A DNA stretch of 64,000 bases from a virus. Taxonomy: Duplodnaviria > Caudoviricetes. The stretch's first letter is position 1, and the number at the start of each line of letters is the position of its first letter. The DNA lies in IMG/VR virus record IMGVR_UViG_3300021387_000299, positions 96,001 through 160,000 of that record; one strand, 5' to 3'. Position numbers and translations under genes: made by a program. Positions 1 through 64,000 of this stretch are shown here, piece after piece. A model generated the notes under the pieces. That model made no database searches. It saw only the letters and a program-made list of their open reading frames with translations, and had not been told where the DNA came from.

Positions 1-2220
1 GCCTTGGGATAAGTTCATTTCAAAATCTATATAATATTTTTCGTATCCAGTATAGCCTGCGGGATACAAGTAATCTCTTCCCCAAACATTATTATCTCTA
101 ACCTTAATTAAAAAATCATCATCTCTATAATAACGACGATAATCTTGCGCCATTTGATAGATAATTTCTCTTCAATCTACAAGCTGATATGTTTCTGGAT
201 AATAACTAGATAAATCTACAACTATTGGTTGTTCTGGACTTATAGTTGAATAATCATAGGGCATTTCACCAGGAAATGTAGGTTTATATACATACCAATT
301 AGCTGTTCCATCAAGATTAAATTCTTGATAAATTCTTCCACCTGGAAGAAAATCTTGATACTTATGACCGCAATTTAAAATATGAGTACCTCATTGTTTA
401 GTAATGTCATCTACTCAAATAACTTGAGCATTGGTGCTTTGACTATATCCTAAAGCATATTCATTACCAAGCATTTTCTGATTATCTTCTTTTGAAGGAT
501 AAAAATCCTTTTCTGAAGAATATCTATAATTTCCAAGATGTTTAGAAGGATAATATTTTTTTAATTGTTCTTCTGTAAGATCATCAGGGAATTCTCCATC
601 TTGTAATGCGGCAATAATAGCGTAATATTTCGCTCAGTCTAATACATTTCACCACTCTTCTGATAATCCATTAGGATTACGAGTTTTAGTATAATAGGCC
701 GTTCTTTTTAATTGATTAATTAATCTGACATCCTTTTCTTGTGCATATTCATCCATTCTTTTAGTATATTCGCTCATGCCCTTTTCTGTAACATATATCA
801 TGCCATCAAAATTTTTATATCACATAGGCTTATGATCTATGGCATAGCGCATATGAATAGGAATTTCAACATCCCCACTTTTACGACTTCCTCAAAGGGA
901 ATAATCGTTTTTAATATTACCTACATTTGGAGTATTTGAAATGGTAGAAATTAAAGTATTTTCATCAAATACAAAACCATATTTAGAATTAAATTCTTTA
1001 TCTTCTACTCAAATTTCTCTATTAATATCATGTTCTCCAATAATGTTATTATAATTAACGTCTAGATATGTTCTTTTTCGTTGAAAAATAAAATGTCCAT
1101 CAACATCATAAAAATATTCAAAATTACCAAGCATTTTTACTAATTTGTCTAAAATTGACGTAATTGTTTCTCCAGGAGATCCAATCAAATCATAAGGATA
1201 TACAATATCACAAATGCGGTAGCCGCATACCTGCAACCCATTATCTCGTTCAATTTTTGCAACTGTATATATAGTATTGCTTCCTTTTAACTTCACTCTA
1301 GCACGGTAGTAATTCTTTGTCTCTGTAACAGCTCCAGAAGGATCTAATTGTTCTAATAATTTTTCATAACTGTAAGTTGGTGGGTTCAATGCGCCGGCTG
1401 CGGCCAACTTGCCCGTTTCTGCGATCTTTTCTATCTCACTAATTTTTATATCAAAATCAGTCCAATCCAAACTTTTTGGAGAATCGTTTACTCAATCTAC
1501 CAGCTCAACAGAAACTAATAAATCTGGATTAAAAACCATTTGGGCGACTTCTCTTGAGTCATTAGCACCACTTGCATCGTATTCAATTAAATAATAAAAT
1601 GGTGTCTTACCTTGATATTCCAATAATTCAATTCCATAATCATCTAAATCATTAACAATGATATTCTGTCAAGGTTCTTGCGCATATTCATGTACTGCTT
1701 GTAAAATTATATCTTTAATTGGAATTTGTGTATTTTTAATAGTACCATCTTCTAGGGTTTCATCCATTGTTCCAAAATCCCAAGAAGATGGAATAACTCC
1801 ACCAAAATCACCATTCAATAAAGCCATCTTATCTTTCCCCTGAAGAGAAATCGTATAGTTGTTTGCGCTTAAAGAACAAGAAAATGAAGATAATAAAAAT
1901 ATACCTTGATTAAATCAAATAATATCTGGATAAGTAGGATCTATATGATTTTCTAATCCTATCTCAATTTTAACCTTACTCTTTAACATTCAATAATAGT
2001 CATTGATATTTACTTCGTTTGCAACTAACGTCAAAGAACAAGTACGACGAACAGCAGAAGATCCATCAATGTTAATAGATCCTGCGGTTATACGTCCGGT
2101 GAATTCTTCTATTGGATATTCATTAAAATCTAAAGAGATAACTTTTGCCCAAGTAAATTGATGCTGATATTTACTCAATTGTTCTAAAAAATCTTCATTT
2201 AGCATAGGATTTTTTTGCAT
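1..2220 (-). CDS. Tail-tip/baseplate-type structural protein, TGA-recoded, runs off the left window edge
   Basis: ATG at 2220 after a GGAGG RBS. Track fragments 1990-2220 and 1009-1470 are in frame and joined through TGA codons. Lies at the distal end of the tail module. Confidence 0.7.
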
Positions 2221-2231
2221 AAATTACCTCC

Positions 2232-5200
2232 TTACTTCTTTGACATATAATCATTTAATACTCTAGTTAGCTCTGCAATATATTTTGAATATATTTCTAA
2301 AAGACCACCCGGTTTGCGCAAACGCACAGTTTTCTCTTCTCAAGTTAAGACTTTTTTATTTGCTACATCACCATTGAAAGCATCTAAAGCGTCCATATAT
2401 TTTTGTCGAATAGAAATAAAATCAGCATCAGTAGAGCTACTTTCTAATACATAATCAGTTGTAGTTTTTTGATAATATATATTAGCATAAACACCGTTAT
2501 TTAATAAAACATCTAAAGAATTTGCATCAAGATTATTTAATGTATATTTTTCTAATTCTGCAATACTAATATTTTCATCACCATGTTGGAAACTTGGGTC
2601 ATAGATAAAATCTTCTCCGACCTTATAAACATTACCATTTCATCCATCAATAACATATAAAGGTTCAGCATCCAATATTTCTCGTATTTCTTGATTATCT
2701 TCTAGTGCTAATTGCGCATATGCTAACGATTTATTTACAAGCTCTTCTTCAGCTGTCGTTGCCATTAGCAATCTATCTATAAAATATCTTTCAAGTAAAT
2801 GCTGATAATCATGATTTAATTCTGATACGTAATGATTGTTATTATCTAATTTTAATTGATGCTCAAAAACATTATTACCATCAATTGTCAGACCCTTTAC
2901 TACATAAAAGGCAAATGGTGCAAAGTCCATCATATTTTTATGCGTAAATGGAATTGGATTCGGCTCATAATCTAAATATAAATCAGTTCTAGTTTGATTA
3001 AAATAGCCAAAATTTTCATTATCTTGATCATCCACAATAGTGCCTCAAACATTTCCACTAGGAGCAAAAGAGGATACACTTCCATCATAATAGACATATT
3101 TAATTGGTCTACTAAAAATATCAATTTGATTAATATAGAAAACTTCTTCCTTTTTAGAAACATCTATTCCTTCCAATGTTTGTAATTCTTGGAAAATAGA
3201 TTTTTTGGTTGCCCCAACTAACTGTTTAGCTACGCCTATATTTGTATGAATATTTTCCATTAAATTAAATTCATTTCTATAATTATCTTCGCCCATATAG
3301 GAAATAGTAGGACTAGTTCCCATAAACACATTATTATTACCATCCGCAGATCCTAGAATATAAATACCATAGATTGGAGTTATATCATCAGCAATATAAT
3401 TTCCAGTTGCGCCAATAGTAATAATCAATCCATTATTGCGATTAATAGGTTCTCCCGGAATAAAAAGTCCATCTTGATTAAAAACTAACTGCACCTTTGT
3501 TCCAGGTTTTAAATCAAATAATCTTATAGAAGTTGTAAAAGCACCTTTTCTATCTGCAAAAAATAAATTATTAGAATGTCCATCTTTAAATGAAATATCT
3601 AACAATGATTGTTGTTTTAACGAAGTAATTTGTGAATATACCTGTTCTGCTGGAATTTCTTTTAATATTCCATATTTTATATAATTATTTCTATTTAAAT
3701 CTGCACACTCATATGCGGTCATTGTAACATTGTGTAGCATACGCCCTAAACTCTTTTCAGGTGATAAAGAAACATCCATTAGTCGCACAAGATAATTTCC
3801 TTCTGCGGGTGACTTAAATAGTTTTACTTGTCCATTATTTAGCCAATCTAAAACTTTTAATTTAAATAATCTTTCAGACTGAAGATTTCTTGAAACAAGA
3901 TCAGTATATTTATAAGAATTATGATCATGTTCATTATCATGTCTATGCTCGCGCAAATCTTCTCGATTAATTTCTTCATATGTTGTAAACAACTCATTAT
4001 CATCACTTAACATTGAAATTAATCCTGTAATTGGAAATGATTTATATCCAATTCTTGCGTTTCTAAAAAAGAACGGATATTTACTTCCAATAGTTTCAGA
4101 TCTGGCTTCAGCTAATTGTGTTTTAAAACTAGCAACTTGAGGATTAAATCTTAATTTTAATTGACGAGTTCCATCATATAAAAATATATCCTCAAAATCA
4201 GCATAAATTAAATTACTTTTCTTTCTATTTGTAAATAAACCTTGTTCATTGTATTGTTGCAAAGAATATGTGTAATATTTTCCCTGTTCAATATAAAAAT
4301 CTTTAAATAAAATTTTAGATTCGGTTATCTCATTATTGATAGAAAATTTATATAATTCTTCTCAATAACCAGGATTTAAAGAATCTTCTCTAGAAATTAC
4401 ATACATACCATTAGAAAACTCTGCACCCTCTTCATTATAAAGATATAAATCAATATAACCTTCATCATAATTTAATTCTGCTACAAGATTTCCTCCAACA
4501 GTAGTATCATAAGTTTGAATATTAGCTATAAAATATAGTGGACTAGATTTTATCAAACCATTTGTTGTTGTTACGGTGTATTTAATAGAATAAATTTCAT
4601 CATCTGGAATATCTCTATTAAATGCATAAGTTTCAGTTGCAATATATTCTTTTGAATCGTTTTGAATATTATGTAATAAATCTCCACTAGTATAAGCTAA
4701 AGTACCATCAGGATAAAAAATTTCAAATTTACTAGAATACACTTTTTCAGTAACATCTTTTCCTTCGCCCTGTTCAAAATAACCAACAAACTCTGGTGCA
4801 TTCTTATTAATTTCTGTATTTTCAAAACCTACAATTTTTACAACAGGATCAGAAGTACACTTAATAACTCCAACAGTAGAATAATAACCTTCATTTCCAT
4901 CTTCATCAAAAAAAGCTAATTGAATTTTATAATATTGTCCTATCTTAAATGAAAATAAATTTTCATCCTCATATAGTTTTCAATTTGTTATATAAAAAGT
5001 TACCTGCCCATTAGCATCAGCATCTAAAACTTCATAACGTCCTCCACAATCTGCAGCCTTTACAGAAGCTAAAAGAACATCATTTTGAACTGTTTTAATT
5101 TTTATTTTTGCTGATGTAACATTAGCGACATTAGTTGCTCTATTAAAAGTAAAGGGAATGGTCATTACTCCATTCCCTTTATCATCTAAGCTAAAAGCAG

Positions 5201-5240
5201 GCAACACTCCCTCAAGATAAGGGGGATACAATTTTGCCAT
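2232..5240 (-). CDS. Large tail/baseplate protein (~1002 aa), TGA-recoded
   Basis: Starts MAKLYPPYLEG after GGAGG. Fragments 4980-5255, 4362-4742, 3045-4262 and 2640-3035 share one frame and each ends in TGA. True stop TAA at 2232-2234. Confidence 0.75.
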
Positions 5241-5255
5241 AACTTTTACCTCCAA

Positions 5256-5429
5256 TTACTCTGCATCTTCTGAAATTGGCTCAGCTGCTCTCTCTTGTGC
5301 CGCAGCCTCAGCTTCAATAATAACTTGCTGAAGCGCTTGCATACAATTACTCATTGTAATTGCATCATTACCCTTTACACTTATTTCCATAAGAGCACTT
5401 AAAATATTCTTTAACACCTGTGTATTCAT
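5256..5429 (-). CDS. Small hypothetical protein (57 aa) in the tail module
   Basis: AGGAG RBS, MNTQVLKNILSALMEISVKG..., TAA stop. Fills the gap between two tail genes. Confidence 0.65.
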   Translation of the reverse strand: MNTQVLKNILSALMEISVKGNDAITMSNCMQALQQVIIEAEAAAQERAAEPISEDAE

Positions 5430-5455
5430 ATATCTTTCTCCTTTTTCTCTATATA

Positions 5456-8400
5456 TTAATTACCAGAATTTCAATCTTCTGGTATATCTACATCTAATTC
5501 TCTAAGCGCAGAAATTAATTTGTCAAACATATTATCAACTTCTTGCTTAGAATAATAATTGGATAAATTTACTGATGACGATGCTGGTGCTTGAATTATA
5601 GTGTTGCCAATTTGCGCAATATTGACAGCATCTCCCTCCAATTCATAAAGCGAAACATCACTTTCTCTTAAAAACTGATCATTTGTTTCATTTTTAAAGA
5701 AAGCTAAATCTTTTTCTTGAATAATTTGATTAACGGTTCCTTCTATTGCTGAGCTTGGAACAGTAACAACATCATTATTTGAAATTCAAGACTGATCATT
5801 ACCAATCTTTAAAGATCCATTTAATCTAATATCACCATTTACAATAAACTCTGAATAAGATTCAAGTTTACCATTTGATAAATTTAATCTTAATCCACGT
5901 CCTCCCTTACCATTATTTGGCTTCTGGAAATCTCGTGTTTGTAAATAATAATTTCCTTCACTCAGCACATCAGCTGGACTGTCTCCAATACTAATTAATC
6001 TAGAAAATGTACTATATCCTTCTGTACCGTCATTTTTCATACTATAAGAATCAATAGAAAAATAAGCACCGTTATTATCATCTCTTGGAGTAGCATCTAA
6101 AGTAATTTTAACACAATTTTCTTTATCATCTTCATTAAACATCTTTAAAGAATTTTCAGTTAAATGAAGTTGTAATCCAGTTGTTCCATTAGATTTTTGC
6201 CAGTTAGCACTTTCAATAGTTCCTTCATTTCCACTGAAATAAATTCTTCCGGTTCCATCTTTACCTAAAAAGGCTTCACCATCAGTGCCAATTCTGAATA
6301 CCGTTTCTCCACCATCAAATCCAAATAATCCACTTTCTGTTGGTTTGATATCACTTTTAGAATCTGTAATTGATCCAATTAAAACTCCAGATACGCTACC
6401 TTCTTTATTAATCTTTAAACTACTAGCCGCAGCATGTTGAATAACTTTACCACTATTATTTAACTCAGTATTATAAAAGCTACCATCATCAGCAACTAAC
6501 AAAGTGTCAAACCATCCTGTTATACCTGGAACATTAAATTTATTTTGAACTACCGCAATAGGAAAAGCAATAGTACAATTATCTCATTCATCGCTATATC
6601 TTAAACTAATTCCGATTTGCGGATGATCGTCATCTTGTTTAAATGTTTCAGTGGGTCGAATAATTCCATTTTCCGCAATTTTTAAATAACGTGCGGCAAA
6701 CTCTTTATCAATTTGCACTTCATCTTGAATTTCATAACGTGATTCTAATACACTGTTCGATGAATTAATAGGGATTGCGCATTGATCAATAATTTCTTCT
6801 AATTTTTTTTCATGCTCAGCCTGTTTTGTTTTAAATTCTTCTTTTTTTTGTTCTAACTGTTCGGCATTATTTTCATGATTTATTCATTGTAAAATAGATA
6901 ATCTATCAATCTCATCTTGAATACTTTGTTTTTCAATTTCTCATCTAGTATTTTCTTTTGAAATTTCTTGCTCATACCACAATGAAGCTTTAATTGCCGT
7001 ATTTTGTGGTAACATACAAGATAGATTAGAAGAAGTATCATAAACTATTACATTTGGCCCAAATACTTTGTATCCTAATTTAACAATAGGAATTGGTAAT
7101 AATTGATGATAAAGGATGTCAGTTGCACCATCCTCTTTTAAATACTGAGCATCAAGAATAACACCATAGGTATTATCTCATTTTATTCCAGTATTACCAG
7201 TAAATCAATTATTTCTATTATATTTAACAGCAACTTTAACATGTAATGGTGTTTCACCATTTTCTTTAAATTCTATTACTGTTAAAAATCTTAATTCTTT
7301 TGGATTACCATAGAAGAAGTTTTTTCCTTGTATCCATGGTAATATTATACTATTTTTTTCTTCGCTTGTCAAATTGATTTCTTTATTTTTTGCATCATAT
7401 AAATGAATTTCAATTTCTCGATAATAACTATTTTCATTTCCGATATAATCAGTAACAGCATTATCTTGTTCTCCAACAGCTTTAAACTCAATATCTCTTG
7501 CTATTCCAGTATTCAAACTACCAGCGCTTCAAATTTCATCATCCTCATAAAAAGCCCCTTTTGCTTTATCTAAAGTACCTTTTGAAATTGGACGAATCAA
7601 TTTGCCTAAATTTAAAGTAAACATATAATCAGAACCATCATAACTAAATTGACTAAATAAAAGTTCTTGAGTTACTTTAATTACTCCGGTTTTTTGAATA
7701 ATATAACATGCTATTGTATTGCGCGTTGCTGATGCTCTATAAGATTGCGCAATTTGATATTTTAATTGATACTTATCAACGCCATTTTTCTTAATATATG
7801 TGCTTGCAATATTATACGATATAAAGCTTGAATGACGTTTAAATAAATCATCATCTCTTTCCAATACTATATTATCTTCTAATTCAGAAGGTAAAATTGA
7901 AATCATTGATCGGGTATTTGCTACTGGAACTTCTCAAATTACAATATCGTCTGCGGGAAATAAATATGATCCAGCAGTATCCGATATGCAAACAGCTTCC
8001 ACTGTTCTAATTTCATTTGCATATTCCGAAGACACTATCATTCCAGTATTTCCATCGTATACTCGATATTCACCATTTAAACCATCGCTAAATGAAAAGT
8101 GAGCTAATTCATTTTTCTTAGCAGCTTCATCTAATATGTCACCTTCATTTGTAAATTCGATAACTGCGGTTTCACTTGGTGTTCTATAATATTTAGGACT
8201 TGCTATATCATAAGTTCCTTTTTTAATTTTGGTATTTCCTCAATCATCTATTTCTGTTGCTCAAGGGCCATATTCAATTATTACCTGATATTTAGTAGAT
8301 TTGCTATTAAAGTCTGGTAAAATTCCATCTTTTATAAAAAGATCTTCATCAATTAAACATCAGTCCTTCCCAGCTAAATTATTTTTAAAAGTTCTATTAT

Positions 8401-9829
8401 AAATTTCTTTTCAGCCATTACCACTATTTTCTTCTCCAAGAGCAGATTTATCATTAGCTAATTTTTGCGCCAATAAATCTTTTCCTTGTGAAGTAAATCA
8501 TTCAGAGGAAGTTAATTCTTCATCTGAGTTATAATAAATAATACTATTGCGAAATATATTTTCTTTTATATATTGAGTCTCTTCTAATTGTAAAGCATTA
8601 TCTTTTGTTCACTCTGGCATTTTATCTTCTTCAAGTTCTGGTTTATTATTTTCAATCCATTTATTCCATTCATCTCAATGTTCTAATATTAAAATATCTG
8701 CTTCATATTGAGCAATTAAATTTTCTAAAGACTCTTTTTGATATATAAAATCAGAATCGCTAATATTTTTATATCAATGAATATTAACATTTTCTAATCC
8801 GAGATCTTTTGCTTGAGAAGCGCTTGTGATTGTAATGGGTTTTTGAGATCCATCTCCATTTATTAAATCAGTATATTTTCAATCTATACGAATATCTTTT
8901 TGATTGTAAAGATCAGCATCCTTAGAGTTATAAGTATTACCACTAGTAGTATATAAAGTAATTGCATTTTCAGAAGTTGGTTTATCGTTTCCATAATATA
9001 AAGAAATATTCTTTACATATATGTTATCTTCCATTACACTACCATCTGGATATAATCCAGTTATTAACTCACCAGATCCATCTTTAAAATTTCCACCCTG
9101 GAAAAAATAAATTTCTATTGCAGAGACATTTCATTTTTCTATATTAAATAATGCCTGCTGTTCTATATAAGATCTAAAATTATAAATATTACCAACCATA
9201 TTATCTGAACTTCTTAGATAAAATGATTGTCTTACAGGCTCATTTGTTTCTTTATTTGTTCCTATTACTGTAAATTGTAGGCCATAATCTCCTTCAGTAT
9301 TTTCTCCAACCATTACTTGGAATTCTGCGGATACGCCTAAAAATTTATATAAATTTCCATTTGTTTGAATGGTGTCTATTAAAATATAGTCGGGTGTTTT
9401 ATCTAACTTATGGGTTTTATCATAGTTTGCCAGTAGAGAATATTCAATATCATCTTCTGTCGTAAAAATTTGATCTATTTGTTGATAAGAACTTAATGGC
9501 AACTCATAGTCATAAAATTCTTCATCATTACTAGATTCTCCTCTATATAAACCGCTAATCTCTTTCTGTTGGGTAAAATCATTATTGCGAATTGTCACAT
9601 ACACTTTAGTTCCAATTTTATATGTTTTATTTTCAGAAGTAGCAATATATCTAGCTGAACCATTTCAAACTATATATTGTCCCTTATCTCGATTAGTAAT
9701 ATCTACAATCTCGACCAGTTCTGTTCTATCAAAAGGCAAATTTTCAACCGCCCTTTTTGCGTGAATAGCCATGGCTTCATTTAAAAAATAAACATAATCA
9801 TCAACAGTCTTCTTAATTTCATCTGCCAT
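5456..9829 (-). CDS. Large tail protein (tail fibre/receptor-binding-like, ~1457 aa), TGA-recoded
   Basis: ATG at 9829 after GGAGG. Fragments 9131-9604, 7529-7906, 7205-7516 and 5786-6502 are in the same frame and end in TGA. Gly-rich beta-strand C-terminal part. Stop TAA 5456-5458. Confidence 0.7.
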
Positions 9830-9938
9830 ATATTCACCCTCCTTTTTCTCCTTATATCTCTTTATTCTTTAAAAAGAAAGTTATTTTTTTATTTATATTT
9901 GACCAAAAAAATAAAGGAGGACTAAGTCCTCCTTTAAA

Positions 9939-12900
9939 TTATTTTCTATTTACATATTGAGTAGCTGAATTAATTAAATTATTTAAAGCTAATTCAATTT
10001 CAGTATGCGATTGCACATTAGGGAATGAAGCTTCAATATGAACGTTTTGATTTAACTCTTCACTACCAATAGAGTTAATACCATTATAATTAATATTATT
10101 CTTAAATACTGATTGCAATTTTGTAGTTGCCTGTGAAGCCATTTGTCTGACGAAACCAACAACTTTTAACATATTTGAAGTATCATCTTTATTTAATACG
10201 AGTTCTTTCTGATGAAGAACTGCCAAGCGTCCAGAATCAGTAGATCAATTTCCAGTATATCCACCAGTATCATAAATACCCTGGGTTGGAATATTTTTAC
10301 CTCCTGGCATAATATAACCAGTAGAAGGTTCTCCTTTAATTGTTTTTGAATCAATACAAGTTGAATCTTCATATAAACGATAAGTACCTGTTACCGTACC
10401 ACGAGCTTTAGCTTCATCAACAACTTTATTAAATGCCGCTTTTGCGCTTGCTCGAGTAGTATACGTTTCGCTTGTGCCTAATGTATAAGCATTTCCACTA
10501 GGAGGATAAATACTATATACCTTTATAGATCCCGTTGGTCCTGATGGTCCAGTGCCTCCAGTGTAAGGTCCTCCTCCACCTGCTCCGCCGCCAGAATCAT
10601 TACCTCCTGCAGCTGCACTATTTGCTGCTGCAACTGCCGCCGCAGTAGCTGATGCTTGTTGAGCTAGTTTAACTTGTGCTTGATATGTTTCACTTAATTT
10701 CTTTAACATTTCATTCAATGCACTAACGGTCGCCTGCGTAGCATTTTGAATACTGGTCATATATTTACCATATTTATCATCAAAATCTTTTGCTGCTTGC
10801 TTTGCATCTTCTAATGCCTTCTTTATGCCATTTTCTTCATTATTAACCATGTCATAAATAGCTTCCTTTGCTTTCTGGCTATCTTCTGCAACGGAATTCA
10901 TATCGGTTTCAGCCTTAGTCGCGAATTCATCGACAGTTGTTCCGGCTTCTTCATAAATAGCATAACAATTATCCTGCCATGTTTGAAGTGCTTCTTCTCC
11001 GGCCGCAAGCATATCTTCTCAAGCTAATTCTCCAGCATCCATTAATTCAGTTAATGTATCATATCCAGTAATTGCACTTAATACTGTTCTATCAAAACTT
11101 GTAATTAAGTCTTCATCGCTTAATAGTTTCATCTGAACAATATTTTCAATGTCTGCTCAATCATCATCTCTAAAGCGCTTTTGCTCATCAAATAATACGC
11201 CCATTTGATCTGTTAATCAACTAAGTTTTGCAATACGTTCTTCATTTAATGCTGCCATTGCTTGAGCATATTCTTCAGTGCCTTCTTTATACTTAGCTAA
11301 GATTTCAGCTTCGCGTTCAGCAAAGTATTGATTTCATTCTAATCATTTAGATTGTAAATCATTAGACATTGAAACCATATAATCTTGATAATCATAGACG
11401 GCTTCAGCGTAATTTTCTTCAGCATCTCCAATAGCATCTTGATCAGCCGTGTAAGTATAACTGAAGTTACCCTCATTATCTCGGGTCATTCTTACTGCAC
11501 TCTTGGCCTGCTGCGCATCTCTTAACTGAGCTTCTGCTTGCAATAATGCAATTCTACGTTCAATAATTCCAGCTTCATATTCTGAAATTTCAACACCGGC
11601 CGCCATTTTCGCATTAATTTCATCAAGAAGATCATTCATCTTGCCTTTAATTAACGTGTTATTAGTATCTTGTAAACTCTTATTAAGTTTTCTTACAGAT
11701 GCATTTAATTCATGATATTTCTTATAATCTGGCAAATATAATTCATTTAACTCTTGTTGAGTTTTAAATTGTTCCGCCATCCAGGTTAAATCCATATCTC
11801 CAAAAGCGTTCTCATAATCTTCCTTCATTAAATCTATAGATTTTTCGAATGCATCATTAGCTGCTTGTAATGCTTCTTCTCAAGCGCTGTAATAATTTTC
11901 TGTAGCGTCAGTATATAATTCTTCTAATTGTTCAAAATGCTCTTTCCAATATTTATAGCTTTGCTCATCACCTTCAAGTTGATATTTCAACATTAGCTTT
12001 TGAGCATCTTCCATTTGCTCGCGCCACTCTTCCATCTGCGCCTTTGCAGCACCGAGCGCATCTTGAGCATTTTTAACAATTTGCTGACTCATCTTTCTTA
12101 ATTCAGAAGATGAAAGTTTTAATAATTTTCTTCCAGTTAAATCAACAATGCTAGCATAATGCTTCATAATATTGCCAGCCTGCTCAATCTTTTCACTCTG
12201 TTTTTCAAACTCTTCTGCCATTGTGGTAATAGTATCTGATAAAATTTCGTGAACTTCATCGGCAGTGTCTTTCATACTGGTATATGTTGTCATTAAGCCA
12301 GATAAGTAATTTCTCAATTGTTCGGCTTCTTTTTCAGTTAACTCACTAGCTAACTGTTCATTTTTCATGAACTCTTGAAGTTGTAAAACCAATTGATCTG
12401 AATTTAAATTATCAAAATCTAAATCAATACCATGATTTGAGAATATTTCTTTAATACCTCTTCGATAATTCTCTCAATCTTGATCGAAAGTTTTCATTTG
12501 CTCATTTAGATTTGCAATTCTATCGGCAGCGCGATCTGCACCATCGCCCATATTATCAAAAATCCATTGTAGCAATTCTCTATCTTTATCATCAAAATCT
12601 AATTGCAGTTTTACTTGTCAATCAATTTTCTCCAATTTAGCATCATAAATTGCATTAATTTGATCTATACGATTATCAATCTGCTCTTGAAGTAAATTGT
12701 AAGTATCTTCATACTGCTTTAAAATTTTCTTATTTTCTTCATATGTTTTTTGTGCTTTTTCAAGAATTTCCTTATCAGCTTCTTCTTGCGCACTTTCGTT
12801 ATAGGTATCAATAGCTTTATTATATGTGGCAGTGATATTAGCCAATACTTGTTCATAGTTAGTAAGCATGCCATTTTCGTCAAAGATAGCACCCATACCA

Positions 12901-15900
12901 ATACCCTTTAGATTACCTAAATCTAAAGCCAAGTATTTTTTAATTTCAGCTATATATTCATCAGTTAGTTTAACTTGTTTTTCAAGAGCTTCAATCTCAT
13001 CATTGATATATTTTAACTTAGATTTGCCATAAGTACGCTCTCTTGTTTTATTTAAACGATCAGTTGATTTATTCAAATCATCAATACGTTCTTTTATATC
13101 ATGATAACGATCTTGATCTTTAACGTGTTCTTTAACTTCTTTCTTTTTGGCAGAGCCGCCTCCGCCGCCTTTTCCACCAGAAGATTTAGGAGATACTCCA
13201 CCGCCTCCATGAGTAGCTTGGCTAAATTTGAAATTACCACCAGTTGATTTGTGTGCTGATTTTACTTTTAAGGTAAATCCAGTTTCTTCTTTTGGCTCTG
13301 TTAATGTTGTTTCATTTCTTTCATATTCAACTCCATGCACGACAGTTCTAAATGGTTGCGCTTTTGTGTTACCTTCTCCATCAACTGTTGTTGTAAATCC
13401 GTCTTCTCGATGCTCTGTTATATGTGGAGTAAATCCTGCAACAACCTTTTGATCTGTTGCTTTGGTTTTATGTTCTTCAATTTCTGCATCAATACCCATA
13501 TTAGCAAGATAAGCAGTAGCTTGTTCTTGTGTCATATGAGCAGCATTAACCAAATTAGTTAACTCAGTTAAGAAACCTTCATCATTTAACTCTGCGCCAA
13601 TTTGCAATTTACCGAATTCTTCTGAATTAACAAAATTTCGCAAAGCTTCAGCTCTATCATAAAAGTCATCATCAATTAAAGTTAAATGGGCAACAATATC
13701 TTGATTTGCTCTTTCTTGTAAATCAGTATAAGCTTTCTCATTTCCTTCAATTGCTTGTTTCATTAAATCAAGATTTTCTGCATTTCGCAAGAAATCAGAT
13801 GACAAAACAGAACCATCTATATCTAATAAATTGGCATAAGATTTACGCATTTCATTGGCAGCTTTAGTGGCTCTTTGCATGCTATTACTATTTAAGGCTT
13901 TATTTCAATCTTCATAGCTTTCTGTAACATCTTGAATTGCATCATCAAATCTAATTATTGCCGCCGCGACTCTTGAAGATTCTCTTTGGCATTCACTTAA
14001 ATGATTATCTAACTCATCAATTGCAGTTGCATTTTTATAAATATAATCAGTTAAATTTTTAAATTCTTCCTGAACTTCGGCCGCCTGTTTTTTAGTTAAA
14101 CCTTCTGTATCAAACTCTATTGGAGTATTATCTAATACTTTTTTTTCTTCCGCTTTAAGTTTTGCAACTTTCTCAGAATCTTCTTCAAATTTTCTAATTA
14201 TTTCAGTATAATTTTTATCAAAATCATCTCTCGCATTTTGTAAAGCTTGTTGATAAGCCTCTGCCGTAATCTCATCTAAATTTTTTAATTCTTCATTTAC
14301 TTGTTCAATTAAATATTGTTGAATTTCTTCATTTAGATATTCTTTATCTTGACTTCATAAAACATTAGATATATCTTCACCAATTTCATTATTAACACCA
14401 GTAGAAATTAACGCATCTAATGAAGATTGTTCAATTTGATTATTATTATAAAGAACTTCACTTAATTTACGAATTTCCTCTTGATGAGCTAATAATGCAT
14501 TAACGATTTCTGAATTATCTATACCAAGAGCTTCTTTTAAAGATTCAGAATTTAAAAAAGCATCGCTATTCTCTTTTCAAACATCAATTGCTTTTTGCAA
14601 AATTTCTTCACTAATTGTATTAATAGAAGGTACTGCTTCACCATAACCAGTTGGCACATACGATGATGTTTCTCCTGTTTCATAGGTCATTCCCCTAGCA
14701 GCCTCTGTTAAATCCCTAGTATAATTCGCATCTCTAGAATTTTTATCTGCATTTAAACTATCTATATATTTAGAAATTGAGTCAAAATATTGAAGATTTA
14801 CTATTTTCTCCATTTGTTTTTGCTGAATTTCTAATAATCCATTAACATTTTTTAAACCAACCGCTAAATCAGGATATTTAGAAATTAAATCCAATGTTTC
14901 TGCATTTAAATCTTGAACAGATTTTAATCATTCATCAGACCCTTCCTTCAAATCACTTAATGCATTTCGTGCTTCTAAATGATTTTCAAGAGTAGACTTT
15001 AACGATTTAAAAGCATTATTTACTTCATCATATGCCTGCTTTGCTTCCTCTGCTTTTTTTGCTGCTTCTTCTGCAGCCTTTGCTTCCTTATTTCATTCAT
15101 TATTAACGGCATTAATAGCCAGAACTAGTGCCGTTAATGCTCCAATAATAATTCATACCGGTATTGGCATCTTTATTATAAAGTCCAAAAAAGACATACC
15201 TTTTACCGAAGCTAATGTAGCGCCAGTAGCCAACATAAATAAGCCTTTTGTTAAAGCGGCTACACCCGTAAATAAAGCAGGTAATCCCATTAAAATTGCT
15301 GGTAAAGCTTGTTTTATTCGATCTAAAGGTTCTAAATCCTGATTATCTAAAATTTCAATAGCATTTGAAAGAGTGGTAATTCCCATTGTTAATTGAGTTA
15401 TTCCAGCAAATGCTGTTGTTATACCATCGGCAAAAGACTCTCGTAAAAAGAAAGGTAAATTATCATCAGAACTTCCACCTGGAGACGATGATTTACCACT
15501 TATACCTTCTCGATATTTTTCTTCAGCCCCGTTAAGTTTTTCAGTAACATCATCTAAATCTTGTGTGGCTTGCTCTATATCACGAGTAGCTTCATCTAAT
15601 TCTTCATTTAATTCTGTTACTTCATTATTAACATTATCTAAATCTTTCGTTGTTTTATCTATATTATGAACAACTCTTTTTTTAACATTTTCAATAATTT
15701 TATCTCTTTTTGCAGTTAATTCATCAAGTTTTTTATTATACTCTGCAATTTCAGCTTCAAGAGCATCTCTTTTTGCTATAAGTTCTGCGCTCTCTTTTGC
15801 ATCTGTAGGAGTTTTATTTATAACTGTTTCCAAACGAGCTTCAGCATTTCTCTTTTGTTTTCGCGTATTAACAATTTGTCCTTGGATTTTTTGATAATTC

Positions 15901-18341
15901 TTTTGCTGTGCAGCCAATTTATTTATCTGAAATTGTTGTTGTTTATAAGTTTCTAATTCTGCTTCTAAAACTTGCTTATTATTTTCTGAAGCCTGCTTTT
16001 TTTGTTCTAATGCTTGTTTATTTTGTTCTAATGCTTGTTTATTTTGTTCTAATGCATTTTTTTCATCCTGTATTTTAGATACATGTTTTTCAACAGCTTC
16101 CGTTAAATAATTTTCTGCATCAGCCGCATCTTTAGTTAAACGTTTCTGATATTCTAAATGCTGCTCTACAATTTCTTGATTTTCCTTTTCCGCATTTTCT
16201 GCAATTACTTTTTCTGTTGTTGCTCTAGTTGCAGCAATTTTATCTTGAATATAAGCTCTAAATTCTTCTCTTGTTGCTTTTATTGCCACTCTTTCAGCAT
16301 CATATTTAGTAATAATTTTTTCAATCTGTTGAGCAACAACTTCTTGATCTTGTATTTTAGCCAAGCTAGAAAAATCATCCGTTAAAAAATTTCTTAATGA
16401 ATCATTAATTTCATCATTTACATTTCCAGCCTTTTTGGCATCAGTTCACTTATCTGTTATTTTATGCGTTGATTTTCTCGATGTATTATTTGCAGCAAGC
16501 ATATTTTGAATAGTTATATCTGTCTGTTTAGCATATTCTTCTGTTGTTTTTATCATTTGATTACAAATTTCAAATTCTTGTTCTCCAACTTTACCTCTTA
16601 TTTCAAATAAATATTTATTTAATTTTATTTGCTCTCTTAAATTAGTTAAAATAACATCATCTTTAGGAGTTGAAGAAGTAGCTTTTCTTGCACTAAAGGC
16701 GGCTTGTAAAGCCTCTATTTGCATTTTTTCTCCCTGTAATTGAGCATAAGTTTTATCACTACCAAGCGGTTTTAAGATTTTAGATAATTGAAGTTGAGCA
16801 TCTTGTAAACCTGCAGTAAGCTGAGGTGTAAATTTAGACGCAAAAAATGCAGCAACAGTACTTAATACACCTGGTAATCCACCAATGCCGTCAATTAATT
16901 TATCAACGCCATTTAGAATTTTTTCAATATTATTTAATACACCAACAAAAAAATCTTCATCAATTAAATCTTGATAAATTGCCTGTCAAGCTGCTTGAAC
17001 CCTCTTTCTTGCAGCTTCTCAACTTTCAGCATAAATATCTGCTTGTTCTTGTAAAGTTCCCTCAGCATTCGCGACAACACCTAAATTATCTTGGAACTTG
17101 TCAAAATTATCCATTCAAGCAATTAATGTATTAGAATTTCTAACACCACCAACCGTTTGCGCCAAAGCGTTTCTTTGCGCCTTGGATAATCCTTCTCAAG
17201 CAGAACCTAAATCCATAATAACATCATGCATATCGCGCAAGTCGCCATTGGTATCAAGAACTTGAACTCCAACTTTAGATAATGCTTCTGAATATTTAGT
17301 TAAATCAACGCCATCTTCAAGGGTGTCTCCTAAAGACAAACTTTCAATTCTTTGGAATAATGTTCTAAATGAATTACCAACAGTTGATGCTGACTGACGA
17401 GTTTGAGCAACAACAGTAGCCAAAGCAGCAGTTGCATCATCATATGTTAATCCTAATGAACTACCTAATGCCGCAAATTGATTTAAACCATTCGCAATTT
17501 CTTCTGAACTTGAAGCAGTTGCCGCACCTAATGCAGTAATCTTATCTGCAAATAATTCAAGATCATCACTGCCTTCTGCGAAGTTATTTCAAATAGCAGT
17601 CATATAACTTGAAACATCTTCTGCAGATTCGCCAGTAACATTAGACATTTTTAAAGTAGTTTCGACGCGCTTTTGGACTTCTTCATCACCAAGACCTTGC
17701 TGATAGTAAATTAATGCAGCATCAGTATATGCCAATGTGCTTGTACTTAATGTTTGCGCAGCTTTATTCGCATTTTCTGCCAATACAGCCATTTGATCAG
17801 CAGACTGCCCCGTAACAATTCGAATACTATTTAAAGATTTATCTAAATCTTGTGCATATCCATATGCGCCTTGCAAAGCACCCACAAATCCATGTAAAAT
17901 ACTACTTGATAATTGCCATCTTGCAGTATTTTTCAACGCAATTCACATGCTATCTAACAACTTGTTAGATTCTACCATAGGTTTTTGCGCAGTAACAATA
18001 CTATTAGCTAAATTTAAAAAAGCTTTTTGACCATCAGCACCCATCGCAGTCATATCTCTAGCTAATTTGCTTAAACTTAAATCAGAATTATTTAATTGTT
18101 GATTAAATTTAGATAAATCTAAACGACCGGTATCCGCATTTAACGAATTATTTAAAGCTGTTTTAAGTTTTAAGACTGACTGTTGCGCATTAGAAATTTG
18201 TTGGTCAAATCCATTTGTAGCACCATTTTTAATAGAACCACTCATTAAATTATCTAATGAATTTTGTAAATCTTGGATTTGCTTTTTCGCTTGCGTTGTA
18301 TCTGCTTGAAACCCTAATTTAACATTTATCTGTTTTGGCAT
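9939..18341 (-). CDS. Tail tape measure protein (~2800 aa), about 20 in-frame TGA read as Trp
   Basis: Eleven track fragments fall in one frame over 8403 nt. Junctions read LLDSM*IALKNTARWQ, MTAI*NNF and YAES*EAARKRVQAA*QAIY. TP901-type tape-measure core and coiled-coil composition; lies downstream of the tail genes. Confidence 0.9.
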
Positions 18342-18450
18342 GTTCTACTCCTTTCTCTCTTCCATAAAAAAAATACCCCATGAAGAAAATATCCTCATAG
18401 GGTATAAAATAACTATTCTTCTTTATTCTTTTAAAAAGTAAATAGATTGA

Positions 18451-18975
18451 TTAACCAAGTTTGGTCACAACTTCATTTACAAGTTCAACACCTTTACTTT
18501 GATTAAGTTCGTTAACAAATTTTTGAACGTCTAAATCTAAATTCTTATAATCCTCATTTATAGCATCTAAAATTCCATATGCAGAATCTTGATATTTATA
18601 AAATTGTTCGATAGTTTCTTTTAATAAAGTATATAGATATCCAATATCGCTTTCTGGAATCGCAGTAAATACAGCATGATAAAAACCAGAAGAGATAAAA
18701 TCGTCATAAAGTTTTCCAGCGTTTTCTTTCTGTTTATCAGTAATTGATAAATTAGTATAATATTCAATTACTTTTAAATGAAAATACATATCTACTTTTC
18801 CTGGATTATAAAAACGATTTTCATCCGCTGCTAAATTTAAAACTTCAGTAATCAAATCTAATTTCTTTTCAATAGATAAATAAGGTTTAACTTCAATTTC
18901 CTGTTCATTTCAAATTAATGTTTTAACAGGATCTTTTGGAGTTAACTTTAATTTGTTCAATGTTGGTTTTGCCAT
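18451..18975 (-). CDS. Putative tail assembly chaperone, one TGA
   Basis: MAKPTLNKLKL...KTLI*NEQEIEVKPYL joins track ORF 18451-18855. Directly upstream of the tape measure; sigma-A-like promoter at ~19007-19035. Confidence 0.55.
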
Positions 18976-19043
18976 ATGATATAATTCTCCTATTATGTTC
19001 TATTTTATTATACCAAAAATTTTTTATTTATACAAACTTGTTT

Positions 19044-20582
19044 TTATTTTAACGCATTAGAAGAAATTGTTATTAATAGATTCATCGTTTTCATTTTATT
19101 AGTAAGTCTTGTAATTCGCCTTGCAGAAGACGCCCTATTTCTTTTAGATTCTGGAGCAACCCAATCATTTTCTGTTCAAATACCATCAGGATATTTGGAA
19201 AAGTTCATTAACTCTATATTTCCAATTATTTTATCTAATAATTCAGATAAATAATAAACCTTGTATCCCTCATTAGTACTATTATCATTAACTATAAATA
19301 AATCAACTTTTTCACTATATCCTTTATCTGTAAACACTCCACCAGAAATAGCTTTTACAAAAGCTGTGATTTTCATAGCTTCATGCATTTTATTTACATC
19401 ATTCAAACTAAAATTTGTATCAGTATGAGTTCCAACAATATTTAAAAAATGATTTATAAAATACGAGTAATCTTGAACTAAACCTAATAAATTTTTACCT
19501 TCTAATAATTTCAAGTGATCAAACCCTGTACTTAAATTATAATTTTTTATAGAAGTATTTATATTTTCAAAACCTTTAAAATATAAAGTTGCATCTACTT
19601 TATCTTCAGTTAAGTTAACGGTAAACTCATCTTGCTGCAATTGCTTAAGAGAAAGTCTGTTACCAGAATCATCAAACATTTTATCTTCATCTCTATATAA
19701 AGCATAATAACTCAATAAAGATCCTTTTACTCCTTTTCGACTTTTGTGTGGCTTATTTTTTGGATCATTTAAAAACTTTAAAAGTTGATTTTTAGAAACC
19801 CTTCCTTTATGATTTAAGACATAATTACTTGCTTTTGCCACAACTTCACCAAATTCGCCCTGAGCCTTTCCCGCAGAGGTTAATTTAAGAGCCCTTATTA
19901 ATTCACTTAATTCATCATCAAATCTTTGATATTTTTCATTTTTTCTAAGCCAACGACGCCATATTACTTTAGTATTTTTAGTCTTTTTTGTATATGCTGC
20001 AACATCATCTTTAAAGTTCGTATATTTTAAATCTAAATCTTCTAATTTTTTATAAAGATCTGCGGAAATTTTATCTTTTGCTATTTCTTTTCTAAATGCA
20101 ACCAATGCCTTATATCTATCTTCTATTGATTGAATAGAACGTTTATCTGCTATTTGATAATTACGAAATTTTTTTACCTTTTCTAAAAGCTCTTTTTCTT
20201 TTTCTGTTAAACTTGCTACATCCACACCAGAAGAAACTGATAACGTATTATTGTCTAAATATATATGACTACCGAACATATTTTCCATATATTCTGAAAG
20301 CGCTGCCCGCATTGTTTCAACATCCTTTTCATTCAATTCACCCTTTTCTATATTTGTTTTTATTGCAGGATTAAAAAATAAATTTAACATTTTTTCAAGT
20401 TTTTCTTTATTTCCAGCCAAATCATTTTCAAATTTTTTCCTCGCCATTTCTTGTTTCATCATTGCTATTTGAGTATCGTATATTTCTTGCGGACGAGGAG
20501 GGGTTTCTTTTTTATATAAATTAGTTGAATAATTAAGATAGTGTACTCTTGTTGCATGAATATAATCTCCAATACCCGCCAT
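19044..20582 (-). CDS. Hypothetical protein (~512 aa), one TGA near the C-terminus
   Basis: Track ORF 19176-20582 ends in TGA; the frame continues to TAA at 19044. Confidence 0.65.
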
Positions 20583-20620
20583 ACTTTATCACCTCTTAAA
20601 TAAACAAAAAAAGGGAAAGA

Positions 20621-20806
20621 CTATTCGTCTTCCCCTTCATTTTCTTCAACCATAATTTTTAAACCAGCTTCAGGCTTAATAATAGTAATTTTAGCTTTAG
20701 ATAAATCTAAAACAGGTTCTTTATTTTCGCTCTGTTCTGGTTTGATAATCTTAATAGTAGCCGGTTTAGAGACTACTCTTTTTCTTTTACTAGAGCGAGA
20801 AAACAT
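20621..20806 (-). CDS. Small hypothetical protein
   Basis: GGAGG RBS, ATG, TAG stop; follows the major tail gene. Confidence 0.55.
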   Translation of the reverse strand: MFSRSSKRKRVVSKPATIKIIKPEQSENKEPVLDLSKAKITIIKPEAGLKIMVEENEGEDE

Positions 20807-20820
20807 AATTTACCCTCCTA

Positions 20821-21945
20821 CTAGTCATCATGGTTATCAGATGACATGCTTACTAATTCATCTGAATATGTTTCACCATCATGCCATGTACGACCACGAT
20901 GTAGGTCATTATTAGCATCAGAAGCTGTTGTAGCACTCTCAATAATCTGAATAACAGCAAATACTTTATGACTCTTATCGAATCTTGTGTAGTCTGGGAA
21001 TGCATCCATTGTAAATGTAAATGTTGATGGATCACCAGTAGCAGCCATAGTAAATGTAAATGCTGACTGAATCTTACAGTTAGGAATGATAAATTCAGCT
21101 GGATGGTCTACACCATTTGTATCTCTCCAAAGTGTTGAACCTTCAAGATAATATGTACCAGCGAATTTTTCAGCATCAATTTCAATCTGTTTAGCGCCAG
21201 AACGAACTGGTGTATAGTAATCAATTAAAACACCATTACCAATACCAGCATCAACAGCAAGATTTGTCTTACCATCATCACCTTTACCGACGCCAATTTC
21301 ATACATATGATTCATATCAGTATCATGGCAATTTAATTCTTTTCCAAAATTACATTCATGACTTTCAACAACCATCTTATATGAACCATCTTCTTGAGGT
21401 TCAATTTTTGCATAAGTCTTTGAAGCTGCATCAAATGCAGAACCTGTCTGCTGATTAACAATATAAGGTTCAGAAATAACTTCACCATCTTTTGTGATCA
21501 TAATGCAAGCGTAATTTTCATTTTCAACTGCGCCATTAGCTGTTGGAACAGGTAAGAAAGGTTCTTTATCTACGAAAACAGTTAAAGTCTTTCCATCTTC
21601 ACTAACAGTATATTCATCTGTTGTTTCAACAATATGCTGATAAATAGGCTTATCTTCAGAAGCTTCAATTAAACCAGCACCAGTTAAAACTGATAAACTT
21701 TCTGGAGAAATCAATGCATCTTCCATAGTGAAAGTAACTGTACGTTCACCTTCCCACGCCATTAAACGAGCATTACCTTTACCACCCTGCGCATAAACAG
21801 TTGTAGAAGCACCCTCTAATGTTGAAGTAGTCAGTGTGTCGAAATATAATACTGGTTCATTCTTATAGAAACGCTTGTTTCCCAAATTCATTGTACCCTT
21901 GGCTCTAAGTACAACGTCAACTACGTCACGAACACCATATTTCAT
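20821..21945 (-). CDS. Major tail (tube) protein
   Basis: Intact 374-aa ORF with no TGA and a strong RBS. Tube-like motifs (FTMEDAL, GDPSTFTFTMDAFP) and synteny support the call. Confidence 0.7.
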   Translation of the reverse strand: MKYGVRDVVDVVLRAKGTMNLGNKRFYKNEPVLYFDTLTTSTLEGASTTVYAQGGKGNARLMAWEGERTVTFTMEDALISPESLSVLTGAGLIEASEDKPIYQHIVETTDEYTVSEDGKTLTVFVDKEPFLPVPTANGAVENENYACIMITKDGEVISEPYIVNQQTGSAFDAASKTYAKIEPQEDGSYKMVVESHECNFGKELNCHDTDMNHMYEIGVGKGDDGKTNLAVDAGIGNGVLIDYYTPVRSGAKQIEIDAEKFAGTYYLEGSTLWRDTNGVDHPAEFIIPNCKIQSAFTFTMAATGDPSTFTFTMDAFPDYTRFDKSHKVFAVIQIIESATTASDANNDLHRGRTWHDGETYSDELVSMSSDNHDD

Positions 21946-21963
21946 GGGCTTTTTCCTCCTTCT

Positions 21964-22686
21964 TTAATCTTTATGGATATTTCTCATTCAATCTTCAGGC
22001 TTGCCATCAGCTTTTGCCCCAGCAAGTCTTGATCGAATATCAAGGTCTCAATTAGTATAAAGACCAAATCTTTCTAATGAATCTAATACTTGATATACAG
22101 TATAGTCCACTAAAGTTGTAATTGGTATTTTTAATCCAATAGATAAAGCTGATAAATATCGTGCATAAACACTTCCAATATCATCACCTTTTAATTTAGC
22201 AATTCGTTCTCTACCTTTTTTAATTTTTTCAGCAATTTTTCGAGCTTGCTCATTTACTGGATTAAAATCATCCTCTTTTTTCTTTAAACAAAAAACTTGC
22301 CGCAAGATAGTCTGGAAATATTCAAAATTTCCTTCATCTATTATAATGTTTGTGCCATTATAATTTAACAATAATGCCCTTGGAGTAAAGGTTATTTTTC
22401 CATTTGGTACAACTAAAGATAAGGCTTCTTTTACTGCTTCTTTAGTTTCTTTAGCATCTTTCTCTGACATTATTGTCATAAATATTTGAAAATTTGAAGT
22501 ATTAGATAAATCTGATCCGCCCTGCTCAAATTGTTCTTTATCTATACAAAATACTTGTATTCCTGTTAAAAATTGTTTTTCTCCAACCATTGATATTTCT
22601 TTAATTGTCGGTTGATGAATAATTAATTGACATTCTGGAATGGGAATATCCACTCCAGTAAATAGTGCAAGATCAATATCTTTCAT
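21964..22686 (-). CDS. Tail-module protein, two TGA near the C-terminus
   Basis: ...GLYTN*DLDIRSRLAGAKADGKPED*MRNIHKD then TAA at 21964. Confidence 0.65.
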
Positions 22687-23282
22687 TATTCTTTAAACTG
22701 CTTTTGTTTAAATAATTCATTAAAATCATCAACCATCTTCTGCTGATCATCTGGATTAGGAGTATCTTTCTTATCCTCTCCACCATGAACTGCTTGATAC
22801 ATTAAAGTTAATCCTGCAAATTCATCATTAAGAATAATCTGACTTGCGCCTAAAAAATGTAATTCTCCAATCCCTGTTAAATGCTCATTATCAAACATTG
22901 AATCAATTTCCGCAGCAATACGATATGGACGCAATTGGAAATCCTTTAACTGCCATTGATCGAAATGACATATAATATCAAAGGTAATAATATTATCTCT
23001 AAATTGTGGATTCGCACTTGGCGTAAAATTATCCATAGATATAATTACATAAGCCAACACACTTCCATCTACATAAATTTTTGGAATAATTTTTATTTGC
23101 TTTCCAATCATATTTGCACGTTGTTCTTCAGTCAATGCTGGTCGATCCAACGCATCTCTATCCGTGTAATATAAAATTTTACATAAATTCTTATTCTTCA
23201 TCATTCATTCAGTTATTAAAGCTAAATCTTTGTCGACCGACATAAATGATGAATGCGGAATCGTATATTTCTTAATTATCAT
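22686..23282 (-). CDS. Putative tail terminator/completion protein, one TGA
   Basis: MIIKKYTIPHSSFMSVDKDLALITE*MMKNK joins track ORF 22686-23204; neck-region synteny. Confidence 0.6.
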
Positions 23283-23300
23283 AATACTCCATTTTCTCCT

Positions 23301-24293
23301 TTAAAATAAAGATTCTGCAACAATAGTTTTTTCAGCATCGCCGCATTTTAATACAAACTGACCATGATAACTTGATTGTCAGCTAATAACACATTTACGA
23401 CCGTCTGCTTTCATTTGAACAGGAACTTTCTTTCCTATAATCTTCCATTGTGCAAGATCTTTTCCTCTATAGTAATAAGTATATTCAATTCTTGGTTTAA
23501 TAAAAGTATCTCCTTTAATTAAATCATCGAGTGTAGAATCTGCGTTTGGATCAATCGGATCCATTACAAGACCATCTACCAAATAATTATTAACGTCATC
23601 TTTAGTCTCATTTGCATAATATTCTACAGCTACAACTTGTAAAATTCCAGGCATACTAATACTATCAGTTGCTTCAACTCTTCAGCAAATATTCTTATCA
23701 GCCTCATCAATACCCTTTAAATAAAACTTTGCATAACGTCTAAAATATTTTAATGCTTCGGGTGTTTTAGTCATAAGAATATCTAAAGAGTGATTCGGTT
23801 CATCTACACTTATACCATTCTTTTGAATAAAATTAATCTTAGTTTCTACTGGACCTCTTACCGCAAGATATTGGGTAAACTTCTCTTTATCTTCATTTAA
23901 CCAAGATACAGTATAATTACAACGTCTAATTTCTGCTCTAAAATAAGCAAGTTCAGTTAAATCTTGTAAATAAATTATTCATTTAGTTCCAGTATTTAAT
24001 CAATCAAAAATGTCTCCCGGTTTATAGCGATACTCATATCCAACAGAGAGAACTTTATCATCATAATTTTGTTTTGTCTTATCCGGATTAATTAACGCTG
24101 GTGCTTGTTCTTGATCTACCGCATCAGTATGTTTAATTTTTGCCGCTTGATAAGAGTATTTTGTTGCATGATCTAATGTTCATCTTTTATCGCGAATCAT
24201 TCGATCTTGTTGCGGTTTTCCGCCATGCCAATTTATTCTATTTGCCATTAAATTTATTCCAGAAAATTGAGATCTATCAGTACTATATGGCAT
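23301..24293 (-). CDS. Putative head-closure/neck protein (~330 aa), five TGA
   Basis: Continuous frame from ATG 24293 to TAA 23301 if TGA=Trp (DKR*TLD, FD*LNTGTK*IIY, IC*RVE, VIS*QSS). Confidence 0.65.
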
Positions 24294-24588
24294 TTAACGT
24301 CCCCCTTAATAAAGAAATTGATTCAAATACTGTCTTTCTATAAATACTAAATTCCAAATCTTCAGATACTCGCAAACCTTCAAGTTTACTTAGTAAAATT
24401 AAGAATTCATCATTTGAAGCAAATATCTCTGATAATCCCCTAATTTCAATAAGGACAGTATTTAATTGTTCCAATCAATTTTCTCCATTTTCTCTCATTG
24501 GAATTAATTTTCAAAGTTGATTTGTCAATCTATTTATATCAGATTCAAAACTAGACCTTGAAATATTAATGCCTAACTTCGTAGTCAC
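24283..24588 (-). CDS. Small neck-region protein, two TGA
   Basis: GTG start (uncertain); LTNQL*KLIPMRENGEN*LEQLNTV joins track ORF 24283-24474. Confidence 0.6.
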
Positions 24589-25171
24589 CAAAGATTCCAT
24601 TTCTTAGCACATCCCAATTTGACTCAATATAGCCATCGCTATTTATTCGTCTACGCTTATAAAGGCGTTGCATATGGAATGATTGTCTCTGACATTCTGC
24701 TAATAAATTTAATAATTTGGCAAGATGATTGGCTTGGGAGGTCATTTTAAAATCAGACCCACTATATTTCATGCGGGTATTTTCAATAGATGTAACTTGG
24801 CGTTGAAGCCATCCGCACATCATTAATAATGCAAGAATATTAATCTCTTCACTCGTTAAATCTACATTAAAATGCGAGCGTTCAATATATACATCAGGAA
24901 TTCCCTCATCTTCCTCTTCATCTGGAGTGTTTCAAACAACTCCAATAACAAAATCCCCTTCTTCAACCTTATCTTCTCGAACAATAAGAGTTTCAATAGA
25001 AAAGTCGTCTAAAATTTTACGAGGGAATTCAAATCCAGGAATTGCATCAATTAAAAGGGACCTTAAGTCCCTCATTGTGTCTTCTGGAGTTAACTCCATG
25101 TACATATCATCTGTGATTTTACCAAGAAAGCGATTATATATATCTGTGAACTGAGTTCCCATAATATACAC
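24566..25171 (-). CDS. Putative head-tail adaptor protein, one TGA
   Basis: Track ORFs 24932-25171 and 24566-24823 are in frame and joined via IGVV*NTPDEEE. Confidence 0.65.
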
Positions 25172-25186
25172 TCCTTTCTTATTTAA

Positions 25187-25792
25187 TTATTTCTTAATAA
25201 TCTTAGGTTTATTTGCGGCGACTGCTTCTGCTGCAACCCCTCCAGCTGATCTACGTGTAGTTGTCTGAACTCTACGAGTCTTTGGAGCCTCTGCCGCAGG
25301 TGCTTCACCGTCATCATTAGCTCTATTTTCTCTATCATGAGCAATTGCTGCATCAACATCAAATCCTGTCATTTCCTTAAGAGCCTGTCTCTTAGAAAAA
25401 TCATTTAAAGGAATCTGGACGCTTAAATCTTTAATCATATCTTTAACACCATCTGGCGCAAAATCAAGAGCATCCTTAAATTCGTTTAAAGTACCCTCTC
25501 TAATAAGCTTAGCGACATTATCAGCATTCATATAATACTCAGGTTCTCTATGAATATTTAAATCATCTAAAACCTGTTCGTCTTTAACCAAGAGGTGGTT
25601 TCTGATTAAGTCAAGTCCGCCAGCTGTATATGATAAAGCTTCAATTTCCTCTTTTGGAACTCTGATAGCCTGTCTAGGAGCTAATTCTCTGCGAATATGT
25701 CTATCGGGAATTTGATAAACAATTTTTCCAGCTGTTCTATTTTCAACTGTTACTAAATCTGCCATATTGTAATAATCTCCTTTTTCTCTCAC
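25187..25792 (-). CDS. Hypothetical protein downstream of the capsid gene
   Basis: Intact ORF; probable start MADLV after GGAG. Confidence 0.7.
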   Translation of the reverse strand: MREKGDYYNMADLVTVENRTAGKIVYQIPDRHIRRELAPRQAIRVPKEEIEALSYTAGGLDLIRNHLLVKDEQVLDDLNIHREPEYYMNADNVAKLIREGTLNEFKDALDFAPDGVKDMIKDLSVQIPLNDFSKRQALKEMTGFDVDAAIAHDRENRANDDGEAPAAEAPKTRRVQTTTRRSAGGVAAEAVAANKPKIIKK

Positions 25793-25849
25793 TTAATGAA
25801 AATAAGGGGAGAGGGGATTTACCCCTACTCCCCTTTAACTCTTAAATAT

Positions 25850-26263
25850 TTAGTTTTCTTTAAATGTTACTGTTAATGTAACACTTTCGCCCTTAGCACC
25901 AATTGTAATTGTTGCTGGTGTTGTGGCAATTGTTTCTGCCTTAGTCCAGAATACAATATGTCCTGCTCCAAGGCCTAATCCAGCTGCTTCCTCTACGTCA
26001 GCATCTGTTAATTCAGCACCATTCCATGTAGCACCAACGATTGTCTCAAGACCTGTATTAATATCTAATCCAATCCACTTATGCTCTCCTTGAGCCGCAT
26101 TAGAAGATGGGAATGTAACTAAGTCTTCAAGTTTACCTTTGATGACAATGGAAGTACCACTTTGTTCAACCTCAACGGCCCCATTATTGACTACCATGCT
26201 ATCATAGCTGGCGTCCCATGATGGAAGAGTGGCCAACTTACTAACCGTTGTTGTTACTACCCC
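25850..26263 (-). CDS. Ig-like beta-rich domain, probably a -1 frameshift extension of the major capsid protein
   Basis: No RBS before the TTG at 26236. The frame is open back to the G-GGG-TAG end of the capsid gene in the -1 frame. Confidence 0.55.
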   Translation of the reverse strand, partial: GVVTTTVSKLATLPSWDASYDSMVVNNGAVEVEQSGTSIVIKGKLEDLVTFPSSNAAQGEHKWIGLDINTGLETIVGATWNGAELTDADVEEAAGLGLGAGHIVFWTKAETIATTPATITIGAKGESVTLTVTFKEN

Positions 26264-27408
26264 TGCTGGCCGTTACCGCCTTGATTGTCGCCTGCACCTT
26301 CGCTACCGCTTTGGAAATCAGATGCATTGTCAACAACGACAACGTTCTTAACTGTATCAGCAAGCTGGAATGAACCTTCCTTAGATAATGAAGTATCCTT
26401 ATAAACGCACATTGCATTGTTCATCATGCAAACTACGCCGACCTTCTTATATACCTGGATCTCACGGCTCCAGTCACGATTAGCTCTTTCGTCAACAAGT
26501 GTATCGCCTTCGAAAGCAACCTTAACTGGCTTCATATCTGTGCCTGATGGGATAATCCAGCAGAATGAAGGATCAATAACCTTTTCCTTACCTTCAATAA
26601 TGTCCTTATAAGCGTTAGGAAGAATGACAACATTCTTATCTCTATATCCGCTTAAACGACCTGTTCTGTAAAGTTCATCCTTCATAGCTTCTGTGTATCT
26701 CCAAGCTTCTTGAGGAATCATCTTAACAGCAAATTCGTTAGTGCAGTAAATTGTTACATTACCATATGATTCAGCAAGGCGAACAAGTTCGTCAAATGAA
26801 GCTGCATCAAATCCGTTTGTAACAACGCGGTTCATTGCAGGAAGCTGGTTAATAGCACCTTCAAGAGCCTTACCAATTTCTTCGTAAACAAGGTCATCCA
26901 TACCTTCCATTACGATATTTGTAAGTTCAGCAAAGTCAGCACGACCATCAAGGAATTCCTCAAATCCGATCTGTGCAGCTCCGCCAATTGCACTTGTTGG
27001 AACTTCGAAGCTTTCAGAACTCTTAGCAAGCTTGAAGACTTCATAGTTACCTGCAAGTCCAACTCTTGTAATGAACTGCTTAGCACGATTAGTGCCATCA
27101 ATCTTTCTACGGAACATAGGTCTGTCGCCCTGCGCAAATGTCTTTACTTCTGCGAACTGACCATAGTTCTGAACGACTCTCTTAGGAAGAACATCATTCA
27201 ATGTTTCTTCAATAATAGAGAATACTAAATTCTTATTTTCACGATATAACTGGTATGTTCCAGCAATCTCTCTGAACTCATTACGAAGTGTTTCGTTAAG
27301 TTCATTATAGCTGAAATCCTGTCCATTATAGCTATACGCCTTAGGAGCTTTAGGATCAGCTTTAGCTACAGTCTTAGCTAATGCAATAAAATTCTTCTTA
27401 TCTAACAT
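26257..27408 (-). CDS. Major capsid protein
   Basis: 383 aa, strongly biased codon usage, no TGA; follows the protease/scaffold and a second head gene. Confidence 0.8.
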   Translation of the reverse strand: MLDKKNFIALAKTVAKADPKAPKAYSYNGQDFSYNELNETLRNEFREIAGTYQLYRENKNLVFSIIEETLNDVLPKRVVQNYGQFAEVKTFAQGDRPMFRRKIDGTNRAKQFITRVGLAGNYEVFKLAKSSESFEVPTSAIGGAAQIGFEEFLDGRADFAELTNIVMEGMDDLVYEEIGKALEGAINQLPAMNRVVTNGFDAASFDELVRLAESYGNVTIYCTNEFAVKMIPQEAWRYTEAMKDELYRTGRLSGYRDKNVVILPNAYKDIIEGKEKVIDPSFCWIIPSGTDMKPVKVAFEGDTLVDERANRDWSREIQVYKKVGVVCMMNNAMCVYKDTSLSKEGSFQLADTVKNVVVVDNASDFQSGSEGAGDNQGGNGQQG

Positions 27409-27427
27409 TTCCTTACTCCTTTCTTAA

Positions 27428-28153
27428 TTATTTAACGCGCATAACTTTTACGCCAGGCTGCATATCAGGCATTGTGTAAACCTTAACAACCTGCATTGTT
27501 GGGTGAAGAGCGTCTGCGCCTTCGCCCGGTGCAAGATAACCATCAGCGCCAGGTGTAAGCATATCGCCAACCTTTAGGCTACCTGGTTCAGCAGCAATTG
27601 TATTTGTTGTCCAAATATCGCCAATATTAATCTTGAAAAGACGAGGAACCATTCTTGTTCCCTGTGGCATTAACTTATGCTTCTTGTAGTTTTCAACTAC
27701 ATGGAATGGATCATCTGTAGAATCTACTTCATAAGGAGAAGCTGGCTTTGTAACACGTTCAACATTGTCATTGCCATCTCCATCTTTAGCTCCGTAGAAA
27801 CGAGCCTGCCATTCTGTTAAAGGCTGTGTTCCATCAATTGGACTATAAACACGAGCAACATAATCTTCTTTCTTCATAGCAAAATCGCAGTCCTGTTCCC
27901 AGTCACGATAAAGCTTGATTTCATTAAAGACCATCATCCATTCGCCTTTGCCTTCAAAGTCTACTGCTCCGCCATCATCAGCTGCATAGTTATATGTAGC
28001 AAACTGTCCATTCTCAAGAATGTCAATATCTGCTGCTGCAGGTAACTGAGCATAGATCTGAGCAGTCTTCTGGGCAGATAGATGGTTTGGTTCAACCTGA
28101 CCATAACCACGAGCGACATATGTGGCCTTTTCACTTAATCTTTCTCTAGCCAT
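27428..28153 (-). CDS. Abundant head protein (decoration/cement-like)
   Basis: Intact ORF with no TGA and a strong RBS, between scaffold and capsid genes. Confidence 0.6.
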   Translation of the reverse strand: MARERLSEKATYVARGYGQVEPNHLSAQKTAQIYAQLPAAADIDILENGQFATYNYAADDGGAVDFEGKGEWMMVFNEIKLYRDWEQDCDFAMKKEDYVARVYSPIDGTQPLTEWQARFYGAKDGDGNDNVERVTKPASPYEVDSTDDPFHVVENYKKHKLMPQGTRMVPRLFKINIGDIWTTNTIAAEPGSLKVGDMLTPGADGYLAPGEGADALHPTMQVVKVYTMPDMQPGVKVMRVK

Positions 28154-28170
28154 TTACTGTCTTCCTCCTA

Positions 28171-29451
28171 TTATTCCATCTCTCTTTTCGTAGCCATAGC
28201 AGCTTTGATCCAAGCCGGTATCATATCATCTTCAATTCCCTGTTCATCTAAACTGAAAACTGTGTTACCATTTTGCTCTTCATCTTTTTCTTCATCAAGA
28301 TCAAAACTAACCTTGTTACGAACACAAATTACAGAAAGCTTCGCTTCGATATCATCAATACTGTAGTTGTCAATATTCTTAACTACATCCTGCTTATCTT
28401 CATCAGATAGCATGTAGAAACTATCAATCATTGCCTGCTTTTCTTTACGATCGGCCGCATTCTTAAATTCTACAAGTTTATCATAATCAGCTTTCATATT
28501 GTTGAACTTAGTTTCTAACTCTTCATAGTCAGCCTTTAGTTCTATATATTCTTGAATATCATCAAGATTATATTTAACGCTTTCGTCCTCAGAATTTTCT
28601 TCAGGTTGCTCGTCTTCCTGAACTTCTTCTTCGGTTTCAGCAGGAGCTTCTTCTGCTTCTTCTTCTGGAGTTTCTTCAACTTCAGGTTCTGCAGGAGCTT
28701 CTTCTTCTGGTTTTTCTTCTTCGTTATCTAAAACTTCTTCTTCCATTTCTGGTGTCTTTACTTCTTCCACAGAATCTGTCCCTCCTTTTATTTCCATCTC
28801 TTTAACTTCTTTCATCATAGATAAAATCTTTTCCTGGAAAGAAGGTTCAAATGAGAATTGCACTCTGGTGATTTGCGCACCCTCGAAGCAAGGTTCAACA
28901 TCCTCACCAAGAATACAAAGTTTAGAGATTATTGCTTCATTTATAATGAAAAAGCTCAAATTTTCATTATCATTTTCTGACCAAAAACCTTTTAAAGTAG
29001 ATTCATCTAATTCCATAGATTGATTATTACCCTTGGTAATAACTCTTTGAGTTTCTGGATATTGGCCTGTTCATAAATATCCTTCTGTCATCAAATATTC
29101 ATGTTCAACGCCATCATCAGAAAATTTTTGAAACCACACCTTTGGATTTAAATCAACAAATCCATAAGGCTGTGTAGTATCTTTAAAGAACCAATCTCCA
29201 TTGCGAATATCAATGCTTTGATTATGTGCCTCAAAGTCCTCAGTGTTTTCGTTATAATATCCCACAATTGGACAGCCCGGTAAAGTTTTTGCCATATCTG
29301 TGGCAACAGCTTTAGTAATAACGCTACCATTACGATTAGGGCTATCTCCTACATAACATACCTTAATTTGGCATTTTGAAATAAGAGGATTTAATGTTGG
29401 TGTAACATTGATAAGCTCAATAGGAGAATCTACTGCTATACTATTATGCAT
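28171..29451 (-). CDS. Prohead protease/scaffold protein, one TGA
   Basis: EGYL*TGQYPETQRVITKGNNQSMELD joins two track ORFs. N-terminal protease-like region (PNRNGSVI, LCILGEDVEPCFEGA) and an acidic coiled-coil C-terminus. Confidence 0.75.
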
Positions 29452-29464
29452 TATCTAACTCCTC

Positions 29465-31108
29465 CTATTTCATACTCTCTCTATTTGCAATTGTTTTGTC
29501 GGATAATTGATCATCATCCTTTTTAGGACGACCTGCTTGTTTTGATTCTCCACCTACCGCAGATCCTCCTCCTGTAGAAGTTTGCGAATTACCACTATTT
29601 GTTTTATTTTTTCTGCCCAAATTTTGAATATCTTCACTACCAATAGTAGATGACATCATAGGCGGAATCATAATTTCACTTAATCCTAAAATATCATTTT
29701 CGAAATAAGCGGTGCTCATGATTGTATTTTGAGAGTGTCCAAGAGCAATCTGCGCAAACATCTTACCATAACCAATTTGCATTTGTTCTTTATACATTTT
29801 TGATAATTCTTTATAATTATATTGTGTAGTATCTAATATGTAAAATCTAAAATTATATTTCTTCTTATTCTTGACTTTTCTCTGTACTATTGTATCAAAT
29901 AAAATCTCAAATTGCAACTTTAAGTCCCTCATGACGCCCTCATCTTGCAAAATCGAATTGGTCTGTGCAAGATTTCCATCCGAGTTAAATATATTTTTAG
30001 ATACGCCGGCCGCATTATATACAGTACGTTCAACTCTCTCTAAATCGTCATTATCAACATTTCTTGCATCCGATAAATCAATAGAATCAATATCCGCGAA
30101 TGTTGTAATAATATCTGTTCCAACAGAATGTTGTAACATCGCAACAGCATTATTATGAATATCTCTTGCTTCATCAACATCGAAAATTAAATCACCATTT
30201 TTATCTATTGGAAGTTTCTGCACAATAATTTTTAACAGATCTTGCATCTGTTTGCGGCGATCAAGATCCTGCGCGGCATCAAGATCAAGTAATGCTGGAA
30301 TTACGTTAAAGAATAATGGTAGATCTCCAGCTCCACTTAAACTAAATTTAACTGCATATCCAGGATCTAATAAGTATCATGTGCCAATATCTCCTTGGAA
30401 ATCTGGTTGCAATCTTCTTTCTTTATATAGCATATATCCTTTTTGGAAATCTTTAGGGAACATTTTAAGAACTCGCATTCTATAATTAATGTCCTTAAAT
30501 TTTTCATCAAAATATGCCATATTAAATTCAATAGCAGGAAGATTATTTATATAATATCTGCAACGGCAATATTCTGGAGGTAACTCTTGGAATAACACTC
30601 CATTCGTTCCTTCAATAATATAGCCATAGCATACTCCATATTTAAGAACCTTTAACGCAATATCACCGCATAATTTCTTAATATGAGTATTATCTAAATA
30701 ATCTAAATTTTTAAAAAATTCATTAGTAATTTTTAAACAGTCTTTTTCACTGTCCAAAACAGATTCATCATAGATTGTTGGAACGGTATACCAGTCCCAA
30801 CGATACATTGTTGCATAGTAATTAACAAGTCTTTGATAAATACCGTCTATTCTATAGAAATAATCTGAAATCATTCTAATTGAATGATAATCTCTGTCTA
30901 TAATGGCACGCATTACAGCACGTTTATCAATACATCTTCGACCATCTATTTTTTTATAAAATCCTAAATCTATAATAGCATCTTCAAGAGTTTTTATACC
31001 TACTTTAATTTTCCCATAGTCAGCGGCGCCATTCATATCAAAGCCTTTATCTCTAATGGCCTCTTGTCTATCCTTGTTTTCCAAAAGCTCCACCTCCTTA
31101 GCTTCCAT
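29465..31108 (-). CDS. Portal protein (~540 aa), one TGA
   Basis: GDIGT*YLLDPGY joins 30377-31108 with 29465-30247. Size and position between terminase and protease fit a portal. The real start may be the TTG of MENKDR. Confidence 0.75.
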
Positions 31109-31457
31109 ATGCTTTATTAATTATGTAATCGTAACTAATAAGATTTTCGTCAGTATATGGAATTTCTATTAATTTAATATCATGTAATTGACAAAATCTA
31201 CGTTTTTTCGCATCATTAAATTGCTGCTGATAAAATCCTTTTTTTCCACCAAATTTACTACTTGGTTCATAATGTTGTCTGCCTTGATATTCAATTAAAA
31301 AATCTATATTACCGTCATCATCAAAGACCGCAAAATCAAAACGAAGAGGTCTACCATTTGAACTATTTAATCCTTCAAATGATAATTCCATCTTAAAATT
31401 TAATCCCGCTTCTTTTAAAATTTCTTCTATTTTAATTTCTCCTCTACTTGCTCTCAT
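31098..31457 (-). CDS. PD-(D/E)xK / Vsr-like endonuclease-domain protein
   Basis: Motifs SRGEIKIEEIL, LRFDFAV, LIEYQGRQHY and KLIEIPY. Confidence 0.65.
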   Translation of the reverse strand: MRASRGEIKIEEILKEAGLNFKMELSFEGLNSSNGRPLRFDFAVFDDDGNIDFLIEYQGRQHYEPSSKFGGKKGFYQQQFNDAKKRRFCQLHDIKLIEIPYTDENLISYDYIINKAYGS

Positions 31458-31467
31458 ATTAATTCTC

Positions 31468-33252
31468 CTATCCTATATGTGAACTAAATCGTCATTCAGC
31501 AGCATTAAATTTCTTTTTCTTTTTTCGTTTACTGTCTTCAACTTGTTTTATATAATATAATCCATATTCAAATGCTGAAAATTTATCTTTCTTAATTCCA
31601 CGATTAGCTTGTTTTAAAATAATATTAACACCTTCATTTTCTTCACGAAGATTTAACATCTCTTCTTTTAATATAGAAGTTAATGTATATGGTTTTAAGT
31701 AATCTGCCCTTTCTTCTGGAGTCATTTGTTTTCCTTTAGATGTTCCTAATAATTTTGTTTTAGCAATTCTTTCATCAATTAAAAATTTAATTCGTCCAGA
31801 AATAAGTTGCGTTTGAACATTAGAATGTGCTTCAGTATTGATAGGTGCATTTGCTTTCATTAAATACATTGCATCTTGTTCTGTGCGAGGTGTTCTAAAT
31901 TTTTTATATTGTTGTTCAATATCTGGGGTAGTTCCACCAATAACGCCAAAATCTGGATATTCATCTCCAGTAATAGGGTCAACTTGTGATTTGACCATAA
32001 AGTCTATTAAACCACTACCAAGACCATTAGCGTCAATTACAATACGTCTAGCTTTATATTTATAGAATAGACGCTTTGCTCAAATTGCTTGGTCTTCAAA
32101 ATGCATATCACTTAGAATATACAAATTAACCAAAGATTTAATAGATACATCGCCATAGTTTTGCGGAATTACTTTAAATACAGTGATTACACTATCGCAT
32201 CCATCTTTACCAGAGCTTTGGCGCGCAACGTCCATTGATAAGATGTAATAACTTTGTGAGCTTGATCGACCGGAATATTCATATTCTGGTTTTTGTAATG
32301 CTCTATTTCTATCAAAAGCTTCGCCATTAAAGAAAGCATCCGCAACAGTTCCACTTCATTTAGATTCATATTCACGCTCAAATGATGCCTCATTAAACGT
32401 ACCATCTCGTTTAAGGTCTTGAATAAAGTTTTTATCCAATAGTCCGGTCAATACTGGAATACGGAATGTACCACCCATAATTATAGCTTTTTCAGGCTCG
32501 GTAATCATCCATACTAAGAACTGAATTAGTTTATCATATGCAAAAGTATTTTTATATCCAGCAGTAGTAACAAAAATTTGAGATTTATTTAGAGTCTCTT
32601 CTGGATGCATTGTTCCATCCATACAAAGTCTTGAAACGTTCATGGTAGGAATAATAACTTCAGAAAGAATCTGTCCATCAACGCCTACGCACTCTTCTAC
32701 AAGTCCGCCATGACGACGTTTACCTCTTGATTTTTCACTTGCCGCAATATTATCAAAGAATGATCCATTTTTAAACATATAACAGACATAGTCCTTACCT
32801 TCTCTTGTTCGACCAGGACTTCTATCTAATTCACGCTCAAAAGCTGGAACTAAAGTGCAAATTTCATTAACTTTTTCTTTAACAATACCCGCTGCCTGTT
32901 CTTTACCTCCAGAAGTAACAAACAACTTAGATCTGGGATAAAGCACGCAACGGCACATTAATACTAATACTGACAAGAATGATTTTGAATACGCACGGGG
33001 GAATACCATGTATACATATTTATATCGCATCGCCGCACGCAAGAATACTCTTTGATAAAAAAAGAATTTTAAGCCATTTTCGGGAATTTCTCCATCTCGT
33101 CCTGTTTGCATAAAATCTACAAACATATCGGGATATTCTCTCCAAAAGGCAATGTATTGTCTTAATGCTGGTTTAATAGCTTCAATTCTTTCTTCTGATA
33201 ATCCAATCTTTCTTCTATCTTGAGAAAGATTTAATAAATCTTGTAGAGCCAT
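31468..33252 (-). CDS. terL: Terminase large subunit (~594 aa), three TGA
   Basis: Walker A-like PRAYSKS, RGKRRHGGLVEE and FVTTAG motifs; nuclease motifs SMDVAR, VIDANGLG and KDKFSA. Junctions REYESK*SG, QAI*AKR and AAE*RF; stop TAG at 31468. Confidence 0.85.
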
Positions 33253-33254
33253 AA

Positions 33255-34505
33255 TTATGACCTCTTTTCTCCAGATAAGTTTAAGAAAATATCTTCATTT
33301 TCTTGTCTTAAAGATTCTTCAAAATCATTAAATTCTTCAAATTCTCCATCAGTAATATATTTTAAATCATCACTAAATAAAGCATCTTCAAGAATATCTT
33401 CATCACTTGCCGCATCTGCATCAGTTTCAGCTTCACGACGTTTATCTTCCTCAATTTGTTTAACCGCACTCTCAATAAGATTACCAATGTTGGTTTCTTC
33501 AGTAATCAATGATTTTGTATAGCCTTGAAGATCTTGAAGCACTCGATCAACTTTATCTTTTGGTGAATCTATATAATATCTTGGAATAAATCCATCTTTT
33601 TCGCACATCATAACTAATTCAGAAATTGAATCAACAATTTCACCATTTTCTGCTTTATTCTGAGCAGCAGTAAATTTACCACTCTTCATTAAGCTATCAT
33701 ACATTTTTTGCATTTTTTGTGCGCCATCGACATCACCAAGATCAATAAGCTGATCAAGTTTTAGTGAAGTCTTTGCCAATTTTTTTAGAGTGTCTTTATG
33801 TCCAGCTGTTTGAATGTCATAAGATTCCATAAAATCGTTATAGTATTGCTCTAATTGAACCCATTCCTCTGGTTTATAAGATTTTCCTCATTTAAGTTTT
33901 AAATAAGTTACATCTTCATCAGTTAAGCCAAGTTCATCCGCAGATTTAGAAGGTTCTTGGGAAAATTCTATTGTCGAAAAGGTATCTGCGCTTTCAGCTT
34001 GTTCAGGCTCTTCCGCATATACTATTTCTTCAAGACTCTTTTCCTCTTCTGGAATTATATTTTTTTGTTCTTCAATAGCTAAGGTAATTTCTTGAATATC
34101 TTTACCTTGACGCTCCATGCTTTCGCGCAAACGCTTTTCTGCAAGTTCTTGTAAAAATTCAGTATCTTTCCAACGATATTGTTTATATTGGTTTAACTTC
34201 ATTTTAGATAGATATCTACCTAAAATAGTCATACCAGTTACTTTACGTTTATCTTGTCCATATTTTGCTAAAAGTTTATTTCACTCTTCTGGAATATATG
34301 GAACATCTACTTCTTTTAGAATCGGCGTAAAAGTAGAAGCATCTCAATTATCGACATGCATTGTCAAACATTTTTTACAAATAGGAATAGTTCCGCCATC
34401 TGGATATTTTTCTAAATTATTTGATTGATAAAATTCTCCACGTTTTAGTGTTCTATGACATTTTTCACAATATATTAAATCATTTTTATTTGCTGCTGTC
34501 GCCAT
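33255..34505 (-). CDS. Zn-finger protein upstream of terL (terminase small subunit candidate), three TGA
   Basis: ATG 34505 after GGAGG; CEKC...CKKC; VDN*DAS, PEE*NKL and LKLK*GKSY join the track fragments. Confidence 0.65.
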
Positions 34506-34547
34506 AAACTACCTCCTTTATTTATTTTAATATCCACCTGCCGCAAA

Positions 34548-35600
34548 TTATTGTTTTTTGCCCTTTTTATTGCGGCATTCTTTACAAATACTATAGTAAC
34601 CATCTTTGCTAGTTTTATTTTTACTAAAATATTTATTATGAGCTAATTTAATTTGACCGCATCGAGAACATTTCTTATATGTTCCTTTTTCCTCGTTTAA
34701 ATAATATCAATTTAAAAAATCATCCTCTGCCGCTGAAGCTATCAGATTGGGAATCTTTTTTCGCCATAAAGATGAAATATATTCAAGGCTATGACGAATG
34801 CCAAATTCCTCTTGAATAATATCTCGTATTTCCGCATTTTGTAAGCCATCTATTTTGCATTCAACGATTCGATAATATAAAGGATGATCTTTAAGTGCCG
34901 CCGCACTTATTTTATCGAACTCCTCCATGAGGTATCACGTATCACTAAAGAAATCACCCCATGAACGCTCTTTTAATTTTGAGTAATTACATAAAATGAT
35001 AGAGCAGATATTCGGATCCATTAGCGACACTCCAGAAGGAACAGGATATCCATCCTCATCCCAAGAGATCTCTTCTGGTAATGTTGTGTAATGTTCTGAA
35101 TGAACTAGATGCATGGCCTGTACGGGAGGTTTATATGCTTGTTTTATTACATATTGATCTTTGCGGGTTTCTATTAAAGCCTTCTTGGCGATATATGTAT
35201 CTCGTCCTTCCGACTGCCGCACGATCTTATCCCATGCTGCGATTGCGCCATCTGTTTGTGCTAATTCTGGTATATCTTCTCTATCTTTTTTAGTTATTGA
35301 AATCTTAGGTTGCATTATTATATGTTTATTATCTGTAGTTATATTATAGACGCCATCTTCGCCATTTTCAAATTGGGAAACCAAGCCTTCATAAGAGGTT
35401 TCTCTCTTATTCACTGTAGCCAAACGGTTTTCGGTAAGAATTTTTTTCTCCTTTTTCTCTTCTTTCTCCATACAAAAGACTAGATAGTCAGCTAGAATTT
35501 CAAGATAACTAGGGTCAGGATTAGGATTTTCCTCTAGTATTTTGTTAACTACTTCTAATCTTTCTTGGGGAGAGTCTAAACTATAATCTAATTTAGTCAC
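34548..35600 (-). CDS. First gene of the late module, with C-terminal HTH-like and Zn-finger region, two TGA
   Basis: GTG start after GGAGG; FSDT*YLMEEF and DFLN*YYLNEEKGTYKKCSRC...ICKEC; TAA at 34548. Confidence 0.7.
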
Positions 35601-35635
35601 TAATTCTTCCTCCGAAAGTTTCCTTTACAATTGTA

Positions 35636-35665
35636 ATTATACCAGAAATTTTCTATAGTTGTCAA
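35636..35665 (-). promoter_or_regulatory. Sigma-A-type promoter heading the morphogenesis module
   Basis: Minus strand reads TTGACA-18 nt-TATAAT with an extended TG. Confidence 0.7.
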
Positions 35666-35714
35666 ATAAATAATTTTTTGATATAATATTTTATATAAAG
35701 AAAGGGATAATATT

Positions 35715-35858
35715 ATGGATAATTTTAATGAAATCATGGCACTTATTTGTATGGTTACTGCTATGATTATGCTATGTTGTAAACAAGCACAATATGCAAC
35801 TTATTTTATAGCATTGGCAGTATATTATAAAGTAGATTCACTAAAACAGAAGCAATAA
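35715..35858 (+). CDS. Small hydrophobic protein
   Basis: RBS, ATG, 47 aa hydrophobic, TAA. Confidence 0.5.
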   Translation: MDNFNEIMALICMVTAMIMLCCKQAQYATYFIALAVYYKVDSLKQKQ

Positions 35859-35875
35859 AAGGAGAAAATTTATTT

Positions 35876-36154
35876 ATGTTAATGACAATTTATTGGTATG
35901 GCGTATTAGCTTATATTATTGGAGTTATTTTAGTTTGTGTTAGAATAATTTATGATGAAAGATGGAGAAATTTTTTAGCTACCTATACAGGTGATGGTGG
36001 TGAAAATCTTAATGTTATAAAAGTAATTGTGTCAGGAATGATCCCTATTCTTCATTGGCTTTATGCAATTGGGTTCATTTGGATTTTCTTAAATGATAAT
36101 GAATGGAATGAAATTTCAGATAAGATTATAGGACAGGATAATAATGAACGATAA
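35876..36154 (+). CDS. Two-TM membrane protein
   Basis: AGGAG RBS and two hydrophobic segments. Confidence 0.6.
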   Translation: MLMTIYWYGVLAYIIGVILVCVRIIYDERWRNFLATYTGDGGENLNVIKVIVSGMIPILHWLYAIGFIWIFLNDNEWNEISDKIIGQDNNER

Positions 36155-36674
36155 AGTAAAAGTTTTTATAAAAAATTGGAAAGATGAGTTGCGGTCCCAG
36201 GTTCAACCGATCGTTAAAGCGGGCAAGCGCAAACCAACTATTACGATTATTAGAATTGGGGATACGCCAGATAGTGGAATGGTAGAGGTTGCTAAAGATA
36301 TTGGATTCATTGGAGATCTTTATCAAATTCCAATAGATAGTGGAATTACGCAAGAAGATTTAATGAATTTAGTTTTGCAATGCGATACCGATGAGGTTTA
36401 TGTAGAGGAACCGTTGCCGGACGGTTTTAGTAATCCGGTATTTACTGGAGAGTATGTAAAAGAAGGAATTCTTATTTTCCTAAAATCCCTAAATATAGAC
36501 CCCTCTGTCAGTAAAGTGATAATTGGATTTCAAATTTTAGCTGCGGCCGAGGGGTATGAGGTGCAGATAGGAGAAGAGGTTTTAAGCGGAGAAGATGTTA
36601 AGCTGTTGGAACAAATGGCGGTGTTAGAGAGCGGAATTAAATATTGGCAAGAGAGCGAGAACGAGAGCAAGTAA
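36144..36674 (+). CDS. Degenerate FolD-like (THF dehydrogenase/cyclohydrolase N-domain-like) protein
   Basis: KPTITIIRIGDTPDS...ITQEDLMNLV...VYVEEPLP resembles the FolD pattern PxLAVILVGDDPAS...TEEELL...ILVQLPLP. Confidence 0.45.
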   Translation: MNDKVKVFIKNWKDELRSQVQPIVKAGKRKPTITIIRIGDTPDSGMVEVAKDIGFIGDLYQIPIDSGITQEDLMNLVLQCDTDEVYVEEPLPDGFSNPVFTGEYVKEGILIFLKSLNIDPSVSKVIIGFQILAAAEGYEVQIGEEVLSGEDVKLLEQMAVLESGIKYWQESENESK

Positions 36675-37266
36675 TTGCTCTTTTTTTTTCGTGTTTGGGA
36701 TGGAAAAGAGTTTTAGTGGGAGGGATGGGGAGGCATAATCGCTGAGTTAGTTCAAACTAACTAACTTCCCAAAAACCAGCCCCCGTCTATATTTTTCGAT
36801 TGATAAAAATTTCACAAGTACGCCTATAGGCTCTCCCGCTGATCATGAACAAACGGAACAATCAACCGCGCCCGCCTCCCGCAAAATTTTACAAAATACA
36901 GGAAATGTAAAAGTTGCAAAAAAATTCAATTTGGGGCTTGCAATGGTCAAAGAAATGAGTATCATAATAGATGTAAGCACAAAAGGTGCTTAGAACAAAA
37001 AGGAGACAAAGAAAATGAAAAACAATGAAACACTTTACACACTGACAGTTTTCTATCGTGATGAATCCACCTATACATCAAATGTATCCTATCGCACGCA
37101 TGCCTATCAGTTTACTAGCTTGCACGGCCTCCATTCTGCTATGGATTGCGCAATGAGTACCGCAAGAGACTTAACTAGTCAGTATACAAAAGAGCGTGTC
37201 TATAACATGCGTGTTCGTAAGACTGTCATTTTCCGCTAAAACTGAAAACATTGTGAAACATCACAA

Positions 37267-37282
37267 TGTTTCACGTGAAACA
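37267..37282. promoter_or_regulatory. parS: parS site 1
   Basis: Perfect palindrome TGTTTCACGTGAAACA matching the Firmicutes Spo0J/ParB consensus TGTTNCACGTGAAACA. Confidence 0.85.
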
Positions 37283-37301
37283 ATCAGTAAAACGCATTGA
37301 T

Positions 37302-37317
37302 TGTTTCACGTGAAACA
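37302..37317. promoter_or_regulatory. parS: parS site 2
   Basis: Second perfect TGTTTCACGTGAAACA, 19 bp after the first. Confidence 0.85.
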
Positions 37318-37805
37318 ATGCGATACACAAAAAGAAGGGAAGGTAAACACATGAAACATTACAGCATGACCAAAGCTATGACATTGTATCACATTAACAA
37401 CTACGCAACATCCTACACGATAGGTTTTGTCTACGATAGCAGAGTGTATGCTATCTCATTGACCAAAGTACCTAACAGGTGGCTGTATTGGATGTATAAC
37501 GGTAGTCAGTGGGTTGTGCGCATGCGCATTGCACAAGCCGAAAAGATTAAGCTTATTAAAAAGGCGGGCTGTATCTGTTTAGGCAATGAAGCGGAGTTAT
37601 TCAGCAAAGAATCTATCTACAACAAAGGCGATCAGTTTGAGGGCATCATCTACGAAGCTATGACAGGCAAAACATGGCACAAAGATTCAACGCCATGGTG
37701 GAATGGTGCAGACATTGAGACAGCAGGTGCTAGAGTGCAGGTAAAGTTTAACGGTGCAACTGTTGTCAAGATGAATCAGTTGATCAAATACGCATGACTC
37801 ACACG

Positions 37806-38520
37806 GTGAAGCGATAACACCATAACAACACTAATCTATTGAAAAGGAGAAAAATATCATGAAAAGAATCATCACTGTATCAGAACTGAAAAGACAGCTT
37901 GAAGAGTTTGAAAAGATGGGTTGGGGCGATGCTGTCGTATGGTATCGTGACGAGCAGAGCATGGATTACCAGCTTGAAGAAGGCGTATGGGATTGTGACG
38001 ATGATCCCAAGTATGGCAAAGCCATTGCATTAGCGTAAAGCTTAACTAGTGAAGCGATAACACTTAAAACACTAACTTATTATGAAAGAGAGGAAAATAT
38101 CATGGAAAAAAACGCTGTAAACATCACTATTAAGAGCACAAAAGTAGGAGTCAGAGGACTTTACAAACTCAAGAAGGCTATTAAATCAGATTTTGAAGCT
38201 TTCACTTCACTGTCCCCGATTAACTGCACAACTGAATGGAATAACTACTATGTTATCTGTCATGTCAACAACCTCTTTGACTTCTCTGACATCTATGATG
38301 ATGAGACAGCTAACGAAAGGCTTGAGTCTGAAAGAGTCGCAGAATACACTCTTGAAAGATATTATGGGGATATGGTTGTCTGTATCACTCTTACTCTTGG
38401 ATACTCACACAATGAATTGATTATTACAAATCTCAATGTTGATACTGTGATGTATGCCGGAAGCCACATGCTCACATTAGATTAACACTTCAAGGTGAAG
38501 CGATAACACCTAAAACACTA
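37806..38520 (+). repeat. Three intergenic copies of GTGAAGCGATAACAC...AACACTA
   Basis: Exact 15-mers at 37806, 38049 and 38495, each just after a stop codon. Confidence 0.85.
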
Positions 38521-41500
38521 TTTTAATTTACTATAAAACAAATAGAAAAACTAAACGGGGAAAAACATAAATCAAATTTATATTTTTTAATACTCAAAAT
38601 AAAATTAAAAATTGAGTTTTAAATCCTAAAATAAAAGTCAGATCCTAAAATCTAGGCTTTCTATATGCGGCCCCGCGCGCCGGCCGCGGGCGTGGACCAG
38701 CCGGGCGGCGCGATTTTAAAAGCTTTATCGCGATCGCAAATTTTCGGATGGGAAGCTGGCTTGCCCTCTTGGCGCCAAAAGTTCCCAAAAGTGAAAATTA
38801 GGATGAAAATCCCTTTCTTTAATGCTTTAACGTATTAAAGCGTTAGGGCGCCGAGTTAGTTCAGACTAACTAACTCTCCGGCAAAATAGTTGGATTTCCA
38901 ACTATTTTTTTTTACATTAGTCTGCCGAGTTAGTTTAGGCTAACTAACCATAAATGGTTGGATCTCCAACCATTTATTTTAGTTTCATTTCCAACTATGT
39001 TCCAGGAGGCGCATTTGTGAAAAAATTAGCAAACATTTTTTTACAAATGGGTATTGACAAATAGCAGTGTATCCGTTATACTATAGTTGTAAGTTAAGAG
39101 GAGGACAACCCATGATCAACATTCGCACACTCAAAGGACTCAAAGACAACGACGGTTTAACTTTGAAAAATGGAAAAAGAATCACTTACAAAAGCGGTTA
39201 TCAGGTCGCTACAGAAGGCATTGAAACAACCGATGTAAGAGAAGCCATGAATTGGATCAAAATCAATGGCGGCAACTGCGGAGTATGGTTCGCAAATGGT
39301 ATCTACTACATTGACAAGAGTCACAGAGAATCAACCAAAAGAAAAGCTCTTGAAATTGGTAGAGCTTGCAAACAGATTTCAATTCTGAAATGGTCTGACA
39401 TGAGTCTGATCTACTGCTGAAAAGCAGTTTTTTATTTGCGGCGGGGAAGTTTGTGAATGTTTTAACTTTCACAAGCAAGTACGGGCAGTTAGTTTAGACT
39501 AACTAACTCGTGCGCTTTTCAATTTGAAATCATAGATCGTTCCATTTGTCAAGAGAAAAATTTTTTTATTTTTGGTATTGACTTGATCCCGAAATGTGCT
39601 ATAATAATAATGTAAAAAGAAAAAGGAGAAAAAATTATGTTCGTATTAATTTCAACAAATGGAAAAATTATGGGTACTTCTGAGGATGCGGAAACTGTTA
39701 AACTGGCTTATCTCATGTATAAGAAATTGTATCCTCTTAGTGATTTCAAAATTGTGAAAGCTTCCACTCTTAATAAAAAGGGAATCATTAAATTCTTAAC
39801 AGAAAATATTGAAATTAATTAAAAAAGAGGGTTGACAAACCCTTTTTTCGTGTTATAATATAAGTGTAAAAAGAAAAGAGGTAAACAAAATGATGAAAGT
39901 TAACAACCTGCCGGAATACGCTAAAACAAAAAAGTACATCGTCGCAAGACGCGTGGATGGAGAACTTTGGTTCTGGGGCGCGTGGAACGATAGAGACGCC
40001 GCTAATGAAGCCGCTTTAGAGGAAGGCGGAATCACAATCACAAATGATCTTCTGAAAAATGAATGATCATTTTTTTTATTTCATTTCATTTTCATTTGGG
40101 TTTCATTTCATTTTCGTTTGAGTTTGTGAAAATTAAAACTTTCACAAGTTTAAACGGCGCGGAGTTAGTTTAGACTAACTAACTGGGAGTTAGTCTCCGC
40201 TAACGACCCAAAATTATAGCAGAACTGGCGCCAGAAGTCAAGCGAAAAATTGATCAATTTTTTTAAAAAAATTTCATTTTCCCTATTGACAACAGAAATA
40301 AAAGTAGTTATAATAAAAGTGTAAAAAGAAAGAGGTAAAAAAAATGTTATTAAACAATTTTGACGGAATGGTTACAAAAGTAGATGATGAGCATTACATG
40401 ATCTCTGATGAATTTTTTGAAAAAAATAAAAAATGGGCTGGTGATAAAGAAGTCCTGTATGTCCATGAGTTCTTCTATGATGAAGAAATTGAAGATTGGT
40501 TCTCTGCTCAGCTTTATAGAAAAGATAAAAATTTATATTATCTTGAAGAATTGTTCTAAAAATACAAAAGTGGGGGTTGACAAAACCCCCGCTGATACTG
40601 TATAATCTAAGAGAAGATGAGGAGGGAATGACAATGACAATCTTCTATGTATACTACAATAACACTGCTGAAATGTTTGAGGATTTCTACGAAGCCGAAG
40701 CATTCGCTGAAAAAGTTGACGGGATCCTGTCAGACGCATGGGGTGAACCGATCTGCTGATCGGTTTTTTTATTTTGATAAAAAAGATGAATAAGTTGTGC
40801 ATCTTTTTGTTGCATTATTAGAATTTTGAGCGTATAATGATAGTAGAAATAAGGGAGGAACACAAGATGGAATTTGCTGAATTGAACAACCATGAGGAAA
40901 GAATGCTCAATCTCTACTTAGAGTTTTGGATCGAAGAGTCTGAAGGAATATTCGATGACAAAGACGAAAACTATAGCTTCGAAGATTGGTTGGTTGAATC
41001 TGCTGAATGGTTTGCGCAGGAATGCGGAGAACAGTATGCAGAACCCTATCGGCAGGCATTAGCTGAATGGCGGGCTTAAAGCCTGCTTTTTATTCTTAGT
41101 AACTTGTGAATGTTTTATCTTTCACAAGTTTGAGTTAGCGGCCGCTAACGGGTCGAAAAATTATAGCACAGTCCGCCGCAGATGTCAAGAGAAAAATTGA
41201 AAAAAATTTAAAAAAATAAATAAAAAATCCCGAAATTAGGTGTTGACAAATAATAACCAATAGACTATAATAATAATGTAAAGAGAGGTAAGAAAGATGA
41301 AAATCAAGGTTGAATACTCAGAGGGCGCTGGGTGCGTAGCTTCCTATTGTGAAGAATGGTTTGAAGAGTTTGAATCAATCGTGGAGATGGTAGCATTTAT
41401 GAAAAAGTTTGAAGAGCGGTTCCCGGATGCTGAAATTTCATTCCATTCAGATGGTATCCTGTCTATCTGCAGAGAATTATAAAAAAAATTAAAAAGAGGG

Positions 41501-42267
41501 GTTGACAACAACCCCTCAACCGACTATAATAATAATGTAAAGATAAGGAGGACAAAAACATGACACTTTACATCTTCGAAAGAGGCGAGGCACTCGCAAG
41601 AAAGCTCAGCAGAGCTGAGATCAGAAACCACGAAAAGGAATTCGGAAAGCTGATCCGCACAATCAAAAACTACTGCTAAAAAGCAGTATTTTTTTATAAA
41701 AAGTATTGACAAATAATAGCCAGTAGGCTATAATAATAATGTAAAAAGAAGGAGATAAAAAATGAAAGTCCAGTTTAATAAAAATGAAATTGAATACCCT
41801 GAAAATACAATTCCCGTTGAGTTCATCTGCGCTTATAGGGATCAGGCATTGGCTGAAATGGTCCACTGTAAAGATGATCCTGTGAAACATGATCAGTATG
41901 TATTTTTAAGAAAAACTCTTAAAGAAATGATTGAAAATTGGGAAAACATTGTTGACAATCAGTAAAAAAGTGCTATACTATAAGTGTAAAGAAAAGGAGA
42001 ACACAACATGCTGAAATACCTCGGAACAATCAAAAAGTCATCCTTCACTCATCCCACTCACAAATGGGTGGTATCATCTGAAGAACATCCCTTCCGCAAG
42101 TTCCCTACTAGCGGAGAAGGCGCTTCAAGAATGATCAGAAAGATCCGCGCAAAGGGTGAAAATCCTACTATCTATAAACTTGTGGATTAACACAAGTTTT
42201 TTTATTTTAGGTATTGACAGACCAAAAGAAAAATGTTATTATAATAGTGTAAAGAGAGGTAAGAGAA

Positions 42268-42495
42268 ATGAATGAATGGATTCCCTGCAAAGAAAGAATG
42301 CCCGAACATGGCGGCGATTATCTGGTTACGTATTTAGAAGATGGTTGCTGTGATCATCTCACAGTCGGAATTGAAGATCTGTGGATTTCCGAAACTGGAA
42401 AGCATAAATCTTATTCCTGGGCAACAATTCCCAATGAAAACGTTATTGCATGGATGGAATTGCCCGAACCTTATCCATACATTGAAGAAGAATAA
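42268..42495 (+). CDS. DUF551-like phage protein
   Basis: MNEWIPCKERMPE...YLVT...VIAWMELPEPY signature. Confidence 0.75.
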   Translation: MNEWIPCKERMPEHGGDYLVTYLEDGCCDHLTVGIEDLWISETGKHKSYSWATIPNENVIAWMELPEPYPYIEEE

Positions 42496-42955
42496 AAAAA
42501 GTGTTGACAAACACTTTTTTTGTGTTATAATAATAATGTAAAGAGAGGTAAGAAAAATGAAAGAGTATTGCAATGACTGGGAATGCCCGCACAACAAAGA
42601 CGGAGAATGTGTCGCAAATGCTGAAGAGTACGCACAGTGCTTTGATGAACTCTTGGCGGCGCTCTCAAGGCTGAAAAAGTCGCAAGAAAAAAATAAATAA
42701 AGTGTTGACAACAATCCCATAATCAACTATAATAATAATGTAAAGAGGAGGAAACAAAGATGATGCATCTCTCACTGATTAAAACTTACTGCAAGGTGAT
42801 CGCCGAAAAAGGCGACTGGGCGATCTGGTATGAGGACGGTGGCTATAAGTATGCCGAAGTCCTCGACCCCGAAGAGGGTTGGATCTCCTACTCCTGCAAT
42901 TCAGAGTCTGAATGGCAGATGCTCACCGAGAGGTGAGTTTTTTTTGCTTAAAGCG

Positions 42956-43023
42956 TTTGGTCGCGCGCCCACGATCCATGCGCGCGAAACTTCAATTATA
43001 CCACGCGATCAGCAATTTGTCAA
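42956..43023. repeat. Hairpin + leftward promoter element, copy 1
   Basis: Stem 42961-42987; minus-strand TATAAT 42995-43000 and TTGACA 43018-43023. Confidence 0.75.
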
Positions 43024-43102
43024 GCGATTTTTTGCAAAAAAATTTTTTTATTTTTTTTCCTAAAACCCTTGACATTTTTCTAAGGTGTGGTATACTAATA
43101 AT

Positions 43103-43278
43103 GTAAGGAGGGGAGGGCAACCCGAACGGGATGCTCCACGTGAAGCGCGTAAGACCCTTCCGCCAAAGACCTTGCACCGCCCGGAGTCCTGTTGGCGCGG
43201 TATATAAATGTGAACCAAGGAGGCAACTCCAACCCGCGGTTGACCGCTCGCTCTTGGAAAGGGGACGGCAGGACAGAG
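43103..43278 (+). ncRNA. Candidate structured ncRNA
   Basis: Follows promoter 43069-43096; no credible CDS. GC-rich helices GGAG-GCAA-CTCC, GCGG-TTGA-CCGC, CTCTT-GGAA-AGGGG and GTCCTGTTG/CGGCAGGAC. Confidence 0.6.
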
Positions 43279-43574
43279 CAATTTCTTTGAAAAAATACTT
43301 GACTTTCCAGTCAGATGTGCTATACTATACTTGTCAATAGGAGGAACTTACAATGACAGCTAGATATTTCTTATTCCACGATGCAGAGCACGACCAGGAC
43401 TTCGTGGTCTGGGCCCATGACGAGATGGGCGCTTGGCGGTGTCTCTTTGAAGACGACCCCGTCTGGGCTGATGCCCAGGTCACCTTTATCGGTGAAGTCT
43501 CCTACGAGGAGCAGAAAGGAATGAAGCAGTATTATTAAGCTTCATCCTTTTTTAATTAACCATATAGCGCCCGG

Positions 43575-43647
43575 CGTGCCGCCGACGCGCGCTTTTTGCG
43601 GAGGCGGCACGTCCTTCCATTATAACACGCATAGGCAAAAAAGTCAA
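43575..43647. repeat. Hairpin + leftward promoter element, copy 2
   Basis: Stem 43575-43611; -10 43619-43624; -35 (TTGACT) 43642-43647. Confidence 0.75.
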
Positions 43648-43724
43648 GCGCAAATTGCAAAAAATATTCGAAAAATTTTTTTCCTAAAATGCTTGACTCA
43701 TGCCTACCCATGTGCTATACTATA

Positions 43725-43880
43725 AGAGCAGTAAGGGAAAGAGCTATAAAGCGATAGACCAGTGTGCGGACGCTCTCTAAGAATACCGGAAAAACCTTAT
43801 TGCGGAGCCTATTGGTACGGCTTTCATATATGGCTTATGGGAGAAAGTAACTCTGTGCACAAGTTTTTCTCCCATAAGGC
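43725..43880 (+). ncRNA. Candidate structured ncRNA
   Basis: Follows promoter 43693-43721. Helices GCAGTAAGG/CCTTATTGC, GAGC/GCTC and CTTATGGGAGAAA/TTTCTCCCATAAG; no ORF. Confidence 0.5.
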
Positions 43881-44585
43881 TTGACATTTATTTCCAAATC
43901 AATTATAATAAAATTAACAAAAGGAGAAAAGAAAAATGGAAAAAACAAACAACACAATCGCATTGAGAAATGGTCGCTACATCTCTCTCTCTGAAATGGA
44001 ATACAAATATATTTCCAAGACATGTGATATTATCAAATGGTTAGTTATTCTGATGGGCAATTGTGATTATAGTTGCGCATGTGATGAGAATGGAACCTAT
44101 CTCTTCTCAAAAGAAGATTTAAGGCTGTTAAATGATCTTCTTTCCAAAGTAAAAGATATTAAAAAAATTGGACTTTAAAAAGAGTTGACAAACTTTTTAA
44201 AAAATGATATAATAAAAACATAAAGAGAGGTAAGAAAAATGTTTGAACACAATAGCACAGTTCATGTAGTCTACGTTAAAAGCTCCGATTCAGAACAGTA
44301 CAGACAGAAGTACCAGGACGCCGTTGATGAAATTCAGAGACTGAATAGAATCATTGACGAGCTTAAAGAAAAGCTTCAGTCTACAGAAAAGGAACTTCAT
44401 CTCATGGAAATTGCCAACAGTTCCCTTGCAGGAATGGTTGACGATCTGACCGATGAGGTTAATGCTCTCTATGTAAAGCTTCATGACTTCAACAACTAAA
44501 AAATAGCACAAGCTATTTTTTTAATTTAGGGGTTGACATTTGTTCCAATAGTGCTATAATAATAATGTAAAGAGAGGAAAATGAA

Positions 44586-44996
44586 ATGGAAAAAATCGTT
44601 GTATACCTTGACATGGATGGAACTATTGCTAATCTGTATGGCATCAAAAATTGGCTTCCCCGTTTAAGAAATGAAGATGAAACAATCTTCTTGGAATGTG
44701 CGCCGATGGTTACTGAAAGCGAACTGCGCAAACACTTTCCCGAAAGTCTGTATGATGTGCGGATTCTGTCAATGACACCAATGAACGCAAGTGCTGAATA
44801 CTGCATGAATGTAATCAATCAGAAAAACGCATGGCTTGATAAATATTTCCCTTCAATTTCGAAAAGAATCTACCGCAAGTATGGACACAATAAGAATCTG
44901 AAAAATTCACAGTATGCAATTCTGATTGATGATTCAAAATCTATCAGAGAATCTTGGAGAGGTTTAGCTTTTGATCCCGCTATCTATTGGGATTAA
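44586..44996 (+). CDS. HAD-superfamily 5'(3')-nucleotidase-like protein
   Basis: Motif I YLDMDGTIANL and motif IV ILIDDS. Confidence 0.75.
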   Translation: MEKIVVYLDMDGTIANLYGIKNWLPRLRNEDETIFLECAPMVTESELRKHFPESLYDVRILSMTPMNASAEYCMNVINQKNAWLDKYFPSISKRIYRKYGHNKNLKNSQYAILIDDSKSIRESWRGLAFDPAIYWD

Positions 44997-45345
44997 AAGT
45001 TTTTTTTATTTGACTTTTCATTTTAAAATGATTATAATTAAAGTATAAAGAAAGGAAAAATAAAAAATGAAAGTTATTATTAGCTACACTATCTATGAAG
45101 AAAAAGAAATTAAGGTCTCCAACAAGTATGCTATCCTTCGCAATTATCCTGCCGAATTAAATGAACAGCTCAGGCGAGAATGGAGGGCTAAATCTGATGA
45201 ACTTTACACCGAGGCGCTTGAAGCCATTCCCGCAGATGCTGAATTTTGCGCAGTCAGAGACGCCAAAGATGATGAAATTTTATTTGAATTATAATTAAAA
45301 ATGCGGAGACCCCCGCATTTTTTAATTGATTTTTGCTTGAACCTT

Positions 45346-45422
45346 TTGGCGATCCGCGCGCGAGCGTCTTTCTTGCGCGCGGATCGAACTTTCATTATAC
45401 CATGCGATCCAGATTTTGTCAA
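45346..45422. repeat. Hairpin + leftward promoter element, copy 3
   Basis: Stem 45350-45386; -10 45394-45399; -35 45417-45422. Confidence 0.85.
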
Positions 45423-46628
45423 GCGAAAATTGAATAAAAAATTTATAAAAAAAATATCCCAAAATGCTTGACTCCAAGAGCAAAAAGAGTTATTATAGTA
45501 GTGTAAAGAGAGGTACGGAAAATGACAGAGTTTGAAAAGAAATTAATTGGCACTTTGGAAGAGTTCGAGGATGAAGATACTTGCGGAATGTCTTTTGAAG
45601 AATGGCTCATTGACGGAATTGAATTTTTTACAGAAGATTGCAATGAAGAAGGTACTACAGAAGAAGAAATTGAATGGAATAAAAAAGAAATTGCATGGTA
45701 TAAACAGGTTCTTGAAGCTTTAAATAATGGAACGTATGATAACTTAATTTAACCATTTATAAAAAAGAGTTGACAGACTCTTTTTTTGTGCTATAATAAT
45801 AATGTAAAGAGAGGTAAAGCAAATGAAAACATTCACAAGACAGGACATCGCCGAATTAATCGAAAGTATTGGCGGACGTATCCTTGATAACGGAGATGAT
45901 TACATTGAAGCTACTAGCAACTATAGTTGGAATACCCTTTGGTTCCAGTTTGATGAAAATGGAATTTTGATTGGAATCGGTTGCTAAAAAAATAAAAAGG
46001 GGGTTGACAATAACCCCCTAATTAGATATAATAATAATGTAAAGAGAGGAACCAAAAGATGAAACAGTACAAGAACTCAAACGGAACAGTTACAACCTAC
46101 AACATGCGCAATGAGGAAATGGCTCGCAACCTGCGCAAGCTCGGTCACAAAGTCGTTGAAGATAAAAAGAAGAAAGCAAGTAAGAACGCTTGCAGAAAGG
46201 GGTGGGAATAATGACAAGGGAAGAAAAGTCAAAATTCCATCGTGATCTTATTGACCTTTTGACCAACTGTAAAGATGATCAAACATACTATGAAAGAATG
46301 GTTTACAGCTTACAGATTATCTCAAATGAATTAACTTATTTCAAAATCCAAAAGGAAGAAAAATAAAAAAATACTTGCATAAATACTAAAAGCGTGATAT
46401 ACTAAAGATATAGAAAGAAAGAGGTAAAAAAAATGAAACTTACAGAAGAACAGAGAATTATCCTTGACGGCGAAATTACCCTTGCAATTCTTAGATTTGT
46501 TGGGGATGAAAATTTCGATAAAGCGATTGAACGCTATGACGAAATCAGCGAACTCTGTAACACTGCAATTGAAAATTTCCTTGCGACTTGCTAAAAAAAA
46601 TTGGGTAAAAGCCCATTTTTTAGTTGAT

Positions 46629-46706
46629 TTGGCGTCGCGCTCGCGGGCGCTTTTCCTGCGAGCGCGACGTATTTTCCATTATACCACGTATACCAGATTT
46701 TGTCAA
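46629..46706. repeat. Hairpin + leftward promoter element, copy 4
   Basis: Stem 46633-46669; -10 46678-46683; -35 46701-46706. Confidence 0.85.
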
Positions 46707-46799
46707 GCAAAAATTGTGACAATTTGTTGGCAAAAAATTTTCCTAAAATTGACACTTTTGGGGGTTGTAATTGTCATAAAAAAGAGTATAATAATAATT

Positions 46800-47186
46800 G
46801 TCAAGAGGAGAAAGCAACCAACCTCTCCCAAGCGCATAACTTGGTGTAAGTAAAATCGGCACTCTTCACAAAAAATACTTCAAAAACCTCTTGACAAAGT
46901 ATAACGAATCTGCTATACTATAATTGTCAAGAGGGGATGGTTGGGTCATCCCGTGGGGACAGAGCTATCTGATGAACTATAGTAAACTGACCACCATTAA
47001 AAATAAAAAATGCAAAAAAACCTCTTGACAAAGTATAGTAAATCTGCTATACTAAGAATGTAAGAAATGAGGAGAATCCCGTTCGTGGCACAAAGGAAGG
47101 TTGGAAACCGAGGGATCTTAAATGGAAAGCGACAGAACTCTGATAAAAATCCTCTATCAGACAGAGCGCAAAATCCTCAAATTTCT
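46800..47186 (+). ncRNA. Three tandem promoter-driven small structured RNAs (~46800-46868, ~46925-47000, ~47060-47186)
   Basis: Each follows its own promoter, lacks an RBS-led ORF and closes on an end-to-end helix (AAGAG/CTCTT; ATGG.TGGGTCA/TGACCACCAT; GAAATGAGGA/TCCTCAAATTTC). Confidence 0.55.
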
Positions 47187-47262
47187 TCAAAAAACTTATT
47201 GACAAATCTTAAGAAACAGTGTATACTTAAAGTGTAAAAAGAAAGGTAAAAGGTGATTACAC

Positions 47263-47637
47263 ATGGCAGAAAAGATGAACCTCACAGAACAGATTAACTC
47301 CATCGCATTCGAAGGACTGACAGAAGAGCAGTTCGCATTCCTCAAGGAAAGAGCACTGAAGTCTATCAGAAAGCCTTCCAAGACAAAGGCTCTGACCAAG
47401 ACTCAGAAGGACAACCTCGTTTTCAAGGAAAAGATCCTCGCCCTGCTCGGTGAAAAGGGTAAGCTGACCGCTACCCAGATCGGCGAAGAGCTTGGGTGGA
47501 AGGGTTCTCAGAAGGCAACCGCTCTGCTTACTCCGATGGTAAAGGCGGGTACGGTTGTCAGAACCGAAGAAGGCAAGGTCAAGTTCTTCTCCCTTGCCGA
47601 GGTTGAAGAAACCGAAGAAGAAGAAGAAGAGGAATAA
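47263..47637 (+). CDS. Winged-helix DNA-binding protein with acidic tail (paralog of 63655-63996)
   Basis: KLTATQIGEELG...QKATALLTPMVKAGTVVRTEEGKVKFFSL winged-HTH pattern; high-expression codon bias. Confidence 0.7.
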   Translation: MAEKMNLTEQINSIAFEGLTEEQFAFLKERALKSIRKPSKTKALTKTQKDNLVFKEKILALLGEKGKLTATQIGEELGWKGSQKATALLTPMVKAGTVVRTEEGKVKFFSLAEVEETEEEEEEE

Positions 47638-47666
47638 CCCCGAAGGGGCGCAAGCCCCTTCCTCAT

Positions 47667-47742
47667 ACGCCCTTAGCTTAATAGGTAAAGCACTTGACTC
47701 TGAATCAAGAGAGTGAGGGTTCGATTCCCCCAGGGCGCGCCA
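47667..47742 (+). tRNA. tRNA-Gln(CUG)
   Basis: Cloverleaf with anticodon arm CTTGA-CTCTGAA-TCAAG, T-loop TTCGATT, acceptor ACGCCCT/AGGGCGC and encoded CCA. Confidence 0.9.
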
Positions 47743-47748
47743 TTATAT

Positions 47749-47894
47749 GGGAGATTGGATTGCACAAATCTGACACGGCGGGCAGTGCCTGACCGCTTCA
47801 CCTCTGACAGTTGCCGTGAACCTAGGATAACACGGTAAACAAGTGAAAGCGCGTAGAACAGGCGCAATTGGGTTCGACTCCACCTTCTCCCCTA
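47749..47894 (+). ncRNA. tRNA-like RNA (~146 nt) with expanded central domain
   Basis: Ends GGGAGA/TCTCCC, T-arm GGTTCGACTCC, D-like hairpin, internal CACGGC/GCCGTG; starts 6 nt after tRNA-Gln. Confidence 0.6.
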
Positions 47895-47945
47895 AAAAAC
47901 CGCTCCAAGCCAATAGGTCCTCCTCCTTGCCTATTGGCTTTTTAT

Positions 47946-48021
47946 TTGGCGTTTCGTTGCCGGGCGCTTCTCTTGGCAACGAAACGTGTTTCATTATACC
48001 ACACGATCCAGCATTTGTCAA
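47946..48021. repeat. Hairpin + leftward promoter element, copy 5
   Basis: Stem 47950-47986; -10 47993-47998; -35 48016-48021. Confidence 0.85.
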
Positions 48022-48129
48022 GCAAAAATTTCGAAAAAATTTTTTTAAAATATTTTTCCCAAAAGTATTGACACATGCCCTTAATAGTAGTATCATTATT
48101 ACAGATAAAGAAAGAGAGAGGTAAATAAA

Positions 48130-48456
48130 ATGACAAAAGTTGGAACAGTTTACATGGTTACAGAAAAGGGTCTCCGCACAGTAAAGGTTGGTTTCACAAC
48201 AGACTGGGCAAAGAGAAGAGGGAATTATCACACACACAGCACTTGCGCAAGAATCATTGACATTATGGATGGTACAGACACTGATGAAAAGATGTATCAG
48301 CAGAAAATGCTTGAAATGGGATTTACAAAAGCCTTCAAGTATTCTCCAAGAAATGAATGGTTCAGACTTCCTAAGGGCATGAAGAAATCAGAACTCGAAC
48401 ATCTCGGATTCGGAATCTTTCAGAAAGATGAAGAAGAAGATGAAGAAAATGCTTGA
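48130..48456 (+). CDS. GIY-YIG-like (T5orf172-type) domain protein
   Basis: GTVYMV...VKVGFTTDWAKR...E...NEWF motif pattern; stop is TGA. Confidence 0.6.
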   Translation: MTKVGTVYMVTEKGLRTVKVGFTTDWAKRRGNYHTHSTCARIIDIMDGTDTDEKMYQQKMLEMGFTKAFKYSPRNEWFRLPKGMKKSELEHLGFGIFQKDEEEDEENA

Positions 48457-48815
48457 CAAAGCATTTTTTTTGTAGTATTATAATAATGTAAAGAGAGGTA
48501 AAACAAATGAGAATGACATTAAAACTCGCTAATCAGCTTATGGATTCACTCGTATGCCTTGCCATTAGTGCTAATGGCGGTGCAGACTATGACCACTTAC
48601 CAACAGATGAACAGATGGCGTTGGTTACGAAGTATGCCAGCAATAAACTTCTTGAAATTTGCGCAGAATGGGAAGTCCTCAAGGGAGAAGAGTGGGAGAT
48701 TGAAGAACCGGAAGAAGAGGTCGATGAAGAACCCACCCTCGATCTTGACATGGGGTTTGACCCCTACATGGGATGCTACACAGATGACTGCTGAAAAGCA
48801 GTTTTTCTATTTGAC

Positions 48816-48894
48816 TGGGCGGGCCGTTCGCAGGCGTCTTTTCCTGCGAACGGCCCGAGCTTTCCATTATACCACGCGGCAGAAAATTTGTCAA
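48816..48894. repeat. Hairpin + leftward promoter element, copy 6
   Basis: 15-bp stem 48820-48857; -10 48866-48871; -35 48889-48894. Confidence 0.85.
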
Positions 48895-48995
48895 GCATTT
48901 TTTTTGAAACTTTAGTGTCAATTTTTATCCCAAAATGGCACGCCTGGATCTGTGTGCATGGTTTGCTATTGGTAAACTTTTTGTTTAAAAAAGGC

Positions 48996-49688
48996 TCATC
49001 TCTGAGCCTTTCTCCAACAGTTATAGTATAAACCGTACTGCATGTTATACTTCTTAACATTTTTTACAATGTAGCGCAAGATTTCTGTTTCATCTTCTGC
49101 GTCACTTAATGCCGTGTGTTTTTCAACATAGTCATTCTTTCCTGTAATGAACCGATAACAAACTTCTGCATTTGTTTTAAAATTGCCTGCTTCAGAAATG
49201 TAGTGATTTTCTTCTGCAAACTGATGATACCGTTCAGTCTGCAAGATTGTTTCACATGCAAGGTTATAGATACAGAGCAGATTTTTACTCTTCTGATCAA
49301 GGACCTTTGCAAGATTCTGTTTTTCTCTATTGAACAGCTGTTCAGTGTATTTAATAGCTTTGTAGTCAAACTGTAAATTGTATGCGCTGATAGTTGTTAC
49401 TTTAAACTCTTTGATCAATTTCACAATTGTTTCTGAAATTTCTTTCCAATAAACAATCTTTTCAGTTTTCCGTGCCTGCTTGTAATCTTCTGAATACTGA
49501 TTGTAAAATTCTGATGTAGCAAGCATCCACCTTGCATCTCTGTGAAGTTCTCTAACTAAGAACCGATCTTTGTGTAAAATATTGAAATTTTTATCAATGA
49601 TTGTAAATCCAATGTCATGAACCAGCGGAGTCCCAAAATTGCCGATTGTTTCAGTATCAAGCACCATGATGTTGTTTCTTGTTCTCAT
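48996..49688 (-). CDS. DEDDh 3'-5' exonuclease (DnaQ-like)
   Basis: ExoI VLDTET, ExoII AYNLQFD, ExoIII HTALSDAEDE; its TGA stop lies inside a terminator hairpin. Confidence 0.85.
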   Translation of the reverse strand: MRTRNNIMVLDTETIGNFGTPLVHDIGFTIIDKNFNILHKDRFLVRELHRDARWMLATSEFYNQYSEDYKQARKTEKIVYWKEISETIVKLIKEFKVTTISAYNLQFDYKAIKYTEQLFNREKQNLAKVLDQKSKNLLCIYNLACETILQTERYHQFAEENHYISEAGNFKTNAEVCYRFITGKNDYVEKHTALSDAEDETEILRYIVKNVKKYNMQYGLYYNCWRKAQR

Positions 49689-50161
49689 TCTTATTACCTC
49701 TTTTCTATACCATTATTATAACAGTTCCAATTGAAAATGCAATACTTTTTTTAATATTTTTTTAAGGGGAGTTAGCTACCGCTAACGACCGAAAATTATA
49801 CCACACTCACGACCAGAAGTCAAGAGGAAAATTGCGAAAAAATAGTTGAATTTTTCTAATTTCCCGGACGACTTTGTGAAAAAATTAGCAAAATTTTTTA
49901 TTGCAATTTTAAAAAATAAATTATATAATTATTATAGAAATAAGGGAGAGATAAAAAATGAAGAAAAAATTTATTGAGCATTACTTTAATGACTGTTTAA
50001 CTCAAGAAGATTTTGACTATCTTAGAAGTCTGCCTAAAGAAGAGGCTTTAGAACTCTATCAAGAAATTCAAAGAATGGAAATTCTTCTTTACTTAAGAGG
50101 TTGACAATCTAACCAAAAAGGTGTATACTAAAGATACAAAGAAAGGTAAGAGGTGATACAC

Positions 50162-50512
50162 ATGAAAGAACCGACAAAGAAAGACCGTTATGAACAGATT
50201 CTGACTTACGTTGCAGACAATGCTGAACTGGTAGCATTTGTCAACCATGAACTTGAATTGCTTGCAAAGAAGAATGCGTCAAAATCTGCAAAGCAGACCG
50301 ACAGACAGAAAGAAAACGCTGATCTGATGACCGTTATCTATGACGCCATGGAGAATGCAAAACAGTACAGAGTAACTGATCTGATTGCGGAAATTCACGA
50401 ATTGAACGGAATGAACACACAGAGAGTTGCTCCGATTCTGAAAAAGATGTGCGACAATGTGCTGGTCACCCGTGAAGTTGTGAAGGGTGTCGCTTACTTC
50501 ACAAAGATTTAA
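50162..50512 (+). CDS. Winged-helix protein (paralog of 54937-55290)
   Basis: Shares HELELL.KKNASK..KQT.RQKENADLMTVIYDAME...GMNTQRVAPIL..M.DNVLVTREVVKG.AYFTKI with its paralog. Confidence 0.75.
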   Translation: MKEPTKKDRYEQILTYVADNAELVAFVNHELELLAKKNASKSAKQTDRQKENADLMTVIYDAMENAKQYRVTDLIAEIHELNGMNTQRVAPILKKMCDNVLVTREVVKGVAYFTKI

Positions 50513-50584
50513 TCTCACAAAAATAGCGGATAGGGGTTGACAAAACCCCTATCCCATGCTATTATTATTACAGAAAGAGAGGTA

Positions 50585-50980
50585 ATGACAATGGCAAGAC
50601 GGACAGCCGAACAGACTGAAGCGTTGATTCAGAAACACATGAGAACATTACATTGCACTAGAGAAGAAGCGATTGATGTTATCAAGTGTGATGATGAAAT
50701 TGACGGCGGAAACACTGAATTATTTGCACTGACCGCTGATCAGAAAAAGATGGTTAGAAATCTCACGAAAGCGGATAGAGATCCTACGGTGAAAAGAGAA
50801 GTCAAAAGAGATAGAAAGATTGACGATGATAAGTTGAAAATCTTCACTGTCTTGAAAGAAGCCCTTGAAGGTGCAGAAATTGAAAATCTGTCATGCAAGA
50901 ATGAAGCAGAAATCAGTTTCACCTACAACGGCGCGGAGTACACCGTAAAGCTCACAAAGCATCGTGCAAAAAAGGCTTGA
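50585..50980 (+). CDS. Hypothetical protein (paralog of 55337-55708)
   Basis: Shares HMRTL.CTREEAI..I..D.E.D.G and Y T..LT.HRAK with its paralog. Confidence 0.75.
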   Translation: MTMARRTAEQTEALIQKHMRTLHCTREEAIDVIKCDDEIDGGNTELFALTADQKKMVRNLTKADRDPTVKREVKRDRKIDDDKLKIFTVLKEALEGAEIENLSCKNEAEISFTYNGAEYTVKLTKHRAKKA

Positions 50981-51078
50981 CAATAAGCCTTTTTTGTGCA
51001 TGGGAAATGATACACCTGGAGCTGTGGACATGATAGACAACGGAACCAGGTGTGCCGAAAAATTTTTTAAAAAAGTGC

Positions 51079-51184
51079 TTGACAAACGCTTGCGGATGTG
51101 GTATAATGGCCGGTCCGCTCGCGGCGCTTCTCTTTGCGAGCGGACCGAACTTTTATTATAACATACGATGCACATTTTTGTCAA
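51079..51184. repeat. Hairpin element copy 7, flanked by convergent promoters
   Basis: Plus strand TTGACA 51079 / TATAAT 51102; stem 51111-51147; minus strand -10 51155-51160 and -35 51179-51184. Confidence 0.85.
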
Positions 51185-52705
51185 GCAAAATATCAAAAAT
51201 AAATAAAAAAAGAATTTTCCTAAAATTCTTGACAGGTAAGCGATAAAGTGTTATTATTATTACAGATAAAAGGAGAGGTAACATGGATATTTCGGAAATT
51301 GAGAACAACCCTATTGCTATTGAAGCAATAAATCATTATTTATCTGAAGTGATTGCGCATAGTTATAAATGTCAGCATTGTTTTCTTTACCACCCTAAGA
51401 GAAACTATTGCCTTTATGCCTATGAATGTATTAAAGATGATTATTGTTTTTACAAAGAAGATGAATAAAAACTCTTGACAAACCAATAGCTAAATGATAT
51501 TATTATTACAGATAAAGAGAGGTAAGAAAAATGACGTTAACTTTAAGAGAAATTGCCCTTATCGTAGTATTCGCTGTATGGTATTTAAGTGCTTTAATCA
51601 GCAATTGGGATGATAACTATACATGGCATAATGCATTCTATGCTATCGTTCAGCCAATTGTACTTCCAACAATTGTGTGTGGAATCCTTTACATCTTATT
51701 CTTCTAAAATATTTCCGAAGGGGGTTGACAACCCCCTTCCAATAGGCTATAATAGTTAATGTAAAGAGAGGTAAAAGAAAATGATGTTTGAACCGTTAAT
51801 TAGTGGTGTTAGAGTTACAGGATTTAAAATTGAGTGTCCTATCAGTAGACGACTTGTCACTTTGCAGGAATGCATGGAAAAGTTTCATCGGCAGGAAACA
51901 ATGGATTTCGTTCTTGATACCTACCGTTTCACTTTGTGTGAAGATGGTGAATGGTGCGCAATCCTTGATTACGATGATCTCTATAAAATTGCAATCCTTG
52001 AATCTTATCCATGGTATGAAGAAGAACTGATTGAATATTTCGGTAAAGACTGGCTGAAATATTACATCAGATTTGAGCACTAAAAAAAATGTGGGTCGGA
52101 GCGATAAACTCCGACCCTTAGAAAAGTTTAAAATGGAATGGAATGTAGGTTTTCCCTACGATTTTATTATAACAAAAAATTTTTTTTAAGGCAAAAAATT
52201 TTTTATTGACATTTAAAAAAAATCTGTTATAATAATAATAGAAAGAGGGATAAAAAATTATGGATTTAGGAAAAGTTTTCACTAAAAAGTATGAAGAGTT
52301 TGAAAGAGCAAGTATTCAGACACTTGTTTCTCGTCATGTTACTGCTATGCAGTTAAGGGATGGCTACGATGCAGACGCGTATTTCCTGTCAAAGCTGGCG
52401 CTTCTTGAAAAATTAAATTATGACGTTGTAGAATTTAATGCCTTGATTATTAAGGAAAAAGAGCGCAGATATAATTGGGAAATTGAATGTGCTAAACGTG
52501 ATTACGATCGCTACAAAGATGTTTCTACTGAAGACCTTGGTCGCACCATTAAACATTGGGGTTCGGTTGATGGCCCGGGAGATTATGCAGCTCTTGGTTG
52601 TATGGAACGCGAACTTGAAATGAGACTGGAACCTCTTGACATTCGTAAAGCGTTATTCTTGTCTGATCTGTAAGAAGCTGAAAAAATCAGCTTTTTGCTA
52701 TTGAT

Positions 52706-52782
52706 TTGGCGAGACCTTTGCGGGCGTCCCTTGCGCAAAGGTCTCGAACTTCCATTATACCATACGACGCAAAAAATGTCAA
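52706..52782. repeat. Hairpin + leftward promoter element, copy 8
   Basis: Stem 52710-52746; -10 52754-52759; -35 52777-52782. Confidence 0.85.
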
Positions 52783-53231
52783 GAGAAAATGTTAAAAAAA
52801 ATAAAAAAAATAATTTTCCCAAAACTATTGACAATGAATAACCAATAGTCTATAATAGTTAATGTAAAGAGAGGTAAGGAAAATGACACTTGATGAAATT
52901 GCTAAAAAAGTTATTGAAAAGGCTCGGAATGACTGGAGAGACAGCGTTATTCAGAGTAGAATTACAGTTCTGAAAGCTATGGACAATGCTATTCGTAACA
53001 TGAATGATGAAGAAGCCTTGGAGCCTTGGCTGATGGGTGGTGTTCCGGATGAAGCTTGTGAAGAAGATTATGAGGATATCGCAAGCGACCATAACAGCTA
53101 CATTGAAGTAGTTGAATTATTTGCAAAGATTACAACAAACTACGCTAAAGAAGATTTCTAAAAAATGTAGAAGAAGGGGTTGACAACCTCAGCCCCTTCT
53201 GATACAATAGTTAATGTAAGGAGAGATAAAT

Positions 53232-53627
53232 ATGAAATTTGAATGGTCTTATCATTTAGATGGTGTTGTTAAGTTTAAGCCGTATCCTTTCTATGACAAA
53301 TCGTATGATACTTGCGCTATGTTCTACAATGAAAAAGGTGAAAACATTGTATTATGTTTTGACACCTGTCAGAATTGCTGTGAAGACTTTAATCTTGAAT
53401 ACAATAAAAATTTTCACAGAAAAGAAGTAATTTCTGAAACAGGAATTACTGTAAGTTGCCATAGAGTGAACAGATTCCGCTGTGAATGCGGTGAAAAATA
53501 TATCTTCTTTGTTGATACTGGTAAAAAGATATATCAGATTGCCGTATCAAATGATCATAATGGATATTATGGTCATTACGTAGGTGTTTCCAAAAATAAA
53601 GAATTTGTTTGGGAAACTTGCATTTAG
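53232..53627 (+). CDS. Phage hypothetical protein with CCE and HNGYYG motifs
   Basis: QNCCEDF and SNDHNGYYGH; own promoter and RBS. Confidence 0.65.
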   Translation: MKFEWSYHLDGVVKFKPYPFYDKSYDTCAMFYNEKGENIVLCFDTCQNCCEDFNLEYNKNFHRKEVISETGITVSCHRVNRFRCECGEKYIFFVDTGKKIYQIAVSNDHNGYYGHYVGVSKNKEFVWETCI

Positions 53628-54170
53628 GGGGTTGACAACTCCCCCTTCTTGCACTATACTATTATTGTAAAAGAGGTAGGTGCAATGAAGAACAACATCC
53701 ATAAGAAAATGACTCATGAAGATGAGTTTAGTCGTAAACACGCTTGTTGGGTAGAAAATAACCGCAAAGCTTGGCACTTTTGGAAACATAAAACCCGCAA
53801 AGATTTCCGTAGAAAAATAAAAAAAGTAGTTGACAATTCTATGGAATAGAGTATAATAATAATGTAAAAAGAGGTAAGAAAAATGGAATTGAAAAAGGTT
53901 ATTACATTGGGATTTAATCGCAAAGAATGGAATACCCTTCTTGATGCGGCCCGCCTGCTTGAAGATCTCGGTAAAGAACTTCAGAAGCTTGGTCCTAACG
54001 AAGATGTAACTCTCAGATGCTCGGAAAATGGCGTTGAATGCGTCTTCATTGCTTCCCAGCTCTACGAATTTTCCACCACGCTTGATCTTATCGCTGAAGG
54101 TGGCACGATCACTACTTCATAACCGCTCGAACTGACCACCCTCCTCCTCCTTGGGGTGGCAGTTTTTTAT

Positions 54171-54249
54171 TTGGCGGCTCGTCTGCGGGCGCATTCTGCT
54201 GCAGACGAGCCGAGTTCTCCATTATATCACGATCCGCAAATTTTGTCAA
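54171..54249. repeat. Hairpin + leftward promoter element, copy 9
   Basis: Stem 54175-54212; -10 54221-54226; -35 54244-54249. Confidence 0.85.
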
Positions 54250-54572
54250 GAAAAAATCAAAAAATTTTTTAAAAATTATTTTTCCCAAAATGCTTGACAC
54301 CATTATTGTAATGTAGTATTATTATTACAGATAAAGAGAGGTAAACAAAATGACGATAGATGAATTAAGTATCTTCTTTGATAACATTGAACATAATATT
54401 AGTCCAAACGCTGAAATTACTTTCCTTCAGTATGATAGCAGCGACAACAAAGCAATAGTTGATTACGTTAACAGTATCGGAGAAGAACTTCGCTATACTT
54501 GCGAAATTAATACTGATTAGACGCTCCAACCGCTGATCTACTCCTCCTTGGGTCAGCGGTTTTTTTATTGAT

Positions 54573-54650
54573 CCAGCGGACCCTTTGCGCGCGTATTTTG
54601 CGCAAAGGGTTCGAATTCTTCATTATACCACACGATCAGAAAAATGTCAA
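54573..54650. repeat. Hairpin + leftward promoter element, copy 10
   Basis: Stem 54577-54613; -10 54622-54627; -35 54645-54650. Confidence 0.85.
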
Positions 54651-54741
54651 GCAAAAATCTTGGCAAAAAAGTGCCAAAAATTTCTCCCAAAATTGACACT
54701 TTTCCTATTGCAATTGTCAAAAAAATCAGTATAATTATAAG

Positions 54742-54858
54742 TGTTAAGGGGATGGGGCAAGCCCCACGAACCGAGCCAAAGGGCGAGCACGTAAACCATG
54801 GTAAATCGTGCAAAGGGGAGTGGGATACAGGGCTGAAGTCACTCGCACAAATTTGCGA
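54742..54858 (+). ncRNA. Candidate structured ncRNA
   Basis: Follows a promoter similar to the one at 46.75 kb. Hairpins TGGGGC-AA-GCCCCA, GCACG/CGTGC and GAGTG/CACTC. Confidence 0.5.
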
Positions 54859-54936
54859 AACTTTAACCAAAACCCCTTGACACATTCTCCAAAATCTGCT
54901 ATACTATCTATGTAAGAAAGGAAAGGTGGTAACACT

Positions 54937-55290
54937 ATGGCAAACAAGCCGACTAAGCGCGATTTATTCGCAAGACTCCGCGTTCTCGCTGAGAACGATC
55001 CCGAACTCGTTTCTTTCATCGACCATGAGGTTGAACTCCTCAACAAAAAGAACGCGTCTAAGACTGGCAAGCAGACTGAGCGTCAGAAGGAAAACGCTGA
55101 CCTCATGACCGTCATCTATGACGCTATGGAAACAGGAAAGCAGTATACTGTTTCCGACCTTATCGCTGAGGTTCCTGCGCTCGCAGGCATGAATACTCAG
55201 CGTGTCGCTCCGATCCTCGGTAAGATGAAGGACAACGTCCTCGTCACCCGTGAGGTTGTGAAGGGCAAGGCTTACTTCACAAAGATCTAA
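54937..55290 (+). CDS. Winged-helix protein (paralog of 50162-50512)
   Basis: Sequence similarity to 50162-50512; strong codon bias; followed by a GC hairpin. Confidence 0.75.
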   Translation: MANKPTKRDLFARLRVLAENDPELVSFIDHEVELLNKKNASKTGKQTERQKENADLMTVIYDAMETGKQYTVSDLIAEVPALAGMNTQRVAPILGKMKDNVLVTREVVKGKAYFTKI

Positions 55291-55336
55291 GCCACTGAGG
55301 GGGCGAAAGCCCCCTTCTCCCCTCACTGAAAGGTAG

Positions 55337-55708
55337 GTGATACACTTGAACGAAAAACTCATTGCTCATCATATGCGCACGTTAAAATGCACGCGTGAGG
55401 AGGCCATTCAGTTAATTGCGGATGACAAGGAAACCGACCGCGGAATCCCGCATGAATGGGATTTAACCCCCGAACAGATGAGAAACGCTCGCAAACTTGC
55501 AAATGCGCATACGCGCAAAGTGACCGCCACCACTCGCACCCGCAAGGAGAATCCCACTAAGCAGGGCATTATCTCCGCTGTTCATCAGTGTGTGAGCGGT
55601 ATCACAGGGGCGCAGGATGTGCGGATTTCCAACGCTGAGCGCGCGGTGGATTTCATGCTTGACGGTGTCAGCTACACGCTCACCCTCACGGCACATAGGG
55701 CTAAATAG
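55337..55708 (+). CDS. Hypothetical protein (paralog of 50585-50980)
   Basis: Sequence similarity to 50585-50980; probable start is the TTG of MNEKL. Confidence 0.7.
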   Translation: MIHLNEKLIAHHMRTLKCTREEAIQLIADDKETDRGIPHEWDLTPEQMRNARKLANAHTRKVTATTRTRKENPTKQGIISAVHQCVSGITGAQDVRISNAERAVDFMLDGVSYTLTLTAHRAK

Positions 55709-55788
55709 CCCTATTTTTTTATGCAAAAAGCGCAAGTTAGTCTTGACTAACCGCGCCGAGCCGCTGCCCAGCGTAGCGGCTCGAATTT

Positions 55789-57345
55789 CCGATCGGTAAA
55801 CCCATATGGCAAATTTTTTTTCGGAAGTGCAAGGTACATATGGCACGCGGATTTTCCCAAAAATAGACCAGGGGCCGATCGGGTTTGTGAAATTTTTCAC
55901 GAACGATTAACCCGATCGGGCGAGCGCATATTTAGCCGCATATGCCGATTTTTTGACAAAAAATTGTCAAAAAACGCAATTTTCCAATAGAAAAACACAT
56001 AAAACACCATATTTTTAACTATTTTTTTGACATTTTTAATAATTTTTGCTATAATTATAGGCGTTTTTTATAAAAAAACGCCTTAAAATCATTAAAATTT
56101 GACATTTTTTATTAAAAATGTTATAATATAATGGGATTTTATATAAAAACCGATCGGAAATTGAAAATTTATTGTCAAAATTACTCCAAAAGTCAAGCAA
56201 ATTGTGCTGTTCCAGCTTAACCCGATCGGTTAAACGGCCAGCCGCATATACCTTATTACTATTGGACCTTTGGGGACTTTGTGAAAGTTCAAACTTTCAC
56301 AAAATTGTTTTATTTAAAAATATATGATATAATATTTATAGGGGGACCCTTCTCCCCGAACGGAATACCAATAAATAAAAAAAGAAAACCCTGGGTGCGC
56401 ACCAGGGTTTCTATATATTATAAACACTCATTCCGCCAAAGGCTGTTTTTAGAAAGGGAGGTAAACAAAATATCTACATCTTAACCAGTGCCCGGGCGCA
56501 CTCCAAAAGCACTAGCTAAAAAGAATTATTAATATTTAAGTCTATGATCGCTCCAGTTAACAATACTAATCCAATCATTTTCATTATCATCAGCATAAAA
56601 TTGATTGGGATCAACCGTCGTTGAACTTTTCTTTTGGTTACTAATCTGTTTTAAGAAATCCGCAATGATCTGCGCATCCTTATCTTCCTGCGGTGCTGGT
56701 GCGGTTCTACGTTTCGTATCAGTAGCTGCTTCCTTAGCTGCCTTCTGGTAACCTTTAATTCCATTCATCATGTCATCAACCGCATCAAGAACAGATTCAG
56801 TCATCTTATCATAACCCTCATCGGCCAGGCTCTTTGCTACATCTTCGCCATGCGCCATTTGGATATATTCCTTTAAGAAGTCTGTTAATGCTACTTTATA
56901 TCTGGATTCAAGTGCCTCTTCTAAGACTTTATCAATAGTGTGCACTAAATCCTTTTTAATATCCTCTGGAGTTCGACCATCATCCATCCAGTCAGTAACC
57001 CAGTCATAAATCTCATCTTTTACATAAGTACTCATATTTCTTTTCACCATTCCTTACTTACATATATATTATACAATAATTTTTTTATTTTTGCAACCGT
57101 ATTACATAAAATTTTCTTGTCCGATCTTATATTGACTTATAAAAATTTTTTTGTAGATCTGTTCCAAAAGTAGAATTGAATTTGCTTCCAGAATTTTCAA
57201 ACGAATTTTCATTTCGTTCCTTGGATTGTTGCGGGGATGCGGACCTGGGAGTTTACCGACCGGGTTTACACTAGGGTATACCCCGGTTTCGGTCGAGTTT
57301 TCAAAATCTCTACTTGACAACTTCAAAATTTTTTATCCCGATCGG
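55789..57345. repeat. CCGATCGG palindrome, 6 copies around the transcription-convergence region
   Basis: 55789, 55875, 55912, 56150, 56222 and 57338. Confidence 0.8.
56529..57050 (-). CDS. Hypothetical protein
   Basis: 173-aa ORF with an upstream minus-strand promoter at ~57068-57097. Confidence 0.65.
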   Translation of the reverse strand: MVKRNMSTYVKDEIYDWVTDWMDDGRTPEDIKKDLVHTIDKVLEEALESRYKVALTDFLKEYIQMAHGEDVAKSLADEGYDKMTESVLDAVDDMMNGIKGYQKAAKEAATDTKRRTAPAPQEDKDAQIIADFLKQISNQKKSSTTVDPNQFYADDNENDWISIVNWSDHRLKY

Positions 57346-57389
57346 CGGCCACCCCACTCACCCAAAAGTTAACAAAAGTAATCCTAATT

Positions 57390-58688
57390 TTAATAAAACA
57401 TTTCAGTATCACTTTCCGCAGTGCATTTTAACGATTCAACCGCTTCGCGCACAGTTTTATCTTCCTCTTCCTGCTCAATCAAATTCAAAATCTTTCTTAT
57501 CGCAGTGCAATAATCATACTCCCGCCTTAAACACTTCCAAGCCCGGATAAAATCTCTTTCACTACTTCCACGCCCCATTTTTTAATCCTCCGCTACCCAA
57601 TAAGAACTATAAAAATCCTTTACTCTATCCGATAACTCCTTCTTCGGTTCCGAATAAAACTCATCTATTTTTTCAAACGAAATTTCCAAATAGCAGCAAT
57701 CGTTCGCTTCTACCACCCTACAATAAAAATTAGGTAGCCTTAACTCAAGCTGATGGCATAACTCATATATTTCATAAAAGTCCTCTTTCGTTCCTTTATA
57801 AACTACTTTCATTACTGGATTAATTAATTCCATCTTTTAATCTCCTACCTATTACTTGCATCGCCGTATTAGTAATCCTAGAAATATCTTTACTATCAAA
57901 ATATGGAAACTTTTCTCTTAACCAATCTTGCAATCCCCAACCAAACGCAGCTAATTCCTCAATACCCCAATCATCTAAGCTTTCAATCTTATTTTTTACA
58001 AAATAATCAGTCATATCTTTATAAAAATCTTCTATCATATCTTTACCTTTTTAAGTGGACATGCCAAACTTCTTCTCCCTTTCGGTTTACCAAACCCAGT
58101 TAACGGACAGATCCCCTCAGATAAATTCCCCTTGCGCAATTTTCCAATTTCACAATCCGCGCAAGTCTTAGGAAATGGAATATCAATCGTTACTATCTCC
58201 CTTTTCATTAAGTAACCCACTCTTTTTCAGTTTAATTCTGAATTTCGTCGCAGTCTTACAATCTCCTAAAAACTCAGAAAATCCCTCCATCAACTTTCCA
58301 TGATGATAACAAATATATTCATCTTCCGCATGTCCAATATCATCTAAAATAATCCATAAAGCTTCATCCGCAGTACTTCCTTTAATCTGCCTTAAATATA
58401 CCCAATAGTCCATAAAATTATAAATCTTATCTTCCATTATTTAATCTCCTATTAATTTCCAAATACCATTCTTAATTTTTACTTTTCCTTCCCAGGTTCC
58501 ATCTTCTTTTCTGCGGCAAATAATAAAGACCTGCATTCATCCTCCATCTCAAAATCTATTATTTCAATAGGCTCCATCACTCTAGCAGTAATTTCCAAAG
58601 CAGCCATAAACTTCTGTCCCCAAGGCCAATCTGAATGATAACAATCTATGTATTCAAATACTACATTAAATATTTTTTTACTTTCCAT
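57390..58688 (-). other. Operon of small hypothetical genes (57390-57578, 57582-57833, 57820-58038, 58035-58220, 58183-58437, 58479-58688)
   Basis: Abutting or overlapping minus-strand ORFs with RBS-like purine runs. Confidence 0.6.
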
Positions 58689-58757
58689 ATTAATATCCTT
58701 AATAAAAATATTACATTTTTTTAGAGAAAAGGGGTATAAGTAAAATTTGTAATATTT

Positions 58758-59456
58758 TTACTCTTCCCAATCAAACCCTTTATCTTCTATTTCCAAAGAC
58801 TTTCTTTCATAATGATTAATCCTAACAGGAATATATCCATAAGTCTCAATCCATTTCCCTAAAGCTTCAATAAAACTTCCAGAAGCCAAGTTTTTAACCT
58901 GCTGATTATAATCCGCAGTTTTAATCATTCCACTTGCTCATTGTTCAGTTAATTCAATCAATTTTTCACCAGTCTCCTTAGACTTAGTAAACTTTATCTT
59001 ATTCCACTCTTTAACCTCTTCTTCAGTCATAAATCTTGGATATTGCCCAGTTCCCATACAAGCCGCATATTTCTTTTCAGTAATATCATATTCATTACCA
59101 AGCACTTCTCTTACATAAGAATAAGCAGTACTCATCAAATGCTGAACTTGATTAACAAGATCTTCTGTATAAATAACATTAGTAACACCACTAGCAGTAT
59201 TCCAACTATTCTGTTCAATAGCTTCAACTACTTTAGGCAAATAAACTTCTTTATATAATCTTTCTTTTTTACTAGCAATATAATCTTTCTTTTTCTTCAA
59301 AAAGATGTACTTTCTTTTCTCCATCTTTCATTCATAACATTCAGAAAGTTTTGCTTCATAATCGCTTCTCTTATTTCTAAAAGATCCATAAGAAACATTA
59401 AAGAAATCTTCCGCAACTTCTTGCGTCTTATAAGGTCTATTTAACTCAAACTCCAT
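58758..59456 (-). CDS. Hypothetical protein (232 aa), two TGA read as Trp
   Basis: MEFELNRPYKTQEVAEDFFNVSYGSFRNKR...ECYE*KMEKRK...LTEQ*ASGMIK...GFDWEE then TAA; extends track ORF 58938-59324 at both ends in frame. Confidence 0.7.
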
Positions 59457-59538
59457 AACCAATATTTTTATTAAGTTTTGTCATATTTTTGCTCAAACAT
59501 CTAATATTATAAGGTTGAGTCAAAATATGACAAAAATC

Positions 59539-59745
59539 TTAATTTTTCTTCCTCCTTGCGGCGCGTATATCTTTCATAGTTACTTCATAACCAAAAGTAT
59601 AACCTCTAATAAACTTCGGGCCAAATCCTCTTAAATTCCTTATAATTTCATGCTTTGAAATATTCATTTCCTTCGCTGCTTCTTCTACAGTTTTAAATAA
59701 TCCAACAGCAACATTATCTACATCATAAGCTACTATTCTACTCAT
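59539..59745 (-). CDS. NUMOD1-like HTH protein
   Basis: VGLFKTVEEAAKEMNISKHEIIRNL...GYTFGYE. Confidence 0.55.
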   Translation of the reverse strand: MSRIVAYDVDNVAVGLFKTVEEAAKEMNISKHEIIRNLRGFGPKFIRGYTFGYEVTMKDIRAARRKKN

Positions 59746-59974
59746 TGCGCAATCCTACCTTTACTTGCGCGCGGAGCTTATCTATACCCTTATCTTTAAG
59801 TTCTTGCGCTTCCTGCTCAAAAATATCTTTGCCGCAATATTTTCTAATTTCAATAACACAGAAAGCCATAACATCATCTTCTATTTCTTTCTGTTCTTCT
59901 TCAGTAAGAAGTTTTTCTCTAAATCTTTGAACTTCTGACTTCATTAGATCATTAATATCATCTCTTAACGCCAT
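59738..59974 (-). CDS. Hypothetical protein
   Basis: AGGAGG RBS; overlaps the start of the next gene. Confidence 0.65.
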   Translation of the reverse strand: MALRDDINDLMKSEVQRFREKLLTEEEQKEIEDDVMAFCVIEIRKYCGKDIFEQEAQELKDKGIDKLRAQVKVGLRNE

Positions 59975-60404
59975 TTTATTTCCTCCTTTTGCGCTTCGCG
60001 CTTAACGGAGAGTTAAATCTTCGCTTCGCTCGATTTACTCTCCTAGCGAAGGTAAAAGTCCCTCCGGGCCTTTTCCTTCGCTTATATTATTTATCGTTTT
60101 TACGTTTTTTCCGTGCCATATATCTTTTCTTTTTTGAGAGAGTTTCTAAATCATTCATATCAAAAGTAATTCTTACATATATATTATATCATATAAATCT
60201 GTTTTCGTCAAATAAAAAGAGACGATCTCCGTCTCTTATTTTTCATTATATTTAAACCAAATCCGTCTAGGAAAACCACCGATATTGAAATAACTTGCGC
60301 TGACCACGCCTGTCGTTTCATCATATTCCCACTTTAAACCATGATCAATTTCATCGTAACCGATTTTTTCAACGGTTTTATAAATTGCTCTTTCAATCTT
60401 TTCC

Positions 60405-61258
60405 TTATCCATTATATTCCCCCGTCAATACCATTACAGCACATATCAAAATAAACCAGAAAACTACTACAAGTGAGATATTAAATAAAAGTATGACATC
60501 GCTTTCAAGGAAATCTGCGAAAGCTCTAAAAATAAATCTAAATCCTCCCATAGAATCAGCTTCCCAATCAAACCAATCTGAAAGCGAATATCTTAACCAA
60601 TCAAGAAATGAGAACAACATACCAGCAATTAATACAGTAAACGGAAACGCAATTACAGTCATTATTCCATATACTCCTTCGGAATTGCTTCCCAACCTTC
60701 AGTCTTTCTGACATTATCGAATCTGCTGCAATGACCAGAAGCGCACTTAATACCGTAGCAATAAGGTGCCCAATGATCAATGAATCTCCTTAACTTACCA
60801 GTCTCAGAAACCCAAGCTCTTCTATCTTCATATCTCATATCGCAGTTAGCATGTCCGTTTTCATAATAAGTTGACAACTGATAGTCACATTCCGCAACCA
60901 TGTCACGAAGATTCCAATCATCAGTATCTTCAGAAAGTTCGCCACCAATCGTATTATGTTCTAAGCAGAGACATTCCATGATTTCATTATACTTTCTTAA
61001 AGCCTGATTATACTTTCCTTCAGTTAATACCTTCATTATTTTCCCTCCTTAGCAAAAGAATAAACTAACGAAAAAGAGAGCAACACCAATAGAGAAACAA
61101 AGAAATATAACACTTACAGCAAGATTATCTTCCATATTAGTTTCAAAAGCAAGCGATAAGAAATTATAAATAAGTGCGGCAACCAGTCCTACGCCTCCAA
61201 AAACTGAAAATACAATAGCGCCCATGCGAAGCACAATACCCAAATTTGTGTAATCCAT
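60405..61258 (-). other. Minus-strand small genes (61049-61258 membrane, 60662-61036, 60405-60695 membrane)
   Basis: RBS-led ORFs, two of them hydrophobic. Confidence 0.6.
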
Positions 61259-61348
61259 ATTTTTATCACCTTTCTTTCTTTTACATATATATTATATCAT
61301 ATTTTTTATTTTTTTCAAATCCGATCTTTTGCCTTTAATAAAAATTTT

Positions 61349-61636
61349 ATGTATAATAATACTATAAGAGAAATTAAGGAGAAAAAAATGCCAAAAAACT
61401 ATATTGACTTTGATACCTTTAAAGCGCAGCATAATGCAAAACCTCGCTATCCACGCTGTCCCCGTTGCAAGAAACCAATGGAATCAGTAATGACCAATAA
61501 GTTTGGTAAAGTCATGTGCGCCGATTGCTTTTATATTGAAGTCGAAAAAATGGAAGCTGCCGCCAAAAGAAAACAAAAGGTAGAAATAAATGAGCCAGAA
61601 TCAGAAGATACCTTCACAATCGACATTGACGAGTAG
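61349..61636 (+). CDS. Small Zn-ribbon protein
   Basis: CPRC...CADC; probable start MPKNY after GGAG. Confidence 0.6.
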   Translation: MYNNTIREIKEKKMPKNYIDFDTFKAQHNAKPRYPRCPRCKKPMESVMTNKFGKVMCADCFYIEVEKMEAAAKRKQKVEINEPESEDTFTIDIDE

Positions 61637-62095
61637 TATGTATATTCTTACTCATCAAGAATACAGGTATAACGGATATTCAGCAGATATTTTGTGTGAA
61701 GATGGGAAATTCTATAAAATTGAAAAAGTGATGAGCGGCGACATAAGACCAATCTTATTTTTATCTAAAAAAGAAGCCAGAAGCGCACGAAAAATATATG
61801 GCCGATGGCCGAAATATAAAATTATCAAAATAAACGATCCTTCTTGGTTATGTGAATAAAGGCGAGTAAAAATCGCCTTTTTGATTTTTTATAAAAATAA
61901 TTATATAATAATAATGTAAAGAAAGAGAAGGTAAAAATATGACTGTTGAAGAATTAATTCATGAACTTGAAAAATACAATCCAAAAGCAAAAGTTGAAAC
62001 ATATGACTCTGATTATGGACCTGTATCTATCTGTGCTATCCATAAAGAAGATAAAGAAACTATCTGCCTTGAATGGGAATAAAAAAACTAATATT

Positions 62096-62548
62096 ATGAA
62101 GATTATAGATTTTGAAACAAAAGGAAATGTTATTAGATTTGCGCTCGGCGCAGATGATTGCAATGACTATTGGGGGGATGACTGGAATGATGCTCCTTAT
62201 GAACATAATGCAGGACCTGTTTATGACCGTTATGTCACTGAATATGCGACCATTCTTGTTCCTTTTGATCATACTGTTTGTGATATGGAGCATGATTGGC
62301 ATTATCAAGATAATTCTGGTTATTCTAAAGAAGATTTTAAGCTGGGCAAAGCTCCTTGTATTGTTATTGATATGTTTTCAGATTGGGATGCGAATTATTC
62401 TAATGCTGTTTTAAAAAAGGATAGCATTAGGTTTTTCTTCAATGATCCTCTTGAACCGGGTTTTTATATCTTATGTATTACAGGATCATTAAAACAGGTT
62501 ATTACTACTGGATTAACTAAGCCAACCCCCATTCATTTGAATAAATAA
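62096..62548 (+). CDS. Phage hypothetical protein (YWGDDWNDAPYEHNAG motif)
   Basis: Probable start MKIIDFE within track ORF 61961-62548. Confidence 0.65.
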   Translation: MKIIDFETKGNVIRFALGADDCNDYWGDDWNDAPYEHNAGPVYDRYVTEYATILVPFDHTVCDMEHDWHYQDNSGYSKEDFKLGKAPCIVIDMFSDWDANYSNAVLKKDSIRFFFNDPLEPGFYILCITGSLKQVITTGLTKPTPIHLNK

Positions 62549-62593
62549 AAAATATATAATATAATAATAATGTAAAGAAAGGAAATACAAAAA

Positions 62594-62962
62594 ATGTTAA
62601 TGAATCATTTCCCCAAAGGGGATACCCTTCGTTCCAAGAGAAACTTAAAGCGTAGGGTTCGCCGCACTATTCGTCACCTCAATAAGGATTTGCGCGAGGA
62701 CGTTTTTAAGGACAGATTTTGGCTGGAGGTGGAAAATGCGCACATTGTTCCGTATAATGACAACTCTGGTTGGGATGCTCATTTCTATATCATTTTTCAC
62801 GATAGGGATTGTCCTGATCGTGACTATGGCTACTGGTTTGAGCCTCATTGCATTGTCTATTCTGGTATGTTTGCTGGTGGTAGATATGTTGATTCGGATC
62901 TTAACGACTTTATCGTAAATTCTGACTTCTGGGAGAAGTATAAGGCGCAGAAAAATCAGTAA
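62594..62962 (+). CDS. Hypothetical protein
   Basis: Own promoter and RBS; intact ORF. Confidence 0.65.
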   Translation: MLMNHFPKGDTLRSKRNLKRRVRRTIRHLNKDLREDVFKDRFWLEVENAHIVPYNDNSGWDAHFYIIFHDRDCPDRDYGYWFEPHCIVYSGMFAGGRYVDSDLNDFIVNSDFWEKYKAQKNQ

Positions 62963-63030
62963 TTTGAAAAGTCTTAAAAAAAATTATATAATATATATGT
63001 AAAAAGGAAATGGGAAAGTAAACAGGGGTT

Positions 63031-63278
63031 CGAGGCCCAGGCGGTGATTTCCGGTCGTAACTTTCATCAAGTTACCCGCGCCGTCAGCTAAGGGAGCGGT
63101 TGCTTTTGGAGGATGATAGACTTCACCATATTCTAATTACTTAATCGTTAGTTTACAGGAAGCCCGAACGCAGCATCGGGGTAGCTGTGCCAAGTAAATC
63201 GAAAGATGATTAGGCGGTGCCATTACAAAAGTGGCGGTCTTGACAGAGAAGACTGGGGTTCAATTCCCCCGGGCCTCG
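63031..63278 (+). ncRNA. tRNA-like-domain RNA (~250 nt)
   Basis: CGAGGCCC/GGGCCTCG closing stem, 3' GAC-TGGGG-TTCAATT-CCCCC T-arm, GC-rich and ORF-free, downstream of promoter 62964-62992. Confidence 0.6.
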
Positions 63279-63356
63279 TGTAAGCCAACGATTATTTGAA
63301 AAGTTTAAAAATAAATTATATAATATATATGTAAATAAGGAAAGGGAAAATAAAAA

Positions 63357-63572
63357 ATGAATGTAACTGTAGGAATGCTGAAACGCTATCTTGAAAATCT
63401 CGATGAAAACCTGGAAGTTGTTGTTTACAATGATGACTATGAATGCGATACCTTCCTGAATGGTGCTCCAGTCGTTTGCACCGCAGATAAGTTTAGATAC
63501 TGTAGTGGCGACTCTTGTATCTGCATGGAGGATAATGATCCCGACAAGCTGTATTGCTACTTCAACATGTAA
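63357..63572 (+). CDS. Hypothetical protein
   Basis: Own promoter and RBS. Confidence 0.6.
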   Translation: MNVTVGMLKRYLENLDENLEVVVYNDDYECDTFLNGAPVVCTADKFRYCSGDSCICMEDNDPDKLYCYFNM

Positions 63573-63654
63573 AAATCCACCACTTAAAAAATTAAAAAAA
63601 ATATATTAAAATATAAGTGTAAAGAAAAAAGAAAGGCAAAGAGGTGATTACACT

Positions 63655-63996
63655 ATGACAAACAAGGCTACTCTTACTGACAGAATCAACGCCATCACAT
63701 TCGAAACTTTGACTGAAGAGGACTTCCAGTTCCTGGTTGAACGTGCTCTGAAGTCTGTCCGTCCTGCTGGAAAGCGTTCCGACAAGCCGACTAAGGCACA
63801 GGTTGCTCGCCAGGCTGAACTGGAAAAGGTTGTCGCCTTCGTCGCTGAAAAGGGCGCTGTCACTTGCGCTGATGTTGAAGCTGAGTTCGGCATCTCCAAC
63901 CAGAAGGCAGCTCGTGCTCTGAAGGACGCTCCGGGCGTTGTCAAGGCTACTGAAGCCAAGGGCAAGACTAAGGCAACTTGGGTTCTTGCTCAGTAG
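63655..63996 (+). CDS. Winged-helix protein (paralog of 47263-47637)
   Basis: LT..IN.I.FE.LTEE.F.FL.ERALKS.R and TKAQ/QKA shared with 47263-47637. Confidence 0.7.
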   Translation: MTNKATLTDRINAITFETLTEEDFQFLVERALKSVRPAGKRSDKPTKAQVARQAELEKVVAFVAEKGAVTCADVEAEFGISNQKAARALKDAPGVVKATEAKGKTKATWVLAQ

Positions 63997-64000
63997 TATA

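Follow-up and report, generated by a model that had tools for sequence, protein, structure and literature searches.

The window, a 64,000-nt stretch of DNA, lies in the 178-kb genome (GC 34%) of a phage from a gut or rumen source. Late (morphogenesis) genes occupy its first part on the minus strand, headed by a gene for a putative sigma-like regulator, and short early genes follow on the plus strand (Table 1). An earlier note on this DNA had proposed that TGA encodes tryptophan in the late genes and stops translation in the early ones.

Table 1. Features discussed in the text (window coordinates unless marked as genome)
Feature	Position	Strand	Remarks
Late (morphogenesis) block, part in window	1..35600	-	23 genes; in-frame TGA (Trp) in 16; ends TAA or TAG
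Tape measure protein, 2800 aa	9939..18341	-	In-frame TGA 22, TGG 6
Major-tail-like virion protein, 374 aa	20821..21945	-	0 TGA; phrog_2729; homologues annotated virion structural or major tail protein
Major capsid protein (HK97 fold), 383 aa	26257..27408	-	0 TGA, 3 TGG; 346 PDB matches in Foldseek
Portal protein, 547 aa	29465..31108	-	1 TGA; phrog_2739, E 3e-79
Large terminase (TerL), 594 aa	31468..33252	-	3 TGA; 48% identical to Geobacillus virus E3 TerL, 47% to Enterococcus phage H1 TerL
Putative sigma-like regulator, 350 aa, first late gene	34548..35600	-	TGA at codons 222 (34935-34937) and 298 (34707-34709)
Consensus host-type promoter before sigma-like gene	35636..35665	-	TTGACA, 18 nt, TATAAT, with TG
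166-aa gene with TGA end	37297..37797	+	Stop without clear plus-strand terminator
Early array, about 35 single-gene units	39054..55288	+	Promoter, AAAGAGAGG ribosome site, ATG, 39-137 aa ORF, hairpin terminator
TGA stop, 102-aa early gene	39418..39420	+	Loop of hairpin ACTGC-TGAAA-GCAGT, then T run
TGA stop, 58-aa early gene	40064..40066	+	T run begins 3 nt downstream
TGA stop, 43-aa early gene	40757..40759	+	Within terminator hairpin 40745-40766
TGA stop, 58-aa early gene	42934..42936	+	3' arm of terminator hairpin 42921-42938
TGA stop, 108-aa early gene	48454..48456	+	Within TTGACA -35 box of next promoter, which is the terminator hairpin loop
TGA stop, 95-aa early gene	48792..48794	+	Loop of hairpin 48786-48803; coding potential negative past stop
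230-aa gene with TGA end	48996..49688	-	Stop in 3' arm of hairpin GGCTCA-GAGA-TGAGCC, then T run
TGA stop, 129-aa early gene	50978..50980	+	Inside TTGACA hairpin loop
Recoded gene beyond late block, 234 aa	58758..59462	-	TGA at codons 45 and 175
tRNA(UCA), 95 nt, predicted suppressor	genome c58412-58506	complement	Outside window; G73, encoded CCA end

TGA as a tryptophan codon in the late genes

Read with code 4, the minus-strand sequence of nt 1-35600 holds 23 closely packed genes and belongs to a 72-kb block (genome 59562-131600). With code 11, ORFs of at least 100 aa covered 0.64 of this stretch; code 4 raised the fraction to 0.98, and the control code 15 only to 0.66. In ten long late genes, 63 TGA but no TAA or TAG triplets were found in frame, whereas the other frames contained hundreds of each. 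Together with the rise in coverage, this shows that the late block is open only when TGA is a sense codon. Coding potential persisted downstream of the late TGA codons (median 478 more codons), with a value of +0.41 bit per codon. The entire block (44 genes, 23,493 codons) contains 194 TGA and 120 TGG codons, with 62% of tryptophans written TGA and a tryptophan content of 1.3%. The earlier note had pointed to tryptophan-like contexts, which we located in terL (YESK*SG, 32370-32350) and at 29082-29059 (GYL*TGQY); the latter gene (28171-29451), called a protease there, has a PHROG match of unknown function. Its estimate of about 20 TGA codons in the tape measure gene was close to our count of 22, and a 1457-aa late gene has 20. 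Gene calling with codes 4 and 11, and alignment to TGG, agree with its claim that most late genes are interrupted only by TGA, and all 23 in the window do terminate on TAA or TAG.

Homologues carry tryptophan at these positions, as the note had anticipated. In alignments with 79 related phage loci, a window TGA codon was paired with TGG or TGA in 88% of cases where identity was ≥70%, in 79% where it was 45-70% and in 67% where it was lower than 45%, equal to or above the agreement seen for the window's own TGG codons. Two cultured phages with the standard code, Geobacillus virus E3 and Enterococcus phage H1, have W in 7 of the 15 TGA columns that aligned; codon 299 of TerL corresponds to W in both, and the portal column to W in H1. 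Independent samples yielded 36 related loci with this late-gene TGA pattern.

Recoding clusters in the structural and lysis genes (2 TGA in the holin-like gene, 1 in the endolysin gene), and replication genes are free of it. It recurs in one gene beyond both the late block and the range of the earlier note (58758-59462), where coding potential carries on after TGA and codon 45 is also TGA in relatives G001, G002 and G004. The major capsid and major-tail-like genes are spared. Foldseek matches of the capsid protein (E ≤ 0.001) were HK97-fold capsids and encapsulins. Across related clades, TGA:TGG was 1:69 and TAG:CAR 1:382 for the capsid gene (a single codon in each of two loci), and 0:35 and 0:166 for the major-tail-like gene, unrecoded in every lineage; the loci counted are related rather than independent samples, and may stand for three to five separate lineages. 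Capsid, major tail and two neighboring genes were nearly recoding-free in two independent TGA clades and in TAG clades.

The product of the first late gene matches phrog_5767, annotated 'sigma factor' (E 4e-49). Its AF2 model (pLDDT 75) gave a weak best match in VIA-align to sigma-H (3mzy_A, Z 6.9, 76 residues within residues 201-300); SigB and WhiG were also among the structural matches, all of which fell below the level that excludes chance. Searches of Pfam, NCBIfam, PDB profiles and Foldseek returned no match for this protein. The PHROG name and the Z 6.9 match hint that it may be sigma-like. Relatives with the standard code or of the TAG type have TGG at its TGA positions, and recoding of the gene was seen in every TGA-type (29/29) and every TAG-type (30/30) locus.

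TGA as a stop codon in the early genes

Early units have near-consensus promoters (TTGACA-N16-18-TATAAT). Promoter-like sites numbered 129, against 54 expected, and 29 of the 129 were perfect (12/12); terminators numbered 45, against 15 expected. Differences between the early ORFs and their orthologues fall at codon positions 1, 2 and 3 in a ratio of 774/595/1318, indicating that these ORFs are coding. For 36 promoter-anchored early genes, the stops were TAA (26), TGA (7) and TAG (3). Hence the earlier claim that early genes end on TGA needs narrowing: the TGA stops are real but belong to a minority. Its companion claim, that early genes write tryptophan as TGG, matches our counts for these 36 genes (57 TGG, no in-frame TGA). 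TGA stops were more frequent among early genes (7/36) than among middle genes (1/57; Fisher p=0.005). The middle/replication genes contain 133 TGG codons and a single TGA-ended call; since the replication genes avoid TGA, they read identically under either code.

All eight TGA-ended ORFs of the earlier list were recovered, that at 48996 on the minus strand, and a ninth, at 50978, was added. Most of these stops indeed lie in a terminator hairpin followed by a T run. A T run began 1-9 nt after the stop for 7/7 early TGA stops versus 4/29 TAA/TAG stops (hypergeometric p about 4e-5). Under code 4, 29 of the 36 early genes give the same or nearly the same protein, and seven would gain 2 to 79 residues, reaching or passing the terminator.

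Orthologues of the early genes in relatives terminate at an identical residue, yet the codon used there may be TGA, TAA or TAG, which shows that TGA is a true stop in these genes. For example, the gene ending at 39418 has orthologues that end at the same residue on TAA (L096) or TGA (L092). For the gene ending at 50978, orthologues end at the same residue on TAA (L090), TAG (L092) or TGA (L094), or one residue later on TAG (L091). The orthologue of the 42934 gene in L094 ends on TAA two codons further on. Orthologues of the 166-aa gene end 3-4 codons further on, on TGA or TAA, and a more distant match in L092 ends on TGA 16 codons further on; homologues of the 230-aa minus-strand gene use TGA, TAA or TAG. 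Conserved extensions past the early TGA codons, which would have spoken for a single code, were absent: orthologues stop there and coding potential falls. Past the non-late TGA stops, the frame stayed open for only 1-78 codons, with mostly negative coding potential.

These data show TGA encoding tryptophan in the late genes while terminating the early ones. We put the probability of the full reading, a large tailed phage of a standard-code Bacillota host whose genome is written in two codes, with TGA as tryptophan in late virion, tail and lysis genes and as stop in early genes, and whose own tRNA(UCA) permits late translation, at roughly 85%. The markers are unusually clean, in that consensus host promoters delimit the early set and relatives show direct TGA/TAA/TAG swaps at protein ends; it follows that one codon is both stop and tryptophan in a single genome, a further clear case of a virus running two genetic codes within one cell. 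For annotation, about 40% of the genome is shattered by standard gene callers, so two codes are needed to read it correctly. The phenomenon is of an already published kind (Ivanova 2014, Yutin 2021, Borges 2021/22, Pfennig 2022). New details are the terminator-located early TGA stops, the sparing of capsid and major tail, the constant recoding of the putative sigma-like gene, and an intron-like split tRNA in relatives.

Predicted suppressor tRNA, probable host and possible timing of the code change

A tRNA(UCA), which the earlier note had placed outside the window or thought unrecognised within it, was found in the genome outside the window. Its promoter is host-type and near-consensus (TTGACT-17-TATAAT), and its small operon, without in-frame TGA, adjoins the lysis genes. 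Syntenic tRNA(UCA) genes occur in TGA-type relatives G001 and G002. In close relatives the suppressor tRNA is split by an intron-like insert, which helps explain the apparent absence of suppressor tRNAs from some recoded phages. The genome-wide search called for in the note thus yielded the tRNA, but no gene for TrpRS and no RF1/RF2 domain encoded in the phage genome, which leaves its other suggestion, RF2 inhibition, without support. Nor was a factor acting on RF2 found in the genome, though genes with 20-22 TGA codons need very efficient read-through.

The host is probably a cell-walled member of the Bacillota with the standard code. Code 11 is indicated indirectly by TGA stops in genes with host promoters, by an endolysin whose choline-binding repeats score above the Pfam cut-off, and by cultured relatives, whose hosts are Bacillota in every case. 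MAG co-binning of relatives gave Bacillota in 9/10.

From the arrangement of genes and codons, we infer that the code may change during infection. Early genes carry consensus sigma-A promoters of the host type, with TGG for tryptophan and ends at TAA/TAG or, in about one-fifth, TGA. Late proteins would be completed only once the phage tRNA(UCA), predicted to be charged with tryptophan, outcompetes release factor 2, and suppressor activity rising through infection would delay and dose them. Two features fit such a rise: the putative sigma-like gene combines a host-type promoter with two TGA read-throughs, and the highest-copy proteins (capsid, major tail) lack TGA. More speculatively, and in our estimate improbably, the recoded stops would not merely mark late genes but serve as translational gate, dose control and early shut-off. 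Host polymerase would transcribe the sigma-like gene, its completion would need active tRNA(UCA), and late transcription would wait, an AND gate that would be kept across all TGA- and TAG-recoded lineages of the phage family. The TGA count per gene would drop with the copies needed per virion, from 20-22 in tape measure/tail proteins to 0 in capsid and major tail. At terminator-located early TGA stops, ribosomes would, after the change, reach the message end, and tagging and degradation of the products would silence these genes. The gene-by-gene pattern is common to independently recoded TGA and TAG lineages, and suggests testable reasons for recoding, in which a gated regulator would set the timing and low-copy proteins would be dosed.

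There may also be no discrete switch. Possibly, though we favor it less, the suppressor tRNA is present from the start of infection, TGA is ambiguous throughout, late yield is low, and early TGA stops are tolerated since the message goes no further. The near-consensus promoter of the TGA-free tRNA operon could fire from the start of infection, which argues against a sharp switch and suggests that the code change may be gradual. The lack of an encoded RF2 inhibitor, RF1 or TrpRS, the T run close behind every early TGA stop, and the avoidance of TGA in high-copy virion genes, expected if read-through is always incomplete, point the same way, and a 'soft' switch has been argued by Pfennig et al. 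(10.1101/2022.06.29.495998). Yet the 2800-aa and 1457-aa genes would yield hardly any complete protein if read-through were not nearly total, and recoding of the sigma-like gene in each recoded lineage fits a gate better than noise. Moreover, the need for G and C in stems may alone put a G-containing stop in hairpins.

Far less probable is that phage and host use code 4 throughout, the host being Mollicutes-like and the early TGA-ended ORFs actually continuing. The low GC content, a rise in early-region coverage from 0.41 to 0.65 with some longer frames open, and relative-carrying MAGs labelled Bacilli (one) and Erysipelotrichaceae (another) would suit this view. But it is largely refuted by the TAA or TAG codons that early orthologues carry exactly at the TGA position and by the location of early TGA within terminators, and coding potential falls past these codons. 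Replication genes, rich in TGG with essentially no TGA, are unlike those of code-4 organisms, the endolysin has cell-wall binding repeats, and the phage encodes a tRNA(UCA) although a code-4 host would have one already. Least credible is that TGA specifies another residue (Gly as in code 25, Cys or selenocysteine), or that the late genes are pseudogenes or assembly errors. ARAGORN does label the tRNA 'SeC', owing to its UCA anticodon, but the great majority of TGA codons are paired with TGG in alignments, and the rest with Y, F, K or R rather than G or C. Late proteins have a normal tryptophan content only if TGA is counted as tryptophan, and recurrence of the pattern in independent samples speaks against pseudogenes or errors.

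Comparison with known recoded phages

The two-code genome resembles 'Agate' phages, TGA-to-Trp recoded Firmicutes gut phages with a mean genome of about 154 kb (10.1101/2021.08.26.457843), in its large size, TGA in structural/lysis genes with standard replication genes, tRNA(UCA) and recoded modules spread over the genome. In both, close relatives have TGA, TAG or standard code and the habitat is the animal gut, and the host phylum fits. However, 19% of early genes here keep TGA stops, whose loss ahead of recoding is emphasized by Borges. The RF1/TrpRS 'code change operon' of Jade phages (Borges) is absent. Mgcod (Pfennig, Lomsadze, Borodovsky; 10.1101/2022.06.29.495998) identified phages with blocks of different genetic codes. 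As there, one block needs code 4 and the other, rich in early/replication genes, is near-identical under both codes; here, though, 7/36 early genes are not code-neutral, while nearly all middle genes are.

In crAss-like phages (Yutin et al. 2021, PMC7886860; Ivanova et al. 2014), stop-codon reassignment is likewise confined to the late part of the genome, suppressor tRNAs are present but sometimes 'missing', and codes shift across short phylogenetic distances. They are an unrelated lineage of Bacteroidota podoviruses, whereas the present phage has a siphovirus-type gene order, a tape measure and cultured Bacillota relatives. Homology links it to the phAss-1 group (proposed Phassvirus; PMC10607447), through portal (34.5% identity), TerL (43.8%) and capsid protein (49.6%). 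Both have human-gut relatives that carry recoded late genes and suppressor tRNAs, but phAss-1 recodes TAG to Gln in a 136-kb genome, in contrast to TGA to Trp in 178 kb here. In a portal tree, the clade of this phage is nested among TAG-recoded lineages.

TGA as tryptophan in the late genes

Window 1–35600 breaks into fragments on its minus strand when read with the standard code (code 11). With TGA as Trp (code 4), the same strand yields 23 genes in a tight row, preceded by strong ribosome sites and closed by TAA or TAG; the row extends to genome position 59562, giving 44 genes over 72 kb in all. Coverage of the window part by ORFs ≥100 aa is 0.98 under code 4, versus 0.64 under code 11 and 0.66 under code 15, used as a control. 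Ten long late genes carry 63 in-frame TGA codons and not one TAA or TAG, whereas all three triplets occur by the hundred in the other two frames. Large terminase, portal, virion proteins and an HK97-fold capsid protein were identified among the products.

Codon-level tblastn of 18 late genes against 79 related loci from IMG/VR placed TGA codons of the window opposite TGG or TGA in 88%, 79% and 67% of cases at ≥70%, 45–70% and <45% identity, respectively. Agreement was no better for the window's own TGG codons. In the reverse direction, TGA codons of the relatives faced TGA, TGG or aromatic residues in this phage, and two cultured standard-code phages had W in 7 of 15 aligned TGA columns. With TGA counted, Trp makes up 1.3% of late proteins, and 62% of its codons are TGA. 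Under a 3-periodic Markov model, coding potential is unchanged past late TGA codons (+0.41 versus +0.40 bit per codon), with a median of 478 codons still to come. Weak-termination contexts were not enriched at sense TGA; the next base (A 45%, G 27%, T 21%, C 7%) is distributed much as for all codons. These data agree with an earlier note, which held that most morphogenesis genes are broken up only by in-frame TGA and that homologues would show Trp there; both motifs it cited were found in late genes. A search upstream of late operons for a common late-promoter motif gave nothing convincing.

Outside the late block, a 234-aa gene in the right arm, whose function is not known, contains two TGA codons, the first of which (codon 45) is shared with three relatives. 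A second island of genes with TGA codons, on the plus strand, lies left of the window, so recoded modules are scattered. Its products include tail-fibre-like proteins, an HNH endonuclease and an endolysin-like protein. Every TGA of the HNH gene falls within the last few codons, and the first may be a stop.

TGA as a stop in the early array

The early array (window 39.0–55.3 kb) is built of single-gene units, each with a TTGACA-N16-18-TATAAT promoter close to consensus, a ribosome site of conserved sequence AAAGAGAGG, ATG, an ORF of 39–137 aa and a hairpin. An independent scan found 129 promoter-like sites (54 ± 8 expected), 29 of them perfect, and 45 terminator-like sites (15 ± 4 expected). 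Our own Markov gene caller recovers 17 of the ~36 short early genes; because of this under-calling, we took a promoter, a ribosome site and an ATG as the marks of an early gene. Comparison with orthologues in four relatives gave 774, 595 and 1318 differences at codon positions 1, 2 and 3, respectively. The early ORFs are real genes.

The 36 promoter-anchored early genes contain 57 TGG codons and no in-frame TGA, as the earlier note had claimed in saying that they write Trp as TGG. The TGA ends it listed are correct, and 50978 adds a ninth, but most early genes stop on another codon (TAA 26, TGA 7, TAG 3). In alignments of early orthologues the final residue coincides, and TGA, TAA and TAG replace one another after it. 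The stop at 39418, which closes a 102-aa gene, is matched by TAA in one relative and by TGA in another. For the 129-aa gene ending at 50978, three relatives stop at the same residue with TAA, TAG and TGA, and a fourth stops one codon later with TAG. Genes with TAA at 44994 and TAG at 53847 end on TGA in three relatives and one relative, respectively, and a 230-aa minus-strand gene shows the same swapping. Past these TGA stops the frame is open for only 1–78 codons, with mostly negative coding potential; conserved extensions of early genes, the alternative raised by the earlier note, thus find no place. On comparison of orthologues, TGA in early genes is a true stop.

Five or more consecutive T residues begin 1–9 nt after the stop in all seven early TGA genes versus 4 of 29 with TAA or TAG (p ~4e-5), placing early TGA stops inside the terminator. 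In two of the seven, the stop doubles as part of the TTGACA box of the following promoter. TGA ends are rarer in middle and replication genes (1/57 versus 7/36; p=0.005), where Trp is TGG only. Stop and Trp usage therefore separate three gene classes: early (code 11, TGA among the stops), middle (code-neutral) and late (code 4 required).

At many early promoters the hairpin of the gene before has its loop supplied by the –35 box TTGACA, as in GGGGG-TTGACAAAA-CCCCC, so that terminator and next promoter overlap. About ten perfect TTGACA-17-TATAAT promoters point leftward, opposing the early genes. They are members of repeat family D4/D6/D11, adjoin long G+C-rich hairpins and possibly drive antisense or small-RNA units. 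Between the first early genes are five copies of a 22-nt element (repeat family D18) with the inverted repeat GTTAGTT-N-AACTAAC, which looks like an operator. The array also holds a lone tRNA-Gln(CUG), far from the main tRNA cluster, which has another.

Coordinates of features in this phage and two relatives
Feature	Position	Strand	Details
Tape measure	late block		2800 aa; 22 TGA
Promoter of sigma-like gene	window 35636-35665		consensus, host-type
234-aa gene	window 58758-59462	-	in-frame TGA at codons 45, 175
Island of TGA-containing genes	genome 13824-19858, 22374-22967, 26132-26677	+	
tRNA(UCA)	genome c58412-58506		95 nt; 37.5 kb left of window
73-aa ORF	genome c58920-59141 (L119:1021-1242)		
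Hairpin/–35 overlaps	window 39823-53645, e.g. 40572-40590, 41496-41517, 42497-42520, 45998-46019		
Leftward promoters	window 40213-54692: 41188, 43023, 45422, 46706, 48021, 48894, 51184, 52782, 54249, 54650	-	
G+C-rich hairpins	e.g. window 45350-45386, 46632-46670, 47949-47987, 54577-54613		near leftward promoters
D18 copies	window 36734-40183		
Lone tRNA-Gln(CUG)	window 47667-47742	+	
Main tRNA cluster	genome 175-8256		
Split tRNA(UCA), G001	96747-97015 (L108:5248-5516)		insert 178 nt
Split tRNA(UCA), G002	101637-101911		insert 201 nt
tmRNA-like gene, G001	c147276-147625		
tmRNA-like gene, G002	c138397-138751		

Suppressor tRNA, sigma-like gene and proposed timing

The earlier note had inferred machinery for a code change that either lies outside the window or went unrecognised in it. 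A tRNA(UCA) is indeed present outside, with G73, an encoded CCA end and a long extra arm that has UCCAU in its loop. Six-frame searches of the genome for RF1/RF2 domains (PF00472, PF03462) and TrpRS (PF00579) gave no match, while controls did. The tRNA sits in a small, TGA-free operon (TTGACT-17-TATAAT promoter, 73-aa ORF, Hsp20-like ORF, tRNA(UCA), 133-aa ORF, terminator), directly after a holin-like gene with two TGA codons and an endolysin with choline-binding repeats. The 73-aa ORF, a candidate accessory factor in the code change, belongs to no known family. Three TGA-type relatives (G001, G002, G003) have it, and the complete standard-code relative G005 does not. A putative operator past the –10 box, ACAATTGT, links the promoters of this operon and the sigma-like gene in this genome only. 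In G001 it is found at the tRNA operon and not at the sigma gene, and G002 has not kept it, so we dropped it as a regulatory claim.

The 79 loci comprise 36 TGA-recoded, 35 TAG-recoded and 8 standard types; in TAG-recoded loci, TAG faces Gln. Across all clades, the genes for the capsid protein, its adjoining 241-aa and 201-aa neighbors and a major-tail-like protein are essentially unrecoded (TGA:TGG 1:69, 0:48, 0:6 and 0:35; TAG:CAR 1:382, 0:311, 0:135 and 0:166, respectively), a possible sign that selection keeps recoded codons out of the proteins made in most copies. Recoded codons occur in the sigma-like gene, the first of the late block, in 29/29 TGA-type and 30/30 TAG-type loci, although these counts amount to a handful of independent lineages because the loci are related. 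Here it requires read-through at codons 222 and 298, in a part weakly resembling sigma regions 3–4. VIA-align alone gave a weak sigma match for the protein; Pfam, NCBIfam, PDB profile and Foldseek searches gave none.

We propose that host polymerase would transcribe the early array, the tRNA operon and the sigma-like gene, with early proteins made in the host's code. As charged tRNA(UCA) accumulates, TGA would increasingly be read as Trp, allowing completion of the sigma-like protein and then of late proteins. The sigma-like gene would possibly act as a translational gate on late transcription. RF2 would have to be overcome for late genes with 20–22 TGA codons. A serious, though less probable, rival is that the reading of TGA changes gradually and never to completion.

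Relatives and split suppressor tRNAs

The phage is a single virus record of 177,819 bp (34% GC, 29 tRNA genes; CheckV completeness 95%), of which the window takes in bases 96001–160000. Its terminase, portal and capsid genes are closest, among cultured phages, to those of large Bacillota siphoviruses (Geobacillus virus E3, Enterococcus phages H1 and EF1, Brevibacillus phage Sundance and SPbeta-like phages); uncultured phAss-1 from the human gut is likewise related. The nearest of the 79 loci, on a contig of 176 kb, shows 85% identity in the portal. Host-type promoters, a wall-binding lysin and MAG bins (9 of 10 holding relatives are Bacillota) point to a cell-walled, standard-code Bacillota host. 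The portal tree requires at least five code changes and has two separate TGA clades, with that of this phage nested among TAG-recoded lineages. Such changes within a phage family repeat reports by Borges et al. and Yutin et al. for other groups.

BLAST with tRNA(UCA) found no match in the relatives, and plain ARAGORN found no suppressor tRNA in G001 or G002, the two closest TGA-recoded relatives. Synteny and the intron option recovered tRNA(UCA) at the syntenic site of both, with an insert in the anticodon loop. The G001 insert contains an AGACUA...AUAGUC core and matches the whole Rfam Intron_gpI model (E 0.0016; 22.7 bits, below the gathering score of 50). Split tRNAs could explain the 'missing' suppressors of recoded phages.

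The phenomenon itself has been published (Ivanova 2014; Yutin 2021, PMC7886860; Borges 2021, 10.1101/2021.08.26.457843; Pfennig 2022, 10.1101/2022.06.29.495998; phAss-1, PMC10607447). Relative to these papers, the TGA stops kept within early terminators, the convergent gene-by-gene pattern and the split suppressor tRNA appear to be additions.

ARAGORN also called a tmRNA-like gene within the tRNA cluster of G001 and G002, and none in this genome. The two calls have similar tag peptides, ending ...NFFAPSYQVALAC and ...NFFAPSYQVTFAC, and may be false or represent a phage tmRNA.

What the first reader, a model, noticed from the sequence alone, without database searches (positions are those of the whole stretch)
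42956..55783. Dispersed family of fixed-geometry, sequence-variable hairpins, each paired with a leftward sigma-A promoter
Seen: ten copies, plus a promoter-less relic at 55757-55783, typically arranged as upstream-gene terminator, TTGG, hairpin, 7-8 nt, minus-strand TATAAT/TTGACA promoter, A/T tracts, TTTTCC(C/T)AAAA, forward promoter. Copies 3-10 have a 12-bp core stem that starts CG and nearly always ends GC, but the internal sequence differs in every copy while pairing is kept (minus strand CGATCCGCGCGC, CGTCGCGCTCGC, CGTTTCGTTGCC, CGGGCCGTTCGC, CGGTCCGCTCGC, CGAGACCTTTGC, CGGCTCGTCTGC, CGAACCCTTTGC). The stem encloses a 13-14 nt purine-rich + CGCCC-like insert. The promoters have no ORF to drive and would start at the stem base. 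On the plus strand G.U/G.T pairs extend the stem to ~15 bp around a CGYnTTT-like loop, so the folded strand may be the plus strand. Inference: an undescribed multicopy system. It could be tiny decoy RNAs that titrate a host RNA-binding or defence protein, RNA polymerase traps/insulators between early modules, or hairpin recombination sites for shuffling gene cassettes.
Basis: partly seen in the sequence, partly recalled or inferred. Interest (0 to 1): 0.9.

Follow-up and report, generated by a model that had tools for sequence, protein, structure and literature searches.

The report
Backward promoter plus hairpin boundary cassettes
In the early-gene block of an uncultured 178-kb phage, ten gaps between genes hold a GC-rich hairpin that keeps its pairing but not its sequence, with a perfect host-type promoter firing backwards into it; related phages keep this design, which most likely acts as a transcription barrier between gene cassettes, though no RNA data could be obtained.

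Summary
Each has a GC-rich hairpin, then 5-8 nt, then a minus-strand TTGACA-17/18-TGnTATAAT promoter. About 0.001 such promoters are expected by chance. In seven copies an A/T tract with an UP-element-like TTTTCCYAAAA and a forward early promoter follow at a fixed 44-46 bp. Pairing covaries strongly: 9 of 15 pairs change on both sides among eight paralogues, and 14 of 15 among 59 sequences. No Rfam family matches. The cassette also occurs in at least 15 other viral contigs, always in one block of small genes, although the flanking genes are almost all unrelated. Four more backward promoters with other +1 palindromes lie in the same block.

My best reading (about 0.4) is a promoter-armed transcription boundary. 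The hairpin forms in RNA made from either direction, and the backward promoter supplies head-on polymerases. This resembles collision-driven bidirectional termination and antisense interference. Rival readings are cis-antisense small RNAs with a 5' stabiliser hairpin, a plain second terminator, trans-acting hairpin RNAs, and DNA recombination sites. In evolutionary terms the cassettes resemble the PeSL cassettes of T4-type phages. Nothing about transcription was measured. I rate it a new variant of a known kind.

The parts
42961..43023 (-). Copy 1. Hairpin 42961-42987 (8 bp, 11-nt loop). Backward promoter -10 at 42995-43000 and -35 at 43018-43023.
43573..43647 (-). Copy 2. Two-tier hairpin 43573-43613. 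Backward promoter (TTGACT, 11/12) -10 at 43619-43624 and -35 at 43642-43647.
45350..45422 (-). Copy 3. Hairpin 45350-45386 (12-bp core, 15 bp with plus-strand G.U). Backward promoter at 45394-45422. The upstream terminator 45297-45322 is bidirectional.
46633..46706 (-). Copy 4. Hairpin 46633-46669. Backward promoter at 46678-46706.
47950..48021 (-). Copy 5. Hairpin 47950-47986. Backward promoter at 47993-48021.
48820..48894 (-). Copy 6. Hairpin 48820-48857 (15 Watson-Crick pairs). Backward promoter at 48866-48894. No forward promoter follows.
51079..51184 (.). Copy 7, the mirrored form. Forward promoter 51079-51107 fires into hairpin 51111-51147. Backward promoter 51155-51184 fires into the same hairpin.
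   Evidence: the model also hits the minus strand
52710..52782 (-). Copy 8. Hairpin 52710-52746. Backward promoter at 52754-52782.
54175..54249 (-). Copy 9. Hairpin 54175-54212. Backward promoter at 54221-54249.
54577..54650 (-). Copy 10. Hairpin 54577-54613, with a G.U in the core on the plus strand only. Backward promoter at 54622-54650.
55757..55783 (.). Promoter-less hairpin of the same type (9-bp stem, 9-nt loop, AATTTCC tail) at the right edge of the early block.
43024..43096 (+). Example of the right half of a cassette: A/T tract, TTTTTTTTCCTAAAA (43051-65, UP-element-like) and forward promoter 43069-43096. The same layout follows copies 2, 3, 5, 7, 8 and 9, with 44-46 bp between the two -35 hexamers.
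40185..40241 (-). Backward promoter (11/12, TG) with a GTTAG..CTAAC-type palindrome at its start site (second class).
41134..41188 (-). Backward promoter (12/12, TG) with the palindrome GTTAGCGGCCGCTAAC at its start site (second class).
49771..49823 (-). Backward promoter (11/12, TG) with GTTAGC-TACC-GCTAAC at its start site. This one drives the real minus-strand gene 48996-49688.
52144..52194 (-). AT-rich variant: short hairpin GTAGG-N5-CCTAC plus a backward promoter (TTGCCT-17-TATAAT, TG).

Best explanation
Each copy is a composite regulatory cassette that marks a boundary between early-gene units of the phage.

Shown by the sequence, reading rightwards, a cassette contains:
- the terminator of the gene before it;
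- a GC-rich hairpin in which only the pairing is conserved;
- a consensus sigma-A promoter pointing backwards, with extended -10 and a GG discriminator, whose start site falls on the base of the hairpin;
- a shared A/T tract with an UP-element-like TTTTCCYAAAA;
- a strong forward early promoter.

Inferred mechanism: the cassette is a promoter-armed transcription barrier.
1. The palindrome gives an RNA hairpin to polymerases coming from either side, and the hairpin pauses or traps them.
2. The backward promoter keeps a polymerase parked at, or leaving from, the right edge of the hairpin. Polymerases that read through the upstream terminator therefore meet it head-on at a fixed place and are stopped.
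3. The backward polymerases are in turn stopped at the upstream terminator or hairpin by the heavy rightward traffic.
4. The downstream unit then runs only from its own promoter. In relatives that promoter carries an operator-like inverted repeat.
5. The short backward RNA, capped by a 5'-terminal hairpin, is a by-product or adds cis-antisense interference.
6. The mirrored copies (promoter, hairpin, promoter) are self-contained two-sided barriers.

Because only the structure is needed, the stems are free to drift through compensatory changes.
For: - Ten perfect or near-perfect backward promoters against about 0.001 expected. All lie inside one 12-kb block of plus-strand small genes.
- The stem end to -10 distance is 5-8 nt in all 37 hairpins scored in several phages. 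The distance to the upstream terminator varies. The hairpin is therefore tied to the promoter's start site.
- Pairing is selected and sequence is not. The sister copies 8 and 10 differ by double compensatory changes.
- Seven of ten backward promoters have no SD-led ORF within 400 nt.
- The hairpin carries no U-tract on the minus strand (0 of 37) and a good T-tail on the plus strand in only 11 of 37. In most copies it is thus not a self-sufficient terminator in either direction.
- Mirrored two-promoter copies recur in several phages.
- The spacing to the forward promoter is fixed at 44-46 bp.
- From title, abstract and my own recall only (these papers were not read here): antisense promoters placed at gene 3' ends change expression (PMC4731013, listed); 'sitting duck', occlusion and collision interference at convergent promoters (PMC6593788 and PMC5001618, listed).
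Against: - There are no RNA data.
- A palindrome is not strictly needed for a roadblock.
- The long stems fold better as plus-strand RNA, and some relatives have clean T-tails or promoter-less copies with T7 tails. A plain-terminator reading therefore explains part of the family.
- The backward promoter spacer is better conserved than the stems. This hints at a regulator the model does not include.
- Only some early cassettes carry the element. Many others use compact terminator/-35 composites without it.
Confidence: 0.4

Rival explanations
1. The backward promoters make functional cis-antisense RNAs, in the manner of lambda OOP or P22 sar. The hairpin is a 5'-terminal stabiliser against 5'-end-dependent decay (RNase J1 type). 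The RNA overlaps the terminator and 3' end of the upstream early mRNA, and it lowers that gene's expression through duplex formation with RNase III cleavage, or through interference.
For: - The start site falls on the hairpin base, with at most 2-3 unpaired nt. This is the geometry known to protect Firmicute RNAs (my own knowledge of B. subtilis 5' stabilisers).
- Six of nine upstream terminators are not bidirectional, so the backward RNA could enter the upstream gene.
- For copies 3 and 4 a two-hairpin RNA of about 85 nt ending at a bidirectional terminator is predicted.
- An earlier scan note describes a similar backward promoter-hairpin pair in a marine phage.
Against: - The upstream genes are unrelated to one another and are not conserved in relatives, so there is no common target.
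- The inner pairs favour the plus strand, not the antisense RNA.
- The mirrored copies have no upstream gene to act on.
- Nothing beyond the hairpin is conserved on the backward RNA except CCAAA.
Confidence: 0.2
2. The hairpin is simply a second, strong intrinsic terminator for rightward transcription (a tandem terminator). Its U-tract happens to overlap the discriminator and -10 of a backward promoter. That promoter's own role is separate, for example recruiting polymerase to, or supercoil-activating, the neighbouring forward promoter.
For: - The plus strand folds 3 kcal/mol better in 14 of 18 long hairpins (p = 0.004).
- There are G.U pairs on the plus strand only.
- The consensus scan calls four copies terminator-like on the plus strand.
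- Several relatives have TTTTT(CC)ATTATA tails.
- A promoter-less copy has a T7 tail (G004a 10910), and a copy with a decayed promoter exists (G006a 6557).
- The back-to-back spacing to the forward promoter is fixed.
Against: - Only 11 of 37 tails have at least 5 T in 8 nt, and most begin with AA.
- Every hairpin already follows a canonical terminator or a promoter.
- The 5-8 nt coupling to the -10 and the mirrored promoter-hairpin-promoter copies are not expected for a mere terminator.
- The short-stem majority shows no strand bias.
Confidence: 0.15
3. The product is the hairpin RNA itself: tiny, abundant, 5'-triphosphate stem-loops. In mirrored copies both strands would be made, giving a duplex of about 40 bp. 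These RNAs would act in trans, for example as decoys for a host RNA-binding or defence protein.
For: - The promoters are very strong, the structure is conserved and there is no coding potential.
- Loop composition is strand-biased, 66% pyrimidine on the plus strand.
- The closing CG and an inner CGC are conserved.
- In mirrored copies with T-tails, a discrete plus-strand RNA of about 40 nt is predicted (G004a 13591).
Against: - The backward RNA has no terminator after the hairpin in any copy.
- Loop sequence and length, and stem length, vary widely across relatives (4-13 nt and 8-17 bp). This argues against one protein partner.
- No partner gene is linked to the element.
Confidence: 0.1
4. The hairpins act as DNA (a cruciform or single-strand hairpin), serving as sites for recombination or nicking that shuffle gene cassettes.
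For: - Between related phages, the cassettes are the only DNA conserved in this block (70-85% over 50-110 bp), while nearly all flanking ORFs are unrelated.
- This is the pattern described for PeSL cassettes of T4-type phages (PMC2839356).
Against: - PeSL exchange runs by ordinary homologous recombination in the conserved promoter and A/T parts, not at the hairpin.
- Here the hairpin is the least conserved part, so it is the worst substrate for homology.
- Loops of 7-14 nt disfavour cruciform extrusion (my own knowledge).
- No recombinase is linked, and close relatives needed to map breakpoints were not available.
- Strand-biased G.U pairs and loops point to RNA.
Confidence: 0.05

Closest known systems
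PeSL (promoter-early stem-loop) cassettes of T4-type phages (PMC2839356, PMC4122927)
   Same: Both are small repeated intergenic cassettes in a block of small, poorly conserved early genes. Both have a stem-loop, an A/T-rich tract and a strong host-type promoter. Both are conserved between phages whose flanking genes differ.
   Different: PeSLs have one promoter, co-oriented with the genes, and a fairly conserved GGGG..CCCC stem. Here a second, perfect promoter points backwards into the stem-loop, and the stem sequence is free. The hosts are of Gram-positive type. Shuffling and mini-circles were not tested here.
Collision-driven bidirectional terminators between convergent genes of E. coli (Wang, Watters, Ju, Liu; bioRxiv 10.1101/2022.10.23.513370)
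   Same: In both, an RNA-hairpin element is transcribed from both sides and needs no good U-tract. Converging polymerases are the agents that stop read-through at a fixed place.
   Different: In E. coli the opposing traffic comes from a real convergent gene kilobases away. Here a dedicated, gene-less promoter sits 5-8 nt from the hairpin, in 10 or more copies per genome. Collision is inferred here, not observed.
Antisense promoters and transcriptional interference at convergent promoters (phage 186 pR/pL 'sitting duck'; PMC6593788, PMC5001618; synthetic antisense promoters, PMC4731013)
   Same: A promoter faces incoming transcription at short range. The effect comes from polymerase occupancy and collisions rather than from a gene product.
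   Different: The known cases are single regulatory switches. This one is a multicopy cassette with a structured element between the opposing polymerases. These papers were used from title, abstract and recall only.
Lambda OOP RNA and P22 sar RNA (short phage antisense RNAs; from my own knowledge)
   Same: Both are short backward transcripts from a strong promoter that overlap the 3' end of, or a convergent promoter for, an early gene.
   Different: Those are single-copy, sequence-specific RNAs with defined terminators and targets. Here ten copies face unrelated genes, and most lack a backward terminator.
Rho-independent terminators
   Same: A GC-rich stem lies directly after a gene, with a T-rich tail on the plus strand in about 30% of family members.
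   Different: Most tails begin with AA and have fewer than 5 T in 8 nt. A canonical terminator already precedes the hairpin. There is fixed coupling to a backward -10.

Membership tests
PeSL cassettes | Repeated intergenic motif with a strong sigma-70-type early promoter, an A/T-rich tract upstream of the -35, and a stem-loop | tested here: met
   Searches show the stem-loop, A/T tract and forward consensus promoter in 9 of 10 copies.
PeSL cassettes | All parts co-oriented with the genes, with the stem-loop acting as terminator for upstream transcription | tested here: not met
   An extra perfect promoter points backwards. Only 11 of 37 tails are terminator-like.
PeSL cassettes | Mediates insertion, deletion or replacement of flanked ORFs between close relatives, and forms mini-circles | not testable with these tools
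   No close relative was reachable. The distant relatives share the cassettes and only a few of the genes.
Collision-type bidirectional terminator | Hairpin-encoding element transcribed from both directions | tested here: inconclusive
   Promoters and genes face the hairpin from both sides. Transcription itself was not observed.
Collision-type bidirectional terminator | Read-through is blocked only when opposing polymerases are present | not testable with these tools
   This needs in vitro or reporter assays.
Rho-independent terminator | GC-rich stem followed at once by a U-tract | tested here: inconclusive
   Plus strand: mean 3.6 T in 8 nt, and at least 5 T in 11 of 37. Minus strand: 0 of 37.
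Any Rfam family | Score at or above the family's gathering threshold | tested here: not met
   Only tRNA-Gln passes. With the E-value threshold, only weak hits far below the gathering scores appear.
Protein operator (dimer site on duplex DNA) | Conserved half-site sequence at fixed spacing | tested here: not met
   Stem sequence, stem length (8-17 bp) and loop length (4-14 nt) all vary while pairing covaries. The GTTAGC..GCTAAC class does look like an operator.
Integron attC / IS200-type DNA hairpins | Conserved core sites (R'', R') or a linked integrase or transposase | tested here: not met
   No such core is present, and no recombinase is nearby. This judgement rests partly on my recall of attC features.
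N4-type hairpin promoters | 5-7 bp stem with a 3-nt loop centred upstream of the start, read by a virion RNA polymerase | tested here: not met
   Stems are 8-17 bp with loops of 4-14 nt, and they lie downstream of a sigma-A promoter. The N4 features are recalled, not looked up.

The most novel reading that the evidence does not exclude
This is a dedicated genetic insulator that has not been described: a gene-less, perfect promoter placed 5-8 nt from a structure-only hairpin, sometimes with one promoter on each side. Its sole job would be to stage polymerase collisions or parking at a fixed point. A clade of large uncultured phages would then use it to wall off individually regulated early units. 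The same evidence also allows a family of tiny hairpin RNAs with a trans function.
Probability: 0.3. Interest if true: 0.75.

Novelty: new variant of a known kind. Interest (0 to 1): 0.58.

Why it matters
If the barrier reading holds, these phages have evolved a compact, portable part of about 80 bp that ends transcription by staged polymerase collision rather than by a classical terminator. That would make the recently proposed collision mechanism directly testable on a natural, minimal element, and it would offer a ready-made insulator for Gram-positive synthetic biology. The cassettes are also the only conserved DNA in a fast-changing block of host-takeover-type genes, so they are natural markers for finding and comparing such blocks in uncultured phages. 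If the reading is wrong, the family is still a clean, strongly covarying structured element whose role is unknown.

Tried and rejected
- Rfam at gathering and E-value thresholds: no family matched.
- BLAST against cultured phage records: the near mode found nothing. The distant mode found only generic forward promoter and A/T-tract similarity in Enterococcus and Lactococcus phages.
- One viral-contig scan was wasted on a wrong spacer length. The corrected pattern worked.
- A scan of 185,579 bacterial and archaeal genomes with the strict pattern gave 64 hits. None is a real element by the covariance model or by folding.
- Stems as 'addresses': no arm 12-mer recurs elsewhere in the 178-kb genome with up to 1 mismatch.
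- Strand test on all 54 hairpins: not significant (p = 0.21). It is significant only in the long-stem subset, which was chosen after the fact.
- Wobble counts from the model-fitted alignment (33 G.T against 6 A.C) are biased by the model. The unbiased count is only 6 against 2, and one pair of these is the same hairpin seen from both strands.
- Genome-end geometry: the 'direct terminal repeat' of relative G003 is only 107 bp, so it gives no information on which DNA end enters first. The idea that the promoters pull DNA into the cell was dropped.
- The idea that backward transcripts are anti-terminated into the leftward structural genes was considered and dropped. That block has its own consensus promoter at 35631-35659.
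- Pfam on ten neighbouring proteins: nothing points to a hairpin-binding partner.
- Rejected on features: dimer operator, cruciform, attC-like and N4-like readings (see the membership test).

Full report
Setting. The window is bases 96,001-160,000 of a 177,819-bp IMG/VR virus record that CheckV rates 95% complete. Read with TGA as Trp, window 1-35,600 holds long minus-strand structural genes. Window 36,144-55,708 holds about 45 small plus-strand genes. Consensus sigma-A promoters scoring 11/12 or better are concentrated in this second block: about 38 point forwards and 13 point backwards. Ribosome-binding sites are of the strong Gram-positive type, AAAGAGAGGTAA.

Check of the observation. All ten copies are real. 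Each has a GC-rich hairpin, a 5-8 nt gap, then ATTATA-N17/18-TGTCAA on the plus strand. Read on the minus strand this is a TTGACA/TGnTATAAT promoter. Nine copies score 12/12 and one scores 11/12. About 0.001 such sites are expected by chance in the block.
- In the whole genome, GC-rich hairpins with stems of 10 bp or more and this flank occur only here.
- A covariance model built from copies 3-10 finds all ten copies, and nothing else outside 138,957-150,652 of the record.
- In copies 3-10, 97.5% of cells pair and 9 of 15 pairs change on both sides. Slid controls fall to 26-51% pairing, and 0 of 500 shuffles reach the observed score.
- Copies 8 and 10 are sister copies. They differ at three adjacent stem positions: one change gives a G.U pair and two are double compensatory changes.
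- The right half is equally regular. Seven copies have 44-46 bp between the backward and forward -35 hexamers, and T-run-CCY-AAAA lies just upstream of the forward -35. From my recollection of the UP-element consensus (Estrem et al. 1998: AAAWWTWTTTTnnAAAA ending near -38), this tract is UP-like. That rests on recall, not on a test.

- Copies 1 and 2 have other stems.
- Copy 6 lacks the forward promoter.
- Copies 4 and 10 use a different forward promoter.
- Copy 7 has, in place of an upstream terminator, a mirrored promoter of the same family firing into the hairpin from the left.
- Four more backward promoters in the block carry other palindromes at +1, and one of them drives a real gene.

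Relatives. A pattern scan of IMG/VR and follow-up searches found the same cassette in three large records: G003 (130 kb), G004 (178 kb) and G006 (171 kb). It also occurs in more than a dozen further contigs. In each large record the copies sit in one block of small genes.
- Across 59 distinct sequences aligned to the model, 94.8% of cells pair and 14 of 15 pairs change on both sides. This alignment was fitted to the structure, so it leans towards it.
- Stems range from 8 to 17 bp and loops from 4 to 14 nt.
- The closing C-G and G-C pairs and an inner C-G, G-C, C-G run are the commonest, but none is invariant.
- The stem end to -10 distance is 5-8 nt in all 37 hairpins scored by a method that treats both strands alike.
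- Between G000 and these relatives, the only DNA similarity in the block lies in intergenic cassettes (70-85% over 50-110 bp). Very few of the small proteins have homologues.
- In relatives an inverted repeat, TGCACAAA-N12-14-TTTGTGCA, brackets the TCCCnAAA motif between the two promoters. This looks like an operator.
- Nothing similar was found in cultured-phage records.
- A strict-pattern scan of one genome per prokaryote species found no real copy.

Which strand folds?
- In this phage the plus strand is more stable in 7 of 10 copies.
- In the eight-copy alignment of copies 3-10, the three inner pairs are largely G.U on the plus strand, which would be A.C on the minus strand.
- Over all 54 family members the bias is not significant (p = 0.21).
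- In the 18 long hairpins the plus strand wins 14 to 4, by a mean of 3 kcal/mol (p = 0.004). That subset was chosen after seeing the data.
- Loops are 66% pyrimidine on the plus strand, against a background of 45%.
So the rightward RNA copy of the hairpin is under some selection, at least in the long form.

Is it a terminator?
- On the minus strand no copy has a U-tract.
- On the plus strand only 11 of 37 have at least 5 T in the 8 nt after the stem, and most tails start with AA.
- Some relatives do have clean TTTTT tails. One promoter-less hairpin has a T7 tail and another copy has a decayed promoter.
- Every hairpin already follows a canonical terminator or a promoter.
A plain second terminator therefore explains part of the family, but not the fixed coupling to a backward -10 and not the mirrored copies.

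Most likely mechanism. What is shown is the anatomy:
- a gene-less promoter of maximal strength, with consensus -35, 17-bp spacer, TG extension, consensus -10 and GG discriminator;
- a GC-rich initial transcribed sequence, which from general knowledge of promoter escape should favour long-lived, slowly escaping complexes;
- a start site on the base of a hairpin that both strands can form;
- a position right after a terminator and right before an UP-boosted forward promoter.
The inference is that this is a transcription barrier worked by opposing polymerases. In E. coli, head-on collisions at a hairpin element that does not terminate by itself prevent read-through, and the hairpin fixes where collisions occur (bioRxiv 10.1101/2022.10.23.513370). 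From their titles and abstracts and my own recall (these papers were not opened), interference by parked or converging polymerases is established for convergent promoters (PMC6593788 and PMC5001618), and antisense promoters at gene ends change expression (PMC4731013). The cassette would be a compact, self-armed version of this, and the mirrored copies would be two-sided versions. I give this about 0.4. The rivals and their weights are listed in their own section. The backward RNA may add cis-antisense effects, and the two readings are not exclusive.

Comparison with known systems. The nearest described family is the PeSL cassette of T4-type phages: a stem-loop, an A/T tract and a strong early promoter between ORFans, conserved as linkers and driving modular shuffling (PMC2839356; PMC4122927). 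The present cassettes meet the composition criterion. They fail the orientation criterion because of the extra backward promoter, and they have free stem sequences. Shuffling could not be tested. They are not a member of any Rfam family. On their features they are not operators, attC sites or N4 hairpin promoters.

Novelty and verdict. I found no description of a multicopy backward-promoter/hairpin cassette in the library searches made. Those searches were few and cannot show absence. Earlier notes of this scan record a two-copy backward promoter-hairpin cassette in a marine phage and PeSL-like repeats in a jumbo phage, so the general theme has been seen before on other DNA. I class this as a new variant of a known kind (composite promoter-terminator cassettes, convergent-transcription control).

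Noticed in passing
window 45761-45797, 45998-46032, 50528-50565, 51717-51753, 53172-53208, 53625-53660, 40572-40606, 41496-41530: A second, compact kind of intergenic cassette. The terminator hairpin of one gene carries the next promoter's -35 (TTGACA) in its loop, and its T-tract serves as the promoter spacer before TGnTATAAT. This is very PeSL-like.
   Followed up: partly
window 47907-47940, about 54133-54166, 54528-54561: Three terminators, upstream of copies 5, 9 and 10, have 11-12-nt loops reading (U)CCUCCUCCUUG (anti-Shine-Dalgarno-like). Each is preceded by CGCTC(G/C)AA. Read leftwards they give GGAGG followed by TTG/GTG starts, with 25-56-aa antisense ORFs.
   Followed up: partly
window 43097-43290, 43722-43880, 46793-46880, 46920-47010, 47054-47190, 54736-54870: GC-rich stretches driven by consensus promoters, with no ORF. 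Several start (T)GTCAAGAGGGGATGG, and the same opening follows cassettes in relatives (L020, L025, G006). This is a candidate family of small RNAs or leaders. There is no Rfam match.
   Followed up: no
window 40185-40209, 41134-41149, 49771-49786, also 36745-36765: Sequence-conserved palindrome GTTAGC-N4-GCTAAC (and GTTAG..CTAAC variants) at the start site of three backward promoters and elsewhere. It looks like an operator for a phage repressor.
   Followed up: partly
window 35631-35659: The minus-strand structural block is headed by a consensus extended -10 promoter (TTGACA-17-TGgTATAAT). A perfect 12-bp palindrome, TTACAATTGTAA, lies just downstream of its -10 (35625-35636).
   Followed up: no
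window 55790-56230: CCGATCGG occurs about five times in 450 bp at the right edge of the early block, among A/T-rich promoter-like sequences on both strands. It may be a regulatory or replication site.
   Followed up: no
window 50153-50980, 54937-55708, 47263-47637: A pair of small genes (about 119 aa plus 123-147 aa) is duplicated in this phage and present in 2-3 copies in G004 and G006. One copy has a weak MarR-type winged-helix hit. They are candidate regulators.
   Followed up: partly
relatives: L169 (G003), L168 (G006), L110, L135, L022: An inverted repeat, TGCACAAA-N12-14-TTTGTGCA, brackets the TCCCnAAA motif between the backward and forward promoters of most cassettes. It is absent in this form from the window's own phage.
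   Followed up: partly
window 37267-37317: A perfect 20-bp inverted repeat (TGTTTCACGTGAAACAATCA with an 11-nt centre) lies at the start of a small gene.
   Followed up: no
window 47743-47895: A non-coding stretch between tRNA-Gln and copy 5 ends in a T-arm-like GGGTTCGACTCC. ARAGORN does not call it, and Rfam gives only a weak chance-level hit.
   Followed up: no
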